Positions 1-64,000 of a DNA stretch of 64,000 nucleotides are shown here, piece by piece. The stretch's first letter is position 1, and every line of letters starts with the position of its first letter. The DNA is from Myxococcota bacterium (GTDB lineage: Bacteria > Myxococcota_A > UBA796 > UBA2385). The stretch is taken from assembly GCA_044344255.1 (NCBI GenBank), contig JBIJDH010000020.1, positions 64,001 to 128,000 on the forward strand, written 5' to 3'. The notes under the pieces were generated by a model. That model did not search any database and was not told the DNA's origin. It saw only the letters and a program-made list of their open reading frames with translations. Position numbers and translations under genes: made by a program.

Positions 1-1360
1 GAGCGAGGTCCCCGAGGCGGTCGCCGCGGAGAACCTGTCTTATCCGCCGCTCTCCCTCCTCTCGATCGCGCAATTTCTCCTCACGCACAGCCAGCATGAG
101 GTGAAGATCCTCGACGCCCAGCTCGATGACCTCTCCTACGAGGTGCTCGAGCAGAAGGTGCGCGAGTTCGGTCCCGACGTGGTGGGCATCACCGCCTTCA
201 CGGTGCAGCTCGTGGACGTGCACTCCACGATCCAGACCTGCAAGAAGGCCGGCGTCAAGCGGGTGATCGTCGGCGGCCCCCACGTCAACGACTTCCCCCA
301 GGAGTGCCGCAACCTCCCGGGCGTGGACGCCGTGGTCAAGGGCGAGGGCCAACAGCCGATGCTCGACCTCGTCAACGCTTGGGCCGAGGGCCGCGAGGTC
401 AAGGGCATGCCCGGGGTGATGGCCCACGCCGACGACCCCGTCCCCGCCGAGGATGTCTACTTCTCCAACGACCTCGACGACTACCCGATCCTCGACCGCA
501 CCCTCATCGAGTACGAGCGCTACTACGACGTGATGGGCAAGGGCGGGATCTTCACCACGATGATCTCGAGCCGCGGCTGCCCCTACCGCTGCACCTTCTG
601 CAACACCCCCCGTCACCGCTACCGGGTGGCGACGCCCGCGCGGGTCTGCGACGAGATCGAGAACTGCATCAAGCTCGGGATCAAGGAGGTGTACTTCGTC
701 GATGACACCTTCAACATCACGAACAAGCGCGTGCACGAGCTCTGCGACGAGATCATCGCCCGCGGCCTCGTCTTCACCTGGACGGTCCGCTTCCGCGTGA
801 AGGGCGTCGATCGCCCGCTGCTCGAGAAGATGAAGGCCGCCGGCTGCCATCGCATCCAGTTCGGCGTCGAGCAGGGCACCGAAGAGGGCCTCCTCCGGCT
901 GAAGAAGGACGTCACGAGCCGCGAGATCGAGCACGCCTTCAAGCTCTGCCGCGAGGTGGGCATCAACACCGTCGCCTACTTCATGATCGGCACGCCGGTG
1001 GAGCGCACCCGCCAGGACGTGCTCGACACCATCGACTACAGCATCCGGCTCAACCCCGACTTCGTGATGTACAACATCCTCACGCCCTTCCCCGGCACCA
1101 CCCTCTACGACGAGGGGCAGCGGGACGGCGTGCTCGACGTGGACCCCTGGTTCCGCTTCATGCGGGAGCCCACCGAGGAGTTCAAGGCGCAGGTCTGGGA
1201 CGAGTACTTCACCCGCGATGAGCTGCGCGACCTGCTGAACATCGCCTACCGGCGCTTTTACTGGCGGCCGGCCTTCGTGGCGCGCAACATCCTCCAGATG
1301 CGCAACCTGAACGACTTCAAGCGAAAGGCCACCGCCGGCATCCGCCTCCTCACCGGCTGA
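1..1360 (+). CDS. B12-binding domain radical SAM protein (5' end lies outside the window)
   Basis: The frame is open from base 2 (SEVPEAVAAENLSYPPLSLLSIA, a typical B12-binding N-terminus). It has GGPH, the CxxxCxxC motif SRGCPYRCTFC, FVDDTF and AYFMIG. Confidence 0.9.
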   Translation, partial: SEVPEAVAAENLSYPPLSLLSIAQFLLTHSQHEVKILDAQLDDLSYEVLEQKVREFGPDVVGITAFTVQLVDVHSTIQTCKKAGVKRVIVGGPHVNDFPQECRNLPGVDAVVKGEGQQPMLDLVNAWAEGREVKGMPGVMAHADDPVPAEDVYFSNDLDDYPILDRTLIEYERYYDVMGKGGIFTTMISSRGCPYRCTFCNTPRHRYRVATPARVCDEIENCIKLGIKEVYFVDDTFNITNKRVHELCDEIIARGLVFTWTVRFRVKGVDRPLLEKMKAAGCHRIQFGVEQGTEEGLLRLKKDVTSREIEHAFKLCREVGINTVAYFMIGTPVERTRQDVLDTIDYSIRLNPDFVMYNILTPFPGTTLYDEGQRDGVLDVDPWFRFMREPTEEFKAQVWDEYFTRDELRDLLNIAYRRFYWRPAFVARNILQMRNLNDFKRKATAGIRLLTG

Positions 1361-1428
1361 GGTCGCCGCCCCCCGGCTTGGCCCCCCCGGCTTGACCCCC
1401 CTCGGGCAACCACCGACACGAGACTCCG

Positions 1429-3039
1429 ATGCAGCAGGACACCGCGAATCACAGCACCGCTCCGGCGAAGCCCAGCGAGGCCACGTCGGCGCCGAAGCGC
1501 CCCTTCACCGTCGTGCTGATGACGATCTACAGCGTCGAGAACGCGGGCATCCGCTACGTCTCGGCGGCGCTGCAGCGCGAGGGCATCGAGACCCACATCG
1601 TCTTCCTCCGGGACTGGGTGCACAACCGCCTGTCGATGCCCTCGGACCGCGAGTTCCAGATGGTGCTCGACGTGATCCGCGAGAAGAAGGCCGACCTCGT
1701 GGGCCTGGGCTTCATGTCCAGCCTGCTGCCGATGGCCCAGGAGGCCACCCGTCGGATCAAGGCGGCCTTCCCGAGCACGCCGATCGTGTGGGGGGGCATC
1801 CACCCCACCTCGTCGCCCGACGAGTGTATCCAAGAGGTAGACTACGTCTGCCAGGGTGAAGGGGAGATCGCGGCGATCGACCTCTGTAACGCCCTCCGCT
1901 CGGGCGGCGACACCACCCAGATCCCCAACATCTGGGCCAACAAGAATGGGCAGGTCTTCAAGAACCCGCCCCGTCCCCTCATCCAAGACCTCGACTGGCT
2001 GCCGTACCCCGACACCCGCGACGACAACAAGTACTACATCGAGAAGGACAAGGTGATGGTAGAGGAGCCGTGGAAGCGCACGGCCGAGTACCGCATCTAC
2101 TTCTCCCGCGGCTGCCCGTACAACTGCTCCTACTGTTACGTCTCGATCCTCCGCGACGTCTACAACGAGAAGGGCCGCAAGTTCTATCGGGCCCGGTCGG
2201 TCGAGCACATCCTCGGGGAGCTCGAGCACATCCAGAAGACCTTCCCCAAGGTCGCCCGCATCAAGATCGACGACGACACGAGCTTCGCCTTCGGCGACGA
2301 GTGGATGGAGGAGTTCCTCGCCAAATACCCGAGCCGGGTCGGGGTGCCCTTCGAGTGCCTCCTGATCCCGCCGATGATGCGCCCCGACATGCTGAAGAAG
2401 CTGATGGCAGCGGGCCTCGTGCGCGTACAGACGGGCATCGAGAGCGGCTCCTCCAAGGAGTCGAAGGAGATGCACAACCGCTCTCCGGGCAACACGGCGA
2501 TCATGAAGTTCGCCGAGGCCAACAAGGAGATGAAGCTGAACGTCGTCTATGACGTGATCGTGGACAATCCCTACGCCACCGAAGAGATGAAGCTCGAGAC
2601 CGCCGAGTTCCTCCTCGACCTGCCCACGCCCTACGACATCTACTTCTACAGCCTCAACTACTTCCCCGGCACGGCCCTCACCAAGAAGGGCCTCGAGGAC
2701 GGCACCCTCGACCCCAACCTCGTCGAGGGCAAGAACACGAAGGCCTGGTACCAGTTCCGCGTGTCGATGGACTGGCCGCGCTCGGATGAAGACCGCTTCT
2801 ACCTGGCGATCTACAGCCTGGCGTCCAAGAGCTTCGTGCCCCGCTCCTTCATCCGCAAGCTGCTCGACGAGCGCGAACACTGGAAGAAGAAGGAGAACAT
2901 CGACCGCGTCTTCAACCTCGCCTGGGCGAGCAACTACGCGAAGATGGCCTACGTGGGCATGCGCTACTGGAAGAACGGCGAGCTGACCTGGTTCAAGCTC
3001 CGCCAGTACGGCTCCCTCACCAAGATGATCAGCCAGTAG
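1429..3039 (+). CDS. B12-binding domain radical SAM protein
   Basis: WGGIHPT, GEGE, SRGCPYNCSYC, IDDD and GIESGS motifs. Confidence 0.9.
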   Translation: MQQDTANHSTAPAKPSEATSAPKRPFTVVLMTIYSVENAGIRYVSAALQREGIETHIVFLRDWVHNRLSMPSDREFQMVLDVIREKKADLVGLGFMSSLLPMAQEATRRIKAAFPSTPIVWGGIHPTSSPDECIQEVDYVCQGEGEIAAIDLCNALRSGGDTTQIPNIWANKNGQVFKNPPRPLIQDLDWLPYPDTRDDNKYYIEKDKVMVEEPWKRTAEYRIYFSRGCPYNCSYCYVSILRDVYNEKGRKFYRARSVEHILGELEHIQKTFPKVARIKIDDDTSFAFGDEWMEEFLAKYPSRVGVPFECLLIPPMMRPDMLKKLMAAGLVRVQTGIESGSSKESKEMHNRSPGNTAIMKFAEANKEMKLNVVYDVIVDNPYATEEMKLETAEFLLDLPTPYDIYFYSLNYFPGTALTKKGLEDGTLDPNLVEGKNTKAWYQFRVSMDWPRSDEDRFYLAIYSLASKSFVPRSFIRKLLDEREHWKKKENIDRVFNLAWASNYAKMAYVGMRYWKNGELTWFKLRQYGSLTKMISQ

Positions 3040-3048
3040 GAGGGGCCC

Positions 3049-3354
3049 ATGGGACTGCTCGGCAAGGTCCGCTCCGGACTGCACAAGGTGAAGGAGGGCA
3101 TCAAGGCGGTGCGGGAGGAGGCCAACCACCCCGGTCGGCCCCCGGCGCACAAGGCCTCCGACAACCCGCTCTGGACCCCGCCTGCCCCCGCGGCGCCGGC
3201 GCCCGTGAGCGCCCCCGCGGCGGAGGGGAAGGCGGCCACCGACCGCCCGTGGTTCCTCGACGGCAGCGAGGGCACCGAGGGCTGGGACCAGACCAACCCC
3301 TCCGACGAATGGCGCGAGATCCACGAGGGCAAGCCCGAGGGCAAGAAGGCCTGA
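3049..3354 (+). CDS. Small hypothetical protein
   Basis: AGGAGG RBS just after the upstream stop; GC3-rich codons; 101 aa. Confidence 0.7.
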   Translation: MGLLGKVRSGLHKVKEGIKAVREEANHPGRPPAHKASDNPLWTPPAPAAPAPVSAPAAEGKAATDRPWFLDGSEGTEGWDQTNPSDEWREIHEGKPEGKKA

Positions 3355-3470
3355 GCGGCGTCGAGCGGTGATGAGCGGCGGCGGCCCAGGAGAGTGGGCG
3401 GTCCCCCCTCCGCTTCGCGAGCGCCTCCGCGCGGGCTCTGGTAGAGTGGGCGCTCCAGAGGAGGCCCCCG

Positions 3471-6400
3471 ATGACCCTGTTGCTCGCCCTGATCTCGCCC
3501 TCGTTCGCCGCCACCTTGGCGGTGAACGCGACCAGCGGCCCCTACTACACCATCAGCAGCGCCATCACCGCCGCCTCCAGCGGCGACACCATCCAGGTGG
3601 CCCCGGGCACCTATGCCCAGTGCCTCGACCTCGGGGGGAAGAACCTCACCTTCATCGGCACCGGCGGCAGCGCCGTCACCACGCTCAAGGGCTCCTCGAC
3701 CTGCGCCACGGGCGGCGTCAACATCGACAGCAGCGAGACGGCGAGCTTCACGGGCTTCACGATCACGAACCCGAGCTATCGCGCCATCTACGCGGTCAAC
3801 GCCAACCTGACCTTCACCGACGTGATCCTCAGCGGCTCCGGCTCCACCTCCTACAACGGCGGCGGCCTCTATCAGAGCGGCGGCAGCACCACGTTCACGA
3901 ACAGCCAGATCAAGAACAACAACGGCTACTACGGCGGCGGGCTCTACCTCACCGGGCACGGGACGCTGAACCTCACGGACACGACCGTCTCGGGCAACTA
4001 CGCCTACTACGGCGGCGGCGTCTACGTTGAGTACTCGAGCAGCGCCGGCTCCTCCGCCCTCAACGTGGACGGGACCACCTTCTCGTCCAACTACACGTCC
4101 TACAGCGGCGGCGCGGTCTATCTCAGCACGTCGGCCACGCTCACCAGCACCGACTCAGCCTACACGAGCAACTACGGCTACTACACGCACGGCGCCGCGA
4201 TCTACGCCTACACTGGCGCCACGATCCACAGCACGGGTGACGCCTTCACCGGCAACGCCTCGCTCTATTACACCTCCGGCTACACCGGCGGCGCCATCTA
4301 CCTCTATGGCTCGAACACGCTGGTGGCCGAAGGTGACACCTTCACTTCGAACACGGCCTACAACGGCGGCGCGATCTACGCCTACAATTACTCGGACGTC
4401 ACGGTCAGCGACACGGAGTTCACGAGCAACACGGCGTACTACCACGGCGGCGCGATCTACGCCGACTACTACGTCGACCTCGACATCACCGGCGCCACAT
4501 TCACGTCGAACAAGGGCAGCAACGGCTACGGCGGGGCGATCTACAACTATCGTTACGGCAGCCTCACCGTAGACACCGCCACCTTCTCGAACAGCAGCGC
4601 CTACTACAGCGGCGGCGCGGTCTACCTGAACACCGGCGTCGACAGCGCCTTCACCGACACGCTGTTCACCGGGAACTCGGCGCTCAACGGCTCCGGCGGC
4701 GCGATCTACGACTACTACTACGCCGACCTCTCGCTGACGGGCACCGACTTCACCAGCAACACCGCATACAGCGATGGCGGCGCCATTTACATGGAGGCCC
4801 TCATCAGCAGCGTGCCGATCACGGACGCCGTCTTCACCTCCAACACCGCCTATCGCGGGTACGGCGGCGCGGTCTACAACTACAATCAGACCGACGTCGA
4901 CATCGCGACGGCCACCTTTGTCGGCAATACGGCCTACTATTCGGGCGGCGCGCTCTATCAGTATTACTACTCGGATCTCAGCGTCGCCGACGCCGCCTTC
5001 TCGACGAACACCTCGACCTACGGGCACGGCGGCGCGATCTACTTCTATCCCTATGCGAGCGGGGTCGGGAGCCTCGACATCAGCGCCTCGACCTTCGACG
5101 ACAGCAACGCCTACTACAACGGCGGCGCGATCTACGCCTATGCGGTCAACGACTTCTCGCTGACCGACTCTGAGCTGGATGACAACGACGCCAACACGGT
5201 GGGCAGCAGCTACTCGGGCGGCGCGCTCTATCTCTACAGCTCCAAGACCACGACGCTCGCCAACAACCTCTTCTGTGACAACTCGGCCTACTACGGCGGC
5301 GGTGTCTGGACCTACTACAGCTACGGCGGCGCTGGCACCGACACCTGGACGAACAACCTGTTCATCGACAACTCGGCCACCCACTCGGGCGGCGCGGTCT
5401 ACGAGAACACGAACTACTACGCCAGCCGCGTGAACAACACCTTCGCCGGCAACGCCGCCACCTACTACGGCGGCACCGTCTACGCCTACTACGCCTACAT
5501 CTCGTTCATCAACAACATCGTGGCCTACACCACGTCGGGGAACGGGGTCTATGGTTACGACAGCAATTCGAGCACCTACTCGAACTTCCTCTACAATGAC
5601 TGGTATGTGAACAGCGCGGCCGACCGGGCGGGGACCTTCAGCTTCTCCACCTCGGGGAACGGTAACATCACGAGCGCCCCCGGCTTTACGAAGTACAGCG
5701 CCGACGGTAACTGCGCGAACGACGACTTCACGCTCAAGGCCGGCTCGGCCACCATCGACGCCGGCTACCCCGGCTACTCCGACCCCGACGGCTCGGCGAG
5801 CGACATGGGCGCCTACGGCGGGTCCGGCAGCTCGCTCACCGACGCCGATCACGACGGGGTCTACAGCACCTCGGACTGCGACGACGGAGACGCGAGCGTC
5901 TTCCCGGGGGCCACGGAGGCCTGCAACGGTAAGGACGACGACTGCGACGGCGCCACCGACGAGGCGGGCTCGACCGGCGAGAGCACCTGGTACCGGGACG
6001 CCGACACCGACGCCTACGGCAACCCCCTCGTGAGCGTGTCTGCCTGTGACCAGCCCTCGGGCTACGTCGCCGACAACACAGACTGCGACGACACGAGCGC
6101 CGCCGAGCACCCGGGCGCCACCGAGGTCCCCTACGACGGCATCGACCAGGACTGCTCCGGCGCCGACCTCACCGACGTCGACGGCGACGGCTACCCCGGC
6201 GGCACGAGCGGCACCGACTGTGACGACGGCAACGGCGCCGTCCACCCGGGGGCCTCCGAGTCCTGGTACGACGGCGTCGACGCCGACTGCTCCGGCGGCA
6301 GCGACTACGACCAGGACGGCGACGGGCAGGACGCGAGCGCCTACGGCGGCACGGACTGCCTCGACACCGACGCCGCGATCTACACCGGCGCCACCGAGGT

Positions 6401-7394
6401 CGCCTACGACGGCGTCGACCAGGACTGCTCCGGCGCTGACCTCACCGACGTCGACGGCGACGGCTATGACGGCGGCTCCGGCGGCGCGGACTGCGACGAC
6501 GGAGACGACACCGTGCACCCTGGCGCCACCGAGATCTGGTACGACGGCGTCGACCAGGACTGCTCGGGCGGCAGCGACTACGACCAGGACGGCGACGGGG
6601 AGCCCGCCAGCGCCTACGGGGGCAAGGACTGTGACGACGAAGACGCGACCGTCAACAGCAGCGCCACCGAGCTCTGGTACGACGGCGTCGATGGCAACTG
6701 CGACGGCTCGGACGACTACGACCAAGACCTCGACGGCCACCGGGACGACAACTACGGCGGCGACGACTGCAACGACCTCGACGCTGGCGTAAACCCCGAC
6801 GCGCCGGAGGCCTGGTACGACGGCGTCGACTCCGACTGCTCCGGCGGCAGCGACTACGACCAGGACGGCGACGGATACGACGCGGCGGCCTACGGCGGCC
6901 CGGACTGTGACGACGTGGACGCCGACATCCACCCCGCCGCCACCGAGGTCTGGTACGACGGGGTCGATCAGGACTGCTCCGGCGGCAGCGACTACGACCA
7001 GGACGGCGACGGCTACGACATGGGCACCGCCGCCGACTCGGACTGCGACGACGGGGACACGAGCATCCACCCCGGCGCCCCTGACGAAGAGGGCGACGGC
7101 GAGGACTCGGACTGTGACGGCAGTGACGGCGGCACCGCCGACGGCGGCGACGGCACCGATGGCACGGACGGCACCGACGGCACCGATGGCACCGACGGCG
7201 CCGACGGCGGCGACGAGGGATCGGGCACCGCCGACGGCGGCGATGGGACCAACGGCAGCGACGGCGTGGCCGGTGGCGAGGACAACGGGGGTAAGGGCGG
7301 CTGCAGCAGCACGGGCGGACAGGCTCCGCGCGGGGCCGCGGGCCTCGCCCTGGCCGGCCTGCTGGCCGCGGTGACGCTGCGCCGTCGCCGCTGA
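3471..7394 (+). CDS. Secreted surface protein: right-handed beta-helix (PMP-like GGAIY/FxxN repeats), MopE-like putative metal-binding repeats, MYXO-CTERM-like anchor
   Basis: GAGGAGG RBS; signal peptide; many FTSN..GGAIY repeats; about ten DCDD..PGA.E..YDG.D.DC repeats; DGT linker; C-terminus GGCSSTGG-hydrophobic-RRRR. Confidence 0.88.
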   Translation: MTLLLALISPSFAATLAVNATSGPYYTISSAITAASSGDTIQVAPGTYAQCLDLGGKNLTFIGTGGSAVTTLKGSSTCATGGVNIDSSETASFTGFTITNPSYRAIYAVNANLTFTDVILSGSGSTSYNGGGLYQSGGSTTFTNSQIKNNNGYYGGGLYLTGHGTLNLTDTTVSGNYAYYGGGVYVEYSSSAGSSALNVDGTTFSSNYTSYSGGAVYLSTSATLTSTDSAYTSNYGYYTHGAAIYAYTGATIHSTGDAFTGNASLYYTSGYTGGAIYLYGSNTLVAEGDTFTSNTAYNGGAIYAYNYSDVTVSDTEFTSNTAYYHGGAIYADYYVDLDITGATFTSNKGSNGYGGAIYNYRYGSLTVDTATFSNSSAYYSGGAVYLNTGVDSAFTDTLFTGNSALNGSGGAIYDYYYADLSLTGTDFTSNTAYSDGGAIYMEALISSVPITDAVFTSNTAYRGYGGAVYNYNQTDVDIATATFVGNTAYYSGGALYQYYYSDLSVADAAFSTNTSTYGHGGAIYFYPYASGVGSLDISASTFDDSNAYYNGGAIYAYAVNDFSLTDSELDDNDANTVGSSYSGGALYLYSSKTTTLANNLFCDNSAYYGGGVWTYYSYGGAGTDTWTNNLFIDNSATHSGGAVYENTNYYASRVNNTFAGNAATYYGGTVYAYYAYISFINNIVAYTTSGNGVYGYDSNSSTYSNFLYNDWYVNSAADRAGTFSFSTSGNGNITSAPGFTKYSADGNCANDDFTLKAGSATIDAGYPGYSDPDGSASDMGAYGGSGSSLTDADHDGVYSTSDCDDGDASVFPGATEACNGKDDDCDGATDEAGSTGESTWYRDADTDAYGNPLVSVSACDQPSGYVADNTDCDDTSAAEHPGATEVPYDGIDQDCSGADLTDVDGDGYPGGTSGTDCDDGNGAVHPGASESWYDGVDADCSGGSDYDQDGDGQDASAYGGTDCLDTDAAIYTGATEVAYDGVDQDCSGADLTDVDGDGYDGGSGGADCDDGDDTVHPGATEIWYDGVDQDCSGGSDYDQDGDGEPASAYGGKDCDDEDATVNSSATELWYDGVDGNCDGSDDYDQDLDGHRDDNYGGDDCNDLDAGVNPDAPEAWYDGVDSDCSGGSDYDQDGDGYDAAAYGGPDCDDVDADIHPAATEVWYDGVDQDCSGGSDYDQDGDGYDMGTAADSDCDDGDTSIHPGAPDEEGDGEDSDCDGSDGGTADGGDGTDGTDGTDGTDGTDGADGGDEGSGTADGGDGTNGSDGVAGGEDNGGKGGCSSTGGQAPRGAAGLALAGLLAAVTLRRRR

Positions 7395-7443
7395 AGAGAG
7401 GGCGCGGGGGACGCCCGCCAGCGCGGCGCCCCTCCGCCTCCGC

Positions 7444-10400
7444 CTACTTGATCACCACCCGGTCGGTCGCGGAGCGCCCGAAGGTCTCCGGGTGGTACAT
7501 CTCCTCCGCCTTGGCCGGCGGGACCACGAACGCCCCGGGGGTGGTGGCGCGGGCCACGTAGCTGTACTCGTGGACCCCGTCCCAGAGCAGGCTGGCGAAG
7601 ACCTCCACGCGGTCGTCGCGCATGTTCTCGTGATCATACCAGGGCCCCCACCAGCGCCACCAGCCGCCGCGGCCGCCCCAGGGCGGGGGCATCGGGCCGG
7701 TCTTCTGCTGATCGGGCGGCAGGTCACCCACCACCTTGAGCTCGGGGTTGAGCACCTCGAGGCCGGCGGGCAAAGGGTCCACGAGGGCGACGTGGGTGCG
7801 GCGGGCGGGCGCCACCATCGTCACCCGCACGCGCACGCGGCTCCCGGCGCGGAGGGTCCAGGTGCCGTCCGCCTCGCGGCGCACGTCGCTCGGATCATCG
7901 ATGGCCTCGTAGCGGCGCTCCACCGCGAAGCCGGCGTCGAAGGCAGCGAGCGTCAGGTCCTTCGGCGCGTAGCGCATGCCCACGCGGTAATAGAGCCGCC
8001 CCGCCCCTTGTCGGGCCACGATGAGGTCGCGGGTCTTGCCCTCGGCGCCCGCCGTGTCGCTGAGCCAGGCCATCGGGACGTCGATCTCTGAGGTCTCGGT
8101 GGTGCGCCCCTTGAAGCGGTGCTCTCCGGCGAACCGATCCCCCAGCCAGACCCGCGCCACGAAGTCGGGGGTCACGCCCTCATAGGTGTGGAAGTAGCGG
8201 TCCATCGCCAGCAGCACCCAGATGTTGTCCTGGGTCGAGGACCAGCGCCCCTTCACGCGGTGGCCGAGCAGCGCCCGGACCACCTTCGGGATGAGGTCGT
8301 TCTTCGGGTCAACCTGGATGAGCGAGTCGACGAGGATGGCGTCCACGCGCCGATCAGAGTGCAGGAGCAGGTAGGCGTCGTCGCCGTAGCTGGTCACGAA
8401 GTGGGCGTCGGAGGCGGTCTCGGTCACCTTGTTGTTGAGCTGGCGCATCGCCTGCGCGAGCAGGGTGCCCTGACCCCCGGCCTTCCAGGTGGGCAGCAGC
8501 CAGCCGATCGCCTCGAGCGACATCTTGTCGACCCCGCCCCACTCCTCGGTGAGGCTCACCGCCCGCTTGACGTCTCCATCTCCCGCGAGCTGCCGCACGT
8601 AGAGGGCGTAGGCCGTGAGCGTCCGCCGGGCCTCGGGGCCGTACTCCCGAGGGATGCGCCGCTCGATCGCCCGGAGGTAGCCGAGGGCGCGGTCTCGGGT
8701 GGCGCGCGGCACCGCGAAGCCCTTGGCCTCCGCGCGCACGAGGGCGTGGGCGACGTGGACGCTCACATAGGGCCAGCTCTCCTGGCCCTTTCGCCAGAAG
8801 GCCCAGCCGCCGTCGCTGTTCTGGCGGAAGGCGAGCTCCTCGATGTCGGCGGCCGTCGCGCGCTGGAGGGCGGCGGCGTCGGGCAGCCCGGGCGCCTCGA
8901 AGGCGCCGAGCACGTCCTTCAAGGCCGCGACACCGAGCACCCGGCTGGAGAGCTGCTCGGCGCAGCCGTAGGGGTAGTCCGTGAGGTAGATCACGGCGTC
9001 GGTGAGGGCCTGGAGCTGGGTGGAGGAGGTGCTGACCTCGAGGCCGCCGAACTGGGTCCACACCTCTCCCGGCAGCGTGACGGGCTGCCTCAGGGTGACG
9101 CTGGCCTCCTTCCCGTCGAGCTCGCCGTAGGTCGCGAAGGCCTCGCTCGTGGCGGGGGTCCAGACGGGGAGCGAGATCTCGGCGGCGTCCGACCAGTCCA
9201 CATGGGAGCGCGGAGACACCGCCGCTTGGAACCTCGCCTTCCCGGACGACACCGTCTCGGTGGGGAAGCGGAGCTCGGCGCGGTCGTTGGCGGGCACGGT
9301 GAAGCGCTGTCCCGCCGACGCCGCCCCGCTGAAGGTGGCGTTCACGGCACGGACGGCGAGATCGACCTCGATGGGCTGATCGGTCTGGTTCTGCACCACG
9401 AAGGGCAGCTCGAAGCGGTCGCCGAAGTTGAGGAAGCGCGGCGCGCTCGGGCGCAGCATCAGCGCCTTGCGGGCGGTGACGCTGGACTCGCCCTTGCCGA
9501 AGCGCTGGCCGCCCGAGACCGCGACGGCCGTGATCCGGTAGCGGGTGAGCGAGTCCGGGAGCTTGAGCTGGACCACGGCCTTGCCCGCCGCGTCGGTGGG
9601 GGTCGCGGGGAGCCACAACGCGGTCGGGTTCCAGTTGGTGCGCACCGCGATGGCGGGGCCGGTGGGCTGCGCGGGCTCGTCGGGGGCGCTCTCCGCCATC
9701 TCCATCTGCGCCTTCATCTTGGGGGCGGCCCGGGTCACCGAGGCCGCACCCGAGGTCGGCGCCGCAGCGGGTGCCGGCGGGGGCGCCGCCATCGGCCTCA
9801 CCTCTCGCTCGCCACCGTCTCGCAGCATGTCGCCGTCGGCCGCCCCGCCGCCGCCGAAGCCCTCACCCGACAGGCCGAGGCCGCCCGGGGCCTGGTCGGC
9901 GAGGGCGCTCGGATCGACGAGCCAGAGCATCGCCCGAGAGTGGCTGTCGTACACCTCGGCGCCGCGGTCGAAGTAGAAGGCGCCGATGGGGTCGGGGAGG
10001 GAGTAGCCCGAGAGCGCGAGCACCGACTCGTCTACGACGACGACGGCGACGAGGCTCCCTGCGACCGGCCGCCCGGAGGCGTCCTTCACCGAGACGTCGA
10101 GGGTCGTGGAGCCGCCGGGCTCGACGGCGGCCTCCCGCGGGCGGACCGCCACCCCCAAGGTGCGCTGTAAGGGCGGGACGCGCAGGTTGACGGTGCCGGT
10201 CGCGTAGGCCGGCCGGAGGGGCTTGGCCGTGAGGTCCTCCGCCGCGGCCCCCGCGCGGGGCGCCGCGCCGACGAGGTCGACCTGCACGTTGAGGTTCGGG
10301 ACCATGCCCTCCTCGATCGGCACCTTGAGCACGGTCGTGCTGCTCGTCATCGTGAAGCGCTGGGCCTGGACGAGCCCGGTGCGCCGCCAGGTGACGACCC

Positions 10401-13400
10401 CCTCCGCCGGGGTGAAGGGGGACTGGACGAGGAGCTCGGCCACCTCGCCGGCCTGGAAGGACTCCTGGTTGGGGATCAGCACCACCTGCTGCTGCTCGAC
10501 GGTGCGGCTGGGCTTGGCCTCCCCGCCCGACACCCACACCGTGGTGCGGGTCTGGTTGCTGCGGCCCTGGGCGTCGACCACGGTGGCCTCGAGGGTGAAG
10601 GCGCCGCCCGCCTTGGGCTTGAAGGTGGCGCGGACCGGCTCCGTGCCGGAGGTGAGCTCGAGGGTCTGGCGCTCGACCTCCTCCTCCTTCCATTGCCCGT
10701 TCGGCTGCACCTTCCAGGCCTTCCGCACGAAGGCCAGCGCCACCGCTCGGCCGGCCACCGCGCCGCCGTCGATGTTGGGGGTGACCAGGGTGAAGGTGAC
10801 GTCCTGACCTTCATTGTAGAAGGGTCGATCGAGCTTCACGCCGACGTAGACCGAGGCCGGGTGGAGCAGCAGGCTGGTGGAGCCGGTCCAGGCCTGTCGG
10901 TTCACGTCCTGCACCGTGGCGGTGGCCTGAACCGTCATCGGCCGCGCCGGCTTGAGCGCGGCGAAGTGCATGTCGAGGTGGTGCTTGCCGGTGGCGTCGG
11001 TGCTGCCCTTCAGGGTCCAGGGCCCACCCTCCGGGGTGACCTCGCCGCCGCCCTCGTCGCCCCACCAGCTCCGCTGGAGCCACCAGGGCGTCCACTCCCC
11101 GAAGCTGTACTCGCCCCAGCCGGGGGGGCTGAAGCTGCCGGCGGTCGCGGTGACGGTCCAGTGGGTCTCGGCGCCAGGGAGCGCGCCACCTGCGTAGTAG
11201 TTGGCCGAGACCGTGGCGAGGGCGGACTGGCCGAGGACGTGCGGGCCGACCGTCTCGACGCTGGCGCTCACCTCGAACTCGGGCCGACGGAACTCCTGGA
11301 CCTGGAACCCGTAGTTGCTGGCGGTGTTCGTGAGGCCGCCGAAGCCCTCCGCCACGAGCAGGAAGGTGGCGTCACCGAGGTTCATCTCGCTCGGGATCTT
11401 CGCCTTGAGATCGAAGCCGCCGCTCTCATCGACGGGGGTGCTGCCGCTCAGCACGTCGTTGCCGACCGCGTCGCGGAGGGTCCAGCGCACGGTGCGGCGC
11501 TCGGGGGGGAGCGCGGCGAGGTCACCACCCTCCCGGTTCTGCCAGGCCCGCAGCCAGCCCTTGACGAAGACCTCCTCGCCGGGGCGCGCCATGTGGCGGT
11601 CGTCAAAGACGTACCAGAGCAGCCGATCGCTGTGATCGCGCTTCACCCAGCTTGTGCTGTACCAGCCGTGGTTCTGGTCTTGCTCGCTCAAGATGGCGAC
11701 GTCGCCGCCGCGGCGAGCGACGAGCAGGGTGGGGGTCTCGCCGCCCGGGCTGGCCGAGGGGAGCGGCAAGCGGGCGAGGCCGTCGGCGGCCGTGCGGGCC
11801 CCGGCCGCGCCAGTGCCACCGGGGAGGATCGAGAGCTCGACGTCGGAGAGGGGCTTGCCGGTGGCGAGGTCGGTGGCCCAGGCCAGCAGCTCATCGGCGT
11901 CGCTCATCGCGGTCAGACCGATGTCGGTCACCTGCACCCAGACGAGCACCCGCTGGCGGTCCCACTTGTCCTTGGGCGGCTTCGTCGGCTCGACCATCAC
12001 GACGAGCTGGCCGTGGCCCTCGGTGAGGAAGGGCCGGAGATCGAGGTTCGTCTCCACCTGGGTGTCGGCCACCGCCTGCACCGGCACCTTCTGGTCGATG
12101 AGCAGCGCCCCCGGGAGCTTCATGCCGCGGTCTTCCGCGTCCCAGGTGCGCATCCAGGCCCCGAAGGCGCCCCAGTCCCCGGGGGTGACCCGGAAGACCT
12201 TCATCCGCAGCGCCTCATGGTTGACGGAGTAGACCGTGAGCGCCGGATCGCCGATGGGATCGAGCAGCACGGTGTTCCGCGGCGGGCCGGAGAGCTGCGG
12301 CCGCAGGGCCTCGGCCTTGCCCACCTTGAAGGTGGCCGACCAGGCCCGCTCGCTCACCTGCCCGAAGCTGTCCTTCAAGCCCGGCTTGACCTTTACGGTG
12401 TAGGTGGTCTGCGGCTTGGTGGCCCCCTGGACCTGCAGCCAGGCCCCGGAGACGAAGATCGAGGCGCCCGGCAGCGGCGGCGAGATCTCGACGAGGGCGG
12501 GGTCAAAGGCCTCGCCGTCGAGCGGGTTCGAGAACTGGAGCTGCCAGCCCGTGCCGGGGCGGCAGTCTTTGTTCCAGCCGCAGCGGCTGTCGACGAGGTT
12601 GAGCTCGCCGTAGGTGCGGAAGCTGCTCGACTGGGCCTTCGGGGTGCGGAGCGGGCCCTCGGCAGAGGGGGCGCCCGCCTCCACCATCACCGTCATCGAG
12701 GTGGCGAAGGGCAGGGGCGCCGTGGGCCGCAGCACGAGGAAGCGGTCGGGCTGCAAGCCCTGGACGCGCAGACGCATGTCGGCGTCGGCCTCGATCTCGG
12801 GGGCGTCGGCGAGGCGGAAGGGGAAGGCGGTCTGCCCGAAGCGGAGCTTGATGTGGCCCGACATCTGCTCGCGATCGATCTTCTGGTCAAAGGAGACGAG
12901 GATGAGCGGGTCGCGCACGGTCGGGCCGCCGACGGGGCTCCAGCCGGTCACCTGCGGAGCGGGGGTGGTGAAGACCCGCTCGAAGGGCTGGGGGAGCGCG
13001 CCGCCGCTGGCCGACTTCGTGCCCGCCAGCACCCGCATGGTGTACTTCGTGGCCATCGGGAAGCGGCCATCGGGCTCGAAGAGCAGCGTGCGGGTGCCGA
13101 TCCAACGCCACTGGCCGGGGGGCGTGGGCTCGAGCACGACGGGCCGCGTCGCCGCCGCCTCCGCCACGCTCGTCACGGCCACCATCGGCTGGTTGAAGGT
13201 GACGCTGAGCGAGGCCGCGATGGGCACGTCGCCCTCTGGGGAGGCCCGCAGCACCTGGAGCGGGCCCGCCACGACGGCCTCCGGCGCCGACAGCTCCCCG
13301 GGCGGCGGGAAGGTCTCGGCCACGGTCTCGCCCTTCAGCGGGGGCGGAAGCGAGTCCGGACGCTTGGCGAAGTCGACCCGGTCGCCGGTCGCCTCCTCCA

Positions 13401-13671
13401 ACTTCGGCAGGCGGGCGAGGAGGCCCGCGGTCTCCGCCTCCGAGAGGGCCACCGCGGGGGTGGCGGCGCTGCGCTCCACCCGGCCGCCAGGAGGGGTGGC
13501 CTCGGAGAGCTCGATTCGAACGACCGGCTCTACAGGGTTCGCATCGAAGACCAGCTTCATCGTAGACTCCGCGGCAGAGGCGCCGTCGTCGAGGCCCTCG
13601 GGGGCCGTCAAGGCCGGGCGCTTGCAGGTGCAGAGGAGGACCAGGCCGAGGCCGGCGAGGAGGCGACGCAT
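7444..13671 (-). CDS. Full-length bacterial alpha-2-macroglobulin with N-terminal Ig-like domains and thioester motif
   Basis: 2075 aa; MG2 (FDDRHMARPGE, VQEFRRPEFEV); low-complexity bait region; LPDSLTRYR; PRFLNFGD; thioester YPYGCAEQ; C-terminal ARATTPGAFVVPPAKAEEMYHPE. Confidence 0.92.
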   Translation of the reverse strand: MRRLLAGLGLVLLCTCKRPALTAPEGLDDGASAAESTMKLVFDANPVEPVVRIELSEATPPGGRVERSAATPAVALSEAETAGLLARLPKLEEATGDRVDFAKRPDSLPPPLKGETVAETFPPPGELSAPEAVVAGPLQVLRASPEGDVPIAASLSVTFNQPMVAVTSVAEAAATRPVVLEPTPPGQWRWIGTRTLLFEPDGRFPMATKYTMRVLAGTKSASGGALPQPFERVFTTPAPQVTGWSPVGGPTVRDPLILVSFDQKIDREQMSGHIKLRFGQTAFPFRLADAPEIEADADMRLRVQGLQPDRFLVLRPTAPLPFATSMTVMVEAGAPSAEGPLRTPKAQSSSFRTYGELNLVDSRCGWNKDCRPGTGWQLQFSNPLDGEAFDPALVEISPPLPGASIFVSGAWLQVQGATKPQTTYTVKVKPGLKDSFGQVSERAWSATFKVGKAEALRPQLSGPPRNTVLLDPIGDPALTVYSVNHEALRMKVFRVTPGDWGAFGAWMRTWDAEDRGMKLPGALLIDQKVPVQAVADTQVETNLDLRPFLTEGHGQLVVMVEPTKPPKDKWDRQRVLVWVQVTDIGLTAMSDADELLAWATDLATGKPLSDVELSILPGGTGAAGARTAADGLARLPLPSASPGGETPTLLVARRGGDVAILSEQDQNHGWYSTSWVKRDHSDRLLWYVFDDRHMARPGEEVFVKGWLRAWQNREGGDLAALPPERRTVRWTLRDAVGNDVLSGSTPVDESGGFDLKAKIPSEMNLGDATFLLVAEGFGGLTNTASNYGFQVQEFRRPEFEVSASVETVGPHVLGQSALATVSANYYAGGALPGAETHWTVTATAGSFSPPGWGEYSFGEWTPWWLQRSWWGDEGGGEVTPEGGPWTLKGSTDATGKHHLDMHFAALKPARPMTVQATATVQDVNRQAWTGSTSLLLHPASVYVGVKLDRPFYNEGQDVTFTLVTPNIDGGAVAGRAVALAFVRKAWKVQPNGQWKEEEVERQTLELTSGTEPVRATFKPKAGGAFTLEATVVDAQGRSNQTRTTVWVSGGEAKPSRTVEQQQVVLIPNQESFQAGEVAELLVQSPFTPAEGVVTWRRTGLVQAQRFTMTSSTTVLKVPIEEGMVPNLNVQVDLVGAAPRAGAAAEDLTAKPLRPAYATGTVNLRVPPLQRTLGVAVRPREAAVEPGGSTTLDVSVKDASGRPVAGSLVAVVVVDESVLALSGYSLPDPIGAFYFDRGAEVYDSHSRAMLWLVDPSALADQAPGGLGLSGEGFGGGGAADGDMLRDGGEREVRPMAAPPPAPAAAPTSGAASVTRAAPKMKAQMEMAESAPDEPAQPTGPAIAVRTNWNPTALWLPATPTDAAGKAVVQLKLPDSLTRYRITAVAVSGGQRFGKGESSVTARKALMLRPSAPRFLNFGDRFELPFVVQNQTDQPIEVDLAVRAVNATFSGAASAGQRFTVPANDRAELRFPTETVSSGKARFQAAVSPRSHVDWSDAAEISLPVWTPATSEAFATYGELDGKEASVTLRQPVTLPGEVWTQFGGLEVSTSSTQLQALTDAVIYLTDYPYGCAEQLSSRVLGVAALKDVLGAFEAPGLPDAAALQRATAADIEELAFRQNSDGGWAFWRKGQESWPYVSVHVAHALVRAEAKGFAVPRATRDRALGYLRAIERRIPREYGPEARRTLTAYALYVRQLAGDGDVKRAVSLTEEWGGVDKMSLEAIGWLLPTWKAGGQGTLLAQAMRQLNNKVTETASDAHFVTSYGDDAYLLLHSDRRVDAILVDSLIQVDPKNDLIPKVVRALLGHRVKGRWSSTQDNIWVLLAMDRYFHTYEGVTPDFVARVWLGDRFAGEHRFKGRTTETSEIDVPMAWLSDTAGAEGKTRDLIVARQGAGRLYYRVGMRYAPKDLTLAAFDAGFAVERRYEAIDDPSDVRREADGTWTLRAGSRVRVRVTMVAPARRTHVALVDPLPAGLEVLNPELKVVGDLPPDQQKTGPMPPPWGGRGGWWRWWGPWYDHENMRDDRVEVFASLLWDGVHEYSYVARATTPGAFVVPPAKAEEMYHPETFGRSATDRVVIK

Positions 13672-14669
13672 CAGGGCTCCAGAGCGGAGGGGGCCGGGAA
13701 GGCGCGGCGGAGGGAGACGAGGTTCATCACCGTCTCGCAGTCCACCTCGACGCTCCGGAAGAAGGCGCGCAGCACCCGGTTCGGGCCGAATTCGTGCACC
13801 GGCTCACCCGTGGCGGCGAGGGCGCGCATGTTGTCCACCCAGCGGACCGTGCCCGAGATCTGCGCGACGAGCCGCCGCACGAGCTCCGCACGATCGTCCG
13901 AGTGGAAGCCGCCCGTCACATTGCAGGCGACCCGCGGCGCTCGATCGAGGGTCCAGCTCGCCGAGGCTTCGGTCAGCAGGGCCTGGAAGTCTGCCTCGAT
14001 CGGGGCCATCAGGCGGCTGTGAAAGGGGGCGCTCACGTCGAGCTTGCGGGCCCGCGCGGCCTGCCCCGCGGGGGCGGCGGCGAGGCGCTCGAGGGCGACA
14101 TCGAGGTCAGCCGCATCGCCGGAGAGCACGAGCTGGTCGGGCCCGTTGTGGTTGGCGAGATCGACGGCGAGGCCTGCGGTGAGCGCGAGGATGGCCTCGA
14201 CGTCGAGCGACTCGCCGATGATGGCGGCCATCGCCCCCCGCCCCGAGGGCACGGCCAGCTGCATCCGCCGGCCCCGCTCCCGCACGAGCACGACCGCCTG
14301 AGCGAGGGGGATGACCCCCGCGGCGACCAGGGCGGTGTACTCCCCGAGGCTGTGGCCGCCGAACCAGGCGGGCGCGTAGCCCTGCTCCGCCGCCGCCGCG
14401 AAGAGCGCGATCTCGACGGCGAGGATGGCGGGCTGCGCATACTCGGTGAGCGAGAGCCGCGGGTCCGCCCCGAAGATGAGGGCGGGGAGGTCAAGAGACA
14501 GGGCCTCGCTGGCCTCCGCGATCACCGCCCGCGCGACGGGCGTCGCCTCCACCACGTCCTTGCCCATGCCCGCCTTTTGAGCGCCCTGGCCCGTAAAGAC
14601 GGCGACCCCACGAGGGGTCCCGGAGCGGGGTGCGTGGAACACCATGGGGTGGGCGGAGCGGATGGACAC
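13671..14669 (-). CDS. fabD: Malonyl-CoA:ACP transacylase (ACP S-malonyltransferase)
   Basis: FTGQGAQ, QPAI, GHSLGEY, RGRRMQ and VSAPFHS. The exact start is uncertain. Confidence 0.85.
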   Translation of the reverse strand: MSIRSAHPMVFHAPRSGTPRGVAVFTGQGAQKAGMGKDVVEATPVARAVIAEASEALSLDLPALIFGADPRLSLTEYAQPAILAVEIALFAAAAEQGYAPAWFGGHSLGEYTALVAAGVIPLAQAVVLVRERGRRMQLAVPSGRGAMAAIIGESLDVEAILALTAGLAVDLANHNGPDQLVLSGDAADLDVALERLAAAPAGQAARARKLDVSAPFHSRLMAPIEADFQALLTEASASWTLDRAPRVACNVTGGFHSDDRAELVRRLVAQISGTVRWVDNMRALAATGEPVHEFGPNRVLRAFFRSVEVDCETVMNLVSLRRAFPAPSALEP

Positions 14670-14891
14670 GGGTCACTCCCTGAGTTGAGGTCTTGGGGGC
14701 GGCCTCTCTCGAGCGGCGCCGCGCGGGCCGACATAACCGGCGGCCGCCCCGTGCAGCCGCCGTGGAACGGATAGCCCCCCCCCTGAGCGCGCCGCCACTG
14801 CGCCCGGTCGCCGCCGCGCGCTTCGACGCCGCCTGCCTTGCCGGGCCCCCTTCGGATGTTAAGCGAGCGACCTTATTCGCCGAGGATCCCC

Positions 14892-15905
14892 ATGGGCGCC
14901 GACACGAGCCCCCTTCGTCCTGAGACCATCGACCAGCTCCAACAGGCGGTCGCCGCGGCCCAGCGGGTCCTGTTGAGCGGCCCCGTCGACCCCGATGGGG
15001 ACAGCATCGGCGCCTGCCTCGGCCTCGCCCAGATGATCCGCGCCTGCTCCTCGGCGCGGGTCGAGGTGGCGGGCAGCGCGGCCTACCGCTACGCCTGGCT
15101 CGACGGGGCGAGCGACATGGTGCCCGACGCCGCCATCCTGCCCGACTATGACGTCGTCATCATCATGGACGGTGACCGCCGTCGCCTTGTGCCCACGGTC
15201 GAGCGGGCCTTCCTCGCCGCCCCCCGCACGGTGCTGGTCGACCACCACGCCTCGACGGAGCCCGAGGGCTACGACATCGTCCTGCTCGACCCCTCCGCCG
15301 CCAGCACCACGGCGATGGTCGACGGCATCCGCGAGCGCTGGGGCCTCCCGCTCGACCCCCGCCTCGCCGCCGCGCTGTACACGGGCCTCATCTTCGACAC
15401 CGGCGGCTTCCGCCACTCGAACACGCGCCCCAGCACACTCGCCCTCGCCGCTCGCCTGATCGAGACGGGCATCGACCACGCCACGATATCGGTGCGGGTC
15501 CTCGTCGAGCGCCGGCCAGCGGGCCTCCGCCTCCTCGGCGCCGTGCTCGAGCGGGTGCGCTTCACGGCCGAGGGGCGGGTCTGCCTCGGCGCGGTCCAAG
15601 AGTCCGACTTCGTGTGCCATGGGGCCGACGGCACCGACCTCGAGGGCATCGTCGACGCCCTCGTCTACACGCGGGGCGTCGAGGTCGCCTGCCTGCTGGT
15701 CGAGCGCGGCCCGGCGCGGGTCAAGCTCAGCCTCCGCAGCCGCACCGACACCATCGACGTCTCCCGCGTCGCCCGCAGCTTCCACGGCGGCGGCGGCGGG
15801 CACCCGCGGGCCGCAGGGGTGGTGCTCGAGGTCCCGCTGGAGGAGGCCCTGCGCCTCGTCACCCAGGCGCTCGACCTCGCCGTCGCCCGCGTCTTCGCCG
15901 CCTGA
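14892..15905 (+). CDS. nrnA: DHH/DHHA1 phosphoesterase (nanoRNase/pAp phosphatase NrnA family)
   Basis: PDGDSIG, DHH, DTGGFRHSNT, KLSLRS and GGGGHPRAAG. Confidence 0.85.
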   Translation: MGADTSPLRPETIDQLQQAVAAAQRVLLSGPVDPDGDSIGACLGLAQMIRACSSARVEVAGSAAYRYAWLDGASDMVPDAAILPDYDVVIIMDGDRRRLVPTVERAFLAAPRTVLVDHHASTEPEGYDIVLLDPSAASTTAMVDGIRERWGLPLDPRLAAALYTGLIFDTGGFRHSNTRPSTLALAARLIETGIDHATISVRVLVERRPAGLRLLGAVLERVRFTAEGRVCLGAVQESDFVCHGADGTDLEGIVDALVYTRGVEVACLLVERGPARVKLSLRSRTDTIDVSRVARSFHGGGGGHPRAAGVVLEVPLEEALRLVTQALDLAVARVFAA

Positions 15906-17636
15906 TCAGCGGATCGGCCAGGCCGCCTCGGCCCCCTGATCGACGAGGGGCGCGCCGAGCCTCGCGCGCAGCAGGGCCTCGGTCCGGCTCCGCTCCGCCT
16001 CCCCCAGGGCCTCGCGGTGGAGCACCAGGGCGACGAAGCCGAGCTCACCGAGCCGCGCCCGCCGGGAGGCGCTCGGCGGGTAGAGCTGCCGCAGCGGCGG
16101 CTGGTCTCGGTTTCGGCTGCGTGCCGCAGGATCGTCGAGGGCGCGCAGGAGGTCCACCACCAGCAGGTCCGAGCGCAGGACCTCGGGCAGGAAGACGTTG
16201 ACCCCGTAGGGGATCGGCTGGCCGTGCGCGGTCTGCCAGGCCTGATAGCGTCGGTTGGCGGCCGTGGCGTCGGGGGGCCAGTCGAGGAGGGGCCCGTCGG
16301 GCAGCGCCGCGTAGATCGCGGGGAGCTCGAAGGCCGTCACCCGCGTGGGCCAGGGCGCGGGTGAGAGCAGCAGCGCCTCCAAGACCACGACCAGCGCTGC
16401 TCCATCGCGGAGCAGCCCCGCTCCCACCGCCGGCAGCCGCGCCGCGCCCGACCCTGCGAAGAGACCGAGCAGCGGCAGCAGGGCGACGACGAGGCGGTAG
16501 GGGTGGTGGACCCCCGCGAGGGGAGAGCCCGGCAGGTAGAGCAGGGCCAGCGGGAGGCGGAGGGCCTGCCCGCCCACCCGAACCAGCCGGCCATCCCAGC
16601 AGAGGGCCGGGCCGAGGCAGAGGAGGCCGTACAGGAGGGTCACGGTGAGGAGCGGGCGGAGGGATCGATCCCGCACGGCGGCCCACATCCCCAGCAGGAG
16701 CGCGACACCGCCGAGGTAGTTCACATGGAGGATCCCAGGGTTTCCAAGGGCCGGGGTGTCGGGGAAGTAGTGGGCGCCCGGGCGGATGAAGGTGAGCAGG
16801 TCGGTCGCCGGCAGGCCGTCCCCCTGCCAGCCCGGCGCGTTGGCCGCCGTGACCGCGGCCAGCGGGTCGGCGAGGGCGGCCTCGGCCAGCGCGGCGACCC
16901 CGAGGCAGGGCGGCGTGGCCACGAGGCCGAGCACGAGCAGCGGCAAGACCCGGGCCCTCACGCCCCGGCCGGGCAGGGCGCAGACCGCGAAGAGGGCCGT
17001 GAAAAGACCATAGTAGAGGGCTTGCAGCGCGCAGAGGCCCACCAGCAGCCCGGCGAGGGCGGCGAGGCGGAGCGAAGGGGGGCGCCCGCGCGGGTCGAGG
17101 CCGAGGGCGCGCAGGGTGGCCCAGACCGCGAGGACCACCGGCCAGATCCCCGCGTACTCCGAGAGCCCGGAGTGTTGCAGCCCCAGCAGGTAAGGGCTCG
17201 CGCCCACCACGGCGGCGGGGACGAGGCCGCCGCGCCCCGGCCCCAGCAGGTCGCGCCCCATCGCGTAGGCGGCGAGGGCGGCGGCGCCGGGCTGGAGGGC
17301 CTGCAGCAGGTCCCAGGCCCGCGCGAGGCCGAGGGGGCGCGCGGCCAGCATGAACAGAGCGCCGATGGGATCGGGGTACCAGAGCCGGAGCGCCCCGGGG
17401 AAGTGGGTGAGGCCGGTCTCGGCGGGGAGGCGCCCCCGGAGCAGCTCGCCGCCGAACCACCAGGCACCCTGCAGGTGGTCTGGCATGTCGGAGAGCGGGT
17501 GCCCGAGCAGGTCGCCGCGGAGGGCCGCGAGGAGCGCAGGGGCCGCGACGAGGGCGCCGAGGGCGACGACGAGGCCGAGCTCAACCCGAGCGCTCCTCGC
17601 CGATGGACCGCCCCCGGTCACTCCACGTTGACTCAC
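15906..17636 (-). CDS. Polytopic membrane protein, GT-C-like (paralog of 38107 and 41638)
   Basis: Many TM segments; H..GAWWF..P..T...FP....YPDP; HPYRL; C-terminal LLDWP..YQ..Q.AHG.P domain. The GTG start overlaps the upstream stop. Confidence 0.7.
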   Translation of the reverse strand: MSQRGVTGGGPSARSARVELGLVVALGALVAAPALLAALRGDLLGHPLSDMPDHLQGAWWFGGELLRGRLPAETGLTHFPGALRLWYPDPIGALFMLAARPLGLARAWDLLQALQPGAAALAAYAMGRDLLGPGRGGLVPAAVVGASPYLLGLQHSGLSEYAGIWPVVLAVWATLRALGLDPRGRPPSLRLAALAGLLVGLCALQALYYGLFTALFAVCALPGRGVRARVLPLLVLGLVATPPCLGVAALAEAALADPLAAVTAANAPGWQGDGLPATDLLTFIRPGAHYFPDTPALGNPGILHVNYLGGVALLLGMWAAVRDRSLRPLLTVTLLYGLLCLGPALCWDGRLVRVGGQALRLPLALLYLPGSPLAGVHHPYRLVVALLPLLGLFAGSGAARLPAVGAGLLRDGAALVVVLEALLLSPAPWPTRVTAFELPAIYAALPDGPLLDWPPDATAANRRYQAWQTAHGQPIPYGVNVFLPEVLRSDLLVVDLLRALDDPAARSRNRDQPPLRQLYPPSASRRARLGELGFVALVLHREALGEAERSRTEALLRARLGAPLVDQGAEAAWPIR

Positions 17637-17647
17637 TCCACGTTGAC
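17618..17647. repeat. Perfect 15-bp tandem duplication TCACTCCACGTTGAC x2, copying the last codons plus stop (VNVE*) of the 17633..18925 gene
   Basis: Read directly at 17618-17632 and 17633-17647. Confidence 0.95.
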
Positions 17648-18925
17648 CGTGAGGTCGGCCACGGCCCGCGCCGGGCCGCCATTTCGAGGGTTGTACCAGA
17701 GGGTGTAGTACCAGACGGTCCCGGGCTTGTCCTGGGGCGGGCTGTCGGCCCACGTCAGGGCTTGCCCCTCCATCGGCGCGATCTCCGTGCCGGCGAAGAC
17801 CCGGATCCGCTTCGCGCTCCGCGTGACCGTCAAGCGGCGCGTCGAGAGCGCGCCCGCGGCACGGATCCGGACCCCGTCCGGAGACACCTCGAGCGGCAGG
17901 AGCTCCACGGCCCGCTCAGCGACCGCGTCGAGGGCGTCCACTGGCCCCTCCTCGGGGAGCATCAGCCGAACGAGGCGGCTCAGCTCCGGCGCCCCGCGGG
18001 CGGCGGCCTGCTCGCGTAGCGCGCTCGCCGAGTCTCCGTCGAGGGGCGAGCCGAGCCAGGCCGCGCCGAGGCGCACCAGCGCGATCCGCTCCCGCTCTTC
18101 GTTCGCGGCGCCCTCCACCGTGCTGAAGGGGCGCAGCCGCTCGCCCTTGGCGTTCCGCTCCGCGGCGTCGAGCTCGAGCTTGACCCCACCCTCTTCGGGG
18201 AAGAACACGCGGTTCGGGCTCGAATCGACCCAGGAGATGCGGGGCACCTTCAAGACCTCCCGGGCCTGGTCGAGGGTCCCCAGCAAGACACCCAGGCGCT
18301 GCAGCACCTCGTCGAGCGGGGCGGGGGGCTGCTCTCCCGCCTTGCGGGAGGCGCCCACCGGCGCGCGGATCCCCATCCGCTCCAGCGCCTTGGCGATGGA
18401 GGCGTCGGCCGAGATCCCCCCCGGCTTCCGCTCCGGCAGGGGCGCCCGGGGCGCGGAGGGCGGCGGGACCGCGGGCCGCGGGGGCGGCGGAGCGGGCGCG
18501 GCAGCGGCAGCAGGCGAGGCCACCGGGGCCGCCGGCGCGGTCACCGGCGAGGCCACGGGAGCGGCCACCGGCGCGGCCGGAGCAGGGGGCTCCGGGGGCT
18601 CCGCCGGCACCTCCACTCCCTCAGTCGGCGCGTCTGGGGCGGGCGCCGCCGGGCTCGCGGGCGCCTCATCGGCGTCGCCACGCTCCTCCTCGCGGATCTG
18701 CGTCCGTCCTCGATCTGCGCGCCGACGCCGCTCCGCCGGTCGGGCGTCGGGCTCGAGGTCGACGGGCAGGGGATCGGGGAAGAAGCCCCTCCAGAAATTC
18801 ACGAAGCCCGCGAGCGGGGTCGACTCGGGCTGCGCGACCTCCATCCCGAACAGGAGCACCACCAGGAAGGCGACCACCCCCCCGAAGAAGATGCTGATGT
18901 CCTCGATGAAGGGGTCGATGACCAT
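17633..18925 (-). CDS. Hypothetical protein (N-terminal TM, Pro/Ala linker, beta-rich C-terminus)
   Basis: 430-aa ORF with GC3-rich codons and a hydrophobic N-terminus. Confidence 0.7.
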   Translation of the reverse strand: MVIDPFIEDISIFFGGVVAFLVVLLFGMEVAQPESTPLAGFVNFWRGFFPDPLPVDLEPDARPAERRRRADRGRTQIREEERGDADEAPASPAAPAPDAPTEGVEVPAEPPEPPAPAAPVAAPVASPVTAPAAPVASPAAAAAPAPPPPRPAVPPPSAPRAPLPERKPGGISADASIAKALERMGIRAPVGASRKAGEQPPAPLDEVLQRLGVLLGTLDQAREVLKVPRISWVDSSPNRVFFPEEGGVKLELDAAERNAKGERLRPFSTVEGAANEERERIALVRLGAAWLGSPLDGDSASALREQAAARGAPELSRLVRLMLPEEGPVDALDAVAERAVELLPLEVSPDGVRIRAAGALSTRRLTVTRSAKRIRVFAGTEIAPMEGQALTWADSPPQDKPGTVWYYTLWYNPRNGGPARAVADLTVNVE

Positions 18926-19032
18926 TCAAGCCCTCGGGCGGCGGTAGCTCAACCGCCCTATCTACTGCGTCCATGCTCAGCCCGCCCCTGATCTGCCGGG
19001 CTCCGGCGGCCGAGGCCGGCTAAGCAGCCCCC

Positions 19033-20415
19033 GTGCTGCTCCTCACCGCCCTCGCCTGCCACCGCCCCGCGCCCGATCCCGTCGTGCTGATGATCAGCCT
19101 CGACACCACCCGGGCCGACGCGCTCGGCGCCTACGCCGACGTCGCCGGCTGGGGCCTCGAGCTCCCCGCGACCGACCGACCCGCCCCGCGCACCCCCCAC
19201 CTCGACGCCCTCGCCCAGCGCGGCGCCCGCTTCCAGTGGGCCCTCTCCCAGACCCCCACCACGCTGAGCTCGCACAGCTCGGTCTTCTCGGGGCAAGACC
19301 CCCACCAGCACCGGGTGCCGCGAAACGGCTTCCCCATCCCCGCCGATGTCCCCCTGCTCACCGAGCGCTTCGCCGCCGCCGGCTGGGACACCCTGGGCGT
19401 CGTGGGCGCGAGCGTGCTCTCTGCCGAGATGGGCCTCAACCGCGGCTTCTCCCACTACGATGACGCCGTCTCCCTCCAGGTTCGGCGGCGTTACGAAGAC
19501 CACGCTGACCGAGTCACCGACCGCGCCCTCGCCGCCGTCACCGACCACCACAGCGCCGGCCGCCCCCTCTTCCTCTTCGTCCACTACTTCGACGCCCACA
19601 GCCCCTGGGACTCCGCCCCCGCCGCCCTCCGCGCCGAGGCGCTGCCCCAGGGCTACCAGGGGGCGATCGACGGCAGCAGCGGCAGCCTCGACACCCTCAT
19701 CACCCTCTCGCGGGCCGGCCGCCTCGGTCAGGCCGATCGCCGCGCCGCGCGGGCCCTCTACCTCTCCGAGGTCGCCTGGGTGGATCAGGAGGTGGGGCGG
19801 CTGCTCCAGGGCCTCGATGACCGCGGGCTGCTCGACCAGGCGCTCATCGTCACCTTCGGCGACCACGGCGAGACGCTCGACGAGCTGCCCGGCCGGGCCT
19901 ACGGTCACGGCCTCGACGTCGAGCTCTTCGACCTGCACGTGCCCTTGATCTTCGCCGGTCCGGGCGTCCCGGTGGGCCTCACCGACGGGCGCCTCGTCCG
20001 CCTGCAAGACATCGGCTCCACCCTGCTCCCGCTCGCCGGCCTCGCGGGCGGCCTCGGGGAGGGGCGTGACCTCAGCCGGGCCTGGGCGCCGGGGGCCGCC
20101 GAGGAGGTAGATCCCCCCGCCTTCGCCGAGGCCACCAAGCCCGTCGATCCCGCCCCCGCCGCCTGGAACAACCTCCGCACCGCCCGCGCCGTCGCCGCCG
20201 AGGGCCTGCTCTACCGGCGCACCCCCTGGGCCGAGGCCCCGCCCACCCTCCGCCAGCGCAGCCCCGCCGCGCCGTTGGCCGCTGACCCCGCCGCCGAGGC
20301 CCGCCTCGACGCCCTCCTCACCGCCTGGGACGCCGCCGCCCCGCCGCCCCGCCTCGAGGACCTCTCCGAGGAGACTGAGGCCGGCCTCCAAGCGCTCGGC
20401 TACCTCGAGCGCTGA
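19033..20415 (+). CDS. Sulfatase-like / alkaline phosphatase superfamily lipoprotein
   Basis: ALAC lipobox; ISLDTTRAD; TPHLDALA; TLSSHSSVFSG; FVHYFDAH; FGDHGE; HVPLI; C-terminal LQALGYL. Confidence 0.85.
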   Translation: MLLLTALACHRPAPDPVVLMISLDTTRADALGAYADVAGWGLELPATDRPAPRTPHLDALAQRGARFQWALSQTPTTLSSHSSVFSGQDPHQHRVPRNGFPIPADVPLLTERFAAAGWDTLGVVGASVLSAEMGLNRGFSHYDDAVSLQVRRRYEDHADRVTDRALAAVTDHHSAGRPLFLFVHYFDAHSPWDSAPAALRAEALPQGYQGAIDGSSGSLDTLITLSRAGRLGQADRRAARALYLSEVAWVDQEVGRLLQGLDDRGLLDQALIVTFGDHGETLDELPGRAYGHGLDVELFDLHVPLIFAGPGVPVGLTDGRLVRLQDIGSTLLPLAGLAGGLGEGRDLSRAWAPGAAEEVDPPAFAEATKPVDPAPAAWNNLRTARAVAAEGLLYRRTPWAEAPPTLRQRSPAAPLAADPAAEARLDALLTAWDAAAPPPRLEDLSEETEAGLQALGYLER

Positions 20416-20454
20416 CCGGCGCGGCGGGAGCGGCGGGAGCGGCGGGCGCGGTGG

Positions 20455-21519
20455 TCAGAGGTCCAGGGTCCACTCGAGGGTGGCCTCTCCCGGCCCCGTG
20501 TCCTTGCGGGTCTCGAGCTTGAGCACGCCGCGCGGACAGACGTGGGCGCAGATGCCACAGCCGACGCAGCTCGCCCGCTTGAAGTCGAGGTTCTGCATCG
20601 CGTAGGCCCGCACGTCGATGCCCATCTCGCAGTGGGTCGAACAATTGCCGCAACTAATACACATGTCCTTCTTTACGGTGATGCGGAAGCGCCCGAATTT
20701 CTGGATGAGGCCGAGGAGGGCCGCCATCGGGCAGCCGAAGCGGCACCAGACGCGGGTGCCCATCAAGGGATAGAGCCCGGTGCCGATCACCCCCGAGAAG
20801 ATCGAGCCGATCGCGAAGCTGTAGACGCCCTTCGTCTGCTCGGCGAGGCCGCGGATGGCGCTGCCCTCGGCGGCGTAGGCCCCCCCGATGACGAGGCCGA
20901 GCATGAGCAGCGAGGCGGCGAGCACGAGGTGGACGCTCACCTGCTCGACGCGCCAGGCTCGGCTCGACTTGTCGGACAGGTGGCGCCAGGGGTCACCGAA
21001 GGTCTCGGCGAGGCCGCCGCAGCCGCAGATCCAGGAGCAGTAGGCCCGCTTGCCTTTAAAATAGACGAGCAGGGGCAGGCCGACGAGGCTCCCGAACACG
21101 AACCACACCGCCACCGCCACCGGCATCGCCGCCAGCGTGGAAGGGAAGAGCAGATCGTACTTCAGGGGGAAGAAGTAGGACAGGTAGTAGGCCGGTTTCC
21201 CCGCCACGTCGAGCGCGAGGGGGAGCAGGAAGGAGAGGACACACTGCACCGACACCAGCGTCAGCGTGCGGGCCCGGTGGTAGCGGCTGTTGCCGTGCTT
21301 CTTCAGCATGAACCAGCCGCCCACCATCATCGCCACCGTATAGAGGAGCCCGTAGAGGGTCCACTTGCTCGGCAGGTGGAGGGCCGCCGCCACCGGGCTC
21401 AAGTGCTCATAAAAATAGAGATCGACGTAGAACACGATCAAGACCGCAGACAGGAGCCAGGCGCCGAGCCCTCGGTTGCGGATGGATGCGTCACGGATGT
21501 TCAGCAGACCGGCCTGCAT
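20455..21519 (-). CDS. Membrane 4Fe-4S binding protein (NapH/MauN-like polyferredoxin)
   Basis: TM helices; YCSWICGCG; WCRFGCP; CISCGNCSTHC; CVGCGICAHVCP. Confidence 0.88.
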   Translation of the reverse strand: MQAGLLNIRDASIRNRGLGAWLLSAVLIVFYVDLYFYEHLSPVAAALHLPSKWTLYGLLYTVAMMVGGWFMLKKHGNSRYHRARTLTLVSVQCVLSFLLPLALDVAGKPAYYLSYFFPLKYDLLFPSTLAAMPVAVAVWFVFGSLVGLPLLVYFKGKRAYCSWICGCGGLAETFGDPWRHLSDKSSRAWRVEQVSVHLVLAASLLMLGLVIGGAYAAEGSAIRGLAEQTKGVYSFAIGSIFSGVIGTGLYPLMGTRVWCRFGCPMAALLGLIQKFGRFRITVKKDMCISCGNCSTHCEMGIDVRAYAMQNLDFKRASCVGCGICAHVCPRGVLKLETRKDTGPGEATLEWTLDL

Positions 21520-21520
21520 C

Positions 21521-22819
21521 TCAGGCTCCCTCGGTGAGGGTGGCGTCGGGGCGCACCCGGAAGGGGGGCATGAATTCTTCGTCGAAGCGGGCCTCCTCCA
21601 TGTGCTCCAGCGCCCAAGCGAGGGGCCGGCGCTCCGCGATCCAGCGCAGCCAGACCTGGTGGTCCCAGCGGGAGCCGAGGGCGTTCATCCCTCGGACCAC
21701 GCCGTCCTTACAGACCACCCGCAGCGTCACCGCCGAGCCGGGCTCGTGCTGGTACCAGGTCGACCAGCCCGGCCCGAGCTTCGGCTCGCTCGGGGGGATC
21801 CAGCCCGCCGTCGTGTACTCGACGTCGAAGAACTTGGCCGAATTGTAGAAGGTGCTCCGTCGATACGTGATCGCATCGCCGAGCATCGCCCGGCCGGCCG
21901 CCCGCCCCTGGTCACGGGCGGTGTACCAGAGCTGCTCCGGCCGCCGACTGCCGTCGGGCCAGGTGACCACCGCGCAGTCGCCCGCCGCATAGACGCCCTC
22001 GGCGCTGATCGAGGAGAGGTCGTCCTTCGTCTCGACGCCCCCGCTCTTGGGGTCGAGCGCCACGCCGCTCCCGGCGAGGAAGCCCGTGTTCGGAACGACG
22101 CCGATCGCCGCCACGACGAGGTCGACCGTGAGCTCGCCGTTGATCTGCCACCCGCCCCCCTGCCGCTCCAGCCGCTCGACCGGGTAGCCCGTCCGGCAGT
22201 CCACCCCGTGCCCGCGGATGTGCGCCGCCACCACGCCCGCCTCGCGGTCGTCGAGGGCCACGGGGAAGTACCAGGGCTCGCGGATGAGGAAGTGGGTGCG
22301 GAGGCCGCGCAGGCGCAGCACCTCGGCGGCCTCCACCCCGATCAGCCCGCCGCCGATCACCGCCACCGACATCCCGGGGCGCGCCGCCCGATCGAGGGCC
22401 TCATAGTCGGCGAGGGTGACGAACTGGTGCACTCCGCCCTCACCGGGGACCCCGGCCGCGACGCCCCCATCGAGACCCGGGTGGGGGAGCGGTCGGGCGC
22501 GGCTCCCGACGGCGAGCAGCAGCCGATCGTAGGAGAGGACCTCGCCCGAGCGGGTGTGGAGCCGGCGCGCGCCGCTGTCGAGGCCGACGACGAGGTCTCG
22601 CACGCGGCGCAGGCGCAGGCGCGTGTACAGGTCCCGATCGTAGAACTCGGTGTCCTTCAGGCGGAGCTGGCCCGCGAACAGGTACATCAAGGAGACGCGG
22701 GCGAAGGGGTGGTCGTGCTCGTAGGAGACCACCGTGATCTCGGCGCGGGCGTCGCGCTTCCGGATCGCGATCGCCGCCTCGATGCCCGCGACGCTGTTCC
22801 CGACGATGACGAAGTGCAT
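21521..22819 (-). CDS. FAD/NAD(P)-dependent oxidoreductase (pyridine nucleotide-disulfide family)
   Basis: VIVGNSVAG, YDRLLLAVGS, IGGGLIGVE, IGVVPN and VYAAGDCA. Confidence 0.88.
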   Translation of the reverse strand: MHFVIVGNSVAGIEAAIAIRKRDARAEITVVSYEHDHPFARVSLMYLFAGQLRLKDTEFYDRDLYTRLRLRRVRDLVVGLDSGARRLHTRSGEVLSYDRLLLAVGSRARPLPHPGLDGGVAAGVPGEGGVHQFVTLADYEALDRAARPGMSVAVIGGGLIGVEAAEVLRLRGLRTHFLIREPWYFPVALDDREAGVVAAHIRGHGVDCRTGYPVERLERQGGGWQINGELTVDLVVAAIGVVPNTGFLAGSGVALDPKSGGVETKDDLSSISAEGVYAAGDCAVVTWPDGSRRPEQLWYTARDQGRAAGRAMLGDAITYRRSTFYNSAKFFDVEYTTAGWIPPSEPKLGPGWSTWYQHEPGSAVTLRVVCKDGVVRGMNALGSRWDHQVWLRWIAERRPLAWALEHMEEARFDEEFMPPFRVRPDATLTEGA

Positions 22820-22948
22820 GGGGCCCGAGGGGGCTCGCCAGCGGGGGTGGGCGAGCGCTGCCTCCGCCCGTAACGGCGCGCGCGGGGCCAGGGCAGGCCA
22901 GGTCGGACGGGGGGCGCTTCGGGTCTCTGTCGCGGCGCCTCCCCTGTG

Positions 22949-23014
22949 GTCCCGCTGAAGGGAGTCCCGCTGACGGTTGTCCCGCGGAAGGGGGTCCCCC
23001 CGACCACCGTCAGC
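22949..23014. repeat. Structured intergenic element: 22-bp direct repeat (30-bp period) overlapping a 13-bp inverted repeat
   Basis: GTCCCGCTGAAGGGAGTCCCGC (22949) and GTCCCGCGGAAGGGGGTCCCCC (22979). GCTGACGGTTGTC (22969-22981) pairs with GACCACCGTCAGC (23002-23014) with 1 mismatch. Confidence 0.7.
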
Positions 23015-23082
23015 CTGGCATCCATCAAAACTGCATGATATTGGCCTTGATTCGGGTAGAATCCATCAGAATTGAGGTACCC

Positions 23083-23379
23083 TTGGACGACCTCCTCCTC
23101 GCGCTCACCCCCGCCGACGTCGAGGCTGCGCTGGCGCGTCGCCTCCGCGACGCGAGGCGGGCCCGGGGGTGGACCCAGGCCGAGCTGGCGACGCGGAGCG
23201 GCCTGTCTGTGGCGACGGTCGCCCGGCTCGAGCAGTCGGGACAGGGGCAGCTCTCGTCGCTCATCCACCTGTGCGGGGCGCTCGGACGCCTCGATGACTT
23301 CGACGCCGTGCTGAAGTCCACAGCCCCGTCGTCGCTCGCCGAGCTCCGTCGTCGGCAGGGTCGCGGGGGGGCCCTGTGA
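23083..23379 (+). CDS. XRE-family HTH protein, HipB-like antitoxin
   Basis: LRDARRARGWTQAELATRSGLSVATVARLE; GAGGT RBS before a TTG start; GTGA overlap with the toxin gene. Confidence 0.85.
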   Translation: MDDLLLALTPADVEAALARRLRDARRARGWTQAELATRSGLSVATVARLEQSGQGQLSSLIHLCGALGRLDDFDAVLKSTAPSSLAELRRRQGRGGAL

Positions 23380-24635
23380 GGGAGCTCCGCGTCCACCTGC
23401 GCTTCTCGGAGGCAGAGGTCCACAGCGTCGGCACCCTGGCCGACGACGGCCACCGGGTCTGGTTCGAGTACGATCCTGCCTTCGCCGCGGGGCGGATGGA
23501 GATCTCCCCCCTGCGCCTCCCGCTCACGCGGTCTGGGCTGATCGAGCACCGGGTCACCGCCGGGGCCCCCATCCCGGGCGTGTTCAACGATGCCCGCCCC
23601 GAGGGCTGGGGCCTCAAGCTGCTGCATCGCGCCTTCCAGCGGAAGGGCAGGCCCGCGTCGTCGGTCTCGCCGCTCGAGGAGCTCGCCTTCCTCGGCCAAC
23701 ACACCATGGGCGCGCTGGTGTTCGAGCCATGCACCGGCCCGTCGGGCGACCTCGACGAGGCCGTCGCGCTCGCGGCGCTCGCCGCGCACGCCCAGACCGT
23801 CTGGGACGACCGTGTTCAGGTGGTGTTGCCGCACCTTGTCCGCGCAGGCGGCCCGTCCGGCGGTGCGCGGCCGAAGGCGCTCGTCGGGCTGCGCGCCGAT
23901 GGCGAGCCAGGCATCCGCTACGGTGAGGGTGAGCTCCCGGAAGGCTGGGACGCCTGGCTCGTGAAGTTCCCGACGAGCACCGACGATGCCGACGTCGGTC
24001 GCCGCGAGGCCGCCTGGATGGCGATGGCTCGCTCCGCGGGGATCGATGTACCTGAGTTTCGGGTGATCGCGCTCGAGGGGGTCGGCGACGCCTTCGCGGT
24101 GCGGAGGTTCGATCGCCCGGGTGGGGGTCGCCGGCGGCACATGCTCTCTGCGGCGGGCGCGCTCGACGCCGACTTTCGCACACCCGCTGCCGACTACGAG
24201 CACCTTCTCCGGATAACATCGCACCTCTGCGGGGGTGACCAATCGCAGATCCTGGCGATGTTCCGTCTGGCCTCCTTCAACGTGCTGGCGCTGAACGACG
24301 ACGACCACCTGAAGAACTTCGCCTGGCTCCTCGGACCCGACGGCGCGTGGCGGCTCGCGCCCGGCTTCGACCTCACCTACGCGCCCCGCCCCGACGGTGA
24401 GCGGTGGACCACCGTGGCGGGCGCGGGGCGGTCCATCGGCGGGGAGCACCTGCTCGCGCTCGCGGCCAGGGTCGGGATCAAGCCGCGCGCGGCACGACAG
24501 GCGCTGGAGGAGGTGAGCTCCGCGACGGCCGAGGTCCAGGCGCACCTCGGGCAGGCCGGTTGCCTCGGACCGGTCTCAGAGGCCGCCGCGGAGGCCGTAC
24601 AACAAGCGACGGCGAGGGTTCGCGGCGCGGCCTGA
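23376..24635 (+). CDS. hipA: HipA-family kinase toxin (type II TA)
   Basis: N-terminal couple_hipA-like region (VGTL..FEYD, ISPLRLP); GGARPK; WLVKF; RRFDR; NDDDHLKNF; LAPGFDL. Confidence 0.9.
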   Translation: MRELRVHLRFSEAEVHSVGTLADDGHRVWFEYDPAFAAGRMEISPLRLPLTRSGLIEHRVTAGAPIPGVFNDARPEGWGLKLLHRAFQRKGRPASSVSPLEELAFLGQHTMGALVFEPCTGPSGDLDEAVALAALAAHAQTVWDDRVQVVLPHLVRAGGPSGGARPKALVGLRADGEPGIRYGEGELPEGWDAWLVKFPTSTDDADVGRREAAWMAMARSAGIDVPEFRVIALEGVGDAFAVRRFDRPGGGRRRHMLSAAGALDADFRTPAADYEHLLRITSHLCGGDQSQILAMFRLASFNVLALNDDDHLKNFAWLLGPDGAWRLAPGFDLTYAPRPDGERWTTVAGAGRSIGGEHLLALAARVGIKPRAARQALEEVSSATAEVQAHLGQAGCLGPVSEAAAEAVQQATARVRGAA

Positions 24636-24659
24636 CGAGGCGGGGCCGATCGGCCGGGC

Positions 24660-25538
24660 TCAATCGGGCGAGAGGAGGCCCTCCACCGCGCGCTGAACCG
24701 CCTCCACCTCGAGCCCGGCGAGGCAGGCGTGGTCCCCGATCGGACAGACCTCCCCCCCAAAGCGGCTGCAGGGGCGACAGGGCAGCGCGCGCTCGAGGGC
24801 CACCCCCGGATAGGCCCAGAAGCCGTCGGCGGAGGTCGTCGGCCCGAAGAGGCCGACCACCGGCATCCCCGCGGCGGCGCAGAGGTGCAGGAGCCCGGTG
24901 TCTCCGGCCACCGCGAGGCGGCCGCGGCCGAGCGCCGCGAAGGTGGCCTGAAAGCCCGCCTCGGCGACCACCTCCGCCCGGGGGCCGATAGACCTCCCGA
25001 GCGCCTCGAGCAGCGGCCGCTCCGCCTCGCTGCCGAGCAGCAGGAGCGGCCCCGGCAGGCCCTGGGCCAGCGCCGCCCAGCGCTCGGCCGACCAGCGCTT
25101 GGTGGCCCAGGCGGCCCCCGGACAGAGGAGGATCGTGTCGCGCGGCCCCTTCACGTCGATCCAAGGCAGCGGCGCCACCGGCACCCCCGCCGCCGCCGCG
25201 TAACGGTCGACCACCCGCGGCGGCGGGGCCCCCACCTTGAGCCAGACGCGCAGACGGCGCCGCAGGTCCCAGCGGGCGACGGTGCGCCGAGGCAGGCCAC
25301 GGCCCACAGCCCGGCTGCGGAGCGAGCCCGCGAGGTCGACCACCTGCGAGAGGCCCGCGGGCATCGGATCTCCCGGAGAGATCACCCCCACCACGCCGGG
25401 GAGGCGTAAGGCGAGCTCCCGGTAGCGGGCGTGGGTGTAAAAGACCACCTCACCGAGGCCGCCGGTCACGGCGCCGGCCAGCACCACGTCTCCGAGCGAC
25501 GAGGGGCGGATGACCAGCGTCCGGCCTCCACCGCTCAT
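24660..25538 (-). CDS. Glycosyltransferase family 9 (heptosyltransferase-like)
   Basis: IRPSSLGDVV, PGAAWATKRW, GDTGLLHL, LFGPT and LPCRPCS. Confidence 0.88.
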   Translation of the reverse strand: MSGGGRTLVIRPSSLGDVVLAGAVTGGLGEVVFYTHARYRELALRLPGVVGVISPGDPMPAGLSQVVDLAGSLRSRAVGRGLPRRTVARWDLRRRLRVWLKVGAPPPRVVDRYAAAAGVPVAPLPWIDVKGPRDTILLCPGAAWATKRWSAERWAALAQGLPGPLLLLGSEAERPLLEALGRSIGPRAEVVAEAGFQATFAALGRGRLAVAGDTGLLHLCAAAGMPVVGLFGPTTSADGFWAYPGVALERALPCRPCSRFGGEVCPIGDHACLAGLEVEAVQRAVEGLLSPD

Positions 25539-25555
25539 GCACCCGTCGCCCTCCA

Positions 25556-25595
25556 CCCGGCCCCCCTCACCATGTCCCGGCCTCCCTCACCATGT
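25556..25595. repeat. 20-bp tandem duplication CCCGGCC(C/T)CCCTCACCATGT x2, spanning the stop codon of the TPR gene
   Basis: Units at 25556-25575 and 25576-25595, 1 mismatch. Confidence 0.9.
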
Positions 25596-27617
25596 GGTGA
25601 GGAAGCGGTCCACCTCTTCACGCTCCAACATGCCGAGCGAGAACTGGAGACAGTTGGAGCAGATATCGACGTGCCCGAGGCGGAAGAGCCCGCTCACCTC
25701 GAAGGGGGAGCGCCCGCAGAGCTTGCAGGTGGCGTCGTCGGGGGCGGCCATCGAGGCGCGGCTGTGGCTGATCTTGAGGACACACTTGTCACAGATCACC
25801 ACGTCGCCGCCCGCCATCATGTGGGTCACCTCCCCGGGCTGCCGGTTGCAGGTGCTGCACCGCGTCTCCTCGCCGTCCGAGACCCGCCGCGGCCGCGCCG
25901 GCCCCGAGGGCGGGGTGACCTGGTTGAGCAGGTGGTCGACGATCGCGGTGGCGCCGCGCAGCACGGCGCGGTCGTGGAGGCGGCGGGTGGCCTCGGGCTC
26001 GCCGTACATGGCGAGGGCGGCCCAGGCGGCCACCGAGAGCTCCGGGTCTGCCACCTCGGCCCAGCGGCGGAGCAGCTCCTTGCCGGCGGCGCTGCGGCGG
26101 AGGCCGATCGAGAGCAGGAGCAGGGCCTGATAGGCGCGGGCGCCGTTCCGCTCGGCGTCGAGGTTGCGGCGGTGCGCGGTGACGTCGTGGGCCGGCGGGT
26201 AGCGGTCGACGGCGGCCCGCTTGAGGTCGGACTCCTCGAGCTGCAGCCCGGAGATGAGCACGGGCTCGGGCACAGCGGGGGCCGCGGAGAGGGCGAGGCC
26301 GCCGAGGTTGACGCCGAAGTGGCGGCCGGGCTCGCGCAGGCGCACGCTGGCGGCGTCGGCCACCTGGCTGGTCGACAGGTTGCAGGCCGCCTCCCAGAGC
26401 TGGAAGCGCAGCGCCTCGTCCTGGCTGCGGTCGATGGTGGCGAGCATCGGCCCCACGGTGGAGGGGCCCACAGCCCGCAGCTCGTCGAGGATCACGCGCA
26501 CCCGCTCCCGGGTGCGGCCGCGGGCGTCGTCGGCGCCGCCGGGGGGCAGCCGGTCGTAGCCGCCGACCTCGGACTCCAGCGCCATCACGAGCCAGCGCAC
26601 GTCGCCGCCGATGCGCCGGGCGCGGGCGAGCTCGATGTAGCTCGGCAGGTGGCCCGGGTGGTCCTTCAGGGCCTCGCGGAAGACGCGCAGGGCCTCGTTC
26701 GGCTCACCCTCCTCGAGCAGCGTGCAGCCGAGGGCGTGGCGGGCCAACACATCGTCGGGATCGGCGAGCAGGGCCTGATGGCAGGCCTCGCGGGCCCGCG
26801 GATACTCCCCGAGCTGGAACCAGGCCATCGCCATCCGGGCGAGCACCTTCGGATCATCCGGCTTCTCGCGCAGATACTGCCGAAAGTGCTGGATGGCGTT
26901 GTTGTACTTGCCGAGCTCGTACGCGACGAGGCCGAGGTGAAAGCGGGCCAAGGCGGCGTACTTCGGCTGCTCGCGCAGACGGAGGAAGAACTTCTCGGCC
27001 TCCTTGTGCCGCCCGGTGAGCATGCAGGTGATGCCGAGGTCGCGCAGCAGCAGCGGGAGCTGGTCGGGGGCGGGGTCGCGCTTGAGCGTCTGGACGAAGT
27101 GGTACTGGGCCCGCTCGACGAGCCGCTTCGGGTGCCCCTTCCGACGGGCGAGGTCGAGCAGGGCGTGGCCGAGCTCGAGGTGGGTCTCCCAGGAGTCGGC
27201 GGCGAGCCGGCAGGCGCTCTCGAGCTGGCGGACGGCCTGGCCCGCCTCGTCGCGGAGGAGGTCGAGGCGGCCGAGCGCGAGGCGGAGGTCGGCCCGCTCC
27301 CCGTCGATGCGCACCGCCTGGTCAAGGTAACGGGTGGCGGCCTTGGGGCGATCGATGCCGATCAGGGAGAGCCCGGCCAGCACCAGGGCCTCGGCGTTGG
27401 AGGGGTCGTCGTTGAGCGCCTTCCGCGCCAGCGCCAGCGCCCGATTGCAGTCCTGCTCCCCGCCGCTGTGGTACAGCCCGCGCGAGAGCACCGCCCGCGC
27501 GAGCTCGATGCGAGAGGCCGGGTCGTCGGGAGAGCCGTGGATACGGTCCTCCAGCCGGCTGATCGTCCAGTCGAGCTTGGTGTGCGGGAAGAGGGTGTGT
27601 AGCGGCGGGGTCGTCAT
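25587..27617 (-). CDS. TPR-repeat protein with two C-terminal ClpX-type C4 zinc fingers
   Basis: Multiple TPR-like helices, then CSTC..MMAGGDVVICDKC and CKLC..LFRLGHVDICSNC. Confidence 0.82.
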   Translation of the reverse strand: MTTPPLHTLFPHTKLDWTISRLEDRIHGSPDDPASRIELARAVLSRGLYHSGGEQDCNRALALARKALNDDPSNAEALVLAGLSLIGIDRPKAATRYLDQAVRIDGERADLRLALGRLDLLRDEAGQAVRQLESACRLAADSWETHLELGHALLDLARRKGHPKRLVERAQYHFVQTLKRDPAPDQLPLLLRDLGITCMLTGRHKEAEKFFLRLREQPKYAALARFHLGLVAYELGKYNNAIQHFRQYLREKPDDPKVLARMAMAWFQLGEYPRAREACHQALLADPDDVLARHALGCTLLEEGEPNEALRVFREALKDHPGHLPSYIELARARRIGGDVRWLVMALESEVGGYDRLPPGGADDARGRTRERVRVILDELRAVGPSTVGPMLATIDRSQDEALRFQLWEAACNLSTSQVADAASVRLREPGRHFGVNLGGLALSAAPAVPEPVLISGLQLEESDLKRAAVDRYPPAHDVTAHRRNLDAERNGARAYQALLLLSIGLRRSAAGKELLRRWAEVADPELSVAAWAALAMYGEPEATRRLHDRAVLRGATAIVDHLLNQVTPPSGPARPRRVSDGEETRCSTCNRQPGEVTHMMAGGDVVICDKCVLKISHSRASMAAPDDATCKLCGRSPFEVSGLFRLGHVDICSNCLQFSLGMLEREEVDRFLTTW

Positions 27618-27697
27618 CCGCAGGCGCTCAGAGTTGACGGGTGATCGGCGAGGCTATCTCACTTTCACCCGCGCGGCCCTCTGGCCTTCCGCCGCCG

Positions 27698-28063
27698 TCA
27701 ATAGAAGAGCAGGCCCCACTCCTCGTTCACGACCCTCTGAAACTCTGCGTCGAAGGTTCCTTCCTGCTCGAAGATCACCTCGGCCGCCACCTTGCGCAGC
27801 TCTTGGATACCGATGCGACCGTTCGGAACGGCGAGGTCGAGCAGGCGATCATTGACGAGGTTGAGCAGCCGGTCGTCGAGGTGGCCGAGCTCCACGAGCA
27901 GATCGAGCATCGCGCTGGCGCCGGGATCGACCTCGAGCACGAGCGGGGGCGGCCGCGGCGGCGCGGCGGGGCCCTCGAGCCCCCGCGCCTCCGCGGACTT
28001 GCGGTCGTTCGGCCTGCGGTCTGCGGCGGCCCGGTCTCCCGGGCTCCGATCGGACGGTCTCAT
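27698..28063 (-). CDS. Small protein resembling the C-terminal half of Smg (DUF494)
   Basis: GAGGT RBS then ATG at 28063. ASAMLDLLVELGHLD..LVNDRLLDL..IGIQELRKVAAEVIF resembles Smg. It lies directly downstream of dprA. Confidence 0.55.
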   Translation of the reverse strand: MRPSDRSPGDRAAADRRPNDRKSAEARGLEGPAAPPRPPPLVLEVDPGASAMLDLLVELGHLDDRLLNLVNDRLLDLAVPNGRIGIQELRKVAAEVIFEQEGTFDAEFQRVVNEEWGLLFY

Positions 28064-28151
28064 CAGCACCTCTGGGGCGACGGCTAACCTCCGACGGGCG
28101 CCGAGGCCCCGCGGCGCCGCGCCTCCGGTCCTCCGCCCTCGCCCCTGCGCC

Positions 28152-29165
28152 TCAGGCCCGCAGGGCGAAGCGGTCACCGGGGAGCCGCTCCACCCGCCCG
28201 GCGAGCTCATGCGCGGAGAGCGCGCGCATCAGGGCCACAGCGTCGAGGGAGACGGCGGCCTGGAGGGCGTCGAAGGTGATGCCCGGGCGGATGGCGGCGA
28301 GCAGCGGATCGACCGGCCCGGCGGGCTTCGGCGGCTCGGGGGGGAGGCCGAGGTGGTCAAGCACGTCGGCGAGGGAGGTGGCCATCGGCGCCCCGTGGCG
28401 GAGGAGCGCGAGGCAGCCCGCCGCGTTCTCCATCAGGGGGTGGCCGGGCACGACGAGCAGCTCGCGACCGAACTCGAGGGCCTGCTTGGCGGTGATGAGG
28501 GCGCCGGAGCGCTCGCGGGCCTCGACCACCACGACCGCGCGGCTCATCCCGGCGATGATGCGGTTGCGCTGCGGGAAGGTGACCCGCGAGGCCCCGGTGC
28601 CCGGCAGGAGCTCGCTCAAGATGAGGCCCCCCGCGTCGAGGATGTGGTTGGCCATGCGCTCCTGGACGTGCGGGAGCCGCAGGTCGACCGCCTGGCCGAG
28701 CACCGCCACCGTGCGGGGCATCGAGGCCTCGTGGGCCGCGGAGTCGATGCCATGGGCGAGGCCGGAGACGACCACCTGCCCGGCCCGATGGAGCCCCGCC
28801 GAGAGGAGGCGAGCGAAGCGCATGCCGAGGTCGGTCGCGGCGCGCGAGCCGACGATCGCGATCGAGGGCTCGGTGAGCAGGGCCCGCGAACCCCGGAAGA
28901 AGAGCACCGGGGGCGCGAAGGGCAAGGGCCGCAGCAGCGCCGGGTAGTCGGGATCGGAGAGGGTGACGAAGTCGCCCCCGTCGAGGAGGGGCGGGGCGTC
29001 GAGCAGGGCCGCCGCCCGATCGGGCCGGAGCCCGAGGGCGACGAGCTCGGCCTCGCGGAGGTGAGGCAGGCGCGGCGGGGCCACCCCCGCCGAGAGCAGG
29101 GGGGACAGATCCAAACGGCCCGTCATTCGCGCGGCCGCGTGCCAGAATCCAGGGAGAACAGCCAT
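28152..29165 (-). CDS. dprA: DNA-processing protein DprA
   Basis: DYPALL, PPVLF, IAIVGSR, VSGLAHGIDSAAH, FPQRNRIIAG, VVVEA..SGALITA; C-terminal winged helix. Confidence 0.93.
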   Translation of the reverse strand: MAVLPGFWHAAARMTGRLDLSPLLSAGVAPPRLPHLREAELVALGLRPDRAAALLDAPPLLDGGDFVTLSDPDYPALLRPLPFAPPVLFFRGSRALLTEPSIAIVGSRAATDLGMRFARLLSAGLHRAGQVVVSGLAHGIDSAAHEASMPRTVAVLGQAVDLRLPHVQERMANHILDAGGLILSELLPGTGASRVTFPQRNRIIAGMSRAVVVVEARERSGALITAKQALEFGRELLVVPGHPLMENAAGCLALLRHGAPMATSLADVLDHLGLPPEPPKPAGPVDPLLAAIRPGITFDALQAAVSLDAVALMRALSAHELAGRVERLPGDRFALRA

Positions 29166-29242
29166 GGTGCCGAGTCCGGAGCGCGTCCCGTCAGGGGGTC
29201 GCGCAGAGGGGCACCGAGGGCAGACGACGGGGGTGCGCGCCC

Positions 29243-30145
29243 TTATCCCTCCGCCCCCGGCGCTGTCGAGGGGGCCGGCTTGCGCCCAGAGACCACCCGG
29301 TCGTGCCCGGCGAGGTCCTTCTTCACCGCGACGTCGACCAGGCCCGCCGCCCGGAAGAGCGCCGAGACAGCCGCGGCCTGGTCATGGCCGATCTCCACTG
29401 CCACCCCGAGCGTGGCCCGCGCCGCCGCCGCGGGGATCAGGGCCCGGTAGACGTCGAGGCCGTCCACCCCACCGTCGAGGGCCAGCCGGGGCTCGTGATC
29501 GCGCACCTCGGGCTGGAGCGTCGCCAGCACGGGCCGGGCGATGTAGGGCGGGTTCGAGACGACGAGGTCGATGCGCCGCGCGGGAGGGATGGGGTCGAGC
29601 AGGGAGCCCTGGAGCACCGCCACCCGAGCGCCGAGCGTGTGGGACGCCACGTTCTCGCGGGTGTTGGCCAGGGCCTCCGGCGAGAGGTCGACCGCGAAGA
29701 CCTTGACCGCAGGCCGGGCCAGCGCCAGGGACAGCCCGACGCAGCCCGTCCCGGCGCCGACGTCGGCCACGAAGAGGGCCTCACCCTCGGGCAGGAAGCC
29801 GAGCGCCACCTCGACCAGCGCCTCGGTGTCGGGGCGGGGCACGAGCACGCCGGGCAGCACGGTGAAGTCGTGGAGGTAGAAGCCCACCGAGCCGAGGATC
29901 CAGCCCAGCGGCTCCCGTCGCCCCCGCCGCGCGATGAGGGGCCGCACCCGGTCAAGCTCGGCGGCGGTGAGCGGGCGGTCGAACTGGAGGTAGAGCTGCA
30001 TCCGGCTCATCTCGAGCGCGTGGCCGATGAGCTGCTCCGCCTCGAAGCGCGGCGAAGGGACGCCCTTCTCCTTCAGGTAGGCCTCGGTCTTGCGCAAGAT
30101 ATCGACGACAGAAGGGAGGACGACAGAAGGCAAGTCGGCAGACAA
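29243..30145 (-). CDS. prmC: Release factor glutamine methyltransferase
   Basis: RREPLGWILG, LVPRPDTE, DVGAGTG, VSNPPY and EPRLALDGGVDGL. Confidence 0.93.
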   Translation of the reverse strand: MSADLPSVVLPSVVDILRKTEAYLKEKGVPSPRFEAEQLIGHALEMSRMQLYLQFDRPLTAAELDRVRPLIARRGRREPLGWILGSVGFYLHDFTVLPGVLVPRPDTEALVEVALGFLPEGEALFVADVGAGTGCVGLSLALARPAVKVFAVDLSPEALANTRENVASHTLGARVAVLQGSLLDPIPPARRIDLVVSNPPYIARPVLATLQPEVRDHEPRLALDGGVDGLDVYRALIPAAAARATLGVAVEIGHDQAAAVSALFRAAGLVDVAVKKDLAGHDRVVSGRKPAPSTAPGAEG

Positions 30146-30254
30146 GGGCGGCTCCGAAGCGCCCTGCTATCCCGGCGCCTCGCCGCGATCGCCCAGGCCC
30201 CGATCGCCCGGGATCGGTGGCCGCCTGTAAGGATCGACCCCGCCCTGGCGTAGG

Positions 30255-33200
30255 ATGCCCACCTGCGGGAGGTGTGGTGTGGCGGAAGGAAGCGAAAACT
30301 CGACCGAGCGGCTGAAGCGGAAGGGCAAGAAGGTCCTCGCCTGGACCCTCGGATCCATGGGCCTGCTGGCCCTGCTCTGCGCCTCCCGCGTCACGTGCCT
30401 GTCCTCCTGGGCCCTCTACGGGGTGCGGATCCCCGAGTGCCCCTCCGGGGACCTTCGACAGACCGCCGAGCTCGAAGCCTCCTCCCTCCGCCGGAACAGC
30501 GTCGGCTACGTCACGCTCCGCGCGTCGGCCCACTACACCACGGGCCAGGCAGACCAGGACCAGTCCGCCTATGTGCACCGCCTCGACGGGGAGCTCTCGC
30601 TGGTCGATGCGAGCGGCAAGGTCACCCCCCTCGAGCCCGAGGACGGCTGGGACGAGGACGGTGTCACCCTCTCCGCGCAGATCAAGCTCCCCGAGGTGCC
30701 GGACGGCGACTACACGCTCCGCGGCGTCGTCTCCACCCCGATCGGCGAGAGCACGGTAGAGGCGCCCCTCCCCATCTACGCCCCCGCCCGGGTGCATGTC
30801 ATCACCGACCGGCCCCTCTACGAGCCGGGCAACAGCATGGCCTTTCGTGCCGTCGTGCTGCGCGCGGCCGACCTCGCCCCCCTCGATGGGCGCCCCGGCA
30901 AGTGGATCGTGAAGGATCCTTCAGGCGAGGTGCTGCTCGAAGAGAAGGCCCCCGCCGGCGAGTGGGGCGTGGTCTCGGGCTCCTTCCCGATTGACCGCGA
31001 AGCCACGAGCGGCCCCTGGACGGTGAGCTGGGTCTCCGGAGATGCCTCGGCCGACGCCGTCGTCACCGTCGAGCCCTTCACCCTGCCGCGCTTCCGCGTC
31101 GAGGTCACCCCCAACCAGGGCTGGTATCGGCCGGGAGACCGCCCGGTCGTCACGGGGCGGGTGGTCTACAGCTCGGGCGCGCCGGTGGCCGGGGCCGCGG
31201 TGGAGCTCAATTGGAGCGTGTCCGGCGACTGGCCGCCCCCCACCGACTGGCTGGAGGGCGCGCTCCCGAAGGAGGCCATCACCGACAACGACGGGCGCTT
31301 CGTCCTCACGCTGCCTCAGATCCCCGCTGACCTCCAGGGCCGAAGCACCCTCTCCGCCAGCGTCGCCGCCACCGACCCCGCCGGAGACCGTGTGGGCGGC
31401 GGTCTGTCCCTGCTGCTGAGCGAAGATCCGCTCCAGGTCACGGCCGTCACCGAGCTCGGGGACGGGCTCGTCGAGGGCTTCAACAACCGCATGTACCTCC
31501 GGGCGACCACCCCCACGGGAGACCCCCTCGTCGGCACGACGCTGCGGCTCCGCCCCTCCTATGACCCCACCGCCAAGCCCCGCGAGGCCAAGACCGACGA
31601 GGACGGCGTCGCGGCCTTCCAGGTCGACCCCGGGCCCGCGATCAACGTGGTCATCCCCGCCAAACCCTATCGGCCCCCGGCCCGCGAGCCCGGGGTCAGT
31701 CGTTCGAACACCCAGGCCCTCCTCGGCAATGGGGAGGATGAGCTGCCGCTGGCCGACCAGCTCGCCCTCGACCGCCTCGTGGGGGGACTCCAGGACTGCG
31801 CACGTTTCGTGAGCGGCAGCGAGAACGCCCATGTGGCGCTGGTCATCGAGGCCTCGGGCGCCATCCGCGACGCCGTGGCCCTCGGTCGGCCGGGTGAGTG
31901 TCTCGCCGCTGGCCTCCGCGGCCGCTCCCTGTCGGCGACCGGCACCACCCGGGTCTACTCGGTCGATTATTCTATCACCGACCAGGACCTGCCGAAGGTC
32001 AGCTACAGCCAGGACGAGGCCACCGGCTCGAACGGAGAGGTCTCTGAGCTGCTCAATCTCGCCGTGCTCGACGCCCGGAGCTGCCTCCCGGCCGACCTCT
32101 CCGACACCGACCTCGGTCAGGCCCTGCTCTGGCGGGTGCGCGCCGGCAGCACGGTGATCGAGCCGAGCTGGGCCTCCAACGGCGAGGGCACCGCCCTCCG
32201 CCCGGACACCGTGGCCTGCTTGAAGGAGCGGCTGCCCCCCCGCCGCCTCCCCGAGCCGGCCGACGAAGATGCCCTCGCGGTCGTCACCTTCGCGGTCTCC
32301 CCCTCTCCCCGGGCCAGCGCCGAGCGCCCGCAGCCCACCACTCTGCTCGGCTACAGCTTCCGCGTGTCGGCGGGAGAGGGCGACGAGAAGATCGGTGAGA
32401 CCACCCTCGTCCAGCGGCCGGGCACGGTGCCGAACCTCCGGATCCGCGCCACCCCGGTGCTCGCCAAGGCCGGAGACGCGGTGGAGATCGAGCTCCTCCG
32501 CGGGCCCGACTTCAACAGCGAGCTCCCCGAGAAGCTCCAGATGACGAGCCCCAAATTCAAGGCCCTCGAGGTCGAGCTGGACAAGGAGACCCGAAAGACC
32601 ACCTTCACCCTCCCGCCCGACGCCGAGGGCTGGTTCCAGGTGAGCGTGATGGGGGCCCTCGCGCGGGTCTTCGTGGCGCCGAAGTCGCAGCTCCAGCTCG
32701 AGCTCTCCTCCGACAAGCGGGTCTATGCCCCCGGAGAGACCGCCACCCTCGGCCTGCTCACCACCGAGGGCGGACAGGGTGTACAGGCGGCGGTCACCCT
32801 GATCGGCGTCGATCAGAGCCTCGGTCAGCTCGCCCCCCTGCCCGGCGCCGACCACATGGGCGGGCTCCGCCCCAAGGTCACCACAAACCAAGCGGCCTTC
32901 GACATCCTCGACGGCGAGGCCCTCTCGCTCGGGCGCGTGCGGGGAGCGAACGCCGCCGCCGCCGTGGTCTTGCGCGTGAGCGACGTCCCCCAACCCGAAG
33001 ACCTCGACCGCTACACGAGCGCCAGCGGGCGGGGCCGCTTCGACGCCGTGGCCGACCTCACCGACCACTTCTACACCGTGCTCGGTGAGCTCCACAACGC
33101 GGTGCGGGCCTGGGAGAAGGCCGCGGGCAAGGATGAGAAGATGAAGCCGGAGAAGATGGCCGAGCTCTGGGAGACGGCCCTCGAGGCCGCCGCCGGCAAG

Positions 33201-33362
33201 AAGCAGCCCGTGACCGACGCCTACGGCCGCCGCATCCGCCTCTCCCAGCTCCCGCCCGACCTCCTCGCCCTCACCGACCCGCGCGCCGTCGTCATCGACG
33301 GCACCCACCTCCCTGAAGACATCGAGAACTGGTCCGCCTGGGTCGCCCGGGAGCAGCCATGA
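30255..33362 (+). CDS. A2M-like N-terminal chain (MG domains), with no bait, TED or C-terminal part
   Basis: ITDRPLYEPG (MG2); VEPFTLPRFRVEV; YSSGAPVAGA; LSSDKRVYAPGE..IGVDQSL; N-terminal TM/signal. The start is uncertain. Confidence 0.8.
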   Translation: MPTCGRCGVAEGSENSTERLKRKGKKVLAWTLGSMGLLALLCASRVTCLSSWALYGVRIPECPSGDLRQTAELEASSLRRNSVGYVTLRASAHYTTGQADQDQSAYVHRLDGELSLVDASGKVTPLEPEDGWDEDGVTLSAQIKLPEVPDGDYTLRGVVSTPIGESTVEAPLPIYAPARVHVITDRPLYEPGNSMAFRAVVLRAADLAPLDGRPGKWIVKDPSGEVLLEEKAPAGEWGVVSGSFPIDREATSGPWTVSWVSGDASADAVVTVEPFTLPRFRVEVTPNQGWYRPGDRPVVTGRVVYSSGAPVAGAAVELNWSVSGDWPPPTDWLEGALPKEAITDNDGRFVLTLPQIPADLQGRSTLSASVAATDPAGDRVGGGLSLLLSEDPLQVTAVTELGDGLVEGFNNRMYLRATTPTGDPLVGTTLRLRPSYDPTAKPREAKTDEDGVAAFQVDPGPAINVVIPAKPYRPPAREPGVSRSNTQALLGNGEDELPLADQLALDRLVGGLQDCARFVSGSENAHVALVIEASGAIRDAVALGRPGECLAAGLRGRSLSATGTTRVYSVDYSITDQDLPKVSYSQDEATGSNGEVSELLNLAVLDARSCLPADLSDTDLGQALLWRVRAGSTVIEPSWASNGEGTALRPDTVACLKERLPPRRLPEPADEDALAVVTFAVSPSPRASAERPQPTTLLGYSFRVSAGEGDEKIGETTLVQRPGTVPNLRIRATPVLAKAGDAVEIELLRGPDFNSELPEKLQMTSPKFKALEVELDKETRKTTFTLPPDAEGWFQVSVMGALARVFVAPKSQLQLELSSDKRVYAPGETATLGLLTTEGGQGVQAAVTLIGVDQSLGQLAPLPGADHMGGLRPKVTTNQAAFDILDGEALSLGRVRGANAAAAVVLRVSDVPQPEDLDRYTSASGRGRFDAVADLTDHFYTVLGELHNAVRAWEKAAGKDEKMKPEKMAELWETALEAAAGKKQPVTDAYGRRIRLSQLPPDLLALTDPRAVVIDGTHLPEDIENWSAWVAREQP

Positions 33363-35743
33363 GCCTCACCGCCCCCCGCGCCCTCCTCCCCCTCGGCCTC
33401 TCTGCGGTCGCCCTCGCGGGCTGCGCCGACCGTGAAGCGTCGAAGTCGGCCCCCCCCGCGCCGATGGAGGAGAGCGTCGAGCAGGACCTCCGCGCGATCG
33501 GCTACGACGGCGCTGGCATCGCCACCGGCGGCGCCGCGGCCCCCGCCTCCGCCGCGCCGATGGCCAAGAAAGAGGTTGGCCGGGTCGGCCGAAAGATGAA
33601 GGCCGACAAGCCCGCCGACGAGGCCCCGATGGCGGAGGCAGCGCCGAGCGAGGCCGACTCCGAGGGCGGCGAGGCGGCGCCCTCCCGCTCCTGGTTCCCC
33701 GAGACCTTCCTCTTCCAGCCCCGGGTGGTGACCGACCGCGACGGCCGGGCCTCCGTCCCCGTGCGCATCCCCGACCGGCTCACCACCTGGCGCGTCCTCG
33801 GCCTCGCCTGGTCCCGACAGGGCGGTCAGTCCGGCGACACCACCGAGCTGCTCGGCACCCTGCCCGTCTATGTAGACCCTGTCCTCCCCGCCTTCCTCAA
33901 GGCCGGTGACCGCCTGCGCCTGCCCATCCAGGTCGTCAACACCACCGACGGCCCCCTCACCGTGCCCCTGCGGGTCAACGCCGGCGGCGCCGCGCACCTC
34001 GCGAGCGCTGGCACCGTCTCTCTCCCCGCCGGGGGGAGCCGCGTCTCCTATGTCGAGCTCTACGCCGAGCAGGCCGGCACCGTCTCCCTCGAGGCCTCTA
34101 TCGGCAGCAAGGACGCCGTCGTGCGCACCTTCCCCGTCGAGCCCGTCGGCCGCAAGCTCGAGCAGACCCGCGGCGGCACCCTCGCCGCCCCCCGACAGGT
34201 CGAGCTCATCGGCGCGAGTGACCTGGACCCCGCCAGCGCCCGCGTGCGCCTCCTCGTCTATCCGGGCGCCAAGGCCATCCTCCAGAGCGAGCTCGCCACG
34301 GCGTTGGACCGCGGTGGGGTCGCCTCGACAGGCTATTCGCTGCTCCTATCGGGACAGGGCGCCGCCCTACTGCAGTCCCTCGGCGTCCCCGTCTCCGCCA
34401 CCGGCGCCGACGATGACGCCCGCGCCGCCGCTTCCGCCCTCCACGACATGGGCCTCCTCGCCGGCCAGCGGGCCGTCCGCTTCGGCCGCGCGCCGGACAC
34501 CGCCAGCGCCGCCCTCCTCGCCGAGGGCTGCCTCGCCCACCCCGAGAGCCCCGTCATCGCGCGCCTGGGCGAGCGACTCCTCGGCCAGCTCGTCGCAGGG
34601 CAGCGCCCCGACGGCACCTTCGGCGGGGACAGCAGCGGCGCCTGGACGCTCCAGCGCCTCCTCCTCGCCACCGCAGACGCCGCCGCCACCGTCCGCCGCG
34701 CCGCCCAGTCGCCGACCGGGGACAGAGACCTCGACGCCAAACGAAAGCGCGACGCCGCCGCCGTCTCCCTCCGCGCCGGCGGCGCCTTCGAGCGCTACGC
34801 CGCCCAGGTCACCGACCCCTACACCGCCGCCGCCATCCTCCGCTCCGGCGCCATCTCCGGCGACCTCGCCGCCACGCTCCTCGAGCGGGTCGAGTCCGGC
34901 CTCGTCGAGAACCTCGACGGCTCCCGGTCCCTCCCCGTCCCCGAGGGCGTCGTCCGCGCCGACGGTGCGGTCCCCTCCGGCGTCGAGGCCACCGCGATGG
35001 CCGTCCTCGCCCTCGAGGGCCGCGGAAAGGACGACACGGTCGCCGATCTCGGCGCCTCCCTCCTCGGCGCCTGGCGCCCCGGCCGCGGCTGGAGCGACGG
35101 CCGGACAGACCTCCTCGCGCTGCAGGCCGTGCTCGCCCTCTTCAAAGACCCCATGCCGAACACGGTGACCGTCACCCTCTCGATGGACGGCGCCCCGGTC
35201 GGAAAGAAGGTGCTGGGCCTCGCCGAGCTCGATGAGGTCTCCCTCCTCGACCTCCCCGCCACCGCCGCCCGCGGCCTCCACACCTGGACCGTCTCCGCCG
35301 AGCCCGCCGTCCCCGGCCTCGGCTTCGCCCTCACCCTCGAGAGCTGGGTGCCCTTCGTCGCCACCCCCCAGAACGGCCTCGAGCTCCAGGTCACCACCGG
35401 AGAGGCGCCGGCGGTCGGTCGAAAGGTGCCCGTGATGGTGCAGGCCGCCGCACCCGCCGGGATGGCCCTCGTCTATCGACAGGAGCTCCCGGCTGGCGTC
35501 GTCCCCGATATGGACAGCCTCCAGGCTCTCGTGACGAGCGGCACGATCTCGAAATTCGACACCGAGGACGGCGCCCTGTCCTTCAACATCCCCGCCCTGT
35601 CACCCGGGCAGGTCTTCTCCGCCGGCTATGCGCTCGTACCCACCCTCGCAGGCACGCTCCACAGCGGGCCCGCCTCGCTCAGCCCCGCGGCGGACCTCGA
35701 CGTGGCCGCGCTCTCTGTGCCGGGGGTGTGGACGGTGCGGTGA
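33359..35743 (+). CDS. A2M-like C-terminal chain, lipoprotein, no thioester motif (copy 1)
   Basis: LAGC lipobox; low-complexity segment; RSWFPETFLFQP, IPDRLTTWR, PAFLKAGD, QRPDGTFG; no CxEQ. ATGA overlap with the upstream gene. Confidence 0.85.
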   Translation: MSLTAPRALLPLGLSAVALAGCADREASKSAPPAPMEESVEQDLRAIGYDGAGIATGGAAAPASAAPMAKKEVGRVGRKMKADKPADEAPMAEAAPSEADSEGGEAAPSRSWFPETFLFQPRVVTDRDGRASVPVRIPDRLTTWRVLGLAWSRQGGQSGDTTELLGTLPVYVDPVLPAFLKAGDRLRLPIQVVNTTDGPLTVPLRVNAGGAAHLASAGTVSLPAGGSRVSYVELYAEQAGTVSLEASIGSKDAVVRTFPVEPVGRKLEQTRGGTLAAPRQVELIGASDLDPASARVRLLVYPGAKAILQSELATALDRGGVASTGYSLLLSGQGAALLQSLGVPVSATGADDDARAAASALHDMGLLAGQRAVRFGRAPDTASAALLAEGCLAHPESPVIARLGERLLGQLVAGQRPDGTFGGDSSGAWTLQRLLLATADAAATVRRAAQSPTGDRDLDAKRKRDAAAVSLRAGGAFERYAAQVTDPYTAAAILRSGAISGDLAATLLERVESGLVENLDGSRSLPVPEGVVRADGAVPSGVEATAMAVLALEGRGKDDTVADLGASLLGAWRPGRGWSDGRTDLLALQAVLALFKDPMPNTVTVTLSMDGAPVGKKVLGLAELDEVSLLDLPATAARGLHTWTVSAEPAVPGLGFALTLESWVPFVATPQNGLELQVTTGEAPAVGRKVPVMVQAAAPAGMALVYRQELPAGVVPDMDSLQALVTSGTISKFDTEDGALSFNIPALSPGQVFSAGYALVPTLAGTLHSGPASLSPAADLDVAALSVPGVWTVR
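33653..35743 (+). repeat. Direct repeat, copy 1 (about 2.09 kb), matching 58473-60563
   Basis: Manual alignment at constant offset 24,820 with no indels; about 58 substitutions counted by hand (about 97% identity). Confidence 0.97.
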
Positions 35744-35872
35744 GTCGACAAGCTGCGCAGGGTCATGGAGACGGGCGAAGGCCAACCAGAGAGCGCCTCC
35801 GCCATCGGGTTCGCGACTATTGCTCCGGTGAGCAGGCTGCCCCGAAGGACGCGGCCTGCCGAGGGCCCGACC

Positions 35873-37852
35873 ATGCTCCGCTTCCATCGTCTGCTGCATG
35901 TCCCATCCCGTGCGCCCTTCGTTGGGGCAACACTGCTGCTGTTCGGCTGCTTCGCGGAGCGCAGCAAGTGGAGCCCCGCGTGGGAGGGGTTCGAGGCTCA
36001 GCACCAGGAGACCCTGTACGTCGGGCACGCGCTCACCGCCGGGGCGCCGATCGTGGACAAGGACGGCTCGGCGTACGTGACCGTCGCCCCCGAAGCCCGG
36101 TGTAAGGAGGCGAAGTACGGCCAGCGGATGCGGGTCGACCACCGGGCAAAGACCCCCGGCCAGGTGATCGCGTTGAACGCCACGATCGCAGGAACAATTA
36201 TCGGAGCCGGGACGGCCATCTACGGAGCGACCCAGACCGACGTCGAGCTCGCCATCATCGGCGGCAGCGTATGGGCTGTCGCGCTGCCGCTCCCCCTAAT
36301 CTTCGACGGGGCGAAGGCCAGGGTACGCGTCCAGCCCCAGCTGACCCGAAGGGTGCCCATTCAAGACATGTCGACATGGGCGACCGACAAGTCCAGCCCC
36401 TGCGCCGACGAGATCGCTGTGCCGACCCTCTCGCCCCGAGCCGGTCTCGTGGTGGGGCTGCCCGATGCGGCCGCGAAGCTCGGCGGCGCCGTGCCCGTCT
36501 CCTGGGAGGCTCCCGGTACGGTGAAGCTCTCCGGCGAAGGCATGCGGCCGCTGAAGTCCTGGACCCATGAGTGCGCCCTCGAGGAAGAGGTCACCCTCTG
36601 GATCGGCCTGGGCGGACTGCCGGCGGGGATCGACCGCTCGTCAACGCCGCCGGACCTCACCTGGGTGAACGAGCACCGGGGGTCTCCATCCGCGGCGCAG
36701 TCCGGGGCGGCGACGGTGAAGCTCAACTTCGGGCCACCGACACGGGGAGAATTGGTGGGGGACGGGCCGCTGATGGACGCCGCTGATCGAGCCGCCTATG
36801 GGGCCCGCGCGGCCATCGCGAGGGCGGACCGAGCGGAACAAGAGCGTCAGGCGCTCGCCGCCGAGAAAGCCCAGCGGGAACAGCTGCAGGCGGAGCAGGA
36901 GGCCGAGGAGCGGCGCGCCCAACAGGTGGCGCAGCTCCAATGGGAAGCCGAGCAGCGGGAGGCCGCCGAGCGGGCGGAGCTCCGTCGGCAGGCCAACGTG
37001 AACGCGCTCATCACCGGCCTTCAGACCTTCACAGAGGAGGTGGGTGAGGTCGCGCGGACGAATGACGAGAAGCTGCGCCAGCTCCAGGACGACGCGCGGG
37101 CCCAACAAGCCTCCAAGCAGGCGGCGCAAGACCGCGCCGCGATCGAGCGGGCGTAGGCCGACCAATCGGCCGCCACAGAGAGGATCATGGCCCAGGAAGC
37201 GCGGGCGGCACGCCTTCAAGAGGAGGCGCAAGCTCGACGCGCGCGAGCGGAGCTCCCGCCCACGATGAAGCCGTCGGGCCCCCAGCCCACACCAAGCAGC
37301 GATGGAAACACAGCCTCAAACCAACCAGCAGGACTCACCGTGTCCATCGTACGGGGCTCCACGCCTGAAGATCAACGAACGCGCGCCGCGGAGGCCGCCG
37401 CCCGCGCCGCAGCGCGGGCCCGGGCCGACGCGGAGGCCCAGGCGACTCGGGCCGCCATCCCGACCGGCGCCGCCATCTGGGGCGTCCGTGCTCCCGCCGC
37501 CACCGCCCCGAGCGCAGCCTCCCCACCCACGCCTCGCGCGGGCTGCGGGGGTCCAGCCGACGAGCGGCGGGCTCCCTTGCCGAGCTGTGTTCGCGTCCTG
37601 TCCCAAGTCGCTGGTGAGGCCTGCGGCCAAAGGACGAGCCTCGCGGTGAGAGTGGTCAATCAGTGCGACCAACGCATCGTGGCCGAGATCTGCTTCCCTC
37701 GTGCCAATGGCACGCCGTCCTGCGGGATGCGCGGAATGTTGCCCGACGCGACGTGGTCCACCGACCTCTGCGCCGACTCGGATGGCACCTGGACCTACCG
37801 AGCGGCCTTCTCCGCCGAGGGTAAGCGGGACTGGGTGTGTTTCTACGAGTGA
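35873..37852 (+). pseudogene. Exported coiled-coil protein interrupted by an in-frame TAG at 37154-37156
   Basis: ORFs 35765..37156 and 37187..37852 share a frame, and the coiled coil continues across the stop (IERA*ADQSAATERIMAQEARAARLQEE). The C-terminal domain is Cys-rich. Confidence 0.65.
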
Positions 37853-37891
37853 GCGCAGCTCTATGAAAGGCGGCATCCGCCCCGACCAGGG

Positions 37892-37926
37892 CCCTCACCC
37901 TGTCCCTCCCCCACGAGGGGAGGGGG
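37892..37926. repeat. REP-like palindromic element of the CCCTCACCC..CCCTC(T)CCC..GGGAG(A)GGG type
   Basis: CCCTCACCCTGTCCCTCCCCCACGAGGGGAGGGGG, with stem CCCTCCCC/GGGGAGGG. Single copy in this window. Confidence 0.5.
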
Positions 37927-38106
37927 CCGGGAAGGGCGTGGAAGCGGGCCCTCGGCCAGAGCGGGGCGAGGAGGAGGCGCTGCACTTCGTGGAGGGGCGC
38001 TTCAGCGTCGATCTGCACGGGAAGCGGGCGCTGTCGCTGGCCCACGGAACGCGGGGCCAGTACACTGGGTCCGGGGAAACCGGTTCGAGCCCAGCCAGGC
38101 GCACTC

Positions 38107-39798
38107 TTGATGGTCGATTCACCGAAGACCCCGCCGCCTGAGCACCCCCTCCCCTGGGGTGGGCGCCTGCTCGTCGACCGAGGCCCCGTCGCCCTGGTCG
38201 CCCTGCTGGTGGGCCTCCTGAACGGTCGGGCGGTCCTCCAGACCGGCGCCCTGCCCGGCTCCGCCGACATCCCCGTCGATGGTGCCCATGGGCTCTTCCT
38301 CTTCCAGGTGGTGGCGAACCGGCTCCGTGGGGAGGGGCCCCTCGGCCGGCTCGTCGAGGTCTGGCACCCCGTCGGCCGTCCCCTGGGCCTCGCCATCCAG
38401 AACGCAGTGGACGCTTCGCTCTCTGCCCCCCTGCTGTGGATCTTCGGCCCGGCCCGCGGCCTCTCGCTCTTCACCGCGCTGATGATGGCCAGCAATGCGC
38501 TGGCCGGGGGGTGGCTCGGTCGCCTGGTCGGGGGCAGCCCGGCCGCGGCCTTCGCCGGTGCTGTGACCCTCGGATTCTGCCCCTTCGCCTGGGATGAGGT
38601 GGAGTTCGGACGCACGACCCAGGCCTGGCTCGCCCCGATGGCCCTGGCGCTTGGGTACGCCTGGAAGTGCGCTGAACCACAGGGGCTCCCCTCCCGATCT
38701 CGGTCCGGCGTGGCGGCGGGCCTCGCCCTCGCCCTCTCGGGCTACGCCTACTGGTTCTACGGGCTCTTTGTGGCCCCCCTGGTGCTCGCCGTGGTGCTCG
38801 GTCGGTCGGGGCTCCGGGAGGGCGGCGCGCGGTTGCTCCCCCTGGTGGGCACCGCAGCCGCCTGTGTCCTCCCCTTTGTCGCCTGGGTCAGCCTGGCCTG
38901 GAGCGAGGTGCCGGGCTCGGGCGAGGCGGCGGGGCGCTTCGCGGTGGGGGCCGAATACCTCGCGGGGCTCCCTTGGTCCGCCTCCCGGGCCTCGGTCTAT
39001 GTGCCCCATGGGCTGTGGATCCTGGCGCTGCTCGCCCTCCGAGTCCGACCGCGTCGGGCGGCGGTCGTCCTGTCTCTGGCCACGCTGTGCCTCGCGATCT
39101 TCTCCCTCGGTCGGTCCATCGAGCTCGCGGGCTACCGCTTCTGGCTGCCCTATGCTTGGCTCCAAGAGCTCCCCGGCCTGCGCCGCTTCTGGTGGCCAAA
39201 CCGGGCCATCGCTGCGGTCACCGTGGGTCTCCTGCCGCTCGTGGCGTTACAACTTGGACGCCTGCGCGGGAGGTATCTGGCCATCGGCGTCCTCGGACTG
39301 CTGATATCTGTGGCTCAGTGCATCCGAGCCCCAGGCCTGCCCGGTATCTGGACAGCTCCGGCGGCGGGGAGCTGGACGGCGGCGCTCCCTGAAGGGGCCG
39401 TGCTGGTGCTCCCCATGACCCAGCCCGAGGCCGGCAAACGCGCGCTGGCGATGCAACCCTCGCATGGACGGTCGCTGGTGAACGGCATGAGCATGTGGGA
39501 GCGCTACCTCTGGCCTGCCGAGTGGACGGCCTGGCTGGCTGGTCAGCCCCTGGTGGAGGCCATCCTCGCGGTGGAGCATGGGAAGGACGGTGTGGCCACG
39601 ACGGATGGGGTGCGACGCCTCGCAGGGGCGGGTGTGGTGGGCATCGTGGTGGAGTCGGCGTGGATTCAGAGCCGCGTGCCGGGCTGGGATCCAACGGCGC
39701 TGCCGCGGCTCCTGAACCCGGTGCTCGGGGAGCCCCGCTGCCCGGCGGGGGAGCCGCAGTGCTGGTGGGCGTTGCCGGCGGGGGCGGGTGGCCGCTGA
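38107..39798 (+). CDS. Polytopic membrane protein, GT-C-like
   Basis: Many TM segments; WHPVG..L..NAVD, YWFYG, WWPNR; C-terminal GAVLVLP..MQPSHGR.LVNG. Paralog of 15906 and 41638. Confidence 0.7.
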   Translation: MMVDSPKTPPPEHPLPWGGRLLVDRGPVALVALLVGLLNGRAVLQTGALPGSADIPVDGAHGLFLFQVVANRLRGEGPLGRLVEVWHPVGRPLGLAIQNAVDASLSAPLLWIFGPARGLSLFTALMMASNALAGGWLGRLVGGSPAAAFAGAVTLGFCPFAWDEVEFGRTTQAWLAPMALALGYAWKCAEPQGLPSRSRSGVAAGLALALSGYAYWFYGLFVAPLVLAVVLGRSGLREGGARLLPLVGTAAACVLPFVAWVSLAWSEVPGSGEAAGRFAVGAEYLAGLPWSASRASVYVPHGLWILALLALRVRPRRAAVVLSLATLCLAIFSLGRSIELAGYRFWLPYAWLQELPGLRRFWWPNRAIAAVTVGLLPLVALQLGRLRGRYLAIGVLGLLISVAQCIRAPGLPGIWTAPAAGSWTAALPEGAVLVLPMTQPEAGKRALAMQPSHGRSLVNGMSMWERYLWPAEWTAWLAGQPLVEAILAVEHGKDGVATTDGVRRLAGAGVVGIVVESAWIQSRVPGWDPTALPRLLNPVLGEPRCPAGEPQCWWALPAGAGGR

Positions 39799-39825
39799 GA
39801 GACGGTGCGCGAGCTCGGTCGCGGC

Positions 39826-41523
39826 TCAAGGTCGAGGCGGCGGTGGCGGCGGTGGCAGCCGTGGCGGCGGCCCGGTCTGTGGAACGGCCGGCCCCGCGGC
39901 GCATCCCGGGGCGGGCTCCAGCAGCGGCGCGGGGTGCCCTCCGGGGTAACCGTCCCCAAGGGGATAGAGCGGGAGGCCGTACAGACACGCGGTGGAGACC
40001 CCCATCGCAGGGCCCCCCGAAGGCCTTGCCCGATAGACCTTCCAGTCCCCTGCCGCGAACACCTCGACCCAAGGCGCCTGCAGGATGACCCTCTCGCGGC
40101 TGACAATCCAGGTGCGCCAAGCGGGGTCGGGCCAGGTCTGCGGGACATCGGGCCGGCGCGGCGCCACCGGCGAGGGGAGCAGGCCGATGAGGGCTCCGGC
40201 ACGGGTCTCTCCCGCGAAGAGACTGTCGGGCTCGGCATGCTCGCGCACCCAGGTGGCCACGAGGTCGATCTCACCCAGCGCCGCCTGGTCTGTCCGCGCC
40301 CGCTCCGCCATCGACTGGAGCTGCGCCCACGACCAGGGCAGACCCCCGAGGACCAGGAGCCCTAGGACGAGGGTGGGGAGCCTGTCTCCGGCGAGGACAG
40401 CGCGAAGCCGACCCCCGCCCGCCCCGGCGCGAAACCGCTGCCCCAGGGGGCCCTCCCATGCCGCGAGGCCACCCCCGACCAGGGCCACCACGGCGGTGGG
40501 GCCGAGCACGAGGTAGTGCCGCCATTGGGTCCAGACGAGGGCCGCGGGGAGCAGGGTGGCCATCGGGACACCGAGGGCGAGGGCCTCCCTCCTTCGACCG
40601 CTGGCAAAGAGCGAGCCGAGGCCCACCAGACCGCCGAGCAGCAGCGGGCGCTCCGGCCCCGAGATCGAGAGGCCGCGCCAGATCATGCTGGGGATGAGGC
40701 CAATCCCCTGGGCATCGGCCCGAAAGTCGGCGGACATATCGGGGGGACCGGCGGAGGGGAGGAGACTGCCAGCGGCCAAAGCGAGGCTGTCCTTGAGGGC
40801 CGAGCCCGACTTGTCGAGGCTCCCGTTCCCGAAGAAGACGGGGCTCAACAGCTCGCCCGAGACGAGCCCGGAGGAGAGCTGCAGGCCAAGCAGCACCAGG
40901 AGAAGACGACCCAGCCGCTCCCGGATCGTGCCCGGCAGCAGCAGCGTCGCGACCGGGACGAGCAGGGCCACGACGAGCCCATGCTCCCGGGCCGACAGGG
41001 CGAGCCCCGCCGCCCCACCCCAGCAGAGGAAACGGCCGGGGCTGGGCGACTGTGTGGCGCGGAGTCCGGCCCAGGCGGTGAGCACCAGCGCGGCCCCCGT
41101 GAGGCACTCGGGCTGGATGAACCAGGCATAGGTCCAGAGGTGGGCGCCCGAAGAGGCGAGGGCAGCCCCGCCGACCATCGCCAAGGCCCGGCTGCGGGGA
41201 GTGGCCAGCAGCCGGGCGCTGCAGATCCCTGCGAGCAGCGCCGCGAGGCCGACGGCGGCCGCGTTCAGGAGAATGGAGCCTGGCACGACGGGCTCCGGGC
41301 CGAGGGCCCCGAGGAGCGTGGGGAAGAGGGGCGGGCAGCTCACGCTCGCGCCCGTGGACCGCACGAGGGCCGCGATGCTCCACAGGCCGGCGTCGGGGCC
41401 GAGGGGGAGGGTCACGACGCCGGCCCCACGGAGGCCCACCCCCAGGGCAAAGACGGAGGCGACGAGGGCGCCCAGTAGGAAGGGGCGCGTCGGAAGGGGG
41501 CTCGGGTTCGGGTCCGGCGACAC
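39826..41523 (-). CDS. Polytopic membrane protein, possibly GT-C/PMT-like
   Basis: GPD..W, CPPLFP, QPE, REHG and QWRHYL motifs with many TM segments. The GTG start at 41523 is inferred. Confidence 0.6.
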   Translation of the reverse strand: MSPDPNPSPLPTRPFLLGALVASVFALGVGLRGAGVVTLPLGPDAGLWSIAALVRSTGASVSCPPLFPTLLGALGPEPVVPGSILLNAAAVGLAALLAGICSARLLATPRSRALAMVGGAALASSGAHLWTYAWFIQPECLTGAALVLTAWAGLRATQSPSPGRFLCWGGAAGLALSAREHGLVVALLVPVATLLLPGTIRERLGRLLLVLLGLQLSSGLVSGELLSPVFFGNGSLDKSGSALKDSLALAAGSLLPSAGPPDMSADFRADAQGIGLIPSMIWRGLSISGPERPLLLGGLVGLGSLFASGRRREALALGVPMATLLPAALVWTQWRHYLVLGPTAVVALVGGGLAAWEGPLGQRFRAGAGGGRLRAVLAGDRLPTLVLGLLVLGGLPWSWAQLQSMAERARTDQAALGEIDLVATWVREHAEPDSLFAGETRAGALIGLLPSPVAPRRPDVPQTWPDPAWRTWIVSRERVILQAPWVEVFAAGDWKVYRARPSGGPAMGVSTACLYGLPLYPLGDGYPGGHPAPLLEPAPGCAAGPAVPQTGPPPRLPPPPPPPRP

Positions 41524-41637
41524 AGCAGATCCTAGGCTCGTGACTCGCCCGACCACTCTACCCGAGCGACGAGGTCGGGCGGCCCCCTGTGCTACCCTCC
41601 CAGGGTGCAGCCACCCCCGGAAGAGAGCGCGACCCTG

Positions 41638-43356
41638 ATGAGCCCCTCGCCCTCTCCGGGTGCCCTCTGGTCGCGGCGCATCCGGGTGGCTGTGGTCTAC
41701 CACCTGTTCGCCCTGCTCGTGCTGATGCCCTCTCTCGCCTCCGGGGGCCTGATCGGCCACCCGGATGTGGATGTCTGGAACCACGCCTGGGGCTTCTGGT
41801 GGTTCTGGGACAGCATCCGCCACGGCGCTCTGCCCCTGCGCACCGCGCTGCTCGGGGCGCCGGCCGGGGGGGTGCTCTACTACATCGATCCCGTCGGTGC
41901 CTTCATTGGTCTCCCGCTGACCGCCCTCTTCGGGCCGGCGGTCTCCTGGAATGCGGTGATGGTGATGCGCGTGGCGATGGCCGGCTGGGCCACCCATGGG
42001 CTCTGTCGCGCGCTCAGCGGTCCGGGGCCCCAGCCCTGGGTGGCGGGTATCGCGATGGCCAGCGCCCCCTACCTGCTCGTGGAGGTCGCCAACGGCATCT
42101 CCGAGGTCACCGATGTGGGCTGGGTGCCGCTCAGCTTGTGGGCCGCCGCACAGCTCCAACGCCGGGGAGGGCGCCGAACAGCGGTCCTGCTCGGCCTCTC
42201 GGTCGGCATGTCCACCCTGGCCTGCTTCTATTATGGGCTGCTGGCCGCTCTACTCGTCGGCGGGCTCCTGATCGTGCCCCTGCTCCGGCGCCGCCTCCCG
42301 CTCCCCGACATCGCCCTGGCCGCCCTCCTGGCCCTGGTTGTGGGGCTACCGGGGCTGTTGCTGTTGCGCTGGTCCCTCCTTCAGCCCGACGCGCTCGTCA
42401 CCCGCAGCGCAGAGCTCAATCAGGTGCTCTTGGAGCACAACGCCGTCGATCCACGAGACCTCCTGCTGCCCTTTGGCTCCTTCCGGGTTGATTTTGCCGC
42501 CCGGTACGGCGAAGCCTTCCAGCACACCCTCTACCTCCGCTGGACGGTCCTCCTCCTCGCCGCCGCCGCGATATGGCGCTTTCGCCGTCCTACCCTGCCC
42601 TGGGCCCTGCTCGGCCTCGGCTCGGCGGTGCTCGGTCTCGGCGTGCTGCTCTACTGGGGGGGCGACTGGGTGCGCCTGGATGGCCGCCGGTTGCTCCTCC
42701 CCTTCGGCTGGTTGCAGAAGCTCGTCCCCGCCCTCGCGGTCACCCATCCGGCGCGCCTCGGGCTCGGGGCTGTGGTGATGAGCGCGGTGCTGGCCGGCTG
42801 GGGCCTCGCGGGCAAGGGGCGCTGGGCCTTGCTCGCCATACCCCTACTCCTCGGGGAGAGCCTGCTCGCGGGGGCGGTGCGCTGGCCCCTCCCGGCCTCA
42901 CCCACGGCGGTGCCGGAGATCTATACGACCATCCGCGAGGAGGCTGACCCCCGCGCCATCCTCGACCTCCCGGCCAACGTCGGGGGCACGATGGCCACGA
43001 GCCGCTACTTCTGGTTTCAAGCTGTGCATGGGCGGGCGATGCCATGGTTCCCGGACGCACATGCCGCCCATAACGGTGACATCGAGAGCATGCGCCTCTT
43101 CGAGCGCACCCCCGCCGGGGGGCCGCCTCCCGCCCTCCGACCGGCCTCGGTGGAGCGCCTCCGCAGAAACTACGGATGGATCCTGATCCACACGGAATTC
43201 TCAGACCGGGTGGGCACGACCGCCGAGCTCAGCTCCACCCTCGAGGCGGCCCTCGGGCCGCCCACCCACCAGGAGGGGGCCGGCCCGACGGAGCTCCGGA
43301 TCTGGCGCCTCCCCACCGCCAGCCGGACCGCGCCCGGCCGAGAGGATCGTCGATAG
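41638..43356 (+). CDS. Polytopic membrane protein, GT-C-like
   Basis: DVWNHAWGFWW..LPLRT.LL.AP.GG.LYYIDP; SAPYL; FYYG; HPARL; AILDLP..YFWFQAVHGR. Confidence 0.75.
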   Translation: MSPSPSPGALWSRRIRVAVVYHLFALLVLMPSLASGGLIGHPDVDVWNHAWGFWWFWDSIRHGALPLRTALLGAPAGGVLYYIDPVGAFIGLPLTALFGPAVSWNAVMVMRVAMAGWATHGLCRALSGPGPQPWVAGIAMASAPYLLVEVANGISEVTDVGWVPLSLWAAAQLQRRGGRRTAVLLGLSVGMSTLACFYYGLLAALLVGGLLIVPLLRRRLPLPDIALAALLALVVGLPGLLLLRWSLLQPDALVTRSAELNQVLLEHNAVDPRDLLLPFGSFRVDFAARYGEAFQHTLYLRWTVLLLAAAAIWRFRRPTLPWALLGLGSAVLGLGVLLYWGGDWVRLDGRRLLLPFGWLQKLVPALAVTHPARLGLGAVVMSAVLAGWGLAGKGRWALLAIPLLLGESLLAGAVRWPLPASPTAVPEIYTTIREEADPRAILDLPANVGGTMATSRYFWFQAVHGRAMPWFPDAHAAHNGDIESMRLFERTPAGGPPPALRPASVERLRRNYGWILIHTEFSDRVGTTAELSSTLEAALGPPTHQEGAGPTELRIWRLPTASRTAPGREDRR

Positions 43357-43405
43357 GATCCAGGCGGGGCGGGCGGGCCCGAGGCTGAGCGGAGCGGCTC
43401 AGGCC

Positions 43406-44215
43406 CTATTTCGGTGGCGCCTCGGGGGCCTTCGTGTCCTTCCCCGCCTCACCCTCGACGGGCGGCTTCGGCGCCTTGGCGGCCTCCGCGGCGGGGTTCG
43501 GGGGCGGCGGCACGTTCTCGCCGGCCTTGGGCGTGCCGCCCGTCGGCGCCTTCATGTCCCGGACCTCCCAGGGGATCTTGTCATTCGACTTGTTCCCCTT
43601 GGAGCAGTCGATATCCTTCAGCTCGATGTCTTTGCCCACGATCTTGTCCACGGAGACCACGGCCACCACGTCGTCCGGGGAGGGGCCGTCTCCGCTCTGA
43701 TCGACGTTGACGATGAGGTAGAGCGCCTCGCTGAGGGTGGCGGGCGCCTTGACGCTGAAGGTGCCATCGGTGGTCTTGGCGATCTCCATGGCCTCGGGGA
43801 CGGTCTCTCCATCGCGCTTGCTCAGGCGCACGAAGTCGATCTGCGCGGCGGTGGCGTCTTTGAGGGTGCCCGAGAGGGTGATGAGCTTGCCGTCTTTGGC
43901 GAGCGAGGCGAGACCAGGGATGGTCACGTTCGGGTTACCCTCAGCAGGAGGCTGGGTCTCAGAGAGCGAGGGATCACCACCGGGGGGAGGTGCCGAGCCG
44001 TCTGCGGGAGCACCATCCGGCCCACCTGCGGCGGGGGGAGCGCCGCCCTCCCCACCCGGGGGCTGACCAGGGGCCCCGCCGGGCTGACCACCGGGCGCGC
44101 CAGGAGCGGCAGGCGGGGGACCCACGGGCTGGCCGGTCGAGGCCTCATCGGGGGGCTGGGGACATGCGGCCAGGAGGGCCAGCAGGGCGCAAGAGGCGAG
44201 CACATGAAGACGCAT
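43406..44215 (-). CDS. Pro-rich lipoprotein
   Basis: LAAC lipobox, Pro/Gly linker and a small beta domain (VDQSGDGPSPDD). Confidence 0.75.
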   Translation of the reverse strand: MRLHVLASCALLALLAACPQPPDEASTGQPVGPPPAAPGAPGGQPGGAPGQPPGGEGGAPPAAGGPDGAPADGSAPPPGGDPSLSETQPPAEGNPNVTIPGLASLAKDGKLITLSGTLKDATAAQIDFVRLSKRDGETVPEAMEIAKTTDGTFSVKAPATLSEALYLIVNVDQSGDGPSPDDVVAVVSVDKIVGKDIELKDIDCSKGNKSNDKIPWEVRDMKAPTGGTPKAGENVPPPPNPAAEAAKAPKPPVEGEAGKDTKAPEAPPK

Positions 44216-44422
44216 GCGGACTCCGTATTCCGATGGGTTTTACGCCCCCGGCCACCCGATGTCAACCGCCGGTCAGCGGCCTGGGTCCCGCGGGTCCCCT
44301 CGAAGCGGACGACCCGCTCCTTCGTCGGGATCGGCCCGAGCACCTTCACCGGCGCAGTCATCGCGCCGATCTCACAAGGCCCTGACCTCGATTCGAAGGG
44401 ACCTGGATATCATGATCCGCGT

Positions 44423-45913
44423 ATGCCCAAGAGTCGCCTCGTCGCTACCCGTCGCCTCGCTCGCAGCCTCATCCGCTGCTCGTCCTCGCTGTTTTCGGCG
44501 ACGCTCTTGTCTTGTCTCGTCGCCTGCGGCTCTTCTTCCGAAGAGGCCACCTCGGCTGTTCAGCCAGACCTCATCCTCTTTCTGGTGGACGGCCTGCGCG
44601 ACGGCGCGGGCCCCCTCGGTAGGGCCGCCGATGCGCTTCGCGCAGAGCTCGACGATGAAGGCAGACATCGGTTTACGGCCGCTTATACGCAGTCGATTGA
44701 GCCCTATGTGGCGCTTGGCTCGCTCCTCAGCGGACGGTACCCCTCCGCCATTCCGCTCTGCGGACGCCCCCACTATACGGGGCGGGAGTCCGCCGATCCC
44801 TGGTGCCTCCCGCTGCCCGAGCCGGTGCATACCCTCCCAGAGGTGCTCGGCTACTACGGATACGAGACCGCATTTTTCAGCACGGTGGCCCCGGATCACC
44901 CTAGCCTCATCCGCGGCTTCGGTACGAAGGGCGTACCCGATCCGGGAGCGGCGAACACCGAGCTCACCGTGCTTCATCAGTCGGCGCAGGTCTGGTGGGA
45001 GGCCCACGCGGGGGCGCCTCGCCTCCTTGTGGTGCAGGCCCCCCTCGATCTCGGCTCTCTTCGCCCCTTGATCCTCGACATCGACCATGGCGCCTTCGCC
45101 ACGGCCTGGGGCCAAGAGCGGGCCAATCCCCTGCCGAACACCGATCCCGACCGGTACAAGCAGCCCTATGGCGGCGACGCGCCGGATTGGAGCCGAGTGG
45201 ACCAGGCCTATGATGCCCTCGCTGCCGAAGCCGGTGCGGGTATCCAGAGCCTCCTCAGCTCCTTGTCCGATCTGGGCACCGAGGTCGAGCGGCCACGCTG
45301 GGTTGTCACCACATCCCTCCGCGGCGTATCGCTCGGCGAGCTCAGCGGAACCGAACACGCCGAGCAGCTCGTCCCCGCAGAGGCCAGCCTCCTGCTGGAG
45401 CGGACCGTGCACGTCCCCTTGGATGTGTACCATGAGGGGGGCTCTGAGGACACGGTGGATTACCCGGTAGAGCTGGTCGATATCGCGCCCACCTTCTATG
45501 CCCTCGGCCAGGCTGTGCTCCCCGTGGAGGGAGCCGGCCAGGATCTCCTTGGCCCGGCACCCGCCTCACCCCGGGCCTACGCCGAATACGGCGACATGCT
45601 CCTCCTTCGAAGGGGGACCGATCTGGTCAACTTCCGCGCCGAGCGCCATGGCACGAGCAGCCTCAGCCCCACCCTGACCTTGGCCCTCGTCGATCCTCAG
45701 CACACCGAGCGGCCGGGCACCTTTCGTCTGAGCCGGGTGAGCACCGATCCCAACCAGGAGCATGACCTCTCCCGCTCCAACGAGGCGTCGGTCAAGATGT
45801 TTCAGGCCGAGCTCGTTGAGATTCGCCAGGGAGTCGGCGCGCCTCCGCCGGATGCGCTCACCCCGGAGCGGGTGAAGCAGCTCCAGGATCTCCGCGCCAA
45901 TGGATACTGGTAG
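44423..45913 (+). CDS. Degenerate sulfatase-like / alkaline phosphatase superfamily lipoprotein
   Basis: LVAC lipobox; ILFLVDGLR; SLLSGRYPS; TLPEVL..GYETAFF; HVPL; VELVDIAPT; ends LRANGYW. Confidence 0.7.
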   Translation: MPKSRLVATRRLARSLIRCSSSLFSATLLSCLVACGSSSEEATSAVQPDLILFLVDGLRDGAGPLGRAADALRAELDDEGRHRFTAAYTQSIEPYVALGSLLSGRYPSAIPLCGRPHYTGRESADPWCLPLPEPVHTLPEVLGYYGYETAFFSTVAPDHPSLIRGFGTKGVPDPGAANTELTVLHQSAQVWWEAHAGAPRLLVVQAPLDLGSLRPLILDIDHGAFATAWGQERANPLPNTDPDRYKQPYGGDAPDWSRVDQAYDALAAEAGAGIQSLLSSLSDLGTEVERPRWVVTTSLRGVSLGELSGTEHAEQLVPAEASLLLERTVHVPLDVYHEGGSEDTVDYPVELVDIAPTFYALGQAVLPVEGAGQDLLGPAPASPRAYAEYGDMLLLRRGTDLVNFRAERHGTSSLSPTLTLALVDPQHTERPGTFRLSRVSTDPNQEHDLSRSNEASVKMFQAELVEIRQGVGAPPPDALTPERVKQLQDLRANGYW

Positions 45914-46768
45914 GTGCGACCGCGCAGGAAGCACGTGCTGATCGGCCTCATCGTCGTGGCTTTGTTGGGCCTCGGGACCGTCGGGCTCCTGCGCCAGGCT
46001 GGTTGTTTGAACAGGGCTCGGGGAGCGCCCATCATCCGGCGCCCCTTCGCCCCGGGCTCTGTTCTCGACCTGGCCGGCTATAAGATGGTCCGTATCGAGG
46101 CTGGGGAATTCAAGATGGGGAGCCCGGAGGCCGAAGCGGGGCGATACACCGACGAGAGCCTCCACCCGGTGAGGCTCAGCCACCCCTTTCTGATCGGCAG
46201 CACCGAGGTCACCGCCGGGCTCTGGCGGCGGGCCGCCATGAACCCCCGGACGGAGCAGGCGGCGGTGGACCCTCGAATGGCGGTGCCTTACGTCGACTGG
46301 TTCGCGGCCATTCAGTTCTGTCAGGGGCTCTCCCAGCTCGAAGGGCTCGATCCCGCCTACAAGATCACCCCCCACGATGCCCAAAAGGGGGAGGTGAGCG
46401 ACACCGTGATCCCCATTCCCGGCGCCACCGGTTACCGCCTCCCCACCGAGGCAGAGTGGGAATATGCAGCCAGGGCCGGCTCGCAGGGCCTGTATGGCGG
46501 CGACCGCTCCCGGGTGAACGCCTGGGGGCTCTACGATATGAGCGGCAACCTCTGGGAGTGGGTATGGGACCGGCCGGGCCCCTACCCCTCGAGCGCCACC
46601 GACCCCAGCGGGGCGGAGCACGGGCTCTTCCACATCCTCCGCGGTGGCTCCTGGCGCAGCCCGGCCCGACAGCTGCGGGCGGCGATGCGCGGTTGGAGCC
46701 CCCTCTTTGTCTCCGATGAGACCACGGGCTTTCGCATTGCGCGCAGCCTGCCGGAGCAGTCGGCTTAG
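45914..46768 (+). CDS. FGE-sulfatase (SUMF1/EgtB/PvdO) domain protein
   Basis: FKMGS, TEVT, YRLPTEAEWEYAAR, NAWGLYDMSGNLWEW, RGGSW and GFR. Confidence 0.9.
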   Translation: MRPRRKHVLIGLIVVALLGLGTVGLLRQAGCLNRARGAPIIRRPFAPGSVLDLAGYKMVRIEAGEFKMGSPEAEAGRYTDESLHPVRLSHPFLIGSTEVTAGLWRRAAMNPRTEQAAVDPRMAVPYVDWFAAIQFCQGLSQLEGLDPAYKITPHDAQKGEVSDTVIPIPGATGYRLPTEAEWEYAARAGSQGLYGGDRSRVNAWGLYDMSGNLWEWVWDRPGPYPSSATDPSGAEHGLFHILRGGSWRSPARQLRAAMRGWSPLFVSDETTGFRIARSLPEQSA

Positions 46769-46808
46769 GTCCCTTGCCCAGGACGGGACACCGAGCGGGT
46801 GGCCCAGT

Positions 46809-47924
46809 TCACCTTCTGGGTCCGGGGTCGTCCTGAATTAGTCCCCCAGGGGGCCCCCTGGGAGGCTCACCGGGGCGGGAGGCCATATCCGCCTCGATCG
46901 CGGCGGCCACCACGGCCGCGGCCCTCCTGGAGCCCGGCTCTCGAAAATGAGTGGAATCTCCCCAGTTCTCGGGCTCTGGCCCCACCGCGGCCCGCACGTC
47001 CGCGAGGGGGAGACCTCGATTCCGGGAGAATTCGACCAAGATATCATTGTACTGGGCGAAGGCGTCGATCGCCCCTTCGGGGGAGAGGTCGAGCATCCCC
47101 GCGGTCTCAGCCACCGACCGTCGCGCGGCCTCTCCGGTCTCTCCGGGGGCGGCGCGCAGCGCGTGGGTCGCCAGCACCGGGCGCGCGCCGAAGCGCAGGA
47201 TGAGGTTCACCGCCTCGTCGATTCGCCGTCGCAGCTCCCCTCGCTGAGGCTCGCTCAATCGGCGCGGCGAGCCCATGAGGCCGGGGGGCGCCCGTTGCGG
47301 GATGATCCGCTCGAGGAAGCGCGGAAGAGGCCAGCCAGCGAAGAAGGCTGGAACATAGCTGCTCTTCGGTGGGCCCGGGATGGTGAGCACGCTCCGGAGC
47401 TCATTCGGACCCTGATAGAATACGACATATCGTGGACGAACGGTTGGACTCCATGCCTCGAGATCAACGAGGTTGTTTAGCAGGAGCTCCCCCGGGATGC
47501 CCGCGTTGACGACCTCGGTGGCGCCGATTCGCCCCTGGAGCTCCTGTCCCATCAGGGCAGGCCAGGCCTCGTCGTCGTTTCGGGCATAGATATCGAAGGT
47601 GGTCGACCCACCGAAACACCAGACTCGGGTGACCGGGTCTGTACGGTCAAGCTGGGGGTTCGGCTCTCGAAAGCCCATCGGACCGATATGAATTCGATAG
47701 AGCCACCCATCCAACTTTGCCCCAGGCTGGAGCTGATTTCGCCCTGCCTTTCGCATATACAGGCCAAGCGGCTTTCCATCGATCGACACCGCGCCATAGG
47801 CCAGATATTCACCCACCGCCACGAGCCCGTTCAGGCCGAGGAGGAGGATGACCAGGGAGACCGTGGCAAAGATGAACCGTCGGGAGAGACTGGGAGAGGA
47901 GATGTCGAGGGGTCGCTTGGACAA
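46809..47924 (-). CDS. SGNH/GDSL family protein with N-terminal TM anchor
   Basis: FGGSTTF, NAGIPG, GPNE and DSTH. Confidence 0.82.
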   Translation of the reverse strand: MSKRPLDISSPSLSRRFIFATVSLVILLLGLNGLVAVGEYLAYGAVSIDGKPLGLYMRKAGRNQLQPGAKLDGWLYRIHIGPMGFREPNPQLDRTDPVTRVWCFGGSTTFDIYARNDDEAWPALMGQELQGRIGATEVVNAGIPGELLLNNLVDLEAWSPTVRPRYVVFYQGPNELRSVLTIPGPPKSSYVPAFFAGWPLPRFLERIIPQRAPPGLMGSPRRLSEPQRGELRRRIDEAVNLILRFGARPVLATHALRAAPGETGEAARRSVAETAGMLDLSPEGAIDAFAQYNDILVEFSRNRGLPLADVRAAVGPEPENWGDSTHFREPGSRRAAAVVAAAIEADMASRPGEPPRGPPGGLIQDDPGPRR

Positions 47925-47953
47925 GCGGGGCCTCTGTCGAAGGGTCGGATGGG

Positions 47954-47989
47954 GTTAGAGACCACAGATGAGTTAGAGACCACAGATGA
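47954..47989. repeat. Perfect 18-bp tandem duplication GTTAGAGACCACAGATGA x2, copying the end (ICGL*) of the cytochrome c gene
   Basis: Units at 47954-47971 and 47972-47989. Confidence 0.95.
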
Positions 47990-48401
47990 GATAGATATTG
48001 AGCAGATATTTCTCATCGTCGGTGAGCCCACCGGCGGGAGGCATGTCCTCCTGCTCCAACATGCGCACGATGATCCGTTCCTTCCAGGTACGGATGTCGG
48101 CCTCTGTGTCAAAGGTCACCGCTTCTGGGGCCCCGTATCGTTTCGGTGTATCGGTCGCATGGCAGCCCTCACAATGGGCCAGAAATTTCCCTTGTGCGTA
48201 CCCCTCCCAGGTGACCGCCGGCGCGCTCTCGCAGTTGTTGGTGGCGGTGTCATCGGCGCCCGCGCTGTCACCCCGGGTGGAGGCGCTGTCCTCGGGCGTC
48301 GCGGTGCCCGCCCCGGCAGCGCAGCCAACCAGACCGGCGCCCAACAAGACCGCGCACAAGGAGGGCGCTCCCGGTCGCTGCGGCTCAGGCGATGGCGGCA
48401 T
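47973..48401 (-). CDS. Small monoheme cytochrome c lipoprotein
   Basis: LVGC lipobox; CEGCH; MPP axial-Met motif. Confidence 0.8.
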   Translation of the reverse strand: MPPSPEPQRPGAPSLCAVLLGAGLVGCAAGAGTATPEDSASTRGDSAGADDTATNNCESAPAVTWEGYAQGKFLAHCEGCHATDTPKRYGAPEAVTFDTEADIRTWKERIIVRMLEQEDMPPAGGLTDDEKYLLNIYLICGL

Positions 48402-49671
48402 GAACAGGCTCCACGCCGGGCAGGAGCTCCTCAGAGTCTACGCCAGCGAGGGTCAGGAGGGTGGCGCCGATATGGTCGGGGAGCAGGGAGACGCCGCTCT
48501 CGGTCGTCTCGCCGGAGAGCAGATCCACCCTCTCGCCCCCACAGCTCTCGTCATAGGCCCCGATGGCCCGGCCACCCGCCACCCCGGCGCCGACCAACAT
48601 ACAGGAGGTGTATGTCCAGTGGTCCTTCCCGCCTCGATAATTATACTGCGGATATCGGCCCATCTCGGACATCACGACGATGGTGACCTCTTCGGCGAGC
48701 GTTCGTTCCACCTTTCCGGGCAGGGAGTCGAGGGTCTCCATGGTGGAGACGATCGCATCGAAGAGCTCCTCGAAATTGAGGGCCTGTTGGAAGTCATTCG
48801 AGTGGGTGTCCCACCCGAGGCCCTTCCAGCCGAGATGCCGCACCATGCCACACCGGGCGAGGTCATTGGCGAAGGCATTGACGAGGAGGTCCATCCCCTC
48901 GGTGAGGGTGTTGGAGGAGCCGAAGCGCAGGCTGTCGGCCAGGCCGCCGATACGGTCCATCCGCTCCTGTACACCTATGGAACGATCCAGCAGGAGCTTC
49001 TCGCGCCCCCGACCCGCCGCAGCGGCGAGCCGGTTCACCCGGGCCGTCACGAAGGCATCTTCGAGGGCCTCCTGAGAGGCCGGGGGCAGGCTCAGCGCCT
49101 GGTCGGCCCGGAGAAAGGCATCGCCGCTGATGAGATCGGGGAGCTGCCCCGAGCTGCCCACCCGGACCACCGCCGAGCCGCGATCATAGGTGAAGCTCGG
49201 CCCCGACAGGTGGATGAGGGGCAGCAGCAGGTCGGCGCCTGTGGAGGCGGCGATGAGCGAGGGCCAGTCATCGGAGGAGGGGAGCGAGGTGCCGGTCATC
49301 GCCAGCCGCACACAGGCGTCATGGGCGACCGAGCGCACCTCGAAGCCGTTGATGAAGCAGGTGCGGTCACCATATTGCTCCATGAAGGTGGTGACGCTGG
49401 GCCGACCCTCACTCTGAACATAGGGGATCCCATGGGCATTCGCCTCCACCGCATCGACCTCCATATCGATGCCGGCGGCGCCGAAGAGCGGGGCAAAGAG
49501 GCAGGTCTGGTCCCAGCCTCCCTGCGCGAAGACGAAGAGAAAGCGCCGCGCCGAGGGCTCCACCGCTCGACCGACCCCGGGCATCCACAACATCGCGGTC
49601 GGGAGGAGGGCCGAGGAGGCCGCGAGCAGCCCTCGACGAGACAGCGCGGAGGGTGGGGGCCGTTTGAGCAT
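48385..49671 (-). CDS. DUF1501-like Tat-exported protein
   Basis: SRRGLL Tat motif; FVFAQGGWD; GWDTHS; VMSEMGR.P; GKDHW; GAGVAGG. Confidence 0.82.
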   Translation of the reverse strand: MLKRPPPSALSRRGLLAASSALLPTAMLWMPGVGRAVEPSARRFLFVFAQGGWDQTCLFAPLFGAAGIDMEVDAVEANAHGIPYVQSEGRPSVTTFMEQYGDRTCFINGFEVRSVAHDACVRLAMTGTSLPSSDDWPSLIAASTGADLLLPLIHLSGPSFTYDRGSAVVRVGSSGQLPDLISGDAFLRADQALSLPPASQEALEDAFVTARVNRLAAAAGRGREKLLLDRSIGVQERMDRIGGLADSLRFGSSNTLTEGMDLLVNAFANDLARCGMVRHLGWKGLGWDTHSNDFQQALNFEELFDAIVSTMETLDSLPGKVERTLAEEVTIVVMSEMGRYPQYNYRGGKDHWTYTSCMLVGAGVAGGRAIGAYDESCGGERVDLLSGETTESGVSLLPDHIGATLLTLAGVDSEELLPGVEPVHAAIA

Positions 49672-49708
49672 CGCTACCTCGACCGGAACAGGAGACCGAA
49701 AGACAGGT

Positions 49709-49740
49709 TTCAATACGCCCAGAATTCAGTACGTCCAGAA
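49709..49740. repeat. 16-bp tandem duplication (2 mismatches) copying the gene end FWTY* as FWAY*
   Basis: TTCAATACGCCCAGAA (49709-49724) and TTCAGTACGTCCAGAA (49725-49740). Confidence 0.85.
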
Positions 49741-51432
49741 GGCGGGATCTCGGATCCAGACGGTGAGGAGGCTCGTCCAGGCCGCGAGCGGACCCTGCTC
49801 GGACTCCACGGCGGTCCACAGGGCCTCGTCCCGCACCAGCTCCACGGCATCCGGCCTCTGGCCATGGATGCGTCGATGCAGCGCGGTGAGCTCCGCGGTG
49901 AAGGCCTCGTCGCCGGGCCGGTCATCGAGGGTGATGGCCCCGAAGAGGGAGCGCGCCGCCCCCTCCGTGCCGAGCTCCTTCGCCACCACGGTCTCCGCGG
50001 CGGCCTCGGCGAGGCGCTTCATCACGAGGGCCCGGGTGAGCGTGGGCTCGCGCTCCGGCTGGGTGGTGTCATGGCCATCCATGCCGCCGGCCAAGACCCG
50101 GAAGCCGTAGACATCGTTCGTCAGCTCGTCGTAGCCGGTCCAGGTCCACTTGAAGCCGGTGAGATCGGCGACCGCCGACTCGAGCACCTCCGGGGCGAGG
50201 AGACGGCGGGTGGAGAGGCGGTTCTCCTCCTCCGCAGGGGCGCCGTCGAGCAGGCTCCCCACCCGATAATCCTCCCCCTTCACGAGCGCCTGGATCAGCA
50301 CCTTGTGTCGCAGCCCCCCCGCCTCGAAGGTTGCCTGCACCGACTGGAGCGTTGAAAAATCACCGAGGTCTATCGGGCGCCGCCAGAGCGCCTTGGCCAT
50401 GGTCTGCACGGCGCAGCTCTTGAAGCGCGGGTCAGCGGCCAGCATGGGGCCCAGATCCGCGGCGTCCGCCATCGGCTGACCGAACCAGGCCATATCCTCA
50501 TCGAGGTAGTATTTTCCAAGCCCCTCCCTCTCGGGGTGGTACCGCACCACATCCTCCGGAGAGTACATATCGAACCACCAGAAGCCGAACATGGAGGCGG
50601 CGAGGGGATCGAGGGTGCTATGGCAGGTGACACAGGCAGGGTTGGTCTCGATGGCCTCATCGACGCTGCCTCCGTCGAGGATCTCAACCGCGTCGAACTG
50701 GATGGGGCGCGTGAGATAGTCTTCGCAGAGGAAGAGGCGGGACAGGGCCGCGGCCCGGCTGCGATTGAAATTGCTCGGGGTGGTGAAGTACCGCCACCAC
50801 AGGCCGTTCGTGGTCACGACACCGCCGGCCGGGCGATCATCGGTGTATCGGGCCACCCGCCACTCCTCCCCGACATCGGTCTCGTCCAGGGGCTCCAGGG
50901 GATAGAGCCAGAAGAGCATGTCATTCGCCATCGTGTAATCGGCGGTGGCCACGTCGGTCCAGGGCAGATCGCGCGTGGCGATATGGGCCATGAGACGGGG
51001 GGGCTCGTTGCCAATGGCGCGCAGGTAGGCGAAGTCCTGGTCGGGCGGCAGCCCCCACTCCCAGGAGCGGATGTTGAATTCCTCATTTCTTGTGAGGAGC
51101 TGCTCCGCGAAGAGATCGACCAGCCGCCCCTCGTAGCGGGGGTCGTCCAGAAAGCCCTCGATCATGCTGTCCACGAGAGCGGGATCGGCCGCTACCGCAT
51201 CGAGCTCGGCGAGGGTGGGCACCACGCCGCGGAGGTCGAGGCTGGCCCGGCGGAGCAGCGCAGGAGCGGGGAGCGAGGCCCCATAAAAGGTCGCCGCCGG
51301 GCGTGAGTCCGGTGGGGAGTCCGGTGGGGAGCCCTCCCCTCCTTCATCGGGGACCGTCGAGGGGGGGGTGGGACCGCTCTCGCACGCGACCATCAGGAGG
51401 GGCAGCCAGACAAGGTGTAACCGGCGAGTCAT
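49726..51432 (-). CDS. DUF1549/DUF1585/DUF1588-like lipoprotein with a CxxCH motif
   Basis: MVAC lipobox; LLRRASLDLRG..PT; NRSRA..FLC; CVTCHSTLDP. This is the usual partner type of DUF1501 genes. Confidence 0.75.
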   Translation of the reverse strand: MTRRLHLVWLPLLMVACESGPTPPSTVPDEGGEGSPPDSPPDSRPAATFYGASLPAPALLRRASLDLRGVVPTLAELDAVAADPALVDSMIEGFLDDPRYEGRLVDLFAEQLLTRNEEFNIRSWEWGLPPDQDFAYLRAIGNEPPRLMAHIATRDLPWTDVATADYTMANDMLFWLYPLEPLDETDVGEEWRVARYTDDRPAGGVVTTNGLWWRYFTTPSNFNRSRAAALSRLFLCEDYLTRPIQFDAVEILDGGSVDEAIETNPACVTCHSTLDPLAASMFGFWWFDMYSPEDVVRYHPEREGLGKYYLDEDMAWFGQPMADAADLGPMLAADPRFKSCAVQTMAKALWRRPIDLGDFSTLQSVQATFEAGGLRHKVLIQALVKGEDYRVGSLLDGAPAEEENRLSTRRLLAPEVLESAVADLTGFKWTWTGYDELTNDVYGFRVLAGGMDGHDTTQPEREPTLTRALVMKRLAEAAAETVVAKELGTEGAARSLFGAITLDDRPGDEAFTAELTALHRRIHGQRPDAVELVRDEALWTAVESEQGPLAAWTSLLTVWIRDPAFWTY

Positions 51433-52463
51433 GGTCGCCCCTGCGCAGCCACGAGGGTGGCGAGCGCGTCGAGCAGCGCCGGCCCCGGACAGAGCTCCCC
51501 CTGGTCCTGCCCATGCCAGGTGAAGGGCCCACAACCGCCGCATTCGGACAGGGTGACCGAGAACCAATGGCCCCCTGGATCTCGAACACCGATGAGCCCC
51601 ATCGGATCTCCACTGCAGACCGTCGTGTCGGTGACGAGCCCGGTGAACATGATATCCGCGGCCGGATTTCCAATCCCACCATCCAGCTGGAAGCGGGAGG
51701 TGTCCTCCCCATCCGAGGCGATCACAAAGAGGCCGACCTCCGCCTCGGCGCCGAGCCAGGTGGGATCGTCGTCCCGATGAAAGACCCCACCGGTGGCCGA
51801 GGTCCACTGATAGGTGCCGGTCTCATCAACGCTCCCGTCGAGCTCCAGCGTGCCGGCCCCCATGAGCTCCCGTCCGTCGACCTCGGTGATGGTGTAGTTG
51901 GTGAGCGCGTGAATGACCCAGGACATATCCGTATGTTCTTCAAAGTATTGGCTGAGCCCATGATACCGCACACCGGCGATCGAGGTACAATCCCCCTGCC
52001 ACTCCCCCTGGGCGCCGATGTCGTCCTCATCGTCCTTGAGAGGGCAGGAGGAGTCAGACCAGGTCATCAGCTCCTCATACGCATCCCGAATGGGGATGGC
52101 GTTGGGGATGCCGCCCTCCAGCGCCGCCTCAAGGGCCGCTCCGGCCTCCTCCGCCGTCCAGACGGGGCTCCCGGGATCGATCCACGCTCCGCCCTCGGAG
52201 GCGCTGTCGGTGCCACCCCCATCCCCCGCGTCACCGCCATCGCCACCGTCCCCGCCGTCGGCCGGCTCTCCTTCGTCCTCGGTGAGGTGACACAGGCCGT
52301 CCGACTCGAACCGCGTGGAGCCCGCGGGGCAGGGGGCCGGGCCACAGCCCCCCATCGCGACGATCAGGAAGCCGGACGCAGCGCCCCAAGTCAGCCGGAA
52401 GCCGTCCCACCAGCCGGGGCGGGGGCCCAGCAAGCGCCTGGGGTGTTGAAGGGGGCTCGACAT
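51429..52463 (-). CDS. Hypothetical lipoprotein with Gly/Asp linker and Cys pairs
   Basis: MGGC; DGG linker; CP, C..C and LC motifs; ATGA overlap with the downstream gene. Confidence 0.7.
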   Translation of the reverse strand: MSSPLQHPRRLLGPRPGWWDGFRLTWGAASGFLIVAMGGCGPAPCPAGSTRFESDGLCHLTEDEGEPADGGDGGDGGDAGDGGGTDSASEGGAWIDPGSPVWTAEEAGAALEAALEGGIPNAIPIRDAYEELMTWSDSSCPLKDDEDDIGAQGEWQGDCTSIAGVRYHGLSQYFEEHTDMSWVIHALTNYTITEVDGRELMGAGTLELDGSVDETGTYQWTSATGGVFHRDDDPTWLGAEAEVGLFVIASDGEDTSRFQLDGGIGNPAADIMFTGLVTDTTVCSGDPMGLIGVRDPGGHWFSVTLSECGGCGPFTWHGQDQGELCPGPALLDALATLVAAQGRP

Positions 52464-52834
52464 TCATTGACTCTACCACGGGTCCCGGGGAGCTGCCCCG
52501 CGCAGGCCAGCGCCCCATGGAGGGCCGAGCTCAGCCGCCTGGAGGTTGGGTCCAGGTCTCTCCCTCGCTCCGACCCGGATGGTGGATCTCCTCTCCTCTT
52601 CGGGGTAGCCCTCCACGTCCTCTTGAGGAGGTGGCAGGTGGACGGCGCGCGACTCCGGGCGATGTTGAACGGGATGCTCAAACAGGGCGTGGGCGGCTGG
52701 ACGACCCTGCACGTCCGCCGCTCCCTCGCCGACGCCGTCGCCGAGGCGGCCGACAAGGACAGGACGGCCGGCCACGCCCAGGTGGCCGCCCTGCTGGGCG
52801 CGCCCTTCCAAGCTCTGCCGCCCGCGAGCCCTCC

Positions 52835-52954
52835 ATGAAACAAGCGCTCCCCTGGCTCCTCGGGGCCGCCCTCGTCGTGGTCGCGGTGGCCGCCTACCTG
52901 CTGTGGTCGGCCCCGGCGGAGAACACCCTGCCAACCGTCTACGGGGTCTTCTGA
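52835..52954 (+). CDS. 39-aa single-TM micropeptide with C-terminal xxYxxF motif (DltX-like)
   Basis: MKQALPWLLGAALVVVAVAAYLLWSAPAENTLPTVYGVF*; GC3-rich codons; TGATG overlap with the SGNH gene. Confidence 0.72.
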   Translation: MKQALPWLLGAALVVVAVAAYLLWSAPAENTLPTVYGVF

Positions 52955-53955
52955 TGCACCCCGACCAGCTCCGCCGGGCGGCCGTCGCCGTCATCGTCCT
53001 CGCCCTCCTCGTCGCCGGGGGGGTCACCCTCCAGCGCCACCGCAACCGCATCATCAGCGATCCGATCACCCGGGAGGCGCCGGAATTAGGCGGGCGGGCC
53101 CAGGTGCTCATCCCTAACCTCCAGGGGGCCACCGTCTGGGTGCCCGATCGCCCCCATGACCCCTCCGAGCTGCGCGGCGACGACCGCTTCGAGCGCATCC
53201 GCCGCCTGCGCAGCTTCCAGGTGTGGACCAACAGCATCGGCCTCCGGGGCCCCGAGCTGGCCAACCCCCGCACCGGCCCGCGCATCCTCTGCCTCGGCGA
53301 CTCGGTCACCTTCGGCTGGGGCGTGCCCTACGAGGAGAGCTACCCCGCCCGCCTCGCCGCCAAGCTCGGCCTGGAGGTGGTCGACGCCGGCGTGCCCGCC
53401 ATGAGGCCGCACAGCATCGCCAACTGGGCCCAAGGCCACGCCGCCGCCCTGCAGCCCGACCTCGTGATCTTCACGAGCCGGCCGGACTGGTCAGAGCCCG
53501 AGGCCGTGCTCGGCTACCAGCGGGCCGTCCGCCAGGTGCAGCAGAGCATCGGCCGGGCCCGGCTCGTCATCGTGATGCCGGCCGTCAGCACCTTCGACCC
53601 CAAGGGCTCCCAGGTCTACGCCCAGGAGGCCGCCGAGGTGCGCGCCGCCCTGCCCGACGTGCCCCTCATCGACCTCACCGGCGCCTTTCGCGCGGCCCTG
53701 CCCCTGCCCGGTGTGATCATGGAGCAGTCCGACGGGCACCAGCGGGTCTACGATCTGCCCGGACACAGCCTGCGCATCGACGCGATCGCACCCCAGGTGG
53801 GCCTCGCCCCCGAGATCGTCGCGATGTTTGAGGATGACCCCAACGTCGCCGAGCCGCTCTTCTACGACGGCGGCCACCCCGACACGGCCGGCTACGCCCT
53901 CTTCGCCGACACCCTCGCCGCCTGGTTGGGCGAGCAGGGCCTCGTCCCTCGCTGA
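52954..53955 (+). CDS. SGNH/GDSL family protein with N-terminal TM anchor
   Basis: TNSIGLRG, CLGDSVTFG, DAGVP and DGGHP. Confidence 0.85.
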   Translation: MHPDQLRRAAVAVIVLALLVAGGVTLQRHRNRIISDPITREAPELGGRAQVLIPNLQGATVWVPDRPHDPSELRGDDRFERIRRLRSFQVWTNSIGLRGPELANPRTGPRILCLGDSVTFGWGVPYEESYPARLAAKLGLEVVDAGVPAMRPHSIANWAQGHAAALQPDLVIFTSRPDWSEPEAVLGYQRAVRQVQQSIGRARLVIVMPAVSTFDPKGSQVYAQEAAEVRAALPDVPLIDLTGAFRAALPLPGVIMEQSDGHQRVYDLPGHSLRIDAIAPQVGLAPEIVAMFEDDPNVAEPLFYDGGHPDTAGYALFADTLAAWLGEQGLVPR

Positions 53956-53967
53956 GTCAGCGCCCCC

Positions 53968-54819
53968 TTAGGGAAGCGGCGCCCAACGTCCATCGGACAG
54001 GGCCGCGGCCGCGGTCTGGGCCAGCGCGGCATGACCCGCCGCCGTCAGGTGGATGGGATCGGTCGTAAAGAAGGCGCTGGCCGGCATCTCCGGGGCAAAG
54101 GTGGGCCCCACCGACCGCGCCGCTTCGATGTAGGCGGTGAGCGGGGTCGGCTGGGGAAAGACCATCAGATACACCGCCGCCGGCCGGGCCGCGACCGCGA
54201 GGGCGCGCAGGTTCTCGGCGAACTGGGCCGGGCTCACCCGCGCCACCACCCCCGCCGCCGCGGGGGGCGCCGGCCGCGAGCCGCGCAGCAGGCGGATCAG
54301 CGACAATTGCGCGCCCGGCGGCGTCGGCTGAGCGACGGCGTCCTCCTGGGGCGCCATTTGGGCGTCACGCACCCCAAAGGCGAGGATCAACCGAGTTGGA
54401 TGCAGGGCCAGCAGCGTCGCCCCCGCCCGCCGCGCCTGGGCGGTGGACCAGCCCGGCACCCCACCATTGACCACCGCCGCGCCGCTCTCCGCTGCGAGGC
54501 GGGCCGGCCAGGCCTCGGTCGCCGCCACCCCCCAGCCAAAGCTCGTGCTGCAGCCCATCACCAGGGTGAAGGGCCCGTCGGCCGGCGGCGGATCGCCGCG
54601 CAGGCCAAGGGAATTGGTGACCACCCGAAAGGAGCCCTCCCCGCCCGGCACAGGCCGATCGAGGCCGGGCCGCAGGGTCCAGGCCCAGACGAGGTCGCCA
54701 TCGTAGAGGCCCCGGTCCGGCAGCCCCGCCAGCCGCAGCCCCCCCTCCACCAGGCCGAGGAGGCCGATGGTCACGATCCCGCCGAGGATCGGCTTCATCC
54801 AGGTGGGGATCCCAGCCAT
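53968..54819 (-). CDS. SGNH/GDSL family protein with N-terminal TM anchor
   Basis: TNSLGLRG, MGCSTSFG, NGGVPG and DPIH. Confidence 0.85.
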   Translation of the reverse strand: MAGIPTWMKPILGGIVTIGLLGLVEGGLRLAGLPDRGLYDGDLVWAWTLRPGLDRPVPGGEGSFRVVTNSLGLRGDPPPADGPFTLVMGCSTSFGWGVAATEAWPARLAAESGAAVVNGGVPGWSTAQARRAGATLLALHPTRLILAFGVRDAQMAPQEDAVAQPTPPGAQLSLIRLLRGSRPAPPAAAGVVARVSPAQFAENLRALAVAARPAAVYLMVFPQPTPLTAYIEAARSVGPTFAPEMPASAFFTTDPIHLTAAGHAALAQTAAAALSDGRWAPLP

Positions 54820-54838
54820 GCGCGCCTCCCGGGCAGCC

Positions 54839-55939
54839 TCAACCACCGCCGTCGAGCAGGTCCATCTGTACGCTCGGACCGCCGAGCGTACCCATGCCAT
54901 CGAAGGGATCGGAGGGGGCGATCACCGGGGCGGTCTCGCTTGCCACAGGGGCACGGGCGGGCCAGCCCGCCTGGACCAGGGCATCGGCCACCCCCTCTGC
55001 GAGGAGGCGACAGGCGTCGGCGGTGGGGTGCAGCTCATCCTGAAAGAGCGCGCGGCTCGGGAGGCCACTCGACCGATAGATCGACAGGGCCTCCACCCGC
55101 GGCACATGGTGCGCCTCGGCGACCGCGGACTGTACTGCGAAATAAGGAGCCCACTCCTGGCTCGACTGGAGCCCGTCCTGCAACATCGGCGCGTTGGCGA
55201 GCGTGAGCACCACGACCCCCACACCCCGCTCCCGCGCCCCATCGAACATGGCACTCAGGTTGCGAGCATAATCAGCGAGGGGCACCCGACGGACGCCCCG
55301 CTGGCCGGGGGTGGGCCAAGCGATCTTTCGAGCGGCCGGTCGACCGAGGGCCCGATTGACCCCCATCCGGGTCTGTCGGAAGAGGGCGCTGTGGACGAGC
55401 AGCCGCTCCACTCGCGCCATCGGGCTCCCCGCCGCGCGTAAGAGGTCGGCATCCCGAAAGGCGTCGAGGTTCGAGTCGCTCCACAGATTCCCGACGATGA
55501 GCGTGTGGGGCTGCATCTCCCACCCGACCTCCTGGAGCGCCGCGAGGGTCTGCACCGTGGAGTAGCCGGGGACCGCGAGGGTCCCGACCCGGGCGGAGAT
55601 GGACCTCGCGTTCAGCACAACCTGGAGCTGATCGTGCAAGGTCTTGCCGTCGGGGAGGCCGTCGCCGAAGATGCTGGAGTCACCGGTGCTGAGGAGGAGG
55701 GGGGCCCCCGCCGGGCCGGGTGCGTGGACAGCCCGGTTTCCTTCACGGCTCAGCCGATAAAACGGAGGCCCACGGTCATCAGGGGGGGGCTCCCCCAGGG
55801 CCCAGATTCGGGTGGGATCGGGGTTGAGCACGATGCCACGGGCCGGCGGGGTGGGATCGGGCAGCACCCGCGCGATGAGCTCGGCCAGGAGCACCAGGAG
55901 GAGGCCGATCCCGAGCGCGCCCAGCCGACGACGGTTCAT
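54839..55939 (-). CDS. SGNH/GDSL family protein with N-terminal TM anchor
   Basis: TGDSSIFG, AVPGYS and FQDELHP. Confidence 0.85.
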   Translation of the reverse strand: MNRRRLGALGIGLLLVLLAELIARVLPDPTPPARGIVLNPDPTRIWALGEPPPDDRGPPFYRLSREGNRAVHAPGPAGAPLLLSTGDSSIFGDGLPDGKTLHDQLQVVLNARSISARVGTLAVPGYSTVQTLAALQEVGWEMQPHTLIVGNLWSDSNLDAFRDADLLRAAGSPMARVERLLVHSALFRQTRMGVNRALGRPAARKIAWPTPGQRGVRRVPLADYARNLSAMFDGARERGVGVVVLTLANAPMLQDGLQSSQEWAPYFAVQSAVAEAHHVPRVEALSIYRSSGLPSRALFQDELHPTADACRLLAEGVADALVQAGWPARAPVASETAPVIAPSDPFDGMGTLGGPSVQMDLLDGGG

Positions 55940-56007
55940 TCCTGCTCCCTCCCAGGCGGCGAAGCGTAGCCCAACCCAGGCAGGGGGGCACATGCTAGGA
56001 TGCCGCG

Positions 56008-57594
56008 ATGAACTCCTCGCCGCTGCTGCTCCTCACCCTCTGCCTGTCCTGTGGCGGGGAGACCCGCCCTACCCCACCCGCACCGGTCGGACCGCCGCCG
56101 GGCAAGCCCGCGGGTTCAGGTGGCCCCGGAACGCCGGGGGGGAGGGCATCTTTCGACCCCGGGCCGGAGAACCTCACCGACGCCTGGACCGCCGAGCTCG
56201 GCGCCGCCGTCGATCCCATACCCCAACCGCCAACCTGCCCGGACGCCGATCAAGACGGCTTCTTCGCCGCCACCGCCTGCCCGGGTGCCGATGCCGCCAC
56301 CCTGGACTGCGATGACCAGGACCCCACGGTCACCCCCGCGACCGAGCGCTGGGTCCGGCCCGGGCCCTTCCTCATGGGCAGCAGCTCCACTCAGGCCGGG
56401 GCCGACGAAAAGCCCGTCCACGTCGTGCAGATGTCGGGCTACTGCCTCGAGCGAACCGAGGCTTCGGTGGCCGATCTCGCCGCCTGGTTCCTCTCTACCG
56501 GCCGGAAGCCCGAAGGCGCCGATGTGCGCAGCCTCGACACCGACGGCCGGGCCGAGCTTGGCCGGGAGGCCCAGCCCGCCGAAGGGCTCACCTGGGCCGA
56601 AGCAGACGCCTTCTGTCGCAGCCGCGGCAAGGCCCTCCCCACGGAGGCCCAGTGGGAGAAGGCAGCCCGCGGCGGCTGCGAGCTCGGAAGCAGCCCCACA
56701 GCCTGTGACCCGGCCGACCTCCGGCCCTATCCCTGGGGGGACGCGGCCCCCACCTGCGCCCTCGCCAATCACCAGCACACCGGGGGGGGAGTGCCTACGC
56801 TCTGTGTCTCCGATACGAGTCCGGCGAATGATCCCGCCGCCAACCTGGGCCCGTATGGGCATCAGAACCTGGCCGGCAATGTGTGGGAATATACGGCCGA
56901 CCTCTGGCACCCCCATGTGTATGGCCCCGGCCGGAGAGACCCCGGTGGCCCGACCCCGGGCGCCTCTGCGCTGCCCCATGTGTTACGCGGCGGCGGCTGG
57001 AACACCTTCTCCACCAATATGCGGGTGGCCAATCGATTCACCGACCTCGTCATGGGCTCCGCGGTGGGTGTCCGCTGTGCGCGCCCCACGGTGGAGCCGG
57101 TTCCTGACCAGCCGGTTCCGCTTCAAATGGTCAAGGTGTCGGGCACCCTGAAGCGGGATGAGGGCAGCTTCACGGGCCGCGCCGTCTATGTTGTCGCCTT
57201 CGACAATGAGGACGCTGACCCCCAAAGCGGAATGGTACCGCCGGGGCGCTCACCGGTCGCGGAGCGGCGCTTCCCGCCGAGCGGCGCGACGGAGCAGGAA
57301 TTCAGCATCGACGTCCCGGCCGGGGCCAGCTATCGAATTTTCGCCTCCTTCGACGACGGCACAGGGAATGACAAAGACGCCTATCGCTCCTCCTCGGGGA
57401 GCGGCGGCATCGGGATGGTGCAAGAGAGCATCTCAACCGTCTCCGGCCCGGTCGAAGGGATCTCCATCACCATCGCAAAGATGCCCAAGCCGCCTCCCGG
57501 AGGTCGTCCGCCGGGGCCACCGCCCGATGGACAGGGTCCGCCGGGGCCACCGCCCAATGGACAAGGTCCGCCGAATGGGAGCCCGCCTCGGTGA
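56008..57594 (+). CDS. FGE-sulfatase domain lipoprotein with one MopE-like motif and a Pro-rich tail
   Basis: LSC lipobox; DADQDGF..DCDD; LPTEAQWEKAARG; YPWG; LAGNVWE; RGGGW; GVRC; PPGPPP(D/N)GQG repeats. Confidence 0.85.
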   Translation: MNSSPLLLLTLCLSCGGETRPTPPAPVGPPPGKPAGSGGPGTPGGRASFDPGPENLTDAWTAELGAAVDPIPQPPTCPDADQDGFFAATACPGADAATLDCDDQDPTVTPATERWVRPGPFLMGSSSTQAGADEKPVHVVQMSGYCLERTEASVADLAAWFLSTGRKPEGADVRSLDTDGRAELGREAQPAEGLTWAEADAFCRSRGKALPTEAQWEKAARGGCELGSSPTACDPADLRPYPWGDAAPTCALANHQHTGGGVPTLCVSDTSPANDPAANLGPYGHQNLAGNVWEYTADLWHPHVYGPGRRDPGGPTPGASALPHVLRGGGWNTFSTNMRVANRFTDLVMGSAVGVRCARPTVEPVPDQPVPLQMVKVSGTLKRDEGSFTGRAVYVVAFDNEDADPQSGMVPPGRSPVAERRFPPSGATEQEFSIDVPAGASYRIFASFDDGTGNDKDAYRSSSGSGGIGMVQESISTVSGPVEGISITIAKMPKPPPGGRPPGPPPDGQGPPGPPPNGQGPPNGSPPR

Positions 57595-58081
57595 GCGCCG
57601 AGCGACTGCTCCTGACCCTCAGCCTCCTTGGGGCCTGCGGGGGCGCCTCGCAGGAGGCCCCGGTCGCCCGTGCGCCCTCCACCCCCCGGCGGGGCTACAT
57701 CTCGGGCGGAGACGGCAGCGCCGCTGGGCGCGTGGTGACCTTCCGCGGCCGGACGAGGTGCAGGACGACACCTGGCGCGCGGCGGCCCACTACACCCCCG
57801 AGCTCCGCCTCATCGGCGCCGAGCCCGCCTTCGACCTGGGTAGCTACCACCTCGGAGAGGCCGCCCGCGGGCTGCTCGCCCTCCGCGCCCGCCCCGAGGA
57901 CGACGCCCTCGTCGCCCCCCTCCGCCACCCGCCGGTGACGCCCGTGCGCGCCCCGACGGCAGAGGCCCTCTGCGCGCCCTGGCAGCGCGCCTGGGCCGGC
58001 TCACAGGAGCGCCCCGTCGAGGAGCTCCCCGACCTGGCACAGCGCGTACTGAGCGTGGGTCGGTATCCGTCCCCGGCGTAA
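57591..58081 (+). pseudogene. Probably frameshifted small lipoprotein gene sharing its signal peptide with A2M copy 2
   Basis: Starts MSAERLLLTLSLLGACGG. GC3-rich coding pattern switches frame near 57748 (FRG-PDEVQDDTW...). 57598-57665 is about 88% identical to 58198-58265. Confidence 0.55.
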
Positions 58082-58130
58082 GGGCCGCCCCCGCTGAGCG
58101 TTAGGCTCGGGTCACCGCCCCGAGGTCCCG

Positions 58131-60563
58131 ATGCGCCCCCGCAGCTCCCGCCCCTGCAGCTCCCGTCCCTGCAGTCCCGGCCCCCGCAGCCCTCGCCCCG
58201 AGCGCCTGCTGCTGACCCTCAGCCTGCTCGCGGCCTGCGGGGGGGTCTCGCAGGAGGCCCCCGTCCCCACCTCGGCGCGCGACGAGGGCAAACAGATGGC
58301 CCAGGAGCTCGGCTACGCCGAAGAGGAGGCGCAGGCGGAGGCCCCGTCGCCCAAGGGGGCCGGCGGGCCGAGGCGGAGCCAGAACCGAGCGGCGCCCGCC
58401 CGGGGCGGCGGGACGAAGAAGGAGTCGAAGGACGCCGAGAAGGCAGACCCCGCCGTCCAGGGGGACTCTCCTGCCGACCCCGAGGGCGGCGAGGCGGCCC
58501 CCACCCGCTCCTGGTTCCCCGAGACCTTCCTCTTCCAGCCCCGCGTGGTGACCGACCGCGACGGCCGGGCCTCCGTCCCCGTGCGCATCCCCGACCGGCT
58601 CACCACCTGGCGGGTGCTCGGCCTCGCCTGGTCCCGACAGGGCGGTCAGTCCGGCGACACCACCGAGCTGCTCGGCACCCTGCCCGTCTATGTAGACCCT
58701 GTCCTCCCCGCCTTCCTCAAGGCCGGTGACCGCCTGCGCCTGCCCATCCAGGTCGTCAACACCACCGACGGCCCCCTCACCGTGCCCCTGCGGGTCAACG
58801 CCGGCGGCGCCGCGCACCTCGCGAGCGCTGGCACCGTCTCTCTCCCCGCCGGGGGGAGCCGCGTCTCCTATGTCGAGCTCTACGCCGAGCAGGCCGGCAC
58901 CGTCTCCCTCGAGGCCTCTATCGGCAGCAAGGACGCCGTCGTGCGCACCTTCCCCGTCGAGCCCGTCGGCCGCAAGCTCGAGCAGACCCGCGGCGGCACC
59001 CTCGCCGCCCCCCGACAGGTCGAGCTCATCGGCGCGAGTGACCTGGACCCCGCCAGCGCCCGCGTGCGCCTCCTCGTCTATCCGGGCGCCAAGGCCATCC
59101 TCCAGAGCGAGCTCGCCACGGCGCTGGACCGCGGTGGGGTCGCCTCGACAGGCTATTCACTGCTCCTGTCGGGACAGGGCGCGGCCCTCCTCCAGTCCCT
59201 CGGCGTCCCTGTCTCTGCCGCTGGCGCAGACGACGACGCCCGCGCCGCCGCCGCCGCCCTCCACGACATGGGCCTCCTCGCCGGCCAGCGGGCCGTCCGC
59301 CTCGGGCGCGCGCCGGACACCGCCGCCGCTGCCCTCCTCGCCGAGGGCTGCCTCGCCCACCCCGAGAGCCCCGTCATCGCCCGCTTGGGCGAGCGACTCC
59401 TCGGCCAGCTCGTCGCAGGGCAGCGCCCCGACGGCACCTTCGGCGGTGACAGCAGCGGCGCTTGGACGCTCCAGCGCCTCCTCGTCGCCACCGCCGACGC
59501 CGCCGCCACTGTCCGCCGCGCCGCCCAGTCGCCGACCGGGGACAGGGACCTCGACGCCAAACGCAAGCGCGACGCCGCCGCCGTCTCCCTCCGCGCCGGC
59601 GGCGCCTTCGAGCGGTACGCCGCCCAGGTCACCGACCCCTACACCGCCGCCGCCATCCTCCGCTCCGGCGCCGTCTCCGGCGACCTCGCCGCCACGCTCC
59701 TCGAGCGGGTCGAGTCCGGCCTCGTCGAGAACCTGGATGGCTCCAAGTCCCTCCCCGTCCCCGAGGGCGTCGTCCGCGCCGACGGTGCGGTCCCCTCCGG
59801 CGTCGAGGCCACCGCGATGGCCGTCCTCGCCCTCGAGGGCCGCGGAAAGGACGACACGGTCGCCGATCTCGGCGCCTCCCTCCTCGGCGCCTGGCGCCCC
59901 GGCCGCGGCTGGAGCGACGGCCGGACAGACCTCCTCGCGCTGCAGGCCGTGCTCGCCCTCTTCAAAGACCCCATGCCGAACACGGTGACCGTCACCCTCT
60001 CGATGGACGGCGCCCCGGTCGGAAAGAAGGTGCTGGGCCTCGCCGAGCTCGATGAGGTCTCCCTCCTCGACCTCCCCGCCACCGCCGCCCGCGGCCTCCA
60101 CACCTGGACCGTCTCCGCCGAGCCCGCCGTCCCCGGCCTCGGCTTCGCCCTCACCCTCGAGAGCTGGGTGCCCTTCGTCGCCACCCCCCAGAACGGCCTC
60201 GAGCTCCAGGTCACCACCGGAGAGGCGCCGGCGGTCGGCCGAAAGGTGCCCGTGATGGTCCAGGCCGCCGCACCCGCCGGGATGGCCCTCGTCTATCGAC
60301 AGGAGCTCCCGGCTGGCGTCGTCCCCGATATGGACAGCCTCCAGGCCCTCGTGACGAGCGGCACGATCTCGAAATTCGACACCGAGGACGGCGCCCTGTC
60401 CTTTAACATCCCCGCCCTGTCACCCGGGCAGGTCTTCTCCGCCGGCTATGCGCTCGTACCCACCCTCGCAGGCACGCTCCACAGCGGGCCCGCCTCGCTC
60501 AGCCCCGCTCAAGATCTCGAGGTGGCGGCACTGTCCGTCCCAGCAGTGTGGACGGTGCGCTGA
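58131..60563 (+). CDS. A2M-like C-terminal chain, lipoprotein, no thioester motif (copy 2)
   Basis: LAAC lipobox and a different N-terminal segment; near-identical to 33359..35743 from EGGEAAP onward. Confidence 0.85.
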   Translation: MRPRSSRPCSSRPCSPGPRSPRPERLLLTLSLLAACGGVSQEAPVPTSARDEGKQMAQELGYAEEEAQAEAPSPKGAGGPRRSQNRAAPARGGGTKKESKDAEKADPAVQGDSPADPEGGEAAPTRSWFPETFLFQPRVVTDRDGRASVPVRIPDRLTTWRVLGLAWSRQGGQSGDTTELLGTLPVYVDPVLPAFLKAGDRLRLPIQVVNTTDGPLTVPLRVNAGGAAHLASAGTVSLPAGGSRVSYVELYAEQAGTVSLEASIGSKDAVVRTFPVEPVGRKLEQTRGGTLAAPRQVELIGASDLDPASARVRLLVYPGAKAILQSELATALDRGGVASTGYSLLLSGQGAALLQSLGVPVSAAGADDDARAAAAALHDMGLLAGQRAVRLGRAPDTAAAALLAEGCLAHPESPVIARLGERLLGQLVAGQRPDGTFGGDSSGAWTLQRLLVATADAAATVRRAAQSPTGDRDLDAKRKRDAAAVSLRAGGAFERYAAQVTDPYTAAAILRSGAVSGDLAATLLERVESGLVENLDGSKSLPVPEGVVRADGAVPSGVEATAMAVLALEGRGKDDTVADLGASLLGAWRPGRGWSDGRTDLLALQAVLALFKDPMPNTVTVTLSMDGAPVGKKVLGLAELDEVSLLDLPATAARGLHTWTVSAEPAVPGLGFALTLESWVPFVATPQNGLELQVTTGEAPAVGRKVPVMVQAAAPAGMALVYRQELPAGVVPDMDSLQALVTSGTISKFDTEDGALSFNIPALSPGQVFSAGYALVPTLAGTLHSGPASLSPAQDLEVAALSVPAVWTVR
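58134..58193. repeat. Imperfect 15-bp tandem repeat x4 at the start of A2M copy 2
   Basis: CGCCCCCGCAGCTCC / CGCCCCTGCAGCTCC / CGTCCCTGCAGTCCC / GGCCCCCGCAGCCCT. Confidence 0.8.
58473..60563 (+). repeat. Direct repeat, copy 2, matching 33653-35743
   Basis: Same manual alignment as copy 1 (offset 24,820, no indels). Confidence 0.97.
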
Positions 60564-60570
60564 GCGCGCC

Positions 60571-61446
60571 TCACTCGCTGAGGACGTTCAACCCATAGGG
60601 CGGAGCGGCGTTGGTCAGCCACCCGCCGTCACAGGCGAGCGTGAGGGGGGCGAAGGTGACGCCCTCCTTGTGGGCGGTCCAGGTGTAGACCCCGGGGTCC
60701 GCGCCGGCGACGACCACGCCGCCGTCCGTGGTGGTGGCGAGGAGGGAGTGGTCGGGGATGACGGAGGTGTTGAAGTAGACCGGCCCTTGCTCCGGGGGCA
60801 CGGCGGGGTCGATCGTGACGGTGGCGTCGGGCTCGCCGACGGCCCAGACATCGACGGCGCCGGCGGCGGTCACCGTGGTCGACATCTGGCAGCGGGTCGG
60901 GTCGTCGGCGTCGGCGCCGAGCAGGCCAGCGGCGAGGCCCGCGATCACCCGCGTCACCCCCTGAAAGGCCACCCCCTCGATGTCCTCGCCCCCCACCGGC
61001 AGCGTGGCGGTGAGCATGGGGAAGTAGTCGGGGTGGACGAGGGCCAGGGTGACGCTCGCGCCTTCGGGGATGCCCTCGATGCGGAAGCGGTGACCGTCGG
61101 CGGGATCCAGCGCCACGCGGAGCTCGGGGGCCTCGCGGACATAGACCTCCGCCCCCTCCACGTCCATCACCTGCACGATCGTCGGCGGGCTCGGCATGTC
61201 GAAGAAGAGGGCCTCCCCGGAGATCGCGCGCGCGCCCTCTCCCCAGGGGAGCGCATCGCCGCCGTCGCCGCCGTCGCCGCCGTCGCCGCCGTCGCCGCCG
61301 TCGCCGCCGTCGCCGCCGTCGCCGCCACCGTCACCGCCGGTCTCCGCGCCGCCCGCCTTCGCGCGGCCGCCGCCCGCCTCCTCACCCGAGCAGGCGAGCA
61401 GCAGCGCGACCGCGAGGGTCCAGCCCGTCCAACATCTCGTGCCCAT
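60571..61446 (-). CDS. Hypothetical lipoprotein with a GGD repeat linker and carboxypeptidase-regulatory-like beta domains
   Basis: LLAC lipobox; GGD repeats; GPVYFN; PGVYTWTAHK. Confidence 0.75.
   Translation of the reverse strand: MGTRCWTGWTLAVALLLACSGEEAGGGRAKAGGAETGGDGGGDGGDGGDGGDGGDGGDGGDGGDALPWGEGARAISGEALFFDMPSPPTIVQVMDVEGAEVYVREAPELRVALDPADGHRFRIEGIPEGASVTLALVHPDYFPMLTATLPVGGEDIEGVAFQGVTRVIAGLAAGLLGADADDPTRCQMSTTVTAAGAVDVWAVGEPDATVTIDPAVPPEQGPVYFNTSVIPDHSLLATTTDGGVVVAGADPGVYTWTAHKEGVTFAPLTLACDGGWLTNAAPPYGLNVLSE
61256..61326. repeat. 9-bp tandem repeat (TCGCCGCCG), about 8 copies, encoding GGD
   Basis: Seven perfect units plus one near-perfect unit, read directly. Confidence 0.92.
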
Positions 61447-61502
61447 TCGTCTGTCCTCGATGTCGGGCGAGGGTAGCACGCCCCCGCGGCTCCGCCCGCC
61501 CC

Positions 61503-62201
61503 TCACTTGGGGAGCCGCGCCCGCCCTTCGGTGTCGGAGAGGACCCGGAGCTCGACGGGCCCCCGCTCGCGCCGCGCCTTCACCCGACGAACGAGCTCGC
61601 CCGACCGCAGGACGGCCACCACCGCCTCCCCGGGACAAGCGGTAGTGGCGAGGTCTCGGTGCGCCTCCACTCGTTCGGGATCGATCCCATATCGGTCGGA
61701 GGCCCAGGCCAGGACCTCGACGAGCGCGTCCATCTGCTCGGGGCTGGGCGCCTGCTCCTCGAAATTCCCATCGAGCAAGGGGAGAAAGTGACCAGACGGA
61801 TCGTATCGAGTGAAGGTGCTCCCCGCGAAGTCGAGCGAGCGCCCCTCATAGACATTTCCGGCTCGGTCGATGATGAAGTGATAGGCGATGTCGGGGAAAC
61901 CCCGCGACTGGTGATAGGCCTGATAGCCGCGGATGCGCGCCGGGGCCGAGCGGGCGTCCGGGGCGAGGGTGGCGCTGTGATGGACGGTCAGGTGAGAGAT
62001 CACGTGCCGCTGGAGCCCGGCGCGGGCGACGCGGGCGCCCCAGGCCGACCGCGGGATGACCTCGACTCCCGAGGCCACCCGCACCTCGCCGGTCGCCTGG
62101 CTGAGGGGGATGACCTCGGTGAGCTCAGCGGCCCGGGAGGGGGCGAACAGGGCGAGCCCCGCGCAGCCGAGGCCGAGCGAGAACCACCTCCTGGCGCTCA
62201 T
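61503..62201 (-). CDS. N-acetylmuramoyl-L-alanine amidase (Amidase_2/PGRP family)
   Basis: Signal peptide; IPRSAWGA; TVHHSA; DIAYHFII; AHRD..TACPG (His/His/Cys zinc ligands). Confidence 0.88.
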   Translation of the reverse strand: MSARRWFSLGLGCAGLALFAPSRAAELTEVIPLSQATGEVRVASGVEVIPRSAWGARVARAGLQRHVISHLTVHHSATLAPDARSAPARIRGYQAYHQSRGFPDIAYHFIIDRAGNVYEGRSLDFAGSTFTRYDPSGHFLPLLDGNFEEQAPSPEQMDALVEVLAWASDRYGIDPERVEAHRDLATTACPGEAVVAVLRSGELVRRVKARRERGPVELRVLSDTEGRARLPK

Positions 62202-62797
62202 ACCCGGGGGATCGTGAGCGCGCCGGCGGGGGTCTCGTCCATCCGGTCGGCCCAGGCCGCGAGGCGCGGGTGCTCGGCCCGCCAGCCCGGCCCGAGGCGG
62301 AGCGTGGTGTACCCGAGGGCGCTGTGGACCGCGCCGTCCGCCCAGGTCCACCGCCCGAGCAGGGGCTCACCCGCCGCCTCCGGGACGCAGTGCTCCAAGG
62401 CCTCGAGGAGGCGCTGCGCCCGCCGAAGGGCGCGCTCGGCGGCCGCCTCGTCGCCGGCCTGACGCGCGAAGAAGGCCGCGATCGCCTGATCGGAGAGGCT
62501 GTCCCCGAGCTCGTCGAGCTCCCGCACGGCGAGGCGGCCCTGCCAGCCGGGGAGGCTGGTGGGCGGGTCTGGGTAGCGGTCCTCGAGGTACTCGCAGATC
62601 ACCGTCGAGTCACAGACGGTGGTGCCATCGTCATCGACGAGGACGGGCACCTTGCCGATCGGAGAGGCGGCGACGAAGCCCGCGCTGCGAGCCCCGAGGT
62701 CTTCCACACAGAGCTCGACGGGCAGGCCCTTGTGGAGGAGGGTGAGCCAGACCTTGCGGGCATAGGGCGAGCGGGTGGTGAGGTACAGGTGGCGCAT
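62198..62797 (-). CDS. Glutathione S-transferase family protein
   Basis: SPYARKV, PIGKVPVL and DSTVICEYL. Confidence 0.9.
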   Translation of the reverse strand: MRHLYLTTRSPYARKVWLTLLHKGLPVELCVEDLGARSAGFVAASPIGKVPVLVDDDGTTVCDSTVICEYLEDRYPDPPTSLPGWQGRLAVRELDELGDSLSDQAIAAFFARQAGDEAAAERALRRAQRLLEALEHCVPEAAGEPLLGRWTWADGAVHSALGYTTLRLGPGWRAEHPRLAAWADRMDETPAGALTIPRV

Positions 62798-62813
62798 CGT
62801 CCGCTGTTAACTG

Positions 62814-63155
62814 TCAAGGAGGGACGGTGGCCAGGGACTCTGCGGGCGGGCACCAGCGGAGCCGCGCCAGCCCCCGGGCGGCCTTCACGGCGCGCTCGGC
62901 GCGGGAGACCGCCGCCCGGTCGGGGAAGGGGCCGAAGCAGGCCACGAGGCACCAGGGCCGGCCGGCGCGGGTGGCGCTCGCCCCGCCCGGCGCCTCGCCG
63001 TCGTGCTGTCGGAGGCGGCGAGCGACGTCGAGGCTGATGCCCACGTAGCTGCGCCCGCGGCTGAGAGACCAGAGCACGTAGACGTACCAGGCCCCCGCGG
63101 GGGGCGCCGGCACCGGCGCCGGCACCGGCTCCGGGGCCAGCAGCGCGACCACCAC
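62814..63155 (-). CDS. GIY-YIG nuclease (SLX1/UPF0213-like)
   Basis: WYVYVL..YVG..RRLRQH.GE..GGA..T...RPW. Confidence 0.85.
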   Translation of the reverse strand: MVVALLAPEPVPAPVPAPPAGAWYVYVLWSLSRGRSYVGISLDVARRLRQHDGEAPGGASATRAGRPWCLVACFGPFPDRAAVSRAERAVKAARGLARLRWCPPAESLATVPP

Positions 63156-63163
63156 CCCGGCGC

Positions 63164-64000
63164 TCAGGCGGGGCCGAGGCGGCGAGACAGGGCCTCGGCG
63201 AGGCGATCTGCGCGCTCCGGTCGCCCCCGAAAGAAGAGGGAGGGCTCGACCAGCTCCACCTCCGTCAAGCAGGGATCCCCGGCCTCATCGAAGAGGAAGT
63301 CCACGCGCGCATAGAGGAGGGGGAGGCCGGAGGGATCGGGCCACTCGGCGTGGACCGCCGCCAGCACCCCGTCGGTGAAGGCCCGGAGCGTTGGGGTGAG
63401 GGCCTCGTCGTGGTCAAGGGCGCCGTGCTCATCTTGCACCCGAAAGTCACCCTTCACCGGGATCTTCCGGACGGAGTGGGAGAAGACGCCGTCAAAGTAG
63501 AGGGCGGAGACCTCCCCCTCCGTCTCCACCTTCGGGAGGTAAGGCTGGAGGAGGTAGGTCTGATCGGCACCTTCGAGGAGGCGCCGGGCGGCCGCGAAGC
63601 CCTCCGGGGAGGGGTCGAAGCGCAGCGTCCCCGAGGCGCCGGCGCCGACGACGGGCTTGAGGAAGCCGCGCGACCACCCGCGGGCGGCGAAGAGCGCAGG
63701 GAGGTCATGCCGCTCACCGGGCTCCAGCCACTCGGTCGGAGCGAGGCGAACCCCGCGGGCCGACAGGGCGCGGAGATAGCCCTTGTGCGTGTTCCAGCGG
63801 ATCACGGCGCCGGGGTTGAAGAGGCGGGACACGGCCCCCACCCGCTCCGTCCAGGCGAGGAAGGTGTCCCGCTGGTGCCAGTAGTTCCAGGTGGTGCGGA
63901 TCAAGACGGCGTCGAAGGCGGCCCAGTCGACGCCCGGATCATCCCAGGCCGGGCTGCTCACCTGGGCCCCGCGCGCGCGCAGGGCGGCCTCCAGCGGGAG
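63164..64000 (-). CDS. ATP-grasp protein, RimK/glutathione synthetase-like (5' end lies outside the window)
   Basis: The frame is open to the window end. Motifs RTTWNY, WNTHKGYL, KPVVGA, LQPYL, YARVD and ELVEPSLF. Confidence 0.85.
   Translation of the reverse strand, partial: LPLEAALRARGAQVSSPAWDDPGVDWAAFDAVLIRTTWNYWHQRDTFLAWTERVGAVSRLFNPGAVIRWNTHKGYLRALSARGVRLAPTEWLEPGERHDLPALFAARGWSRGFLKPVVGAGASGTLRFDPSPEGFAAARRLLEGADQTYLLQPYLPKVETEGEVSALYFDGVFSHSVRKIPVKGDFRVQDEHGALDHDEALTPTLRAFTDGVLAAVHAEWPDPSGLPLLYARVDFLFDEAGDPCLTEVELVEPSLFFRGRPERADRLAEALSRRLGPA

Follow-up and report, generated by a model that had tools for sequence, protein, structure and literature searches.

Two overlapping genes in the window (the whole 64,000-nucleotide stretch of Myxococcota DNA analyzed here, from genome G000, completeness 95%) very probably encode the two chains of a single macroglobulin that assembles as a heterodimer. 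Judging from sequence and structure models, gene A is the equivalent of the β chain of complement and gene B (B1 in Table 1) that of the α chain; an ATGA overlap links the two genes, both products have export signals of their own, and the macroglobulin domain MG6 is predicted to be built from the two.

Table 1. Features of the split macroglobulin genes, counted from the first nucleotide of the window.
Feature	Position	Strand	Remarks
Gene A	30255..33362	+	1035 aa; β-chain-like half: anchor helix, MG1–MG5, two TonB-C-like inserts, first MG6 half, linker, conserved helical tail
N-terminal hydrophobic helix of A, residues 21–46	30315..30392	+	Probable signal anchor, not a conserved lipobox; model helix and homolog N-termini
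MG2 and MG2–MG3 linker, F275-T276-L277	30783..31085	+	Aligned to A2M F224-V225-L226, trigger-channel wall
TonB-C-like domain 1 (AgmX/PglI C-terminal type)	31695..31988	+	Invariant C515/C549; probability 94%
TonB-C-like domain 2	31989..32300	+	Invariant C610/C655; weaker assignment, probability 73%
First half of MG6, residues 811–860	32685..32834	+	Pairs with strands of chain B in the complex model
Helical C-terminal tail of A, residues 929–1035	33039..33359	+	Conserved; no relative detected outside the family
ATGA stop/start overlap	33359..33362	+	Split point between A and B1
Gene B1 (= gene B)	33359..35743	+	794 aa; α-chain-like half: anchor, tether, α′NT, second MG6 half, MG7, CUB, thioester-less TED, MG8
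Lipoprotein-type signal peptide of B1	33359..33424	+	LAG-C22
Tether in bait position, residues 23–109	33425..33685	+	Disordered, hypervariable
α′NT plug motif and second half of MG6	33686..33862	+	R110 and F113 invariant
RGGVA	34310..34324	+	Occupies the position of the thioester loop in fused relatives
Gene B2	58131..60563	+	810 aa; second chain-B gene, no A beside it; own lipobox (LAA-C36), unrelated tether

Gene Pair and Predicted Fold

The two ORFs share a strand and four bases, as had been described in an earlier note on this DNA, and are flanked by prmC and an ORF of unknown type. A consensus scan of the coding strand found no promoter or terminator, and an NCBIfam search of A, B1 and B2 gave no match. 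The motifs on which the earlier note relied were all recovered: LSSDKRVYAPGE and GVDQSL in chain A, RSWFPETF starting at B residue 110, the lipobox LAG-C22 of B, and the absence of CxEQ from both chains. The HMM scan that it had proposed assigns MG2 to A (residues 179–262, E 6e-17) and the A2M domain to B (residues 116–204, E 5e-15), with an A2M_BRD match in A (residues 802–856) below the Pfam cut-off. The note had missed an insert of ~200 aa in A and the second B gene within the window. Elsewhere in the window, an HTH antitoxin-like gene is followed by a HipA-like kinase (23035–24635, +), a probable toxin–antitoxin pair, and a TPR protein (25587–27617, −) carries two C-terminal ClpX-type C4 zinc fingers.

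An A2M fold is predicted for both chains, in agreement with what had been proposed. The model of A (pLDDT 93.5) places residues 177–911 on residues 138–652 of the C4 β chain (Z 15.2, rmsd 5.4, 437 aligned), and that of B (pLDDT 86.8, with most of residues 1–93 below 50) places residues 113–793 on native A2M 735–1468 (Z 24.8) and on TEP1r (Z 28.8), the C3 and C5 α chains also being among its best structural matches. Native forms outrank activated ones (C3b: Z about 20, rmsd 25), so that the predicted pose of B is native-like. The elements of the A2M superfamily thereby follow one another in order across the two genes: an MG ring, a split MG6, a CUB domain with inserted TED, and MG8, at the end of which, near C3 residue 1497, chain B stops.

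Prediction of the complex between A176–1035 and B95–172 gave a score of 0.78, whereas the best of three controls scored 0.00; contacts agreed between runs to at least 96%, and the partner pLDDT was 76. The mark applied is reached by 116 of 157 solved pairs and by 2 of 215 mismatched pairs. In the model, A845–852 contacts B118–125 and B145–151, so that the B strands complete the MG6 of A, and further contacts reach MG2 and MG3. The score supports binding without showing it, because the halves of a split gene can pass by their likeness to solved A2M and C3 structures. The segment B95–111, including R110, makes no confident contacts, and since the model does not place it confidently, its threading through the trigger channel is something that we infer. 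With the split conserved, both folds recognizable and an inter-chain MG6 predicted, the A2M/C3-like two-chain heterodimer postulated beforehand is well borne out by the models.

Conservation of the Split Across Myxococcota

The window and 133 further loci yielded 127 B ORFs with the motif, of which 114 have A upstream, 3 stand behind another B, 3 are alone and 7 lie at a contig edge; four motif-less ORFs (broken or truncated) and two A genes at contig ends fall outside this count. None of the 127 is fused to A. After removal of one duplicate from the 114, the split is kept in all 113 distinct A–B pairs with enough flank, Myxococcus xanthus among the carriers, and the conservation of the split point that the earlier note had put up for checking is complete in this set. 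The overlap measures four bases in 110 pairs and one base in two, with a two-base gap in the remaining one, where the start of B was taken as the codon nearest to the A stop, a choice that favours overlaps; the chosen start precedes a lipobox in 65 of 116 and another anchor in 49 of 116.

Database searches within length windows returned 588 matches for B and 790 for A, and all homologs with names come from Myxococcota; the carriers of the split include M. xanthus AM003 and complete genomes of Archangium, Corallococcus, Cystobacter and Myxococcus. Among 61 related genomes, B is matched in 46 and A in 44 at E 0.001, counts that include weak matches to ordinary full-length A2Ms. Of 301 genomes sampled from the window's GTDB phylum, 25, all of the window's order, have split-type matches, and five others have weaker matches in long fused ORFs. 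A search of genome contigs with the family alignment recovered 360 relatives, 80 of which were kept; the same contigs searched with a single protein gave none.

No neighbour gene of A/B is conserved family-wide, and none for motility, transport or signalling was found in this position; a kinase family (27 loci) and synteny at the genus level make up the largest clusters of neighbours. At locus L112 (9401–10582, +), a gene with EAD1 and trypsin-like peptidase domains directly follows chain B, as it adjoins chain B at 17 other Myxococcus and Corallococcus loci, which is possibly mere genus-level synteny. Locus L023 (G019:C195) has a frameshifted chain-B gene behind an intact A. Divergent chain-B genes with long N-termini occur at L047, L049, L050 and L144; that of L047 is a multi-helix membrane region, and those of the other three are what we take to be GltG-like low-complexity linkers.

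Chain A and Its Inserts

The earlier note held both chains to be membrane-anchored. This stands for the lipobox of B; chain A has no lipobox and is likely anchored by its N-terminal helix, the hydropathy of which is slightly below the 19-residue threshold. Within the ring, F275 and L277 of the MG2–MG3 linker are nearly invariant. The helical tail of A, which had been called unique, is so in part: residues ~929–1035 have no detected relative, with all Atlas matches below 0.85, whereas residues ~861–911 align structurally with the end of the C3/C4 β chain. Homology of the tail with the cassette of the fused relatives was considered but found no support (profile probability 0.25% and 1.2%), the two having only a D-x-[WY]-G motif in common.

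Residues 481–682 of A are modeled as two α-β-β-α-β units, each with an invariant cysteine pair, and both cysteine-bearing inserts are kept across the family of A. They were compared with a profile built from 15 AgmX/PglI C-terminal domains that this genome encodes. Insert 1 scores 40.7 (best shuffle 16.6) and insert 2 scores 29.0 (best shuffle 12.5), with both cysteines aligned in each case; the controls, 30 column shuffles for each insert together with windows of A outside it, were well exceeded. Against NCBIfam NF033768, insert 1 matches weakly in 3 of 54 members of the chain-A family (best E 0.0037, cut-off not reached) and insert 2 in none of 53; Atlas, like NCBIfam, agrees weakly with the assignment. 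Pfam and PDB sequence searches do not name insert 1, and a profile comparison of the two inserts with each other gives a probability of 2%. On these profiles, the inserts are classed as distant TonB-C-like domains, relatives rather than members of the NF033768 family.

Chain B: Anchor, Tether, and Lost Thioester

Anchor types vary among 116 distinct B genes, 65 having a lipobox, 49 another hydrophobic anchor and 2 an unclear one. The residue at position +2 of the 65 lipoboxes is G in 21, K in 20, A in 13 and another in 11; in the window's two B copies it is A and G, not K. A lysine at +2 favours the inner membrane for M. xanthus lipoproteins (PMC3222651).

Between C22 and RSWFPETF, B1 has about 87 low-complexity residues. 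Across the family, the tethers span 73–158 residues (median 91), are rich in A, G, P, E, S and D, and reach a column conservation of 21%, compared with 56–83% for the domains behind them. Residues B23–109 thus form an exposed variable segment ahead of the α′NT RxxF motif. Within this motif, R110 and F113 do not vary among 122 sequences, and their A2M counterparts in the alignment are R732 and F735. Several motifs recur among 213 tethers, namely EGKMG in 38 (shuffle maximum 1), KK/KR in 163 (maximum 113) and L-x-x-L-G-Y in 5 (maximum 1); shared ancestry partly accounts for them.

A CxEQ thioester is found in 0 of 120 database homologs of B and, in the thioester region, in 0 of 127 locus-derived B sequences. 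Profile alignment sets RGGVA of B against PAGCFEQ of the fused relatives, and the loss of the site across the family agrees with the earlier proposal of a protein working without covalent trapping. The TED region remains 62% conserved by column, devoid of the catalytic residues.

A Second B Gene

Genome G000 has one A and two B genes. Comparison of the B1 and B2 bodies (B2 from 58506) gives 56 differences in 2058 bases and 10 in 685 residues (98.5% identical), whereas the N-termini are 30% identical; without the last 12 residues, the tethers resemble each other no better than shuffles do (149 of 500 reach the score). For comparison, in 31 homolog pairs with bodies at least 90% identical, the identity of the N-termini has a median of 63% and a minimum of 36%. 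Two database proteins carry B1-type and B2-type N-termini, which group by type (119/125 and 64/109 identical), while their bodies are 7 residues apart and 23–30 from the window's pair. If both proteins share one lineage, as their likeness would suggest, bodies and N-termini follow the pattern of concerted evolution. In other assemblies, the ten B1/B2-diagnostic residues form mosaics. In four lake runs, contigs are interrupted at the boundary of the shared body, and two-allele bubbles occur at the sites where B1 and B2 differ; shared-body contigs have 1.5 to 2 times the depth of the flanks in three runs and are not deeper in the fourth (X11), with the reservations that depth is not copy number, that one run is possibly the window's source, and that short reads cannot phase B1 and B2. 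It seems that gene conversion homogenizes the two bodies and leaves the tethers distinct.

One A is accompanied by two B in six genomes: G000, G010, G046, G190 (one contig), G217 and G305, where the second copy is a partial match. Three of those other than G000 have A-B-B runs, the bodies there being 44–72% identical. In a FastTree tree of 68 rows that lacks a true root, a one-clade test and MagD, all 37 split B form one clade (support 100) with four separate duplications. Duplication is not general, since five complete Myxococcaceae/Archangiaceae genomes carry a single B each. Just upstream of B2, a frameshifted or decayed lipoprotein ORF (57591–58080, +) overlaps the stop of a gene with an FGE-sulfatase domain; its signal-peptide DNA (57598–57668) is 87% identical to that of B2, the export signal of which may therefore come from a local duplication.

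Fused Relatives and Known Macroglobulins

Fused bacterial TEPs (P0244, P0247, P0252, L053, L150, L152 and L153) are colinear with B over the whole post-bait length (probability 100%, E 1e-54) and with A over its MG domains (E 5e-47), apart from an insert of about 220 residues. Unlike A/B, they are one chain with PxGCFEQ intact and no TonB-C pair in MG4, and their bait position holds variable cassettes (4–6 TM helices, a TonB-C domain, or a DPWG-type domain). P0247, P0252, L150 and L153 are thioester A2Ms with 4–6 predicted TM helices between the first MG6 half and the α′NT motif; in L053 (5787–10832, −; 1682 aa), the bait position is occupied by a GltG-like region and by an AgmX/PglI TonB-C domain (NCBIfam E 2e-29); and P0244, P0245, P0246, P0256 and L152 have a DPWG...SAGPD...DD cassette before the bait, two of them with a further domain there. 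This cassette presumably resembles the C-terminal motif of the pseudopilin GspG. The split family may derive from relatives with TM helices in the bait position, which the tree neither supports nor excludes. Since the nearest fused relatives combine the thioester with the eukaryote-type Pfam domains TED_complement, A2M_recep and MG3, the thioester loss looks independent of MagD. The window also encodes a full-length bacterial-type A2M (7444–13671, −; 2075 aa) with PYGCAEQ and bMG3/bMG10 domains, of a clade distant from the split family.

Among the closest known parallels is complement. In C3, C4 and C5 (PDB 2a73, 5jpm, 7ad6), as in A/B, the break lies between the linker and the cleavable segment and MG6 is common to both chains, A aligning to the β chain and B to the α chain in the native pose. 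Complement, however, is one precursor processed by proteolysis, whereas A/B are two genes with two export signals; C3 has a folded ANA domain where B has a disordered, anchored tether; the C345C domain is absent from B; and A/B has no thioester, while A bears a helical tail besides its pair of TonB-C-like inserts. C5 likewise has no thioester. According to PMC9352918, furin cuts complement on the N-terminal side of the ANA domain, and the A2M stretch that follows the bait, including R732 and F735, runs through a channel whose walls are the MG2–MG3 linker (F224–L226) and the linker helix; plug and channel residues were tested there. With the plug residues in B and the channel residues in A, the split coincides with the processing site of C3, and the bait belongs to B.

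Type I A2Ms (E. coli YfhM/ECAM and Salmonella SaA2M; PDB 4rtd, 4u48) resemble A/B in MG2 and in the MG6/MG7 region and have a family lipoprotein anchor, but are one chain with a thioester, often beside PBP1c, features that A/B does not share. The type II A2M MagD (YfaS class) likewise has no CxEQ, keeps a bait-position segment and is located in the envelope via membrane anchors (PMC5764988, PMC3735191); it is one chain with no anchor of its own in the six-gene mag/yfa operon, in contrast to two self-anchored chains with no conserved neighbours. PMC5764988 reports that MagD of Pseudomonas aeruginosa traps protease non-covalently, without a thioester, and that a thioester-dead Salmonella A2M did not trap.

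Animal A2M/TEP genes have bait-region splice variants. One body is thus combined with alternative baits, here through duplication of a second gene with signs of gene conversion. For alternative baits, a tick paper cited in PMC12939704 indicates a precedent by its title. A literature search, in which subscription literature was sparsely covered, found no paper on a split bacterial or any myxobacterial A2M, and a term search did not find "split" in passages of PMC12939704 (a 2026 review) or PMC3735191 (the first MagD paper). Proteomic tables of M. xanthus may list the A and B proteins.

Possible Mechanism and Alternatives

On balance, we lean toward a periplasmic heterodimer that acts non-covalently and whose bait is kept in the trigger channel by an anchor up to the moment of cleavage by a protease. 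In one-chain A2Ms, bait cleavage allows the threaded segment to retract from the channel, which is formed by MG2, MG3 and the linker, and the large rearrangement is thereby triggered. A and B would be exported separately and assemble through MG6, and the lipid or TM anchor of B would take the place of C3's ANA domain, keeping the plug in the channel. Cleavage of the ~90-residue tether would free the plug, the complex being held on the membrane by A, and the rearranged complex would cage the protease non-covalently, as for MagD; alternatively, the switch may be read by partners, perhaps via the TonB-C-like domains of A. Several points weigh against such a trigger. A monomer without thioester is a weak cage. 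Lipoproteins commonly carry variable, disordered tethers, and tether variability alone therefore does not make a bait. Because a break in the bait itself triggers A2M collapse (PMC9352918), a permanently collapsed protein is possible, and since RxxF also binds MG7 after collapse, its conservation would be expected in that case too.

That the locus is a disrupted single-chain gene, that a frameshift arose in sequencing or assembly, or that programmed read-through gives one polypeptide is hardly credible. P0243 (1801 aa) does join A and B, and the L023 locus does have a broken B; but P0243, the only close one among 27 longer matches, follows A to residue 924 and then runs out of frame into the intact signal peptide of B, and is for that reason a frameshifted A. 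Moreover, all 113 pairs retain the A stop, the B signal and the overlap, also where the sequence is the complete genome of a cultured strain, and B is found alone or in tandem. A more serious contender, although we consider it rather unlikely, is a structural or adaptor heterodimer of the envelope that has no protease trigger, the tether being a membrane spacer and the TonB-C-like domains binding outer-membrane or motility/transport partners, as in GltG/GltJ-type proteins. The loss of the thioester in 127 of 127 B genes, the family-wide conservation of the two cysteine-stapled inserts, the GltG-like TonB-C domain in the bait position of the fused relative L053 and the varying anchor type of B are all in keeping with such a scaffold. 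Yet the plug and channel residues rank with the best-conserved positions, B models in a native, trigger-ready pose, no motility or transport gene is among the conserved neighbours, and a mere spacer hardly explains two B with near-identical bodies and unrelated tethers.

A third possibility shares the protease trigger and differs in its outcome: as a C5-type signalling switch, the cut tether would expose the thioester-less TED or the TonB-C-like domains to a partner and the protease would not be held. The two-chain build and the absent thioester resemble C5, the C5 and C3 α chains are among the best structural matches of B, and the TED region keeps its conservation without catalytic residues; nevertheless, no partner was found and no conserved signalling gene lies nearby, and we regard this switch as improbable. 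To return to the anchored, protease-triggered heterodimer, its bait sits at the N-terminus of a gene separate from A, and duplication of B can therefore supply a single A with several baits. A bolder and quite tentative extension sees in A/B a bacterial, genetically two-chain counterpart of C3/C5, with the anchor as stopper, B as a swappable bait module whose bodies are homogenized by gene conversion as the baits diverge, several protease specificities per cell, and TonB-C-like domains coupling the switch to outer-membrane machinery.

Implications

The A/B pair apparently represents an undescribed class of bacterial macroglobulins, neither type I nor type II, and it is carried by the tractable Myxococcus xanthus. 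In it, a two-chain division of the C3 type is seen to arise at the gene level in bacteria. Nature also provides here a test of the plug-in-channel trigger, the bait being interrupted on its N-terminal side from the outset: provided that the complex is native and can be triggered, an anchor alone suffices as stopper. Should paralogous tethers differ in protease specificity, they would be a bacterial counterpart of animal bait diversification, on a scaffold whose trigger swaps by the exchange of one gene.

Follow-up and report, generated by a model that had tools for sequence, protein, structure and literature searches.

To our knowledge, descriptions of bacterial A2Ms cover two types, both of them single-chain proteins. 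Type I bacterial A2Ms are reported to carry a disordered bait (PMC4498604), and the type II protein MagD of Pseudomonas aeruginosa is described as trapping proteases non-covalently after bait cleavage (PMC5764988). In three further papers, the bait sequence alone is stated to determine A2M specificity (PMC8267569), tick A2M splice variants are described as joining a variable bait to a constant scaffold (PMC7962413), and Anopheles TEP paralogues as exchanging sequence by gene conversion (PMC2576239). The trigger residues of A2M are the R732/F735 plug and the F224-V225-L226 linker between MG2 and MG3 (PMC9352918).

We analysed a window of 64,000 nucleotides from a Myxococcota bacterium in which an A2M-like protein is encoded by two overlapping genes, for an N-chain and a C-chain, and in which a second C-chain gene stands apart from them (Table 1). 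The earlier note had recorded a single N-chain gene in the window. This holds for the whole assembly, which is 95% complete and in which tblastn returned a single N-chain alongside two C-chains of the split type and three single-chain A2Ms.

Table 1. Features of the split A2M system and its surroundings, with positions counted from the first nucleotide of the window
Feature	Positions	Strand	Remarks
Single-chain bacterial A2M, 2,075 aa	7444..13671	-	CAEQ thioester motif; A/G/P/M-rich stretch at the bait position; reference, outside the split system
N-chain gene, 1,035 aa	30255..33362	+	Predicted membrane helix 23-46, MG1-MG4, two AgmX/PglI-like inserts, MG5, first half of MG6, linker, helical tail
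Two tandem AgmX/PglI C-terminal (TonB_C-like) domains in the N-chain	31695..32300	+	Invariant Cys pair in each
C-chain copy 1, 794 aa	33359..35743	+	Start overlaps the N-chain stop (ATGA); lipoprotein-type signal peptide, Cys22
Head 1, about 87 aa, low-complexity A/E/P/G/K/M	33425..33685	+	At the bait position, flanked by the predicted lipidated Cys and the R-x-W-F-P-E plug
Shared block, copy 1 side	33653..35744	+	97.18% identical to 58473-60564; patchwork of identical and diverged stretches
ORF, broken or chimeric, following an FGE-family gene	57591..58081	+	Signal peptide like that of copy 2; coding bias shifts frame near 57710-57770
C-chain copy 2, 810 aa	58131..60563	+	Open frame; lipoprotein-type signal peptide, Cys36; no adjoining N-chain gene
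Head 2, 89 aa, A/G/E/P/K/R	58239..58505	+	Bait position; alignable to head 1 in composition only
Shared block, copy 2 side	58473..60564	+	blastn; contigs of the sequencing runs

Profile searches and structure models support the conclusion that the two chains are halves of one A2M/TEP-fold protein, split inside MG6 at the boundary between the beta and alpha chains of complement. The N-chain has Pfam matches to MG2 and, weakly, to A2M_BRD, and its profile matches the N-terminal part of A2M and the beta chains of C3, C4 and C5. Both chains were modelled and the models compared by VIA-align. That of the N-chain (pLDDT 91.6) found its best fold match in the C4 beta chain (Z 15.8, rmsd 5.5, 438 aligned) and also matched CD109 (Z 15.1); as modelled, the N-chain is the equivalent of the complement beta chain. 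After its signal peptide, C-chain copy 1 runs through the head, the second half of MG6, MG7, CUB, a TED devoid of thioester, CUB and MG8. Its model (pLDDT 92.4) matched TEP1r (Z 25.1, rmsd 14.7, 621 of 689 residues aligned) and residues 729-1468 of human A2M (Z 22.6), and the TED alone matched the C5 TE domain (Z 22.7, rmsd 3.5). In the profile search with the C-chain, the match to human A2M begins at residue 729 (E 5e-19, vs 4e-5 for YfhM of Escherichia coli), and the alpha chains of C3 and C5 match as well. The variable head thus ends where the human bait ends, in agreement with the bait position proposed for it earlier. The C-chain has neither a folded ANA domain, the heads being of low complexity with 0.1% Cys, nor a C345C domain, as the model ends at MG8.

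The A2M trigger plug and channel roof are, by alignment, conserved in the split protein. All 44 C-chains compared have Arg5 and Phe8, which align with R732 and F735. In the N-chain, the residues matching the F224-V225-L226 linker are nearly invariant: of 78 rows, 75 have F275 and all have L277 and P278. The thioester motif CXEQ occurs in none of the 159 scaffolds checked and is deleted, a 5-residue gap in the split family facing the CFEQ of a single-chain, thioester-bearing TEP-like bacterial protein, P0002. Any trap formed by the split protein would therefore be non-covalent. P0002 and its single-chain counterparts up to P0005 all keep CFEQ, and in hhalign the two chains align with them colinearly (99.7% and 99.8%); their single-chain form is likely the ancestral state. 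One apparent N+C fusion, P0001 (1,801 aa), was rejected as a frameshift read-through because part of its sequence is out of frame and a signal peptide lies inside it, and the best 150 representatives included no other protein longer than 1,089 aa.

The split form is common in myxobacteria, including Myxococcus xanthus. The N-chain gene lies directly upstream of the C-chain gene in 73 of 80 GTDB loci, and the other seven start less than 440 nt from a contig end. New here is the repeated emergence of extra C-chains that lack an N-chain of their own. The search of relatives for more copies, proposed in the earlier note, showed one N-chain with several C-chains in 9 of the 92 C-chain-bearing genomes of the order. 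The extra C-chains fall into about six separate groups in a quick tree of scaffolds of at least 580 aa, often forming one overlapping gene run with the N-chain. One of these genomes, G080, repeats the pattern seen here, with a block 97.8% identical over 1,961 nt behind heads that are 26% identical. Outside searches returned no tandem C-chain in 160 loci (with flanks of 5 to 8 kb, many of them incomplete), and metagenome contigs yielded no further near-identical allele, none exceeding 54% in a collection from which close records may be missing.

In the window, the indel-free alignment of the two C-chains at about 97% and the abrupt start of their homology were both recovered. The shared block spans 2,092 nt with no gaps by blastn; its limits are 33 nt 5' of the codon for the Arg in RSWFPETF and, at the other end, one base past the stop codon. 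A base-by-base comparison found 59 mismatches in 2,091 nt, and 10 of the 685 scaffold residues are not the same in the two copies. C-chain residues 106-310 differ at a single position, and no difference falls among the 200 scaffold residues expected to touch the N-chain. Upstream of the block, the heads are unrelated, as had been claimed: a forced alignment gave 28 of 89 identical positions, and with their shared last 9 residues removed the score has a z of 1.3 vs shuffles. The mismatches are patchy. Two runs of 507 and 492 nt have none, 34 mismatches fall within 34304-34926 and 15 in the final 55 nt, and two mismatch-free runs of that length arose in 0 of 20,000 random placements. Synonymous difference reaches 0.70 over the last 18 codons, vs 0.076 overall.

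Two related proteins, P0260 with a head of type 1 and P0008 with a head of type 2, share 18 scaffold residues that are absent from both window copies, and among these four sequences no scaffold site groups by head type; the two proteins may come from different genomes, and assemblers can mix near-identical copies. Scaffolds thus cluster according to lineage and heads according to locus, a pattern that argues for old paralogues homogenised by gene conversion rather than for a fresh swap. On these sequence patterns, the two C-chains are likely such paralogues. A recent duplication of the scaffold alone behind a foreign lipoprotein is disfavoured, because homology stops at the stop codon, the tail has diverged synonymously and head 2 has the length and composition of the family. 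Of the modular system with swapped heads put forward earlier, the halves of one fold and the occurrence of one N-chain gene with several C-chain genes stand, and "swapped" is better replaced by the homogenisation of old paralogues.

Our preferred reading, which we advance tentatively as falling somewhat short of probable, is that each C-chain completes the cage of the same N-chain, that the head serves as both tether and protease bait, and that conversion keeps the scaffolds alike. Either C-chain would likely pair with the single N-chain, and its plug would thread the channel between MG2 and MG3. Each half has its own predicted anchor signal, and the anchor of the C-chain may hold the free end of the bait, replacing chain continuity. 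Cleavage of the head would free the plug and collapse the cage, with the protease held non-covalently, as by MagD, or with envelope damage being signalled. Conversion, halting at the diverged head, would homogenise the scaffold and so preserve its fit to the sole N-chain, and a second head would widen the range of triggers.

The composition of the heads is consistent with a bait. Heads 1 and 2 are similar in length, composition and layout. Heads are rich in K/R (median 12.4%) and in M (4.1%), vs 2.5% and 0 in 40 disordered lipoprotein tethers of the same genome (lipobox and tether sets being defined by regular expressions, not by a trained predictor). Only 1 of these 40 tethers, which are D/T/G repeats, is as rich in K/R as heads 1 and 2; head composition matches instead the bait-position stretch of the single-chain A2M. 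Cut-site residues are similar in both heads (K6 R4 M4 in head 1, K6 R5 M1 in head 2), so that broad proteases would cut both. A differing bait specificity is plausible. Head 2 matches the family profile in composition only, as 8% of shuffles score as high.

The heads might also be flexible tethers that drift nearly neutrally, with copy 2 redundant or differently regulated and the boundary marking the passive end of gene conversion, with no selection for differing baits. We consider this possible but on the unlikely side. Between orthologues, heads fall to 26-30% identity, which is background, and scaffolds keep 64-80%; orthologous heads thus diverge likewise, and modularity does not follow from divergent heads alone. 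Orthologous neighbours supplied about three disordered linkers usable as a control for head variability. The pN/pS within heads is 0.67 (0.291/0.433, from 45 non-independent pairs of uncertain alignment), a value below 1 that shows no positive selection. An argument for positive selection from a head pN of 0.29 exceeding a scaffold pS of 0.19 was rejected, since head pS is also raised (0.43). The similar basic-residue content of both heads and the presence of a single C-chain in 74 of 92 genomes also suit simple tethers, as do the scaffolds of 8 of 10 within-genome pairs, which are 34-72% identical and make homogenisation the exception. A tether does not account for a composition so sharply unlike that of the D/T/G repeats, for the invariance of the plug and channel residues, or for the nature of the extra copies, which are repeatedly C-chains, surplus N matches being limited to 3 genomes and lying on short contigs or as fragments.

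Some heads in relatives contain recognizable domains. Four of 202 heads tested (G106b, G001b, G002:C415 and G105b) hold a GltG-like linker (best E 2e-15, 40% over 101 aa), found in neither of the two copies here, and others hold RcpC (E 4e-7), multi-helix or ExbD-like domains (the last being no more than a lead, with Pfam E 0.025 and atlas 0.86). Such heads fit the role of a tether or adaptor. A broader proposal, to which we give a minor chance, is a protease sensor with variable head and constant scaffold. Division of the A2M gene at the bait would have made the bait an exchangeable N-terminal module secured by a membrane anchor of its own; lineages would repeatedly duplicate the C-chain alone, heads would diverge or be replaced by captured envelope modules, and conversion would maintain the fit to the shared N-chain.

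These domains also bear on the idea that the complex is an envelope scaffold of Ton/Glt-type machinery that traps no protease, the head being a swappable adaptor for anchoring or coupling. The N-chain inserts match 13 AgmX-like domains of the same genome plus the seed (hhalign, 84% with E 8e-6 and 59% with E 9e-5, vs 12% for an Ig control domain), and their Cys residues (C515, C549, C610 and C655) are invariant across 78 rows; they went unreported in the fold search with the whole model, a search that hardly probes such parts. Together with the four heads that match GltG-like proteins of the genome studied here, the ExbD-like and RcpC domains and the loss of the thioester, the inserts lend this idea some substance. 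We nevertheless judge it improbable, as GltG-like heads are rare, the 46 ORFs scanned include no motor or gliding gene beside the locus, and the trigger residues are retained.

Copy 2 could instead be a remnant, silent or in decay, that conversion from copy 1 alone has preserved, or it could be a silent donor cassette. It lies apart from the operon, behind a broken ORF. In this ORF, 600 nt upstream, 74 nt (57595-57668), absent from the earlier note, are 86% identical to part of the signal peptide of copy 2. The second part of this ORF had no match in 40 relatives, and the same bases appear in contigs of runs X1, X9 and X10. In G080 the near-identical copy is frameshifted within its head. This reading is very improbable, because head 2, which lies beyond the reach of repair by conversion, is open, has a GC3 of 0.93 and is 84/89 identical in a second lineage, and a plausible ribosome-binding site, GAGG, precedes the ATG by 6 nt. 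A scan for promoters and terminators near copy 2 gave nothing above chance.

That one copy is an assembly artefact of a strain mixture is scarcely credible: the genome seems to come from a metagenome assembly and mixed scaffold haplotypes occur among cluster members, but both head-scaffold junctions are crossed, with no differences, by Logan contigs from independent short-read assemblies of four of four runs. In run X1, possibly the sample from which the assembly was made, a 22,875-nt contig matched by its two ends fits 35659-58533 and covers the interval between the copies, and the shared pieces have a depth of 60, about twice that of the flanks (31.5 and 32.9). The ratio is about 1.5-1.8 in run X10, and runs X5 and X9 show no clear doubling. 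Internal variants of the two copies stay unphased in these contigs.

In the two-gene form, which breaks at the beta/alpha boundary, no covalent bond joins the bait to the N-half. This makes the plug-in-channel trigger tractable to test, and M. xanthus carries the form. If one N-chain functions with alternative C-chains, protease recognition would be diversified by exchange of parts, and the system would be a natural chassis for inhibitors or sensors with swappable baits. Should the heads be mere tethers, the locus would be a clean case of concerted evolution of a duplicated half-gene, of modest interest.

Like MagD, the split protein has an A2M fold without CXEQ, retains the bait position and is predicted to be membrane-associated. 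MagD is one chain whose operon comprises six genes; here, two overlapping genes are split at the bait, each half has an anchor signal and C-chains alternate. The neighbouring ORFs gave no match in Pfam or NCBIfam. With type I A2Ms (ECAM/YfhM of E. coli, SaA2M of Salmonella), the system shares the MG ring, CUB, TED and C-terminal MG domains (4u48, Z 18.2 and 13.8) and a lipoprotein-type anchor. It differs from them in lacking the thioester, in its two chains and AgmX/PglI-like inserts, and in a C-chain profile that scores animal A2M far higher than YfhM. Among the 46 window ORFs scanned, none had a Pfam match to PBP1c. Complement C3, C4 and C5, human A2M, CD109 and insect TEP1 share the place of the chain break and the conserved R732/F735 plug and MG2-MG3 linker. 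The animal chains arise from one precursor by proteolysis, whereas here they are separate genes, without folded ANA, C345C or thioester. Unlike the tick and Anopheles cases, the system is bacterial and the C-chain gene alone is duplicated. A sensor with variable heads would correspond, in prokaryotes, to baits varied by alternative splicing, and would be a C3-like protein whose two chains are genetically encoded. Conversion creates divergent alleles in TEP1, whereas here it appears to have homogenised the scaffold.

Within the window, nucleotides 33653-35744 and 58473-60564 align at 97.18% identity over 2,092 nt with 0 gaps, and the two 685-residue C-chain scaffolds differ at 10 positions, bearing out the near-identity described in the earlier note. 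In front of each scaffold lie a signal peptide of the lipoprotein type and a low-complexity head of 87-89 residues, which runs from the lipidated Cys to the plug, the trigger segment of A2M. The heads are unrelated, as had been claimed: head 1 (copy 1) and head 2 (copy 2) are identical at 28/89 residues, and after removal of their common last 9 residues no likeness above shuffled sequences was found (z 1.3). The single N-chain gene proved to be the only one in the whole assembly, which also has both C-chain genes and three A2Ms of the single-chain kind. An ORF upstream of copy 2 (table) has a second part with strong coding bias and no homologue in 40 relatives; its bases are identical in contigs from three runs.

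The split A2M/TEP pair is real. A C-chain profile built from 44 sequences finds human A2M, starting at residue 729 (E 5e-19), the C3 and C5 alpha chains and, weakly, Escherichia coli YfhM (E 4e-5); the N-chain profile, built from 78 sequences, finds the N-terminal part of A2M and the C3, C4 and C5 beta chains. The C-chain model (pLDDT 92.4) aligns with A2M 729-1468 and with TEP1r (Z 25.1, 621 residues; rmsd 14.7, domain placement differing), and for the N-chain model (pLDDT 91.6) the C4 beta chain gives the best alignment, at Z 15.8. The two genes thus encode halves of one A2M-fold protein, as proposed earlier, and the matches and models of both chains place the gene break inside MG6, at the position of the cut that gives complement proteins their two chains. 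The thioester motif was missing from all 159 scaffolds checked, and the split family has a 5-residue gap at its site relative to the single-chain protein P0002. P0002 to P0005 are thioester-bearing bacterial proteins whose one chain is colinear with the two split chains; ahead of its bait, P0002 shows a weak GspG-like match (E 0.037). The A2M trigger is reported to lie in a plug, with R732 and F735, that passes through a channel whose roof is formed by F224-V225-L226 (PMC9352918), and the matching residues are invariant or almost so in the C-chain and N-chain.

Across the order, 92 of 154 genomes carry a C-chain and 97 an N-chain. A phylum-wide sample gave matches in 33 of 401 genomes, 31 of them from the same order, and the homologues from named organisms come from myxobacteria, among them Myxococcus xanthus, Archangium, Corallococcus and Cystobacter. 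In 73 of 80 GTDB loci an N-chain lies upstream of the C-chain, and the remaining seven loci begin close to a contig end. At least two C-chains are present in 18 of the 92 genomes, in nine of which every C-chain has its own N-chain. The search for further copies suggested by the earlier note did find C-chains without their own N-chain, in nine genomes (the source genome G000, G010, G068, G079, G080, G081, G082, G090 and G104); in five, including the single-contig G082, a tandem C-chain run follows an N-chain gene. Surplus N-chain matches occur in three genomes, as fragments or on short contigs. In a quick tree the extra C-chains form about six separate groups, two of them weakly supported. In 160 loci from two outside scans, with flanks of 5-8 kb and many of them truncated, no tandem C-chain was seen, so this tendency seems to be centred on the order studied here.

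Mismatches between the window copies are patchy, identical runs of 507 and 492 bases occurring in 0 of 20,000 random placements. Synonymous difference is 0.70 in the last 18 codons versus 0.076 overall, and homology ceases with the stop codon. Both head types recur in a related lineage, in P0260 (56/88 to head 1) and P0008 (84/89 to head 2); these two proteins may come from different genomes, and mixed scaffold haplotypes may be assembly chimeras. The scaffolds of P0260 and P0008 are separated by 7 sites, against 23-30 in comparisons with the scaffolds of the window; P0260 and P0008 have 18 private residues in common, and no site groups by head. The copy 2 scaffold has 10 differences to copy 1 versus 23 to its own orthologue. 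Scaffolds therefore group by lineage, contrary to the idea that heads were swapped between them, and we infer old paralogues whose scaffolds are under concerted evolution, probably through gene conversion. In a different family, G080 repeats the pattern (97.8% over 1,961 nt, heads unrelated, one frameshifted). An abrupt head/scaffold boundary is expected of homology-dependent conversion, with or without selection.

Our preferred reading, held tentatively at slightly below an even chance, is that either C-chain would complete MG6 with the single N-chain and thread its plug through the N-chain channel, the head's free end being kept in place by the lipid anchor. Cleavage of the head would release the plug and the cage would collapse around the protease, or damage would be signalled; a second head would widen the range of triggers. 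In human A2M, specificity is reported to be set by the bait sequence alone (PMC8267569). The proposal that the heads are alternative protease baits is favored by their position, the conserved trigger residues, a composition resembling the bait-position stretch of the single-chain A2M in the window, and their K/R and Met content (medians 12.4% and 4.1% in 60 disordered family heads versus 2.5% and 0 for 40 disordered lipoprotein tethers from the source genome). It is weakened, or left where it was, by a head pN/pS of 0.67 (45 non-independent pairs), by orthologous heads down to 26-30% identity while scaffolds are still at 64-80%, and by the similar basic residues of heads 1 and 2. These points leave some room for heads that are neutral tethers only, with a boundary produced by passive conversion, which we consider rather unlikely.

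The head slot accepts foreign envelope modules, since 4/202 heads match GltG-like linkers and others carry ExbD-like, RcpC or multi-helix domains. GltG has a role in gliding. A head acting as an envelope adaptor, in a complex linked to Ton/Glt-type machinery, would accommodate these modules and is, in our estimate, a doubtful reading. Inactivity of copy 2 is more doubtful still. That assembly produced one C-chain copy is highly unlikely, because contigs in 4/4 public runs (Logan) cross both head-scaffold junctions without difference, a 22,875-nt contig of X1 fits the span reaching from where copy 1 ends to where the copy 2 scaffold begins, and depth over the shared pieces is double that of their flanks in X1 (about 1.5-1.8 times in X10, no clear doubling in X5 and X9); X1 is possibly the source sample itself, and these contigs leave internal scaffold variants unphased.

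Locations of the split genes, head variants and neighboring features
Feature	Location	Remarks
N-chain gene	window 30255-33362 (+)	
C-chain copies 1 and 2	window 33359-35743 (+); 58131-60563 (+)	
Two AgmX/PglI-like C-terminal (TonB_C-like) domains in N-chain	window 31695-32300	invariant Cys pairs; hhalign 84% and 59%, control 12%
Heads homologous to periplasmic linker of GltG-like proteins	L057:8359-8760 (-); L023; L025; L055	best 40% over 101 aa, E 2e-15
C-chains with long folded N-terminal domains, ExbD-like (weak lead) or RcpC/CpaB	L053:8067-9131 (-); L025:1595-3046 (+); P0351; P0406; P0309	RcpC/CpaB Pfam E 4e-7
C-chains with ~400-residue multi-pass membrane N-terminus replacing lipoprotein signal	L055:3698-5012 (+); L146 (-); P0338	
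One N-chain, then three tandem C-chains (G080)	L045:7460-14270	two 97.8% identical; frameshift in head of middle C-chain, real or sequencing error
Internally deleted hybrid (G108)	L149:206-2173	N-chain residues 50-466 joined directly to C-chain residues 458-685
Single-chain A2Ms of source genome	window 7444-13671 (-); G000:C43:42841-47664; G000:C52:413154-418667	CxEQ in window and C52 proteins, not found in C43 protein
Four short imperfect 15-nt repeats	window 58132-58203	extend n-region of copy 2 signal peptide
Similar repeat	G000:C29:130022-130093	79% similar to window 58132-58203
Broken or chimeric ORF	window 57591-58081	signal peptide an 86% copy (74 nt) of that of copy 2
1,307-aa protein	window 3471-7394	9 MopE-type metal-binding repeats and Chlamydia-PMP-like repeats; strong internal DNA repeats
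GDSL-like hydrolase gene cluster	window 46809-55993	three Pfam matches; between the C-chain copies
Lowered GC	window 47-52 kb	63-69% vs 71%; between the C-chain copies

By fold the split pair belongs to the A2M/TEP superfamily; it is not single-chain, as type I and type II bacterial A2Ms are, and lacks the thioester of type I. A search of titles and abstract openings, largely outside subscription journals, found no description of a bacterial A2M encoded by two genes or of alternative C-chains, and we regard the pair with extra C-chains as a new form of this known superfamily. Reported parallels are the A2M bait splice variants of ticks for the variable heads (PMC7962413), gene conversion among Anopheles TEP loci (PMC2576239) and the ECAM mechanism (PMC4498604). 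The pair is built like C3, with two chains and a break inside MG6, and would work most like MagD, which is similarly thioester-less and is described as trapping protease non-covalently (PMC5764988).
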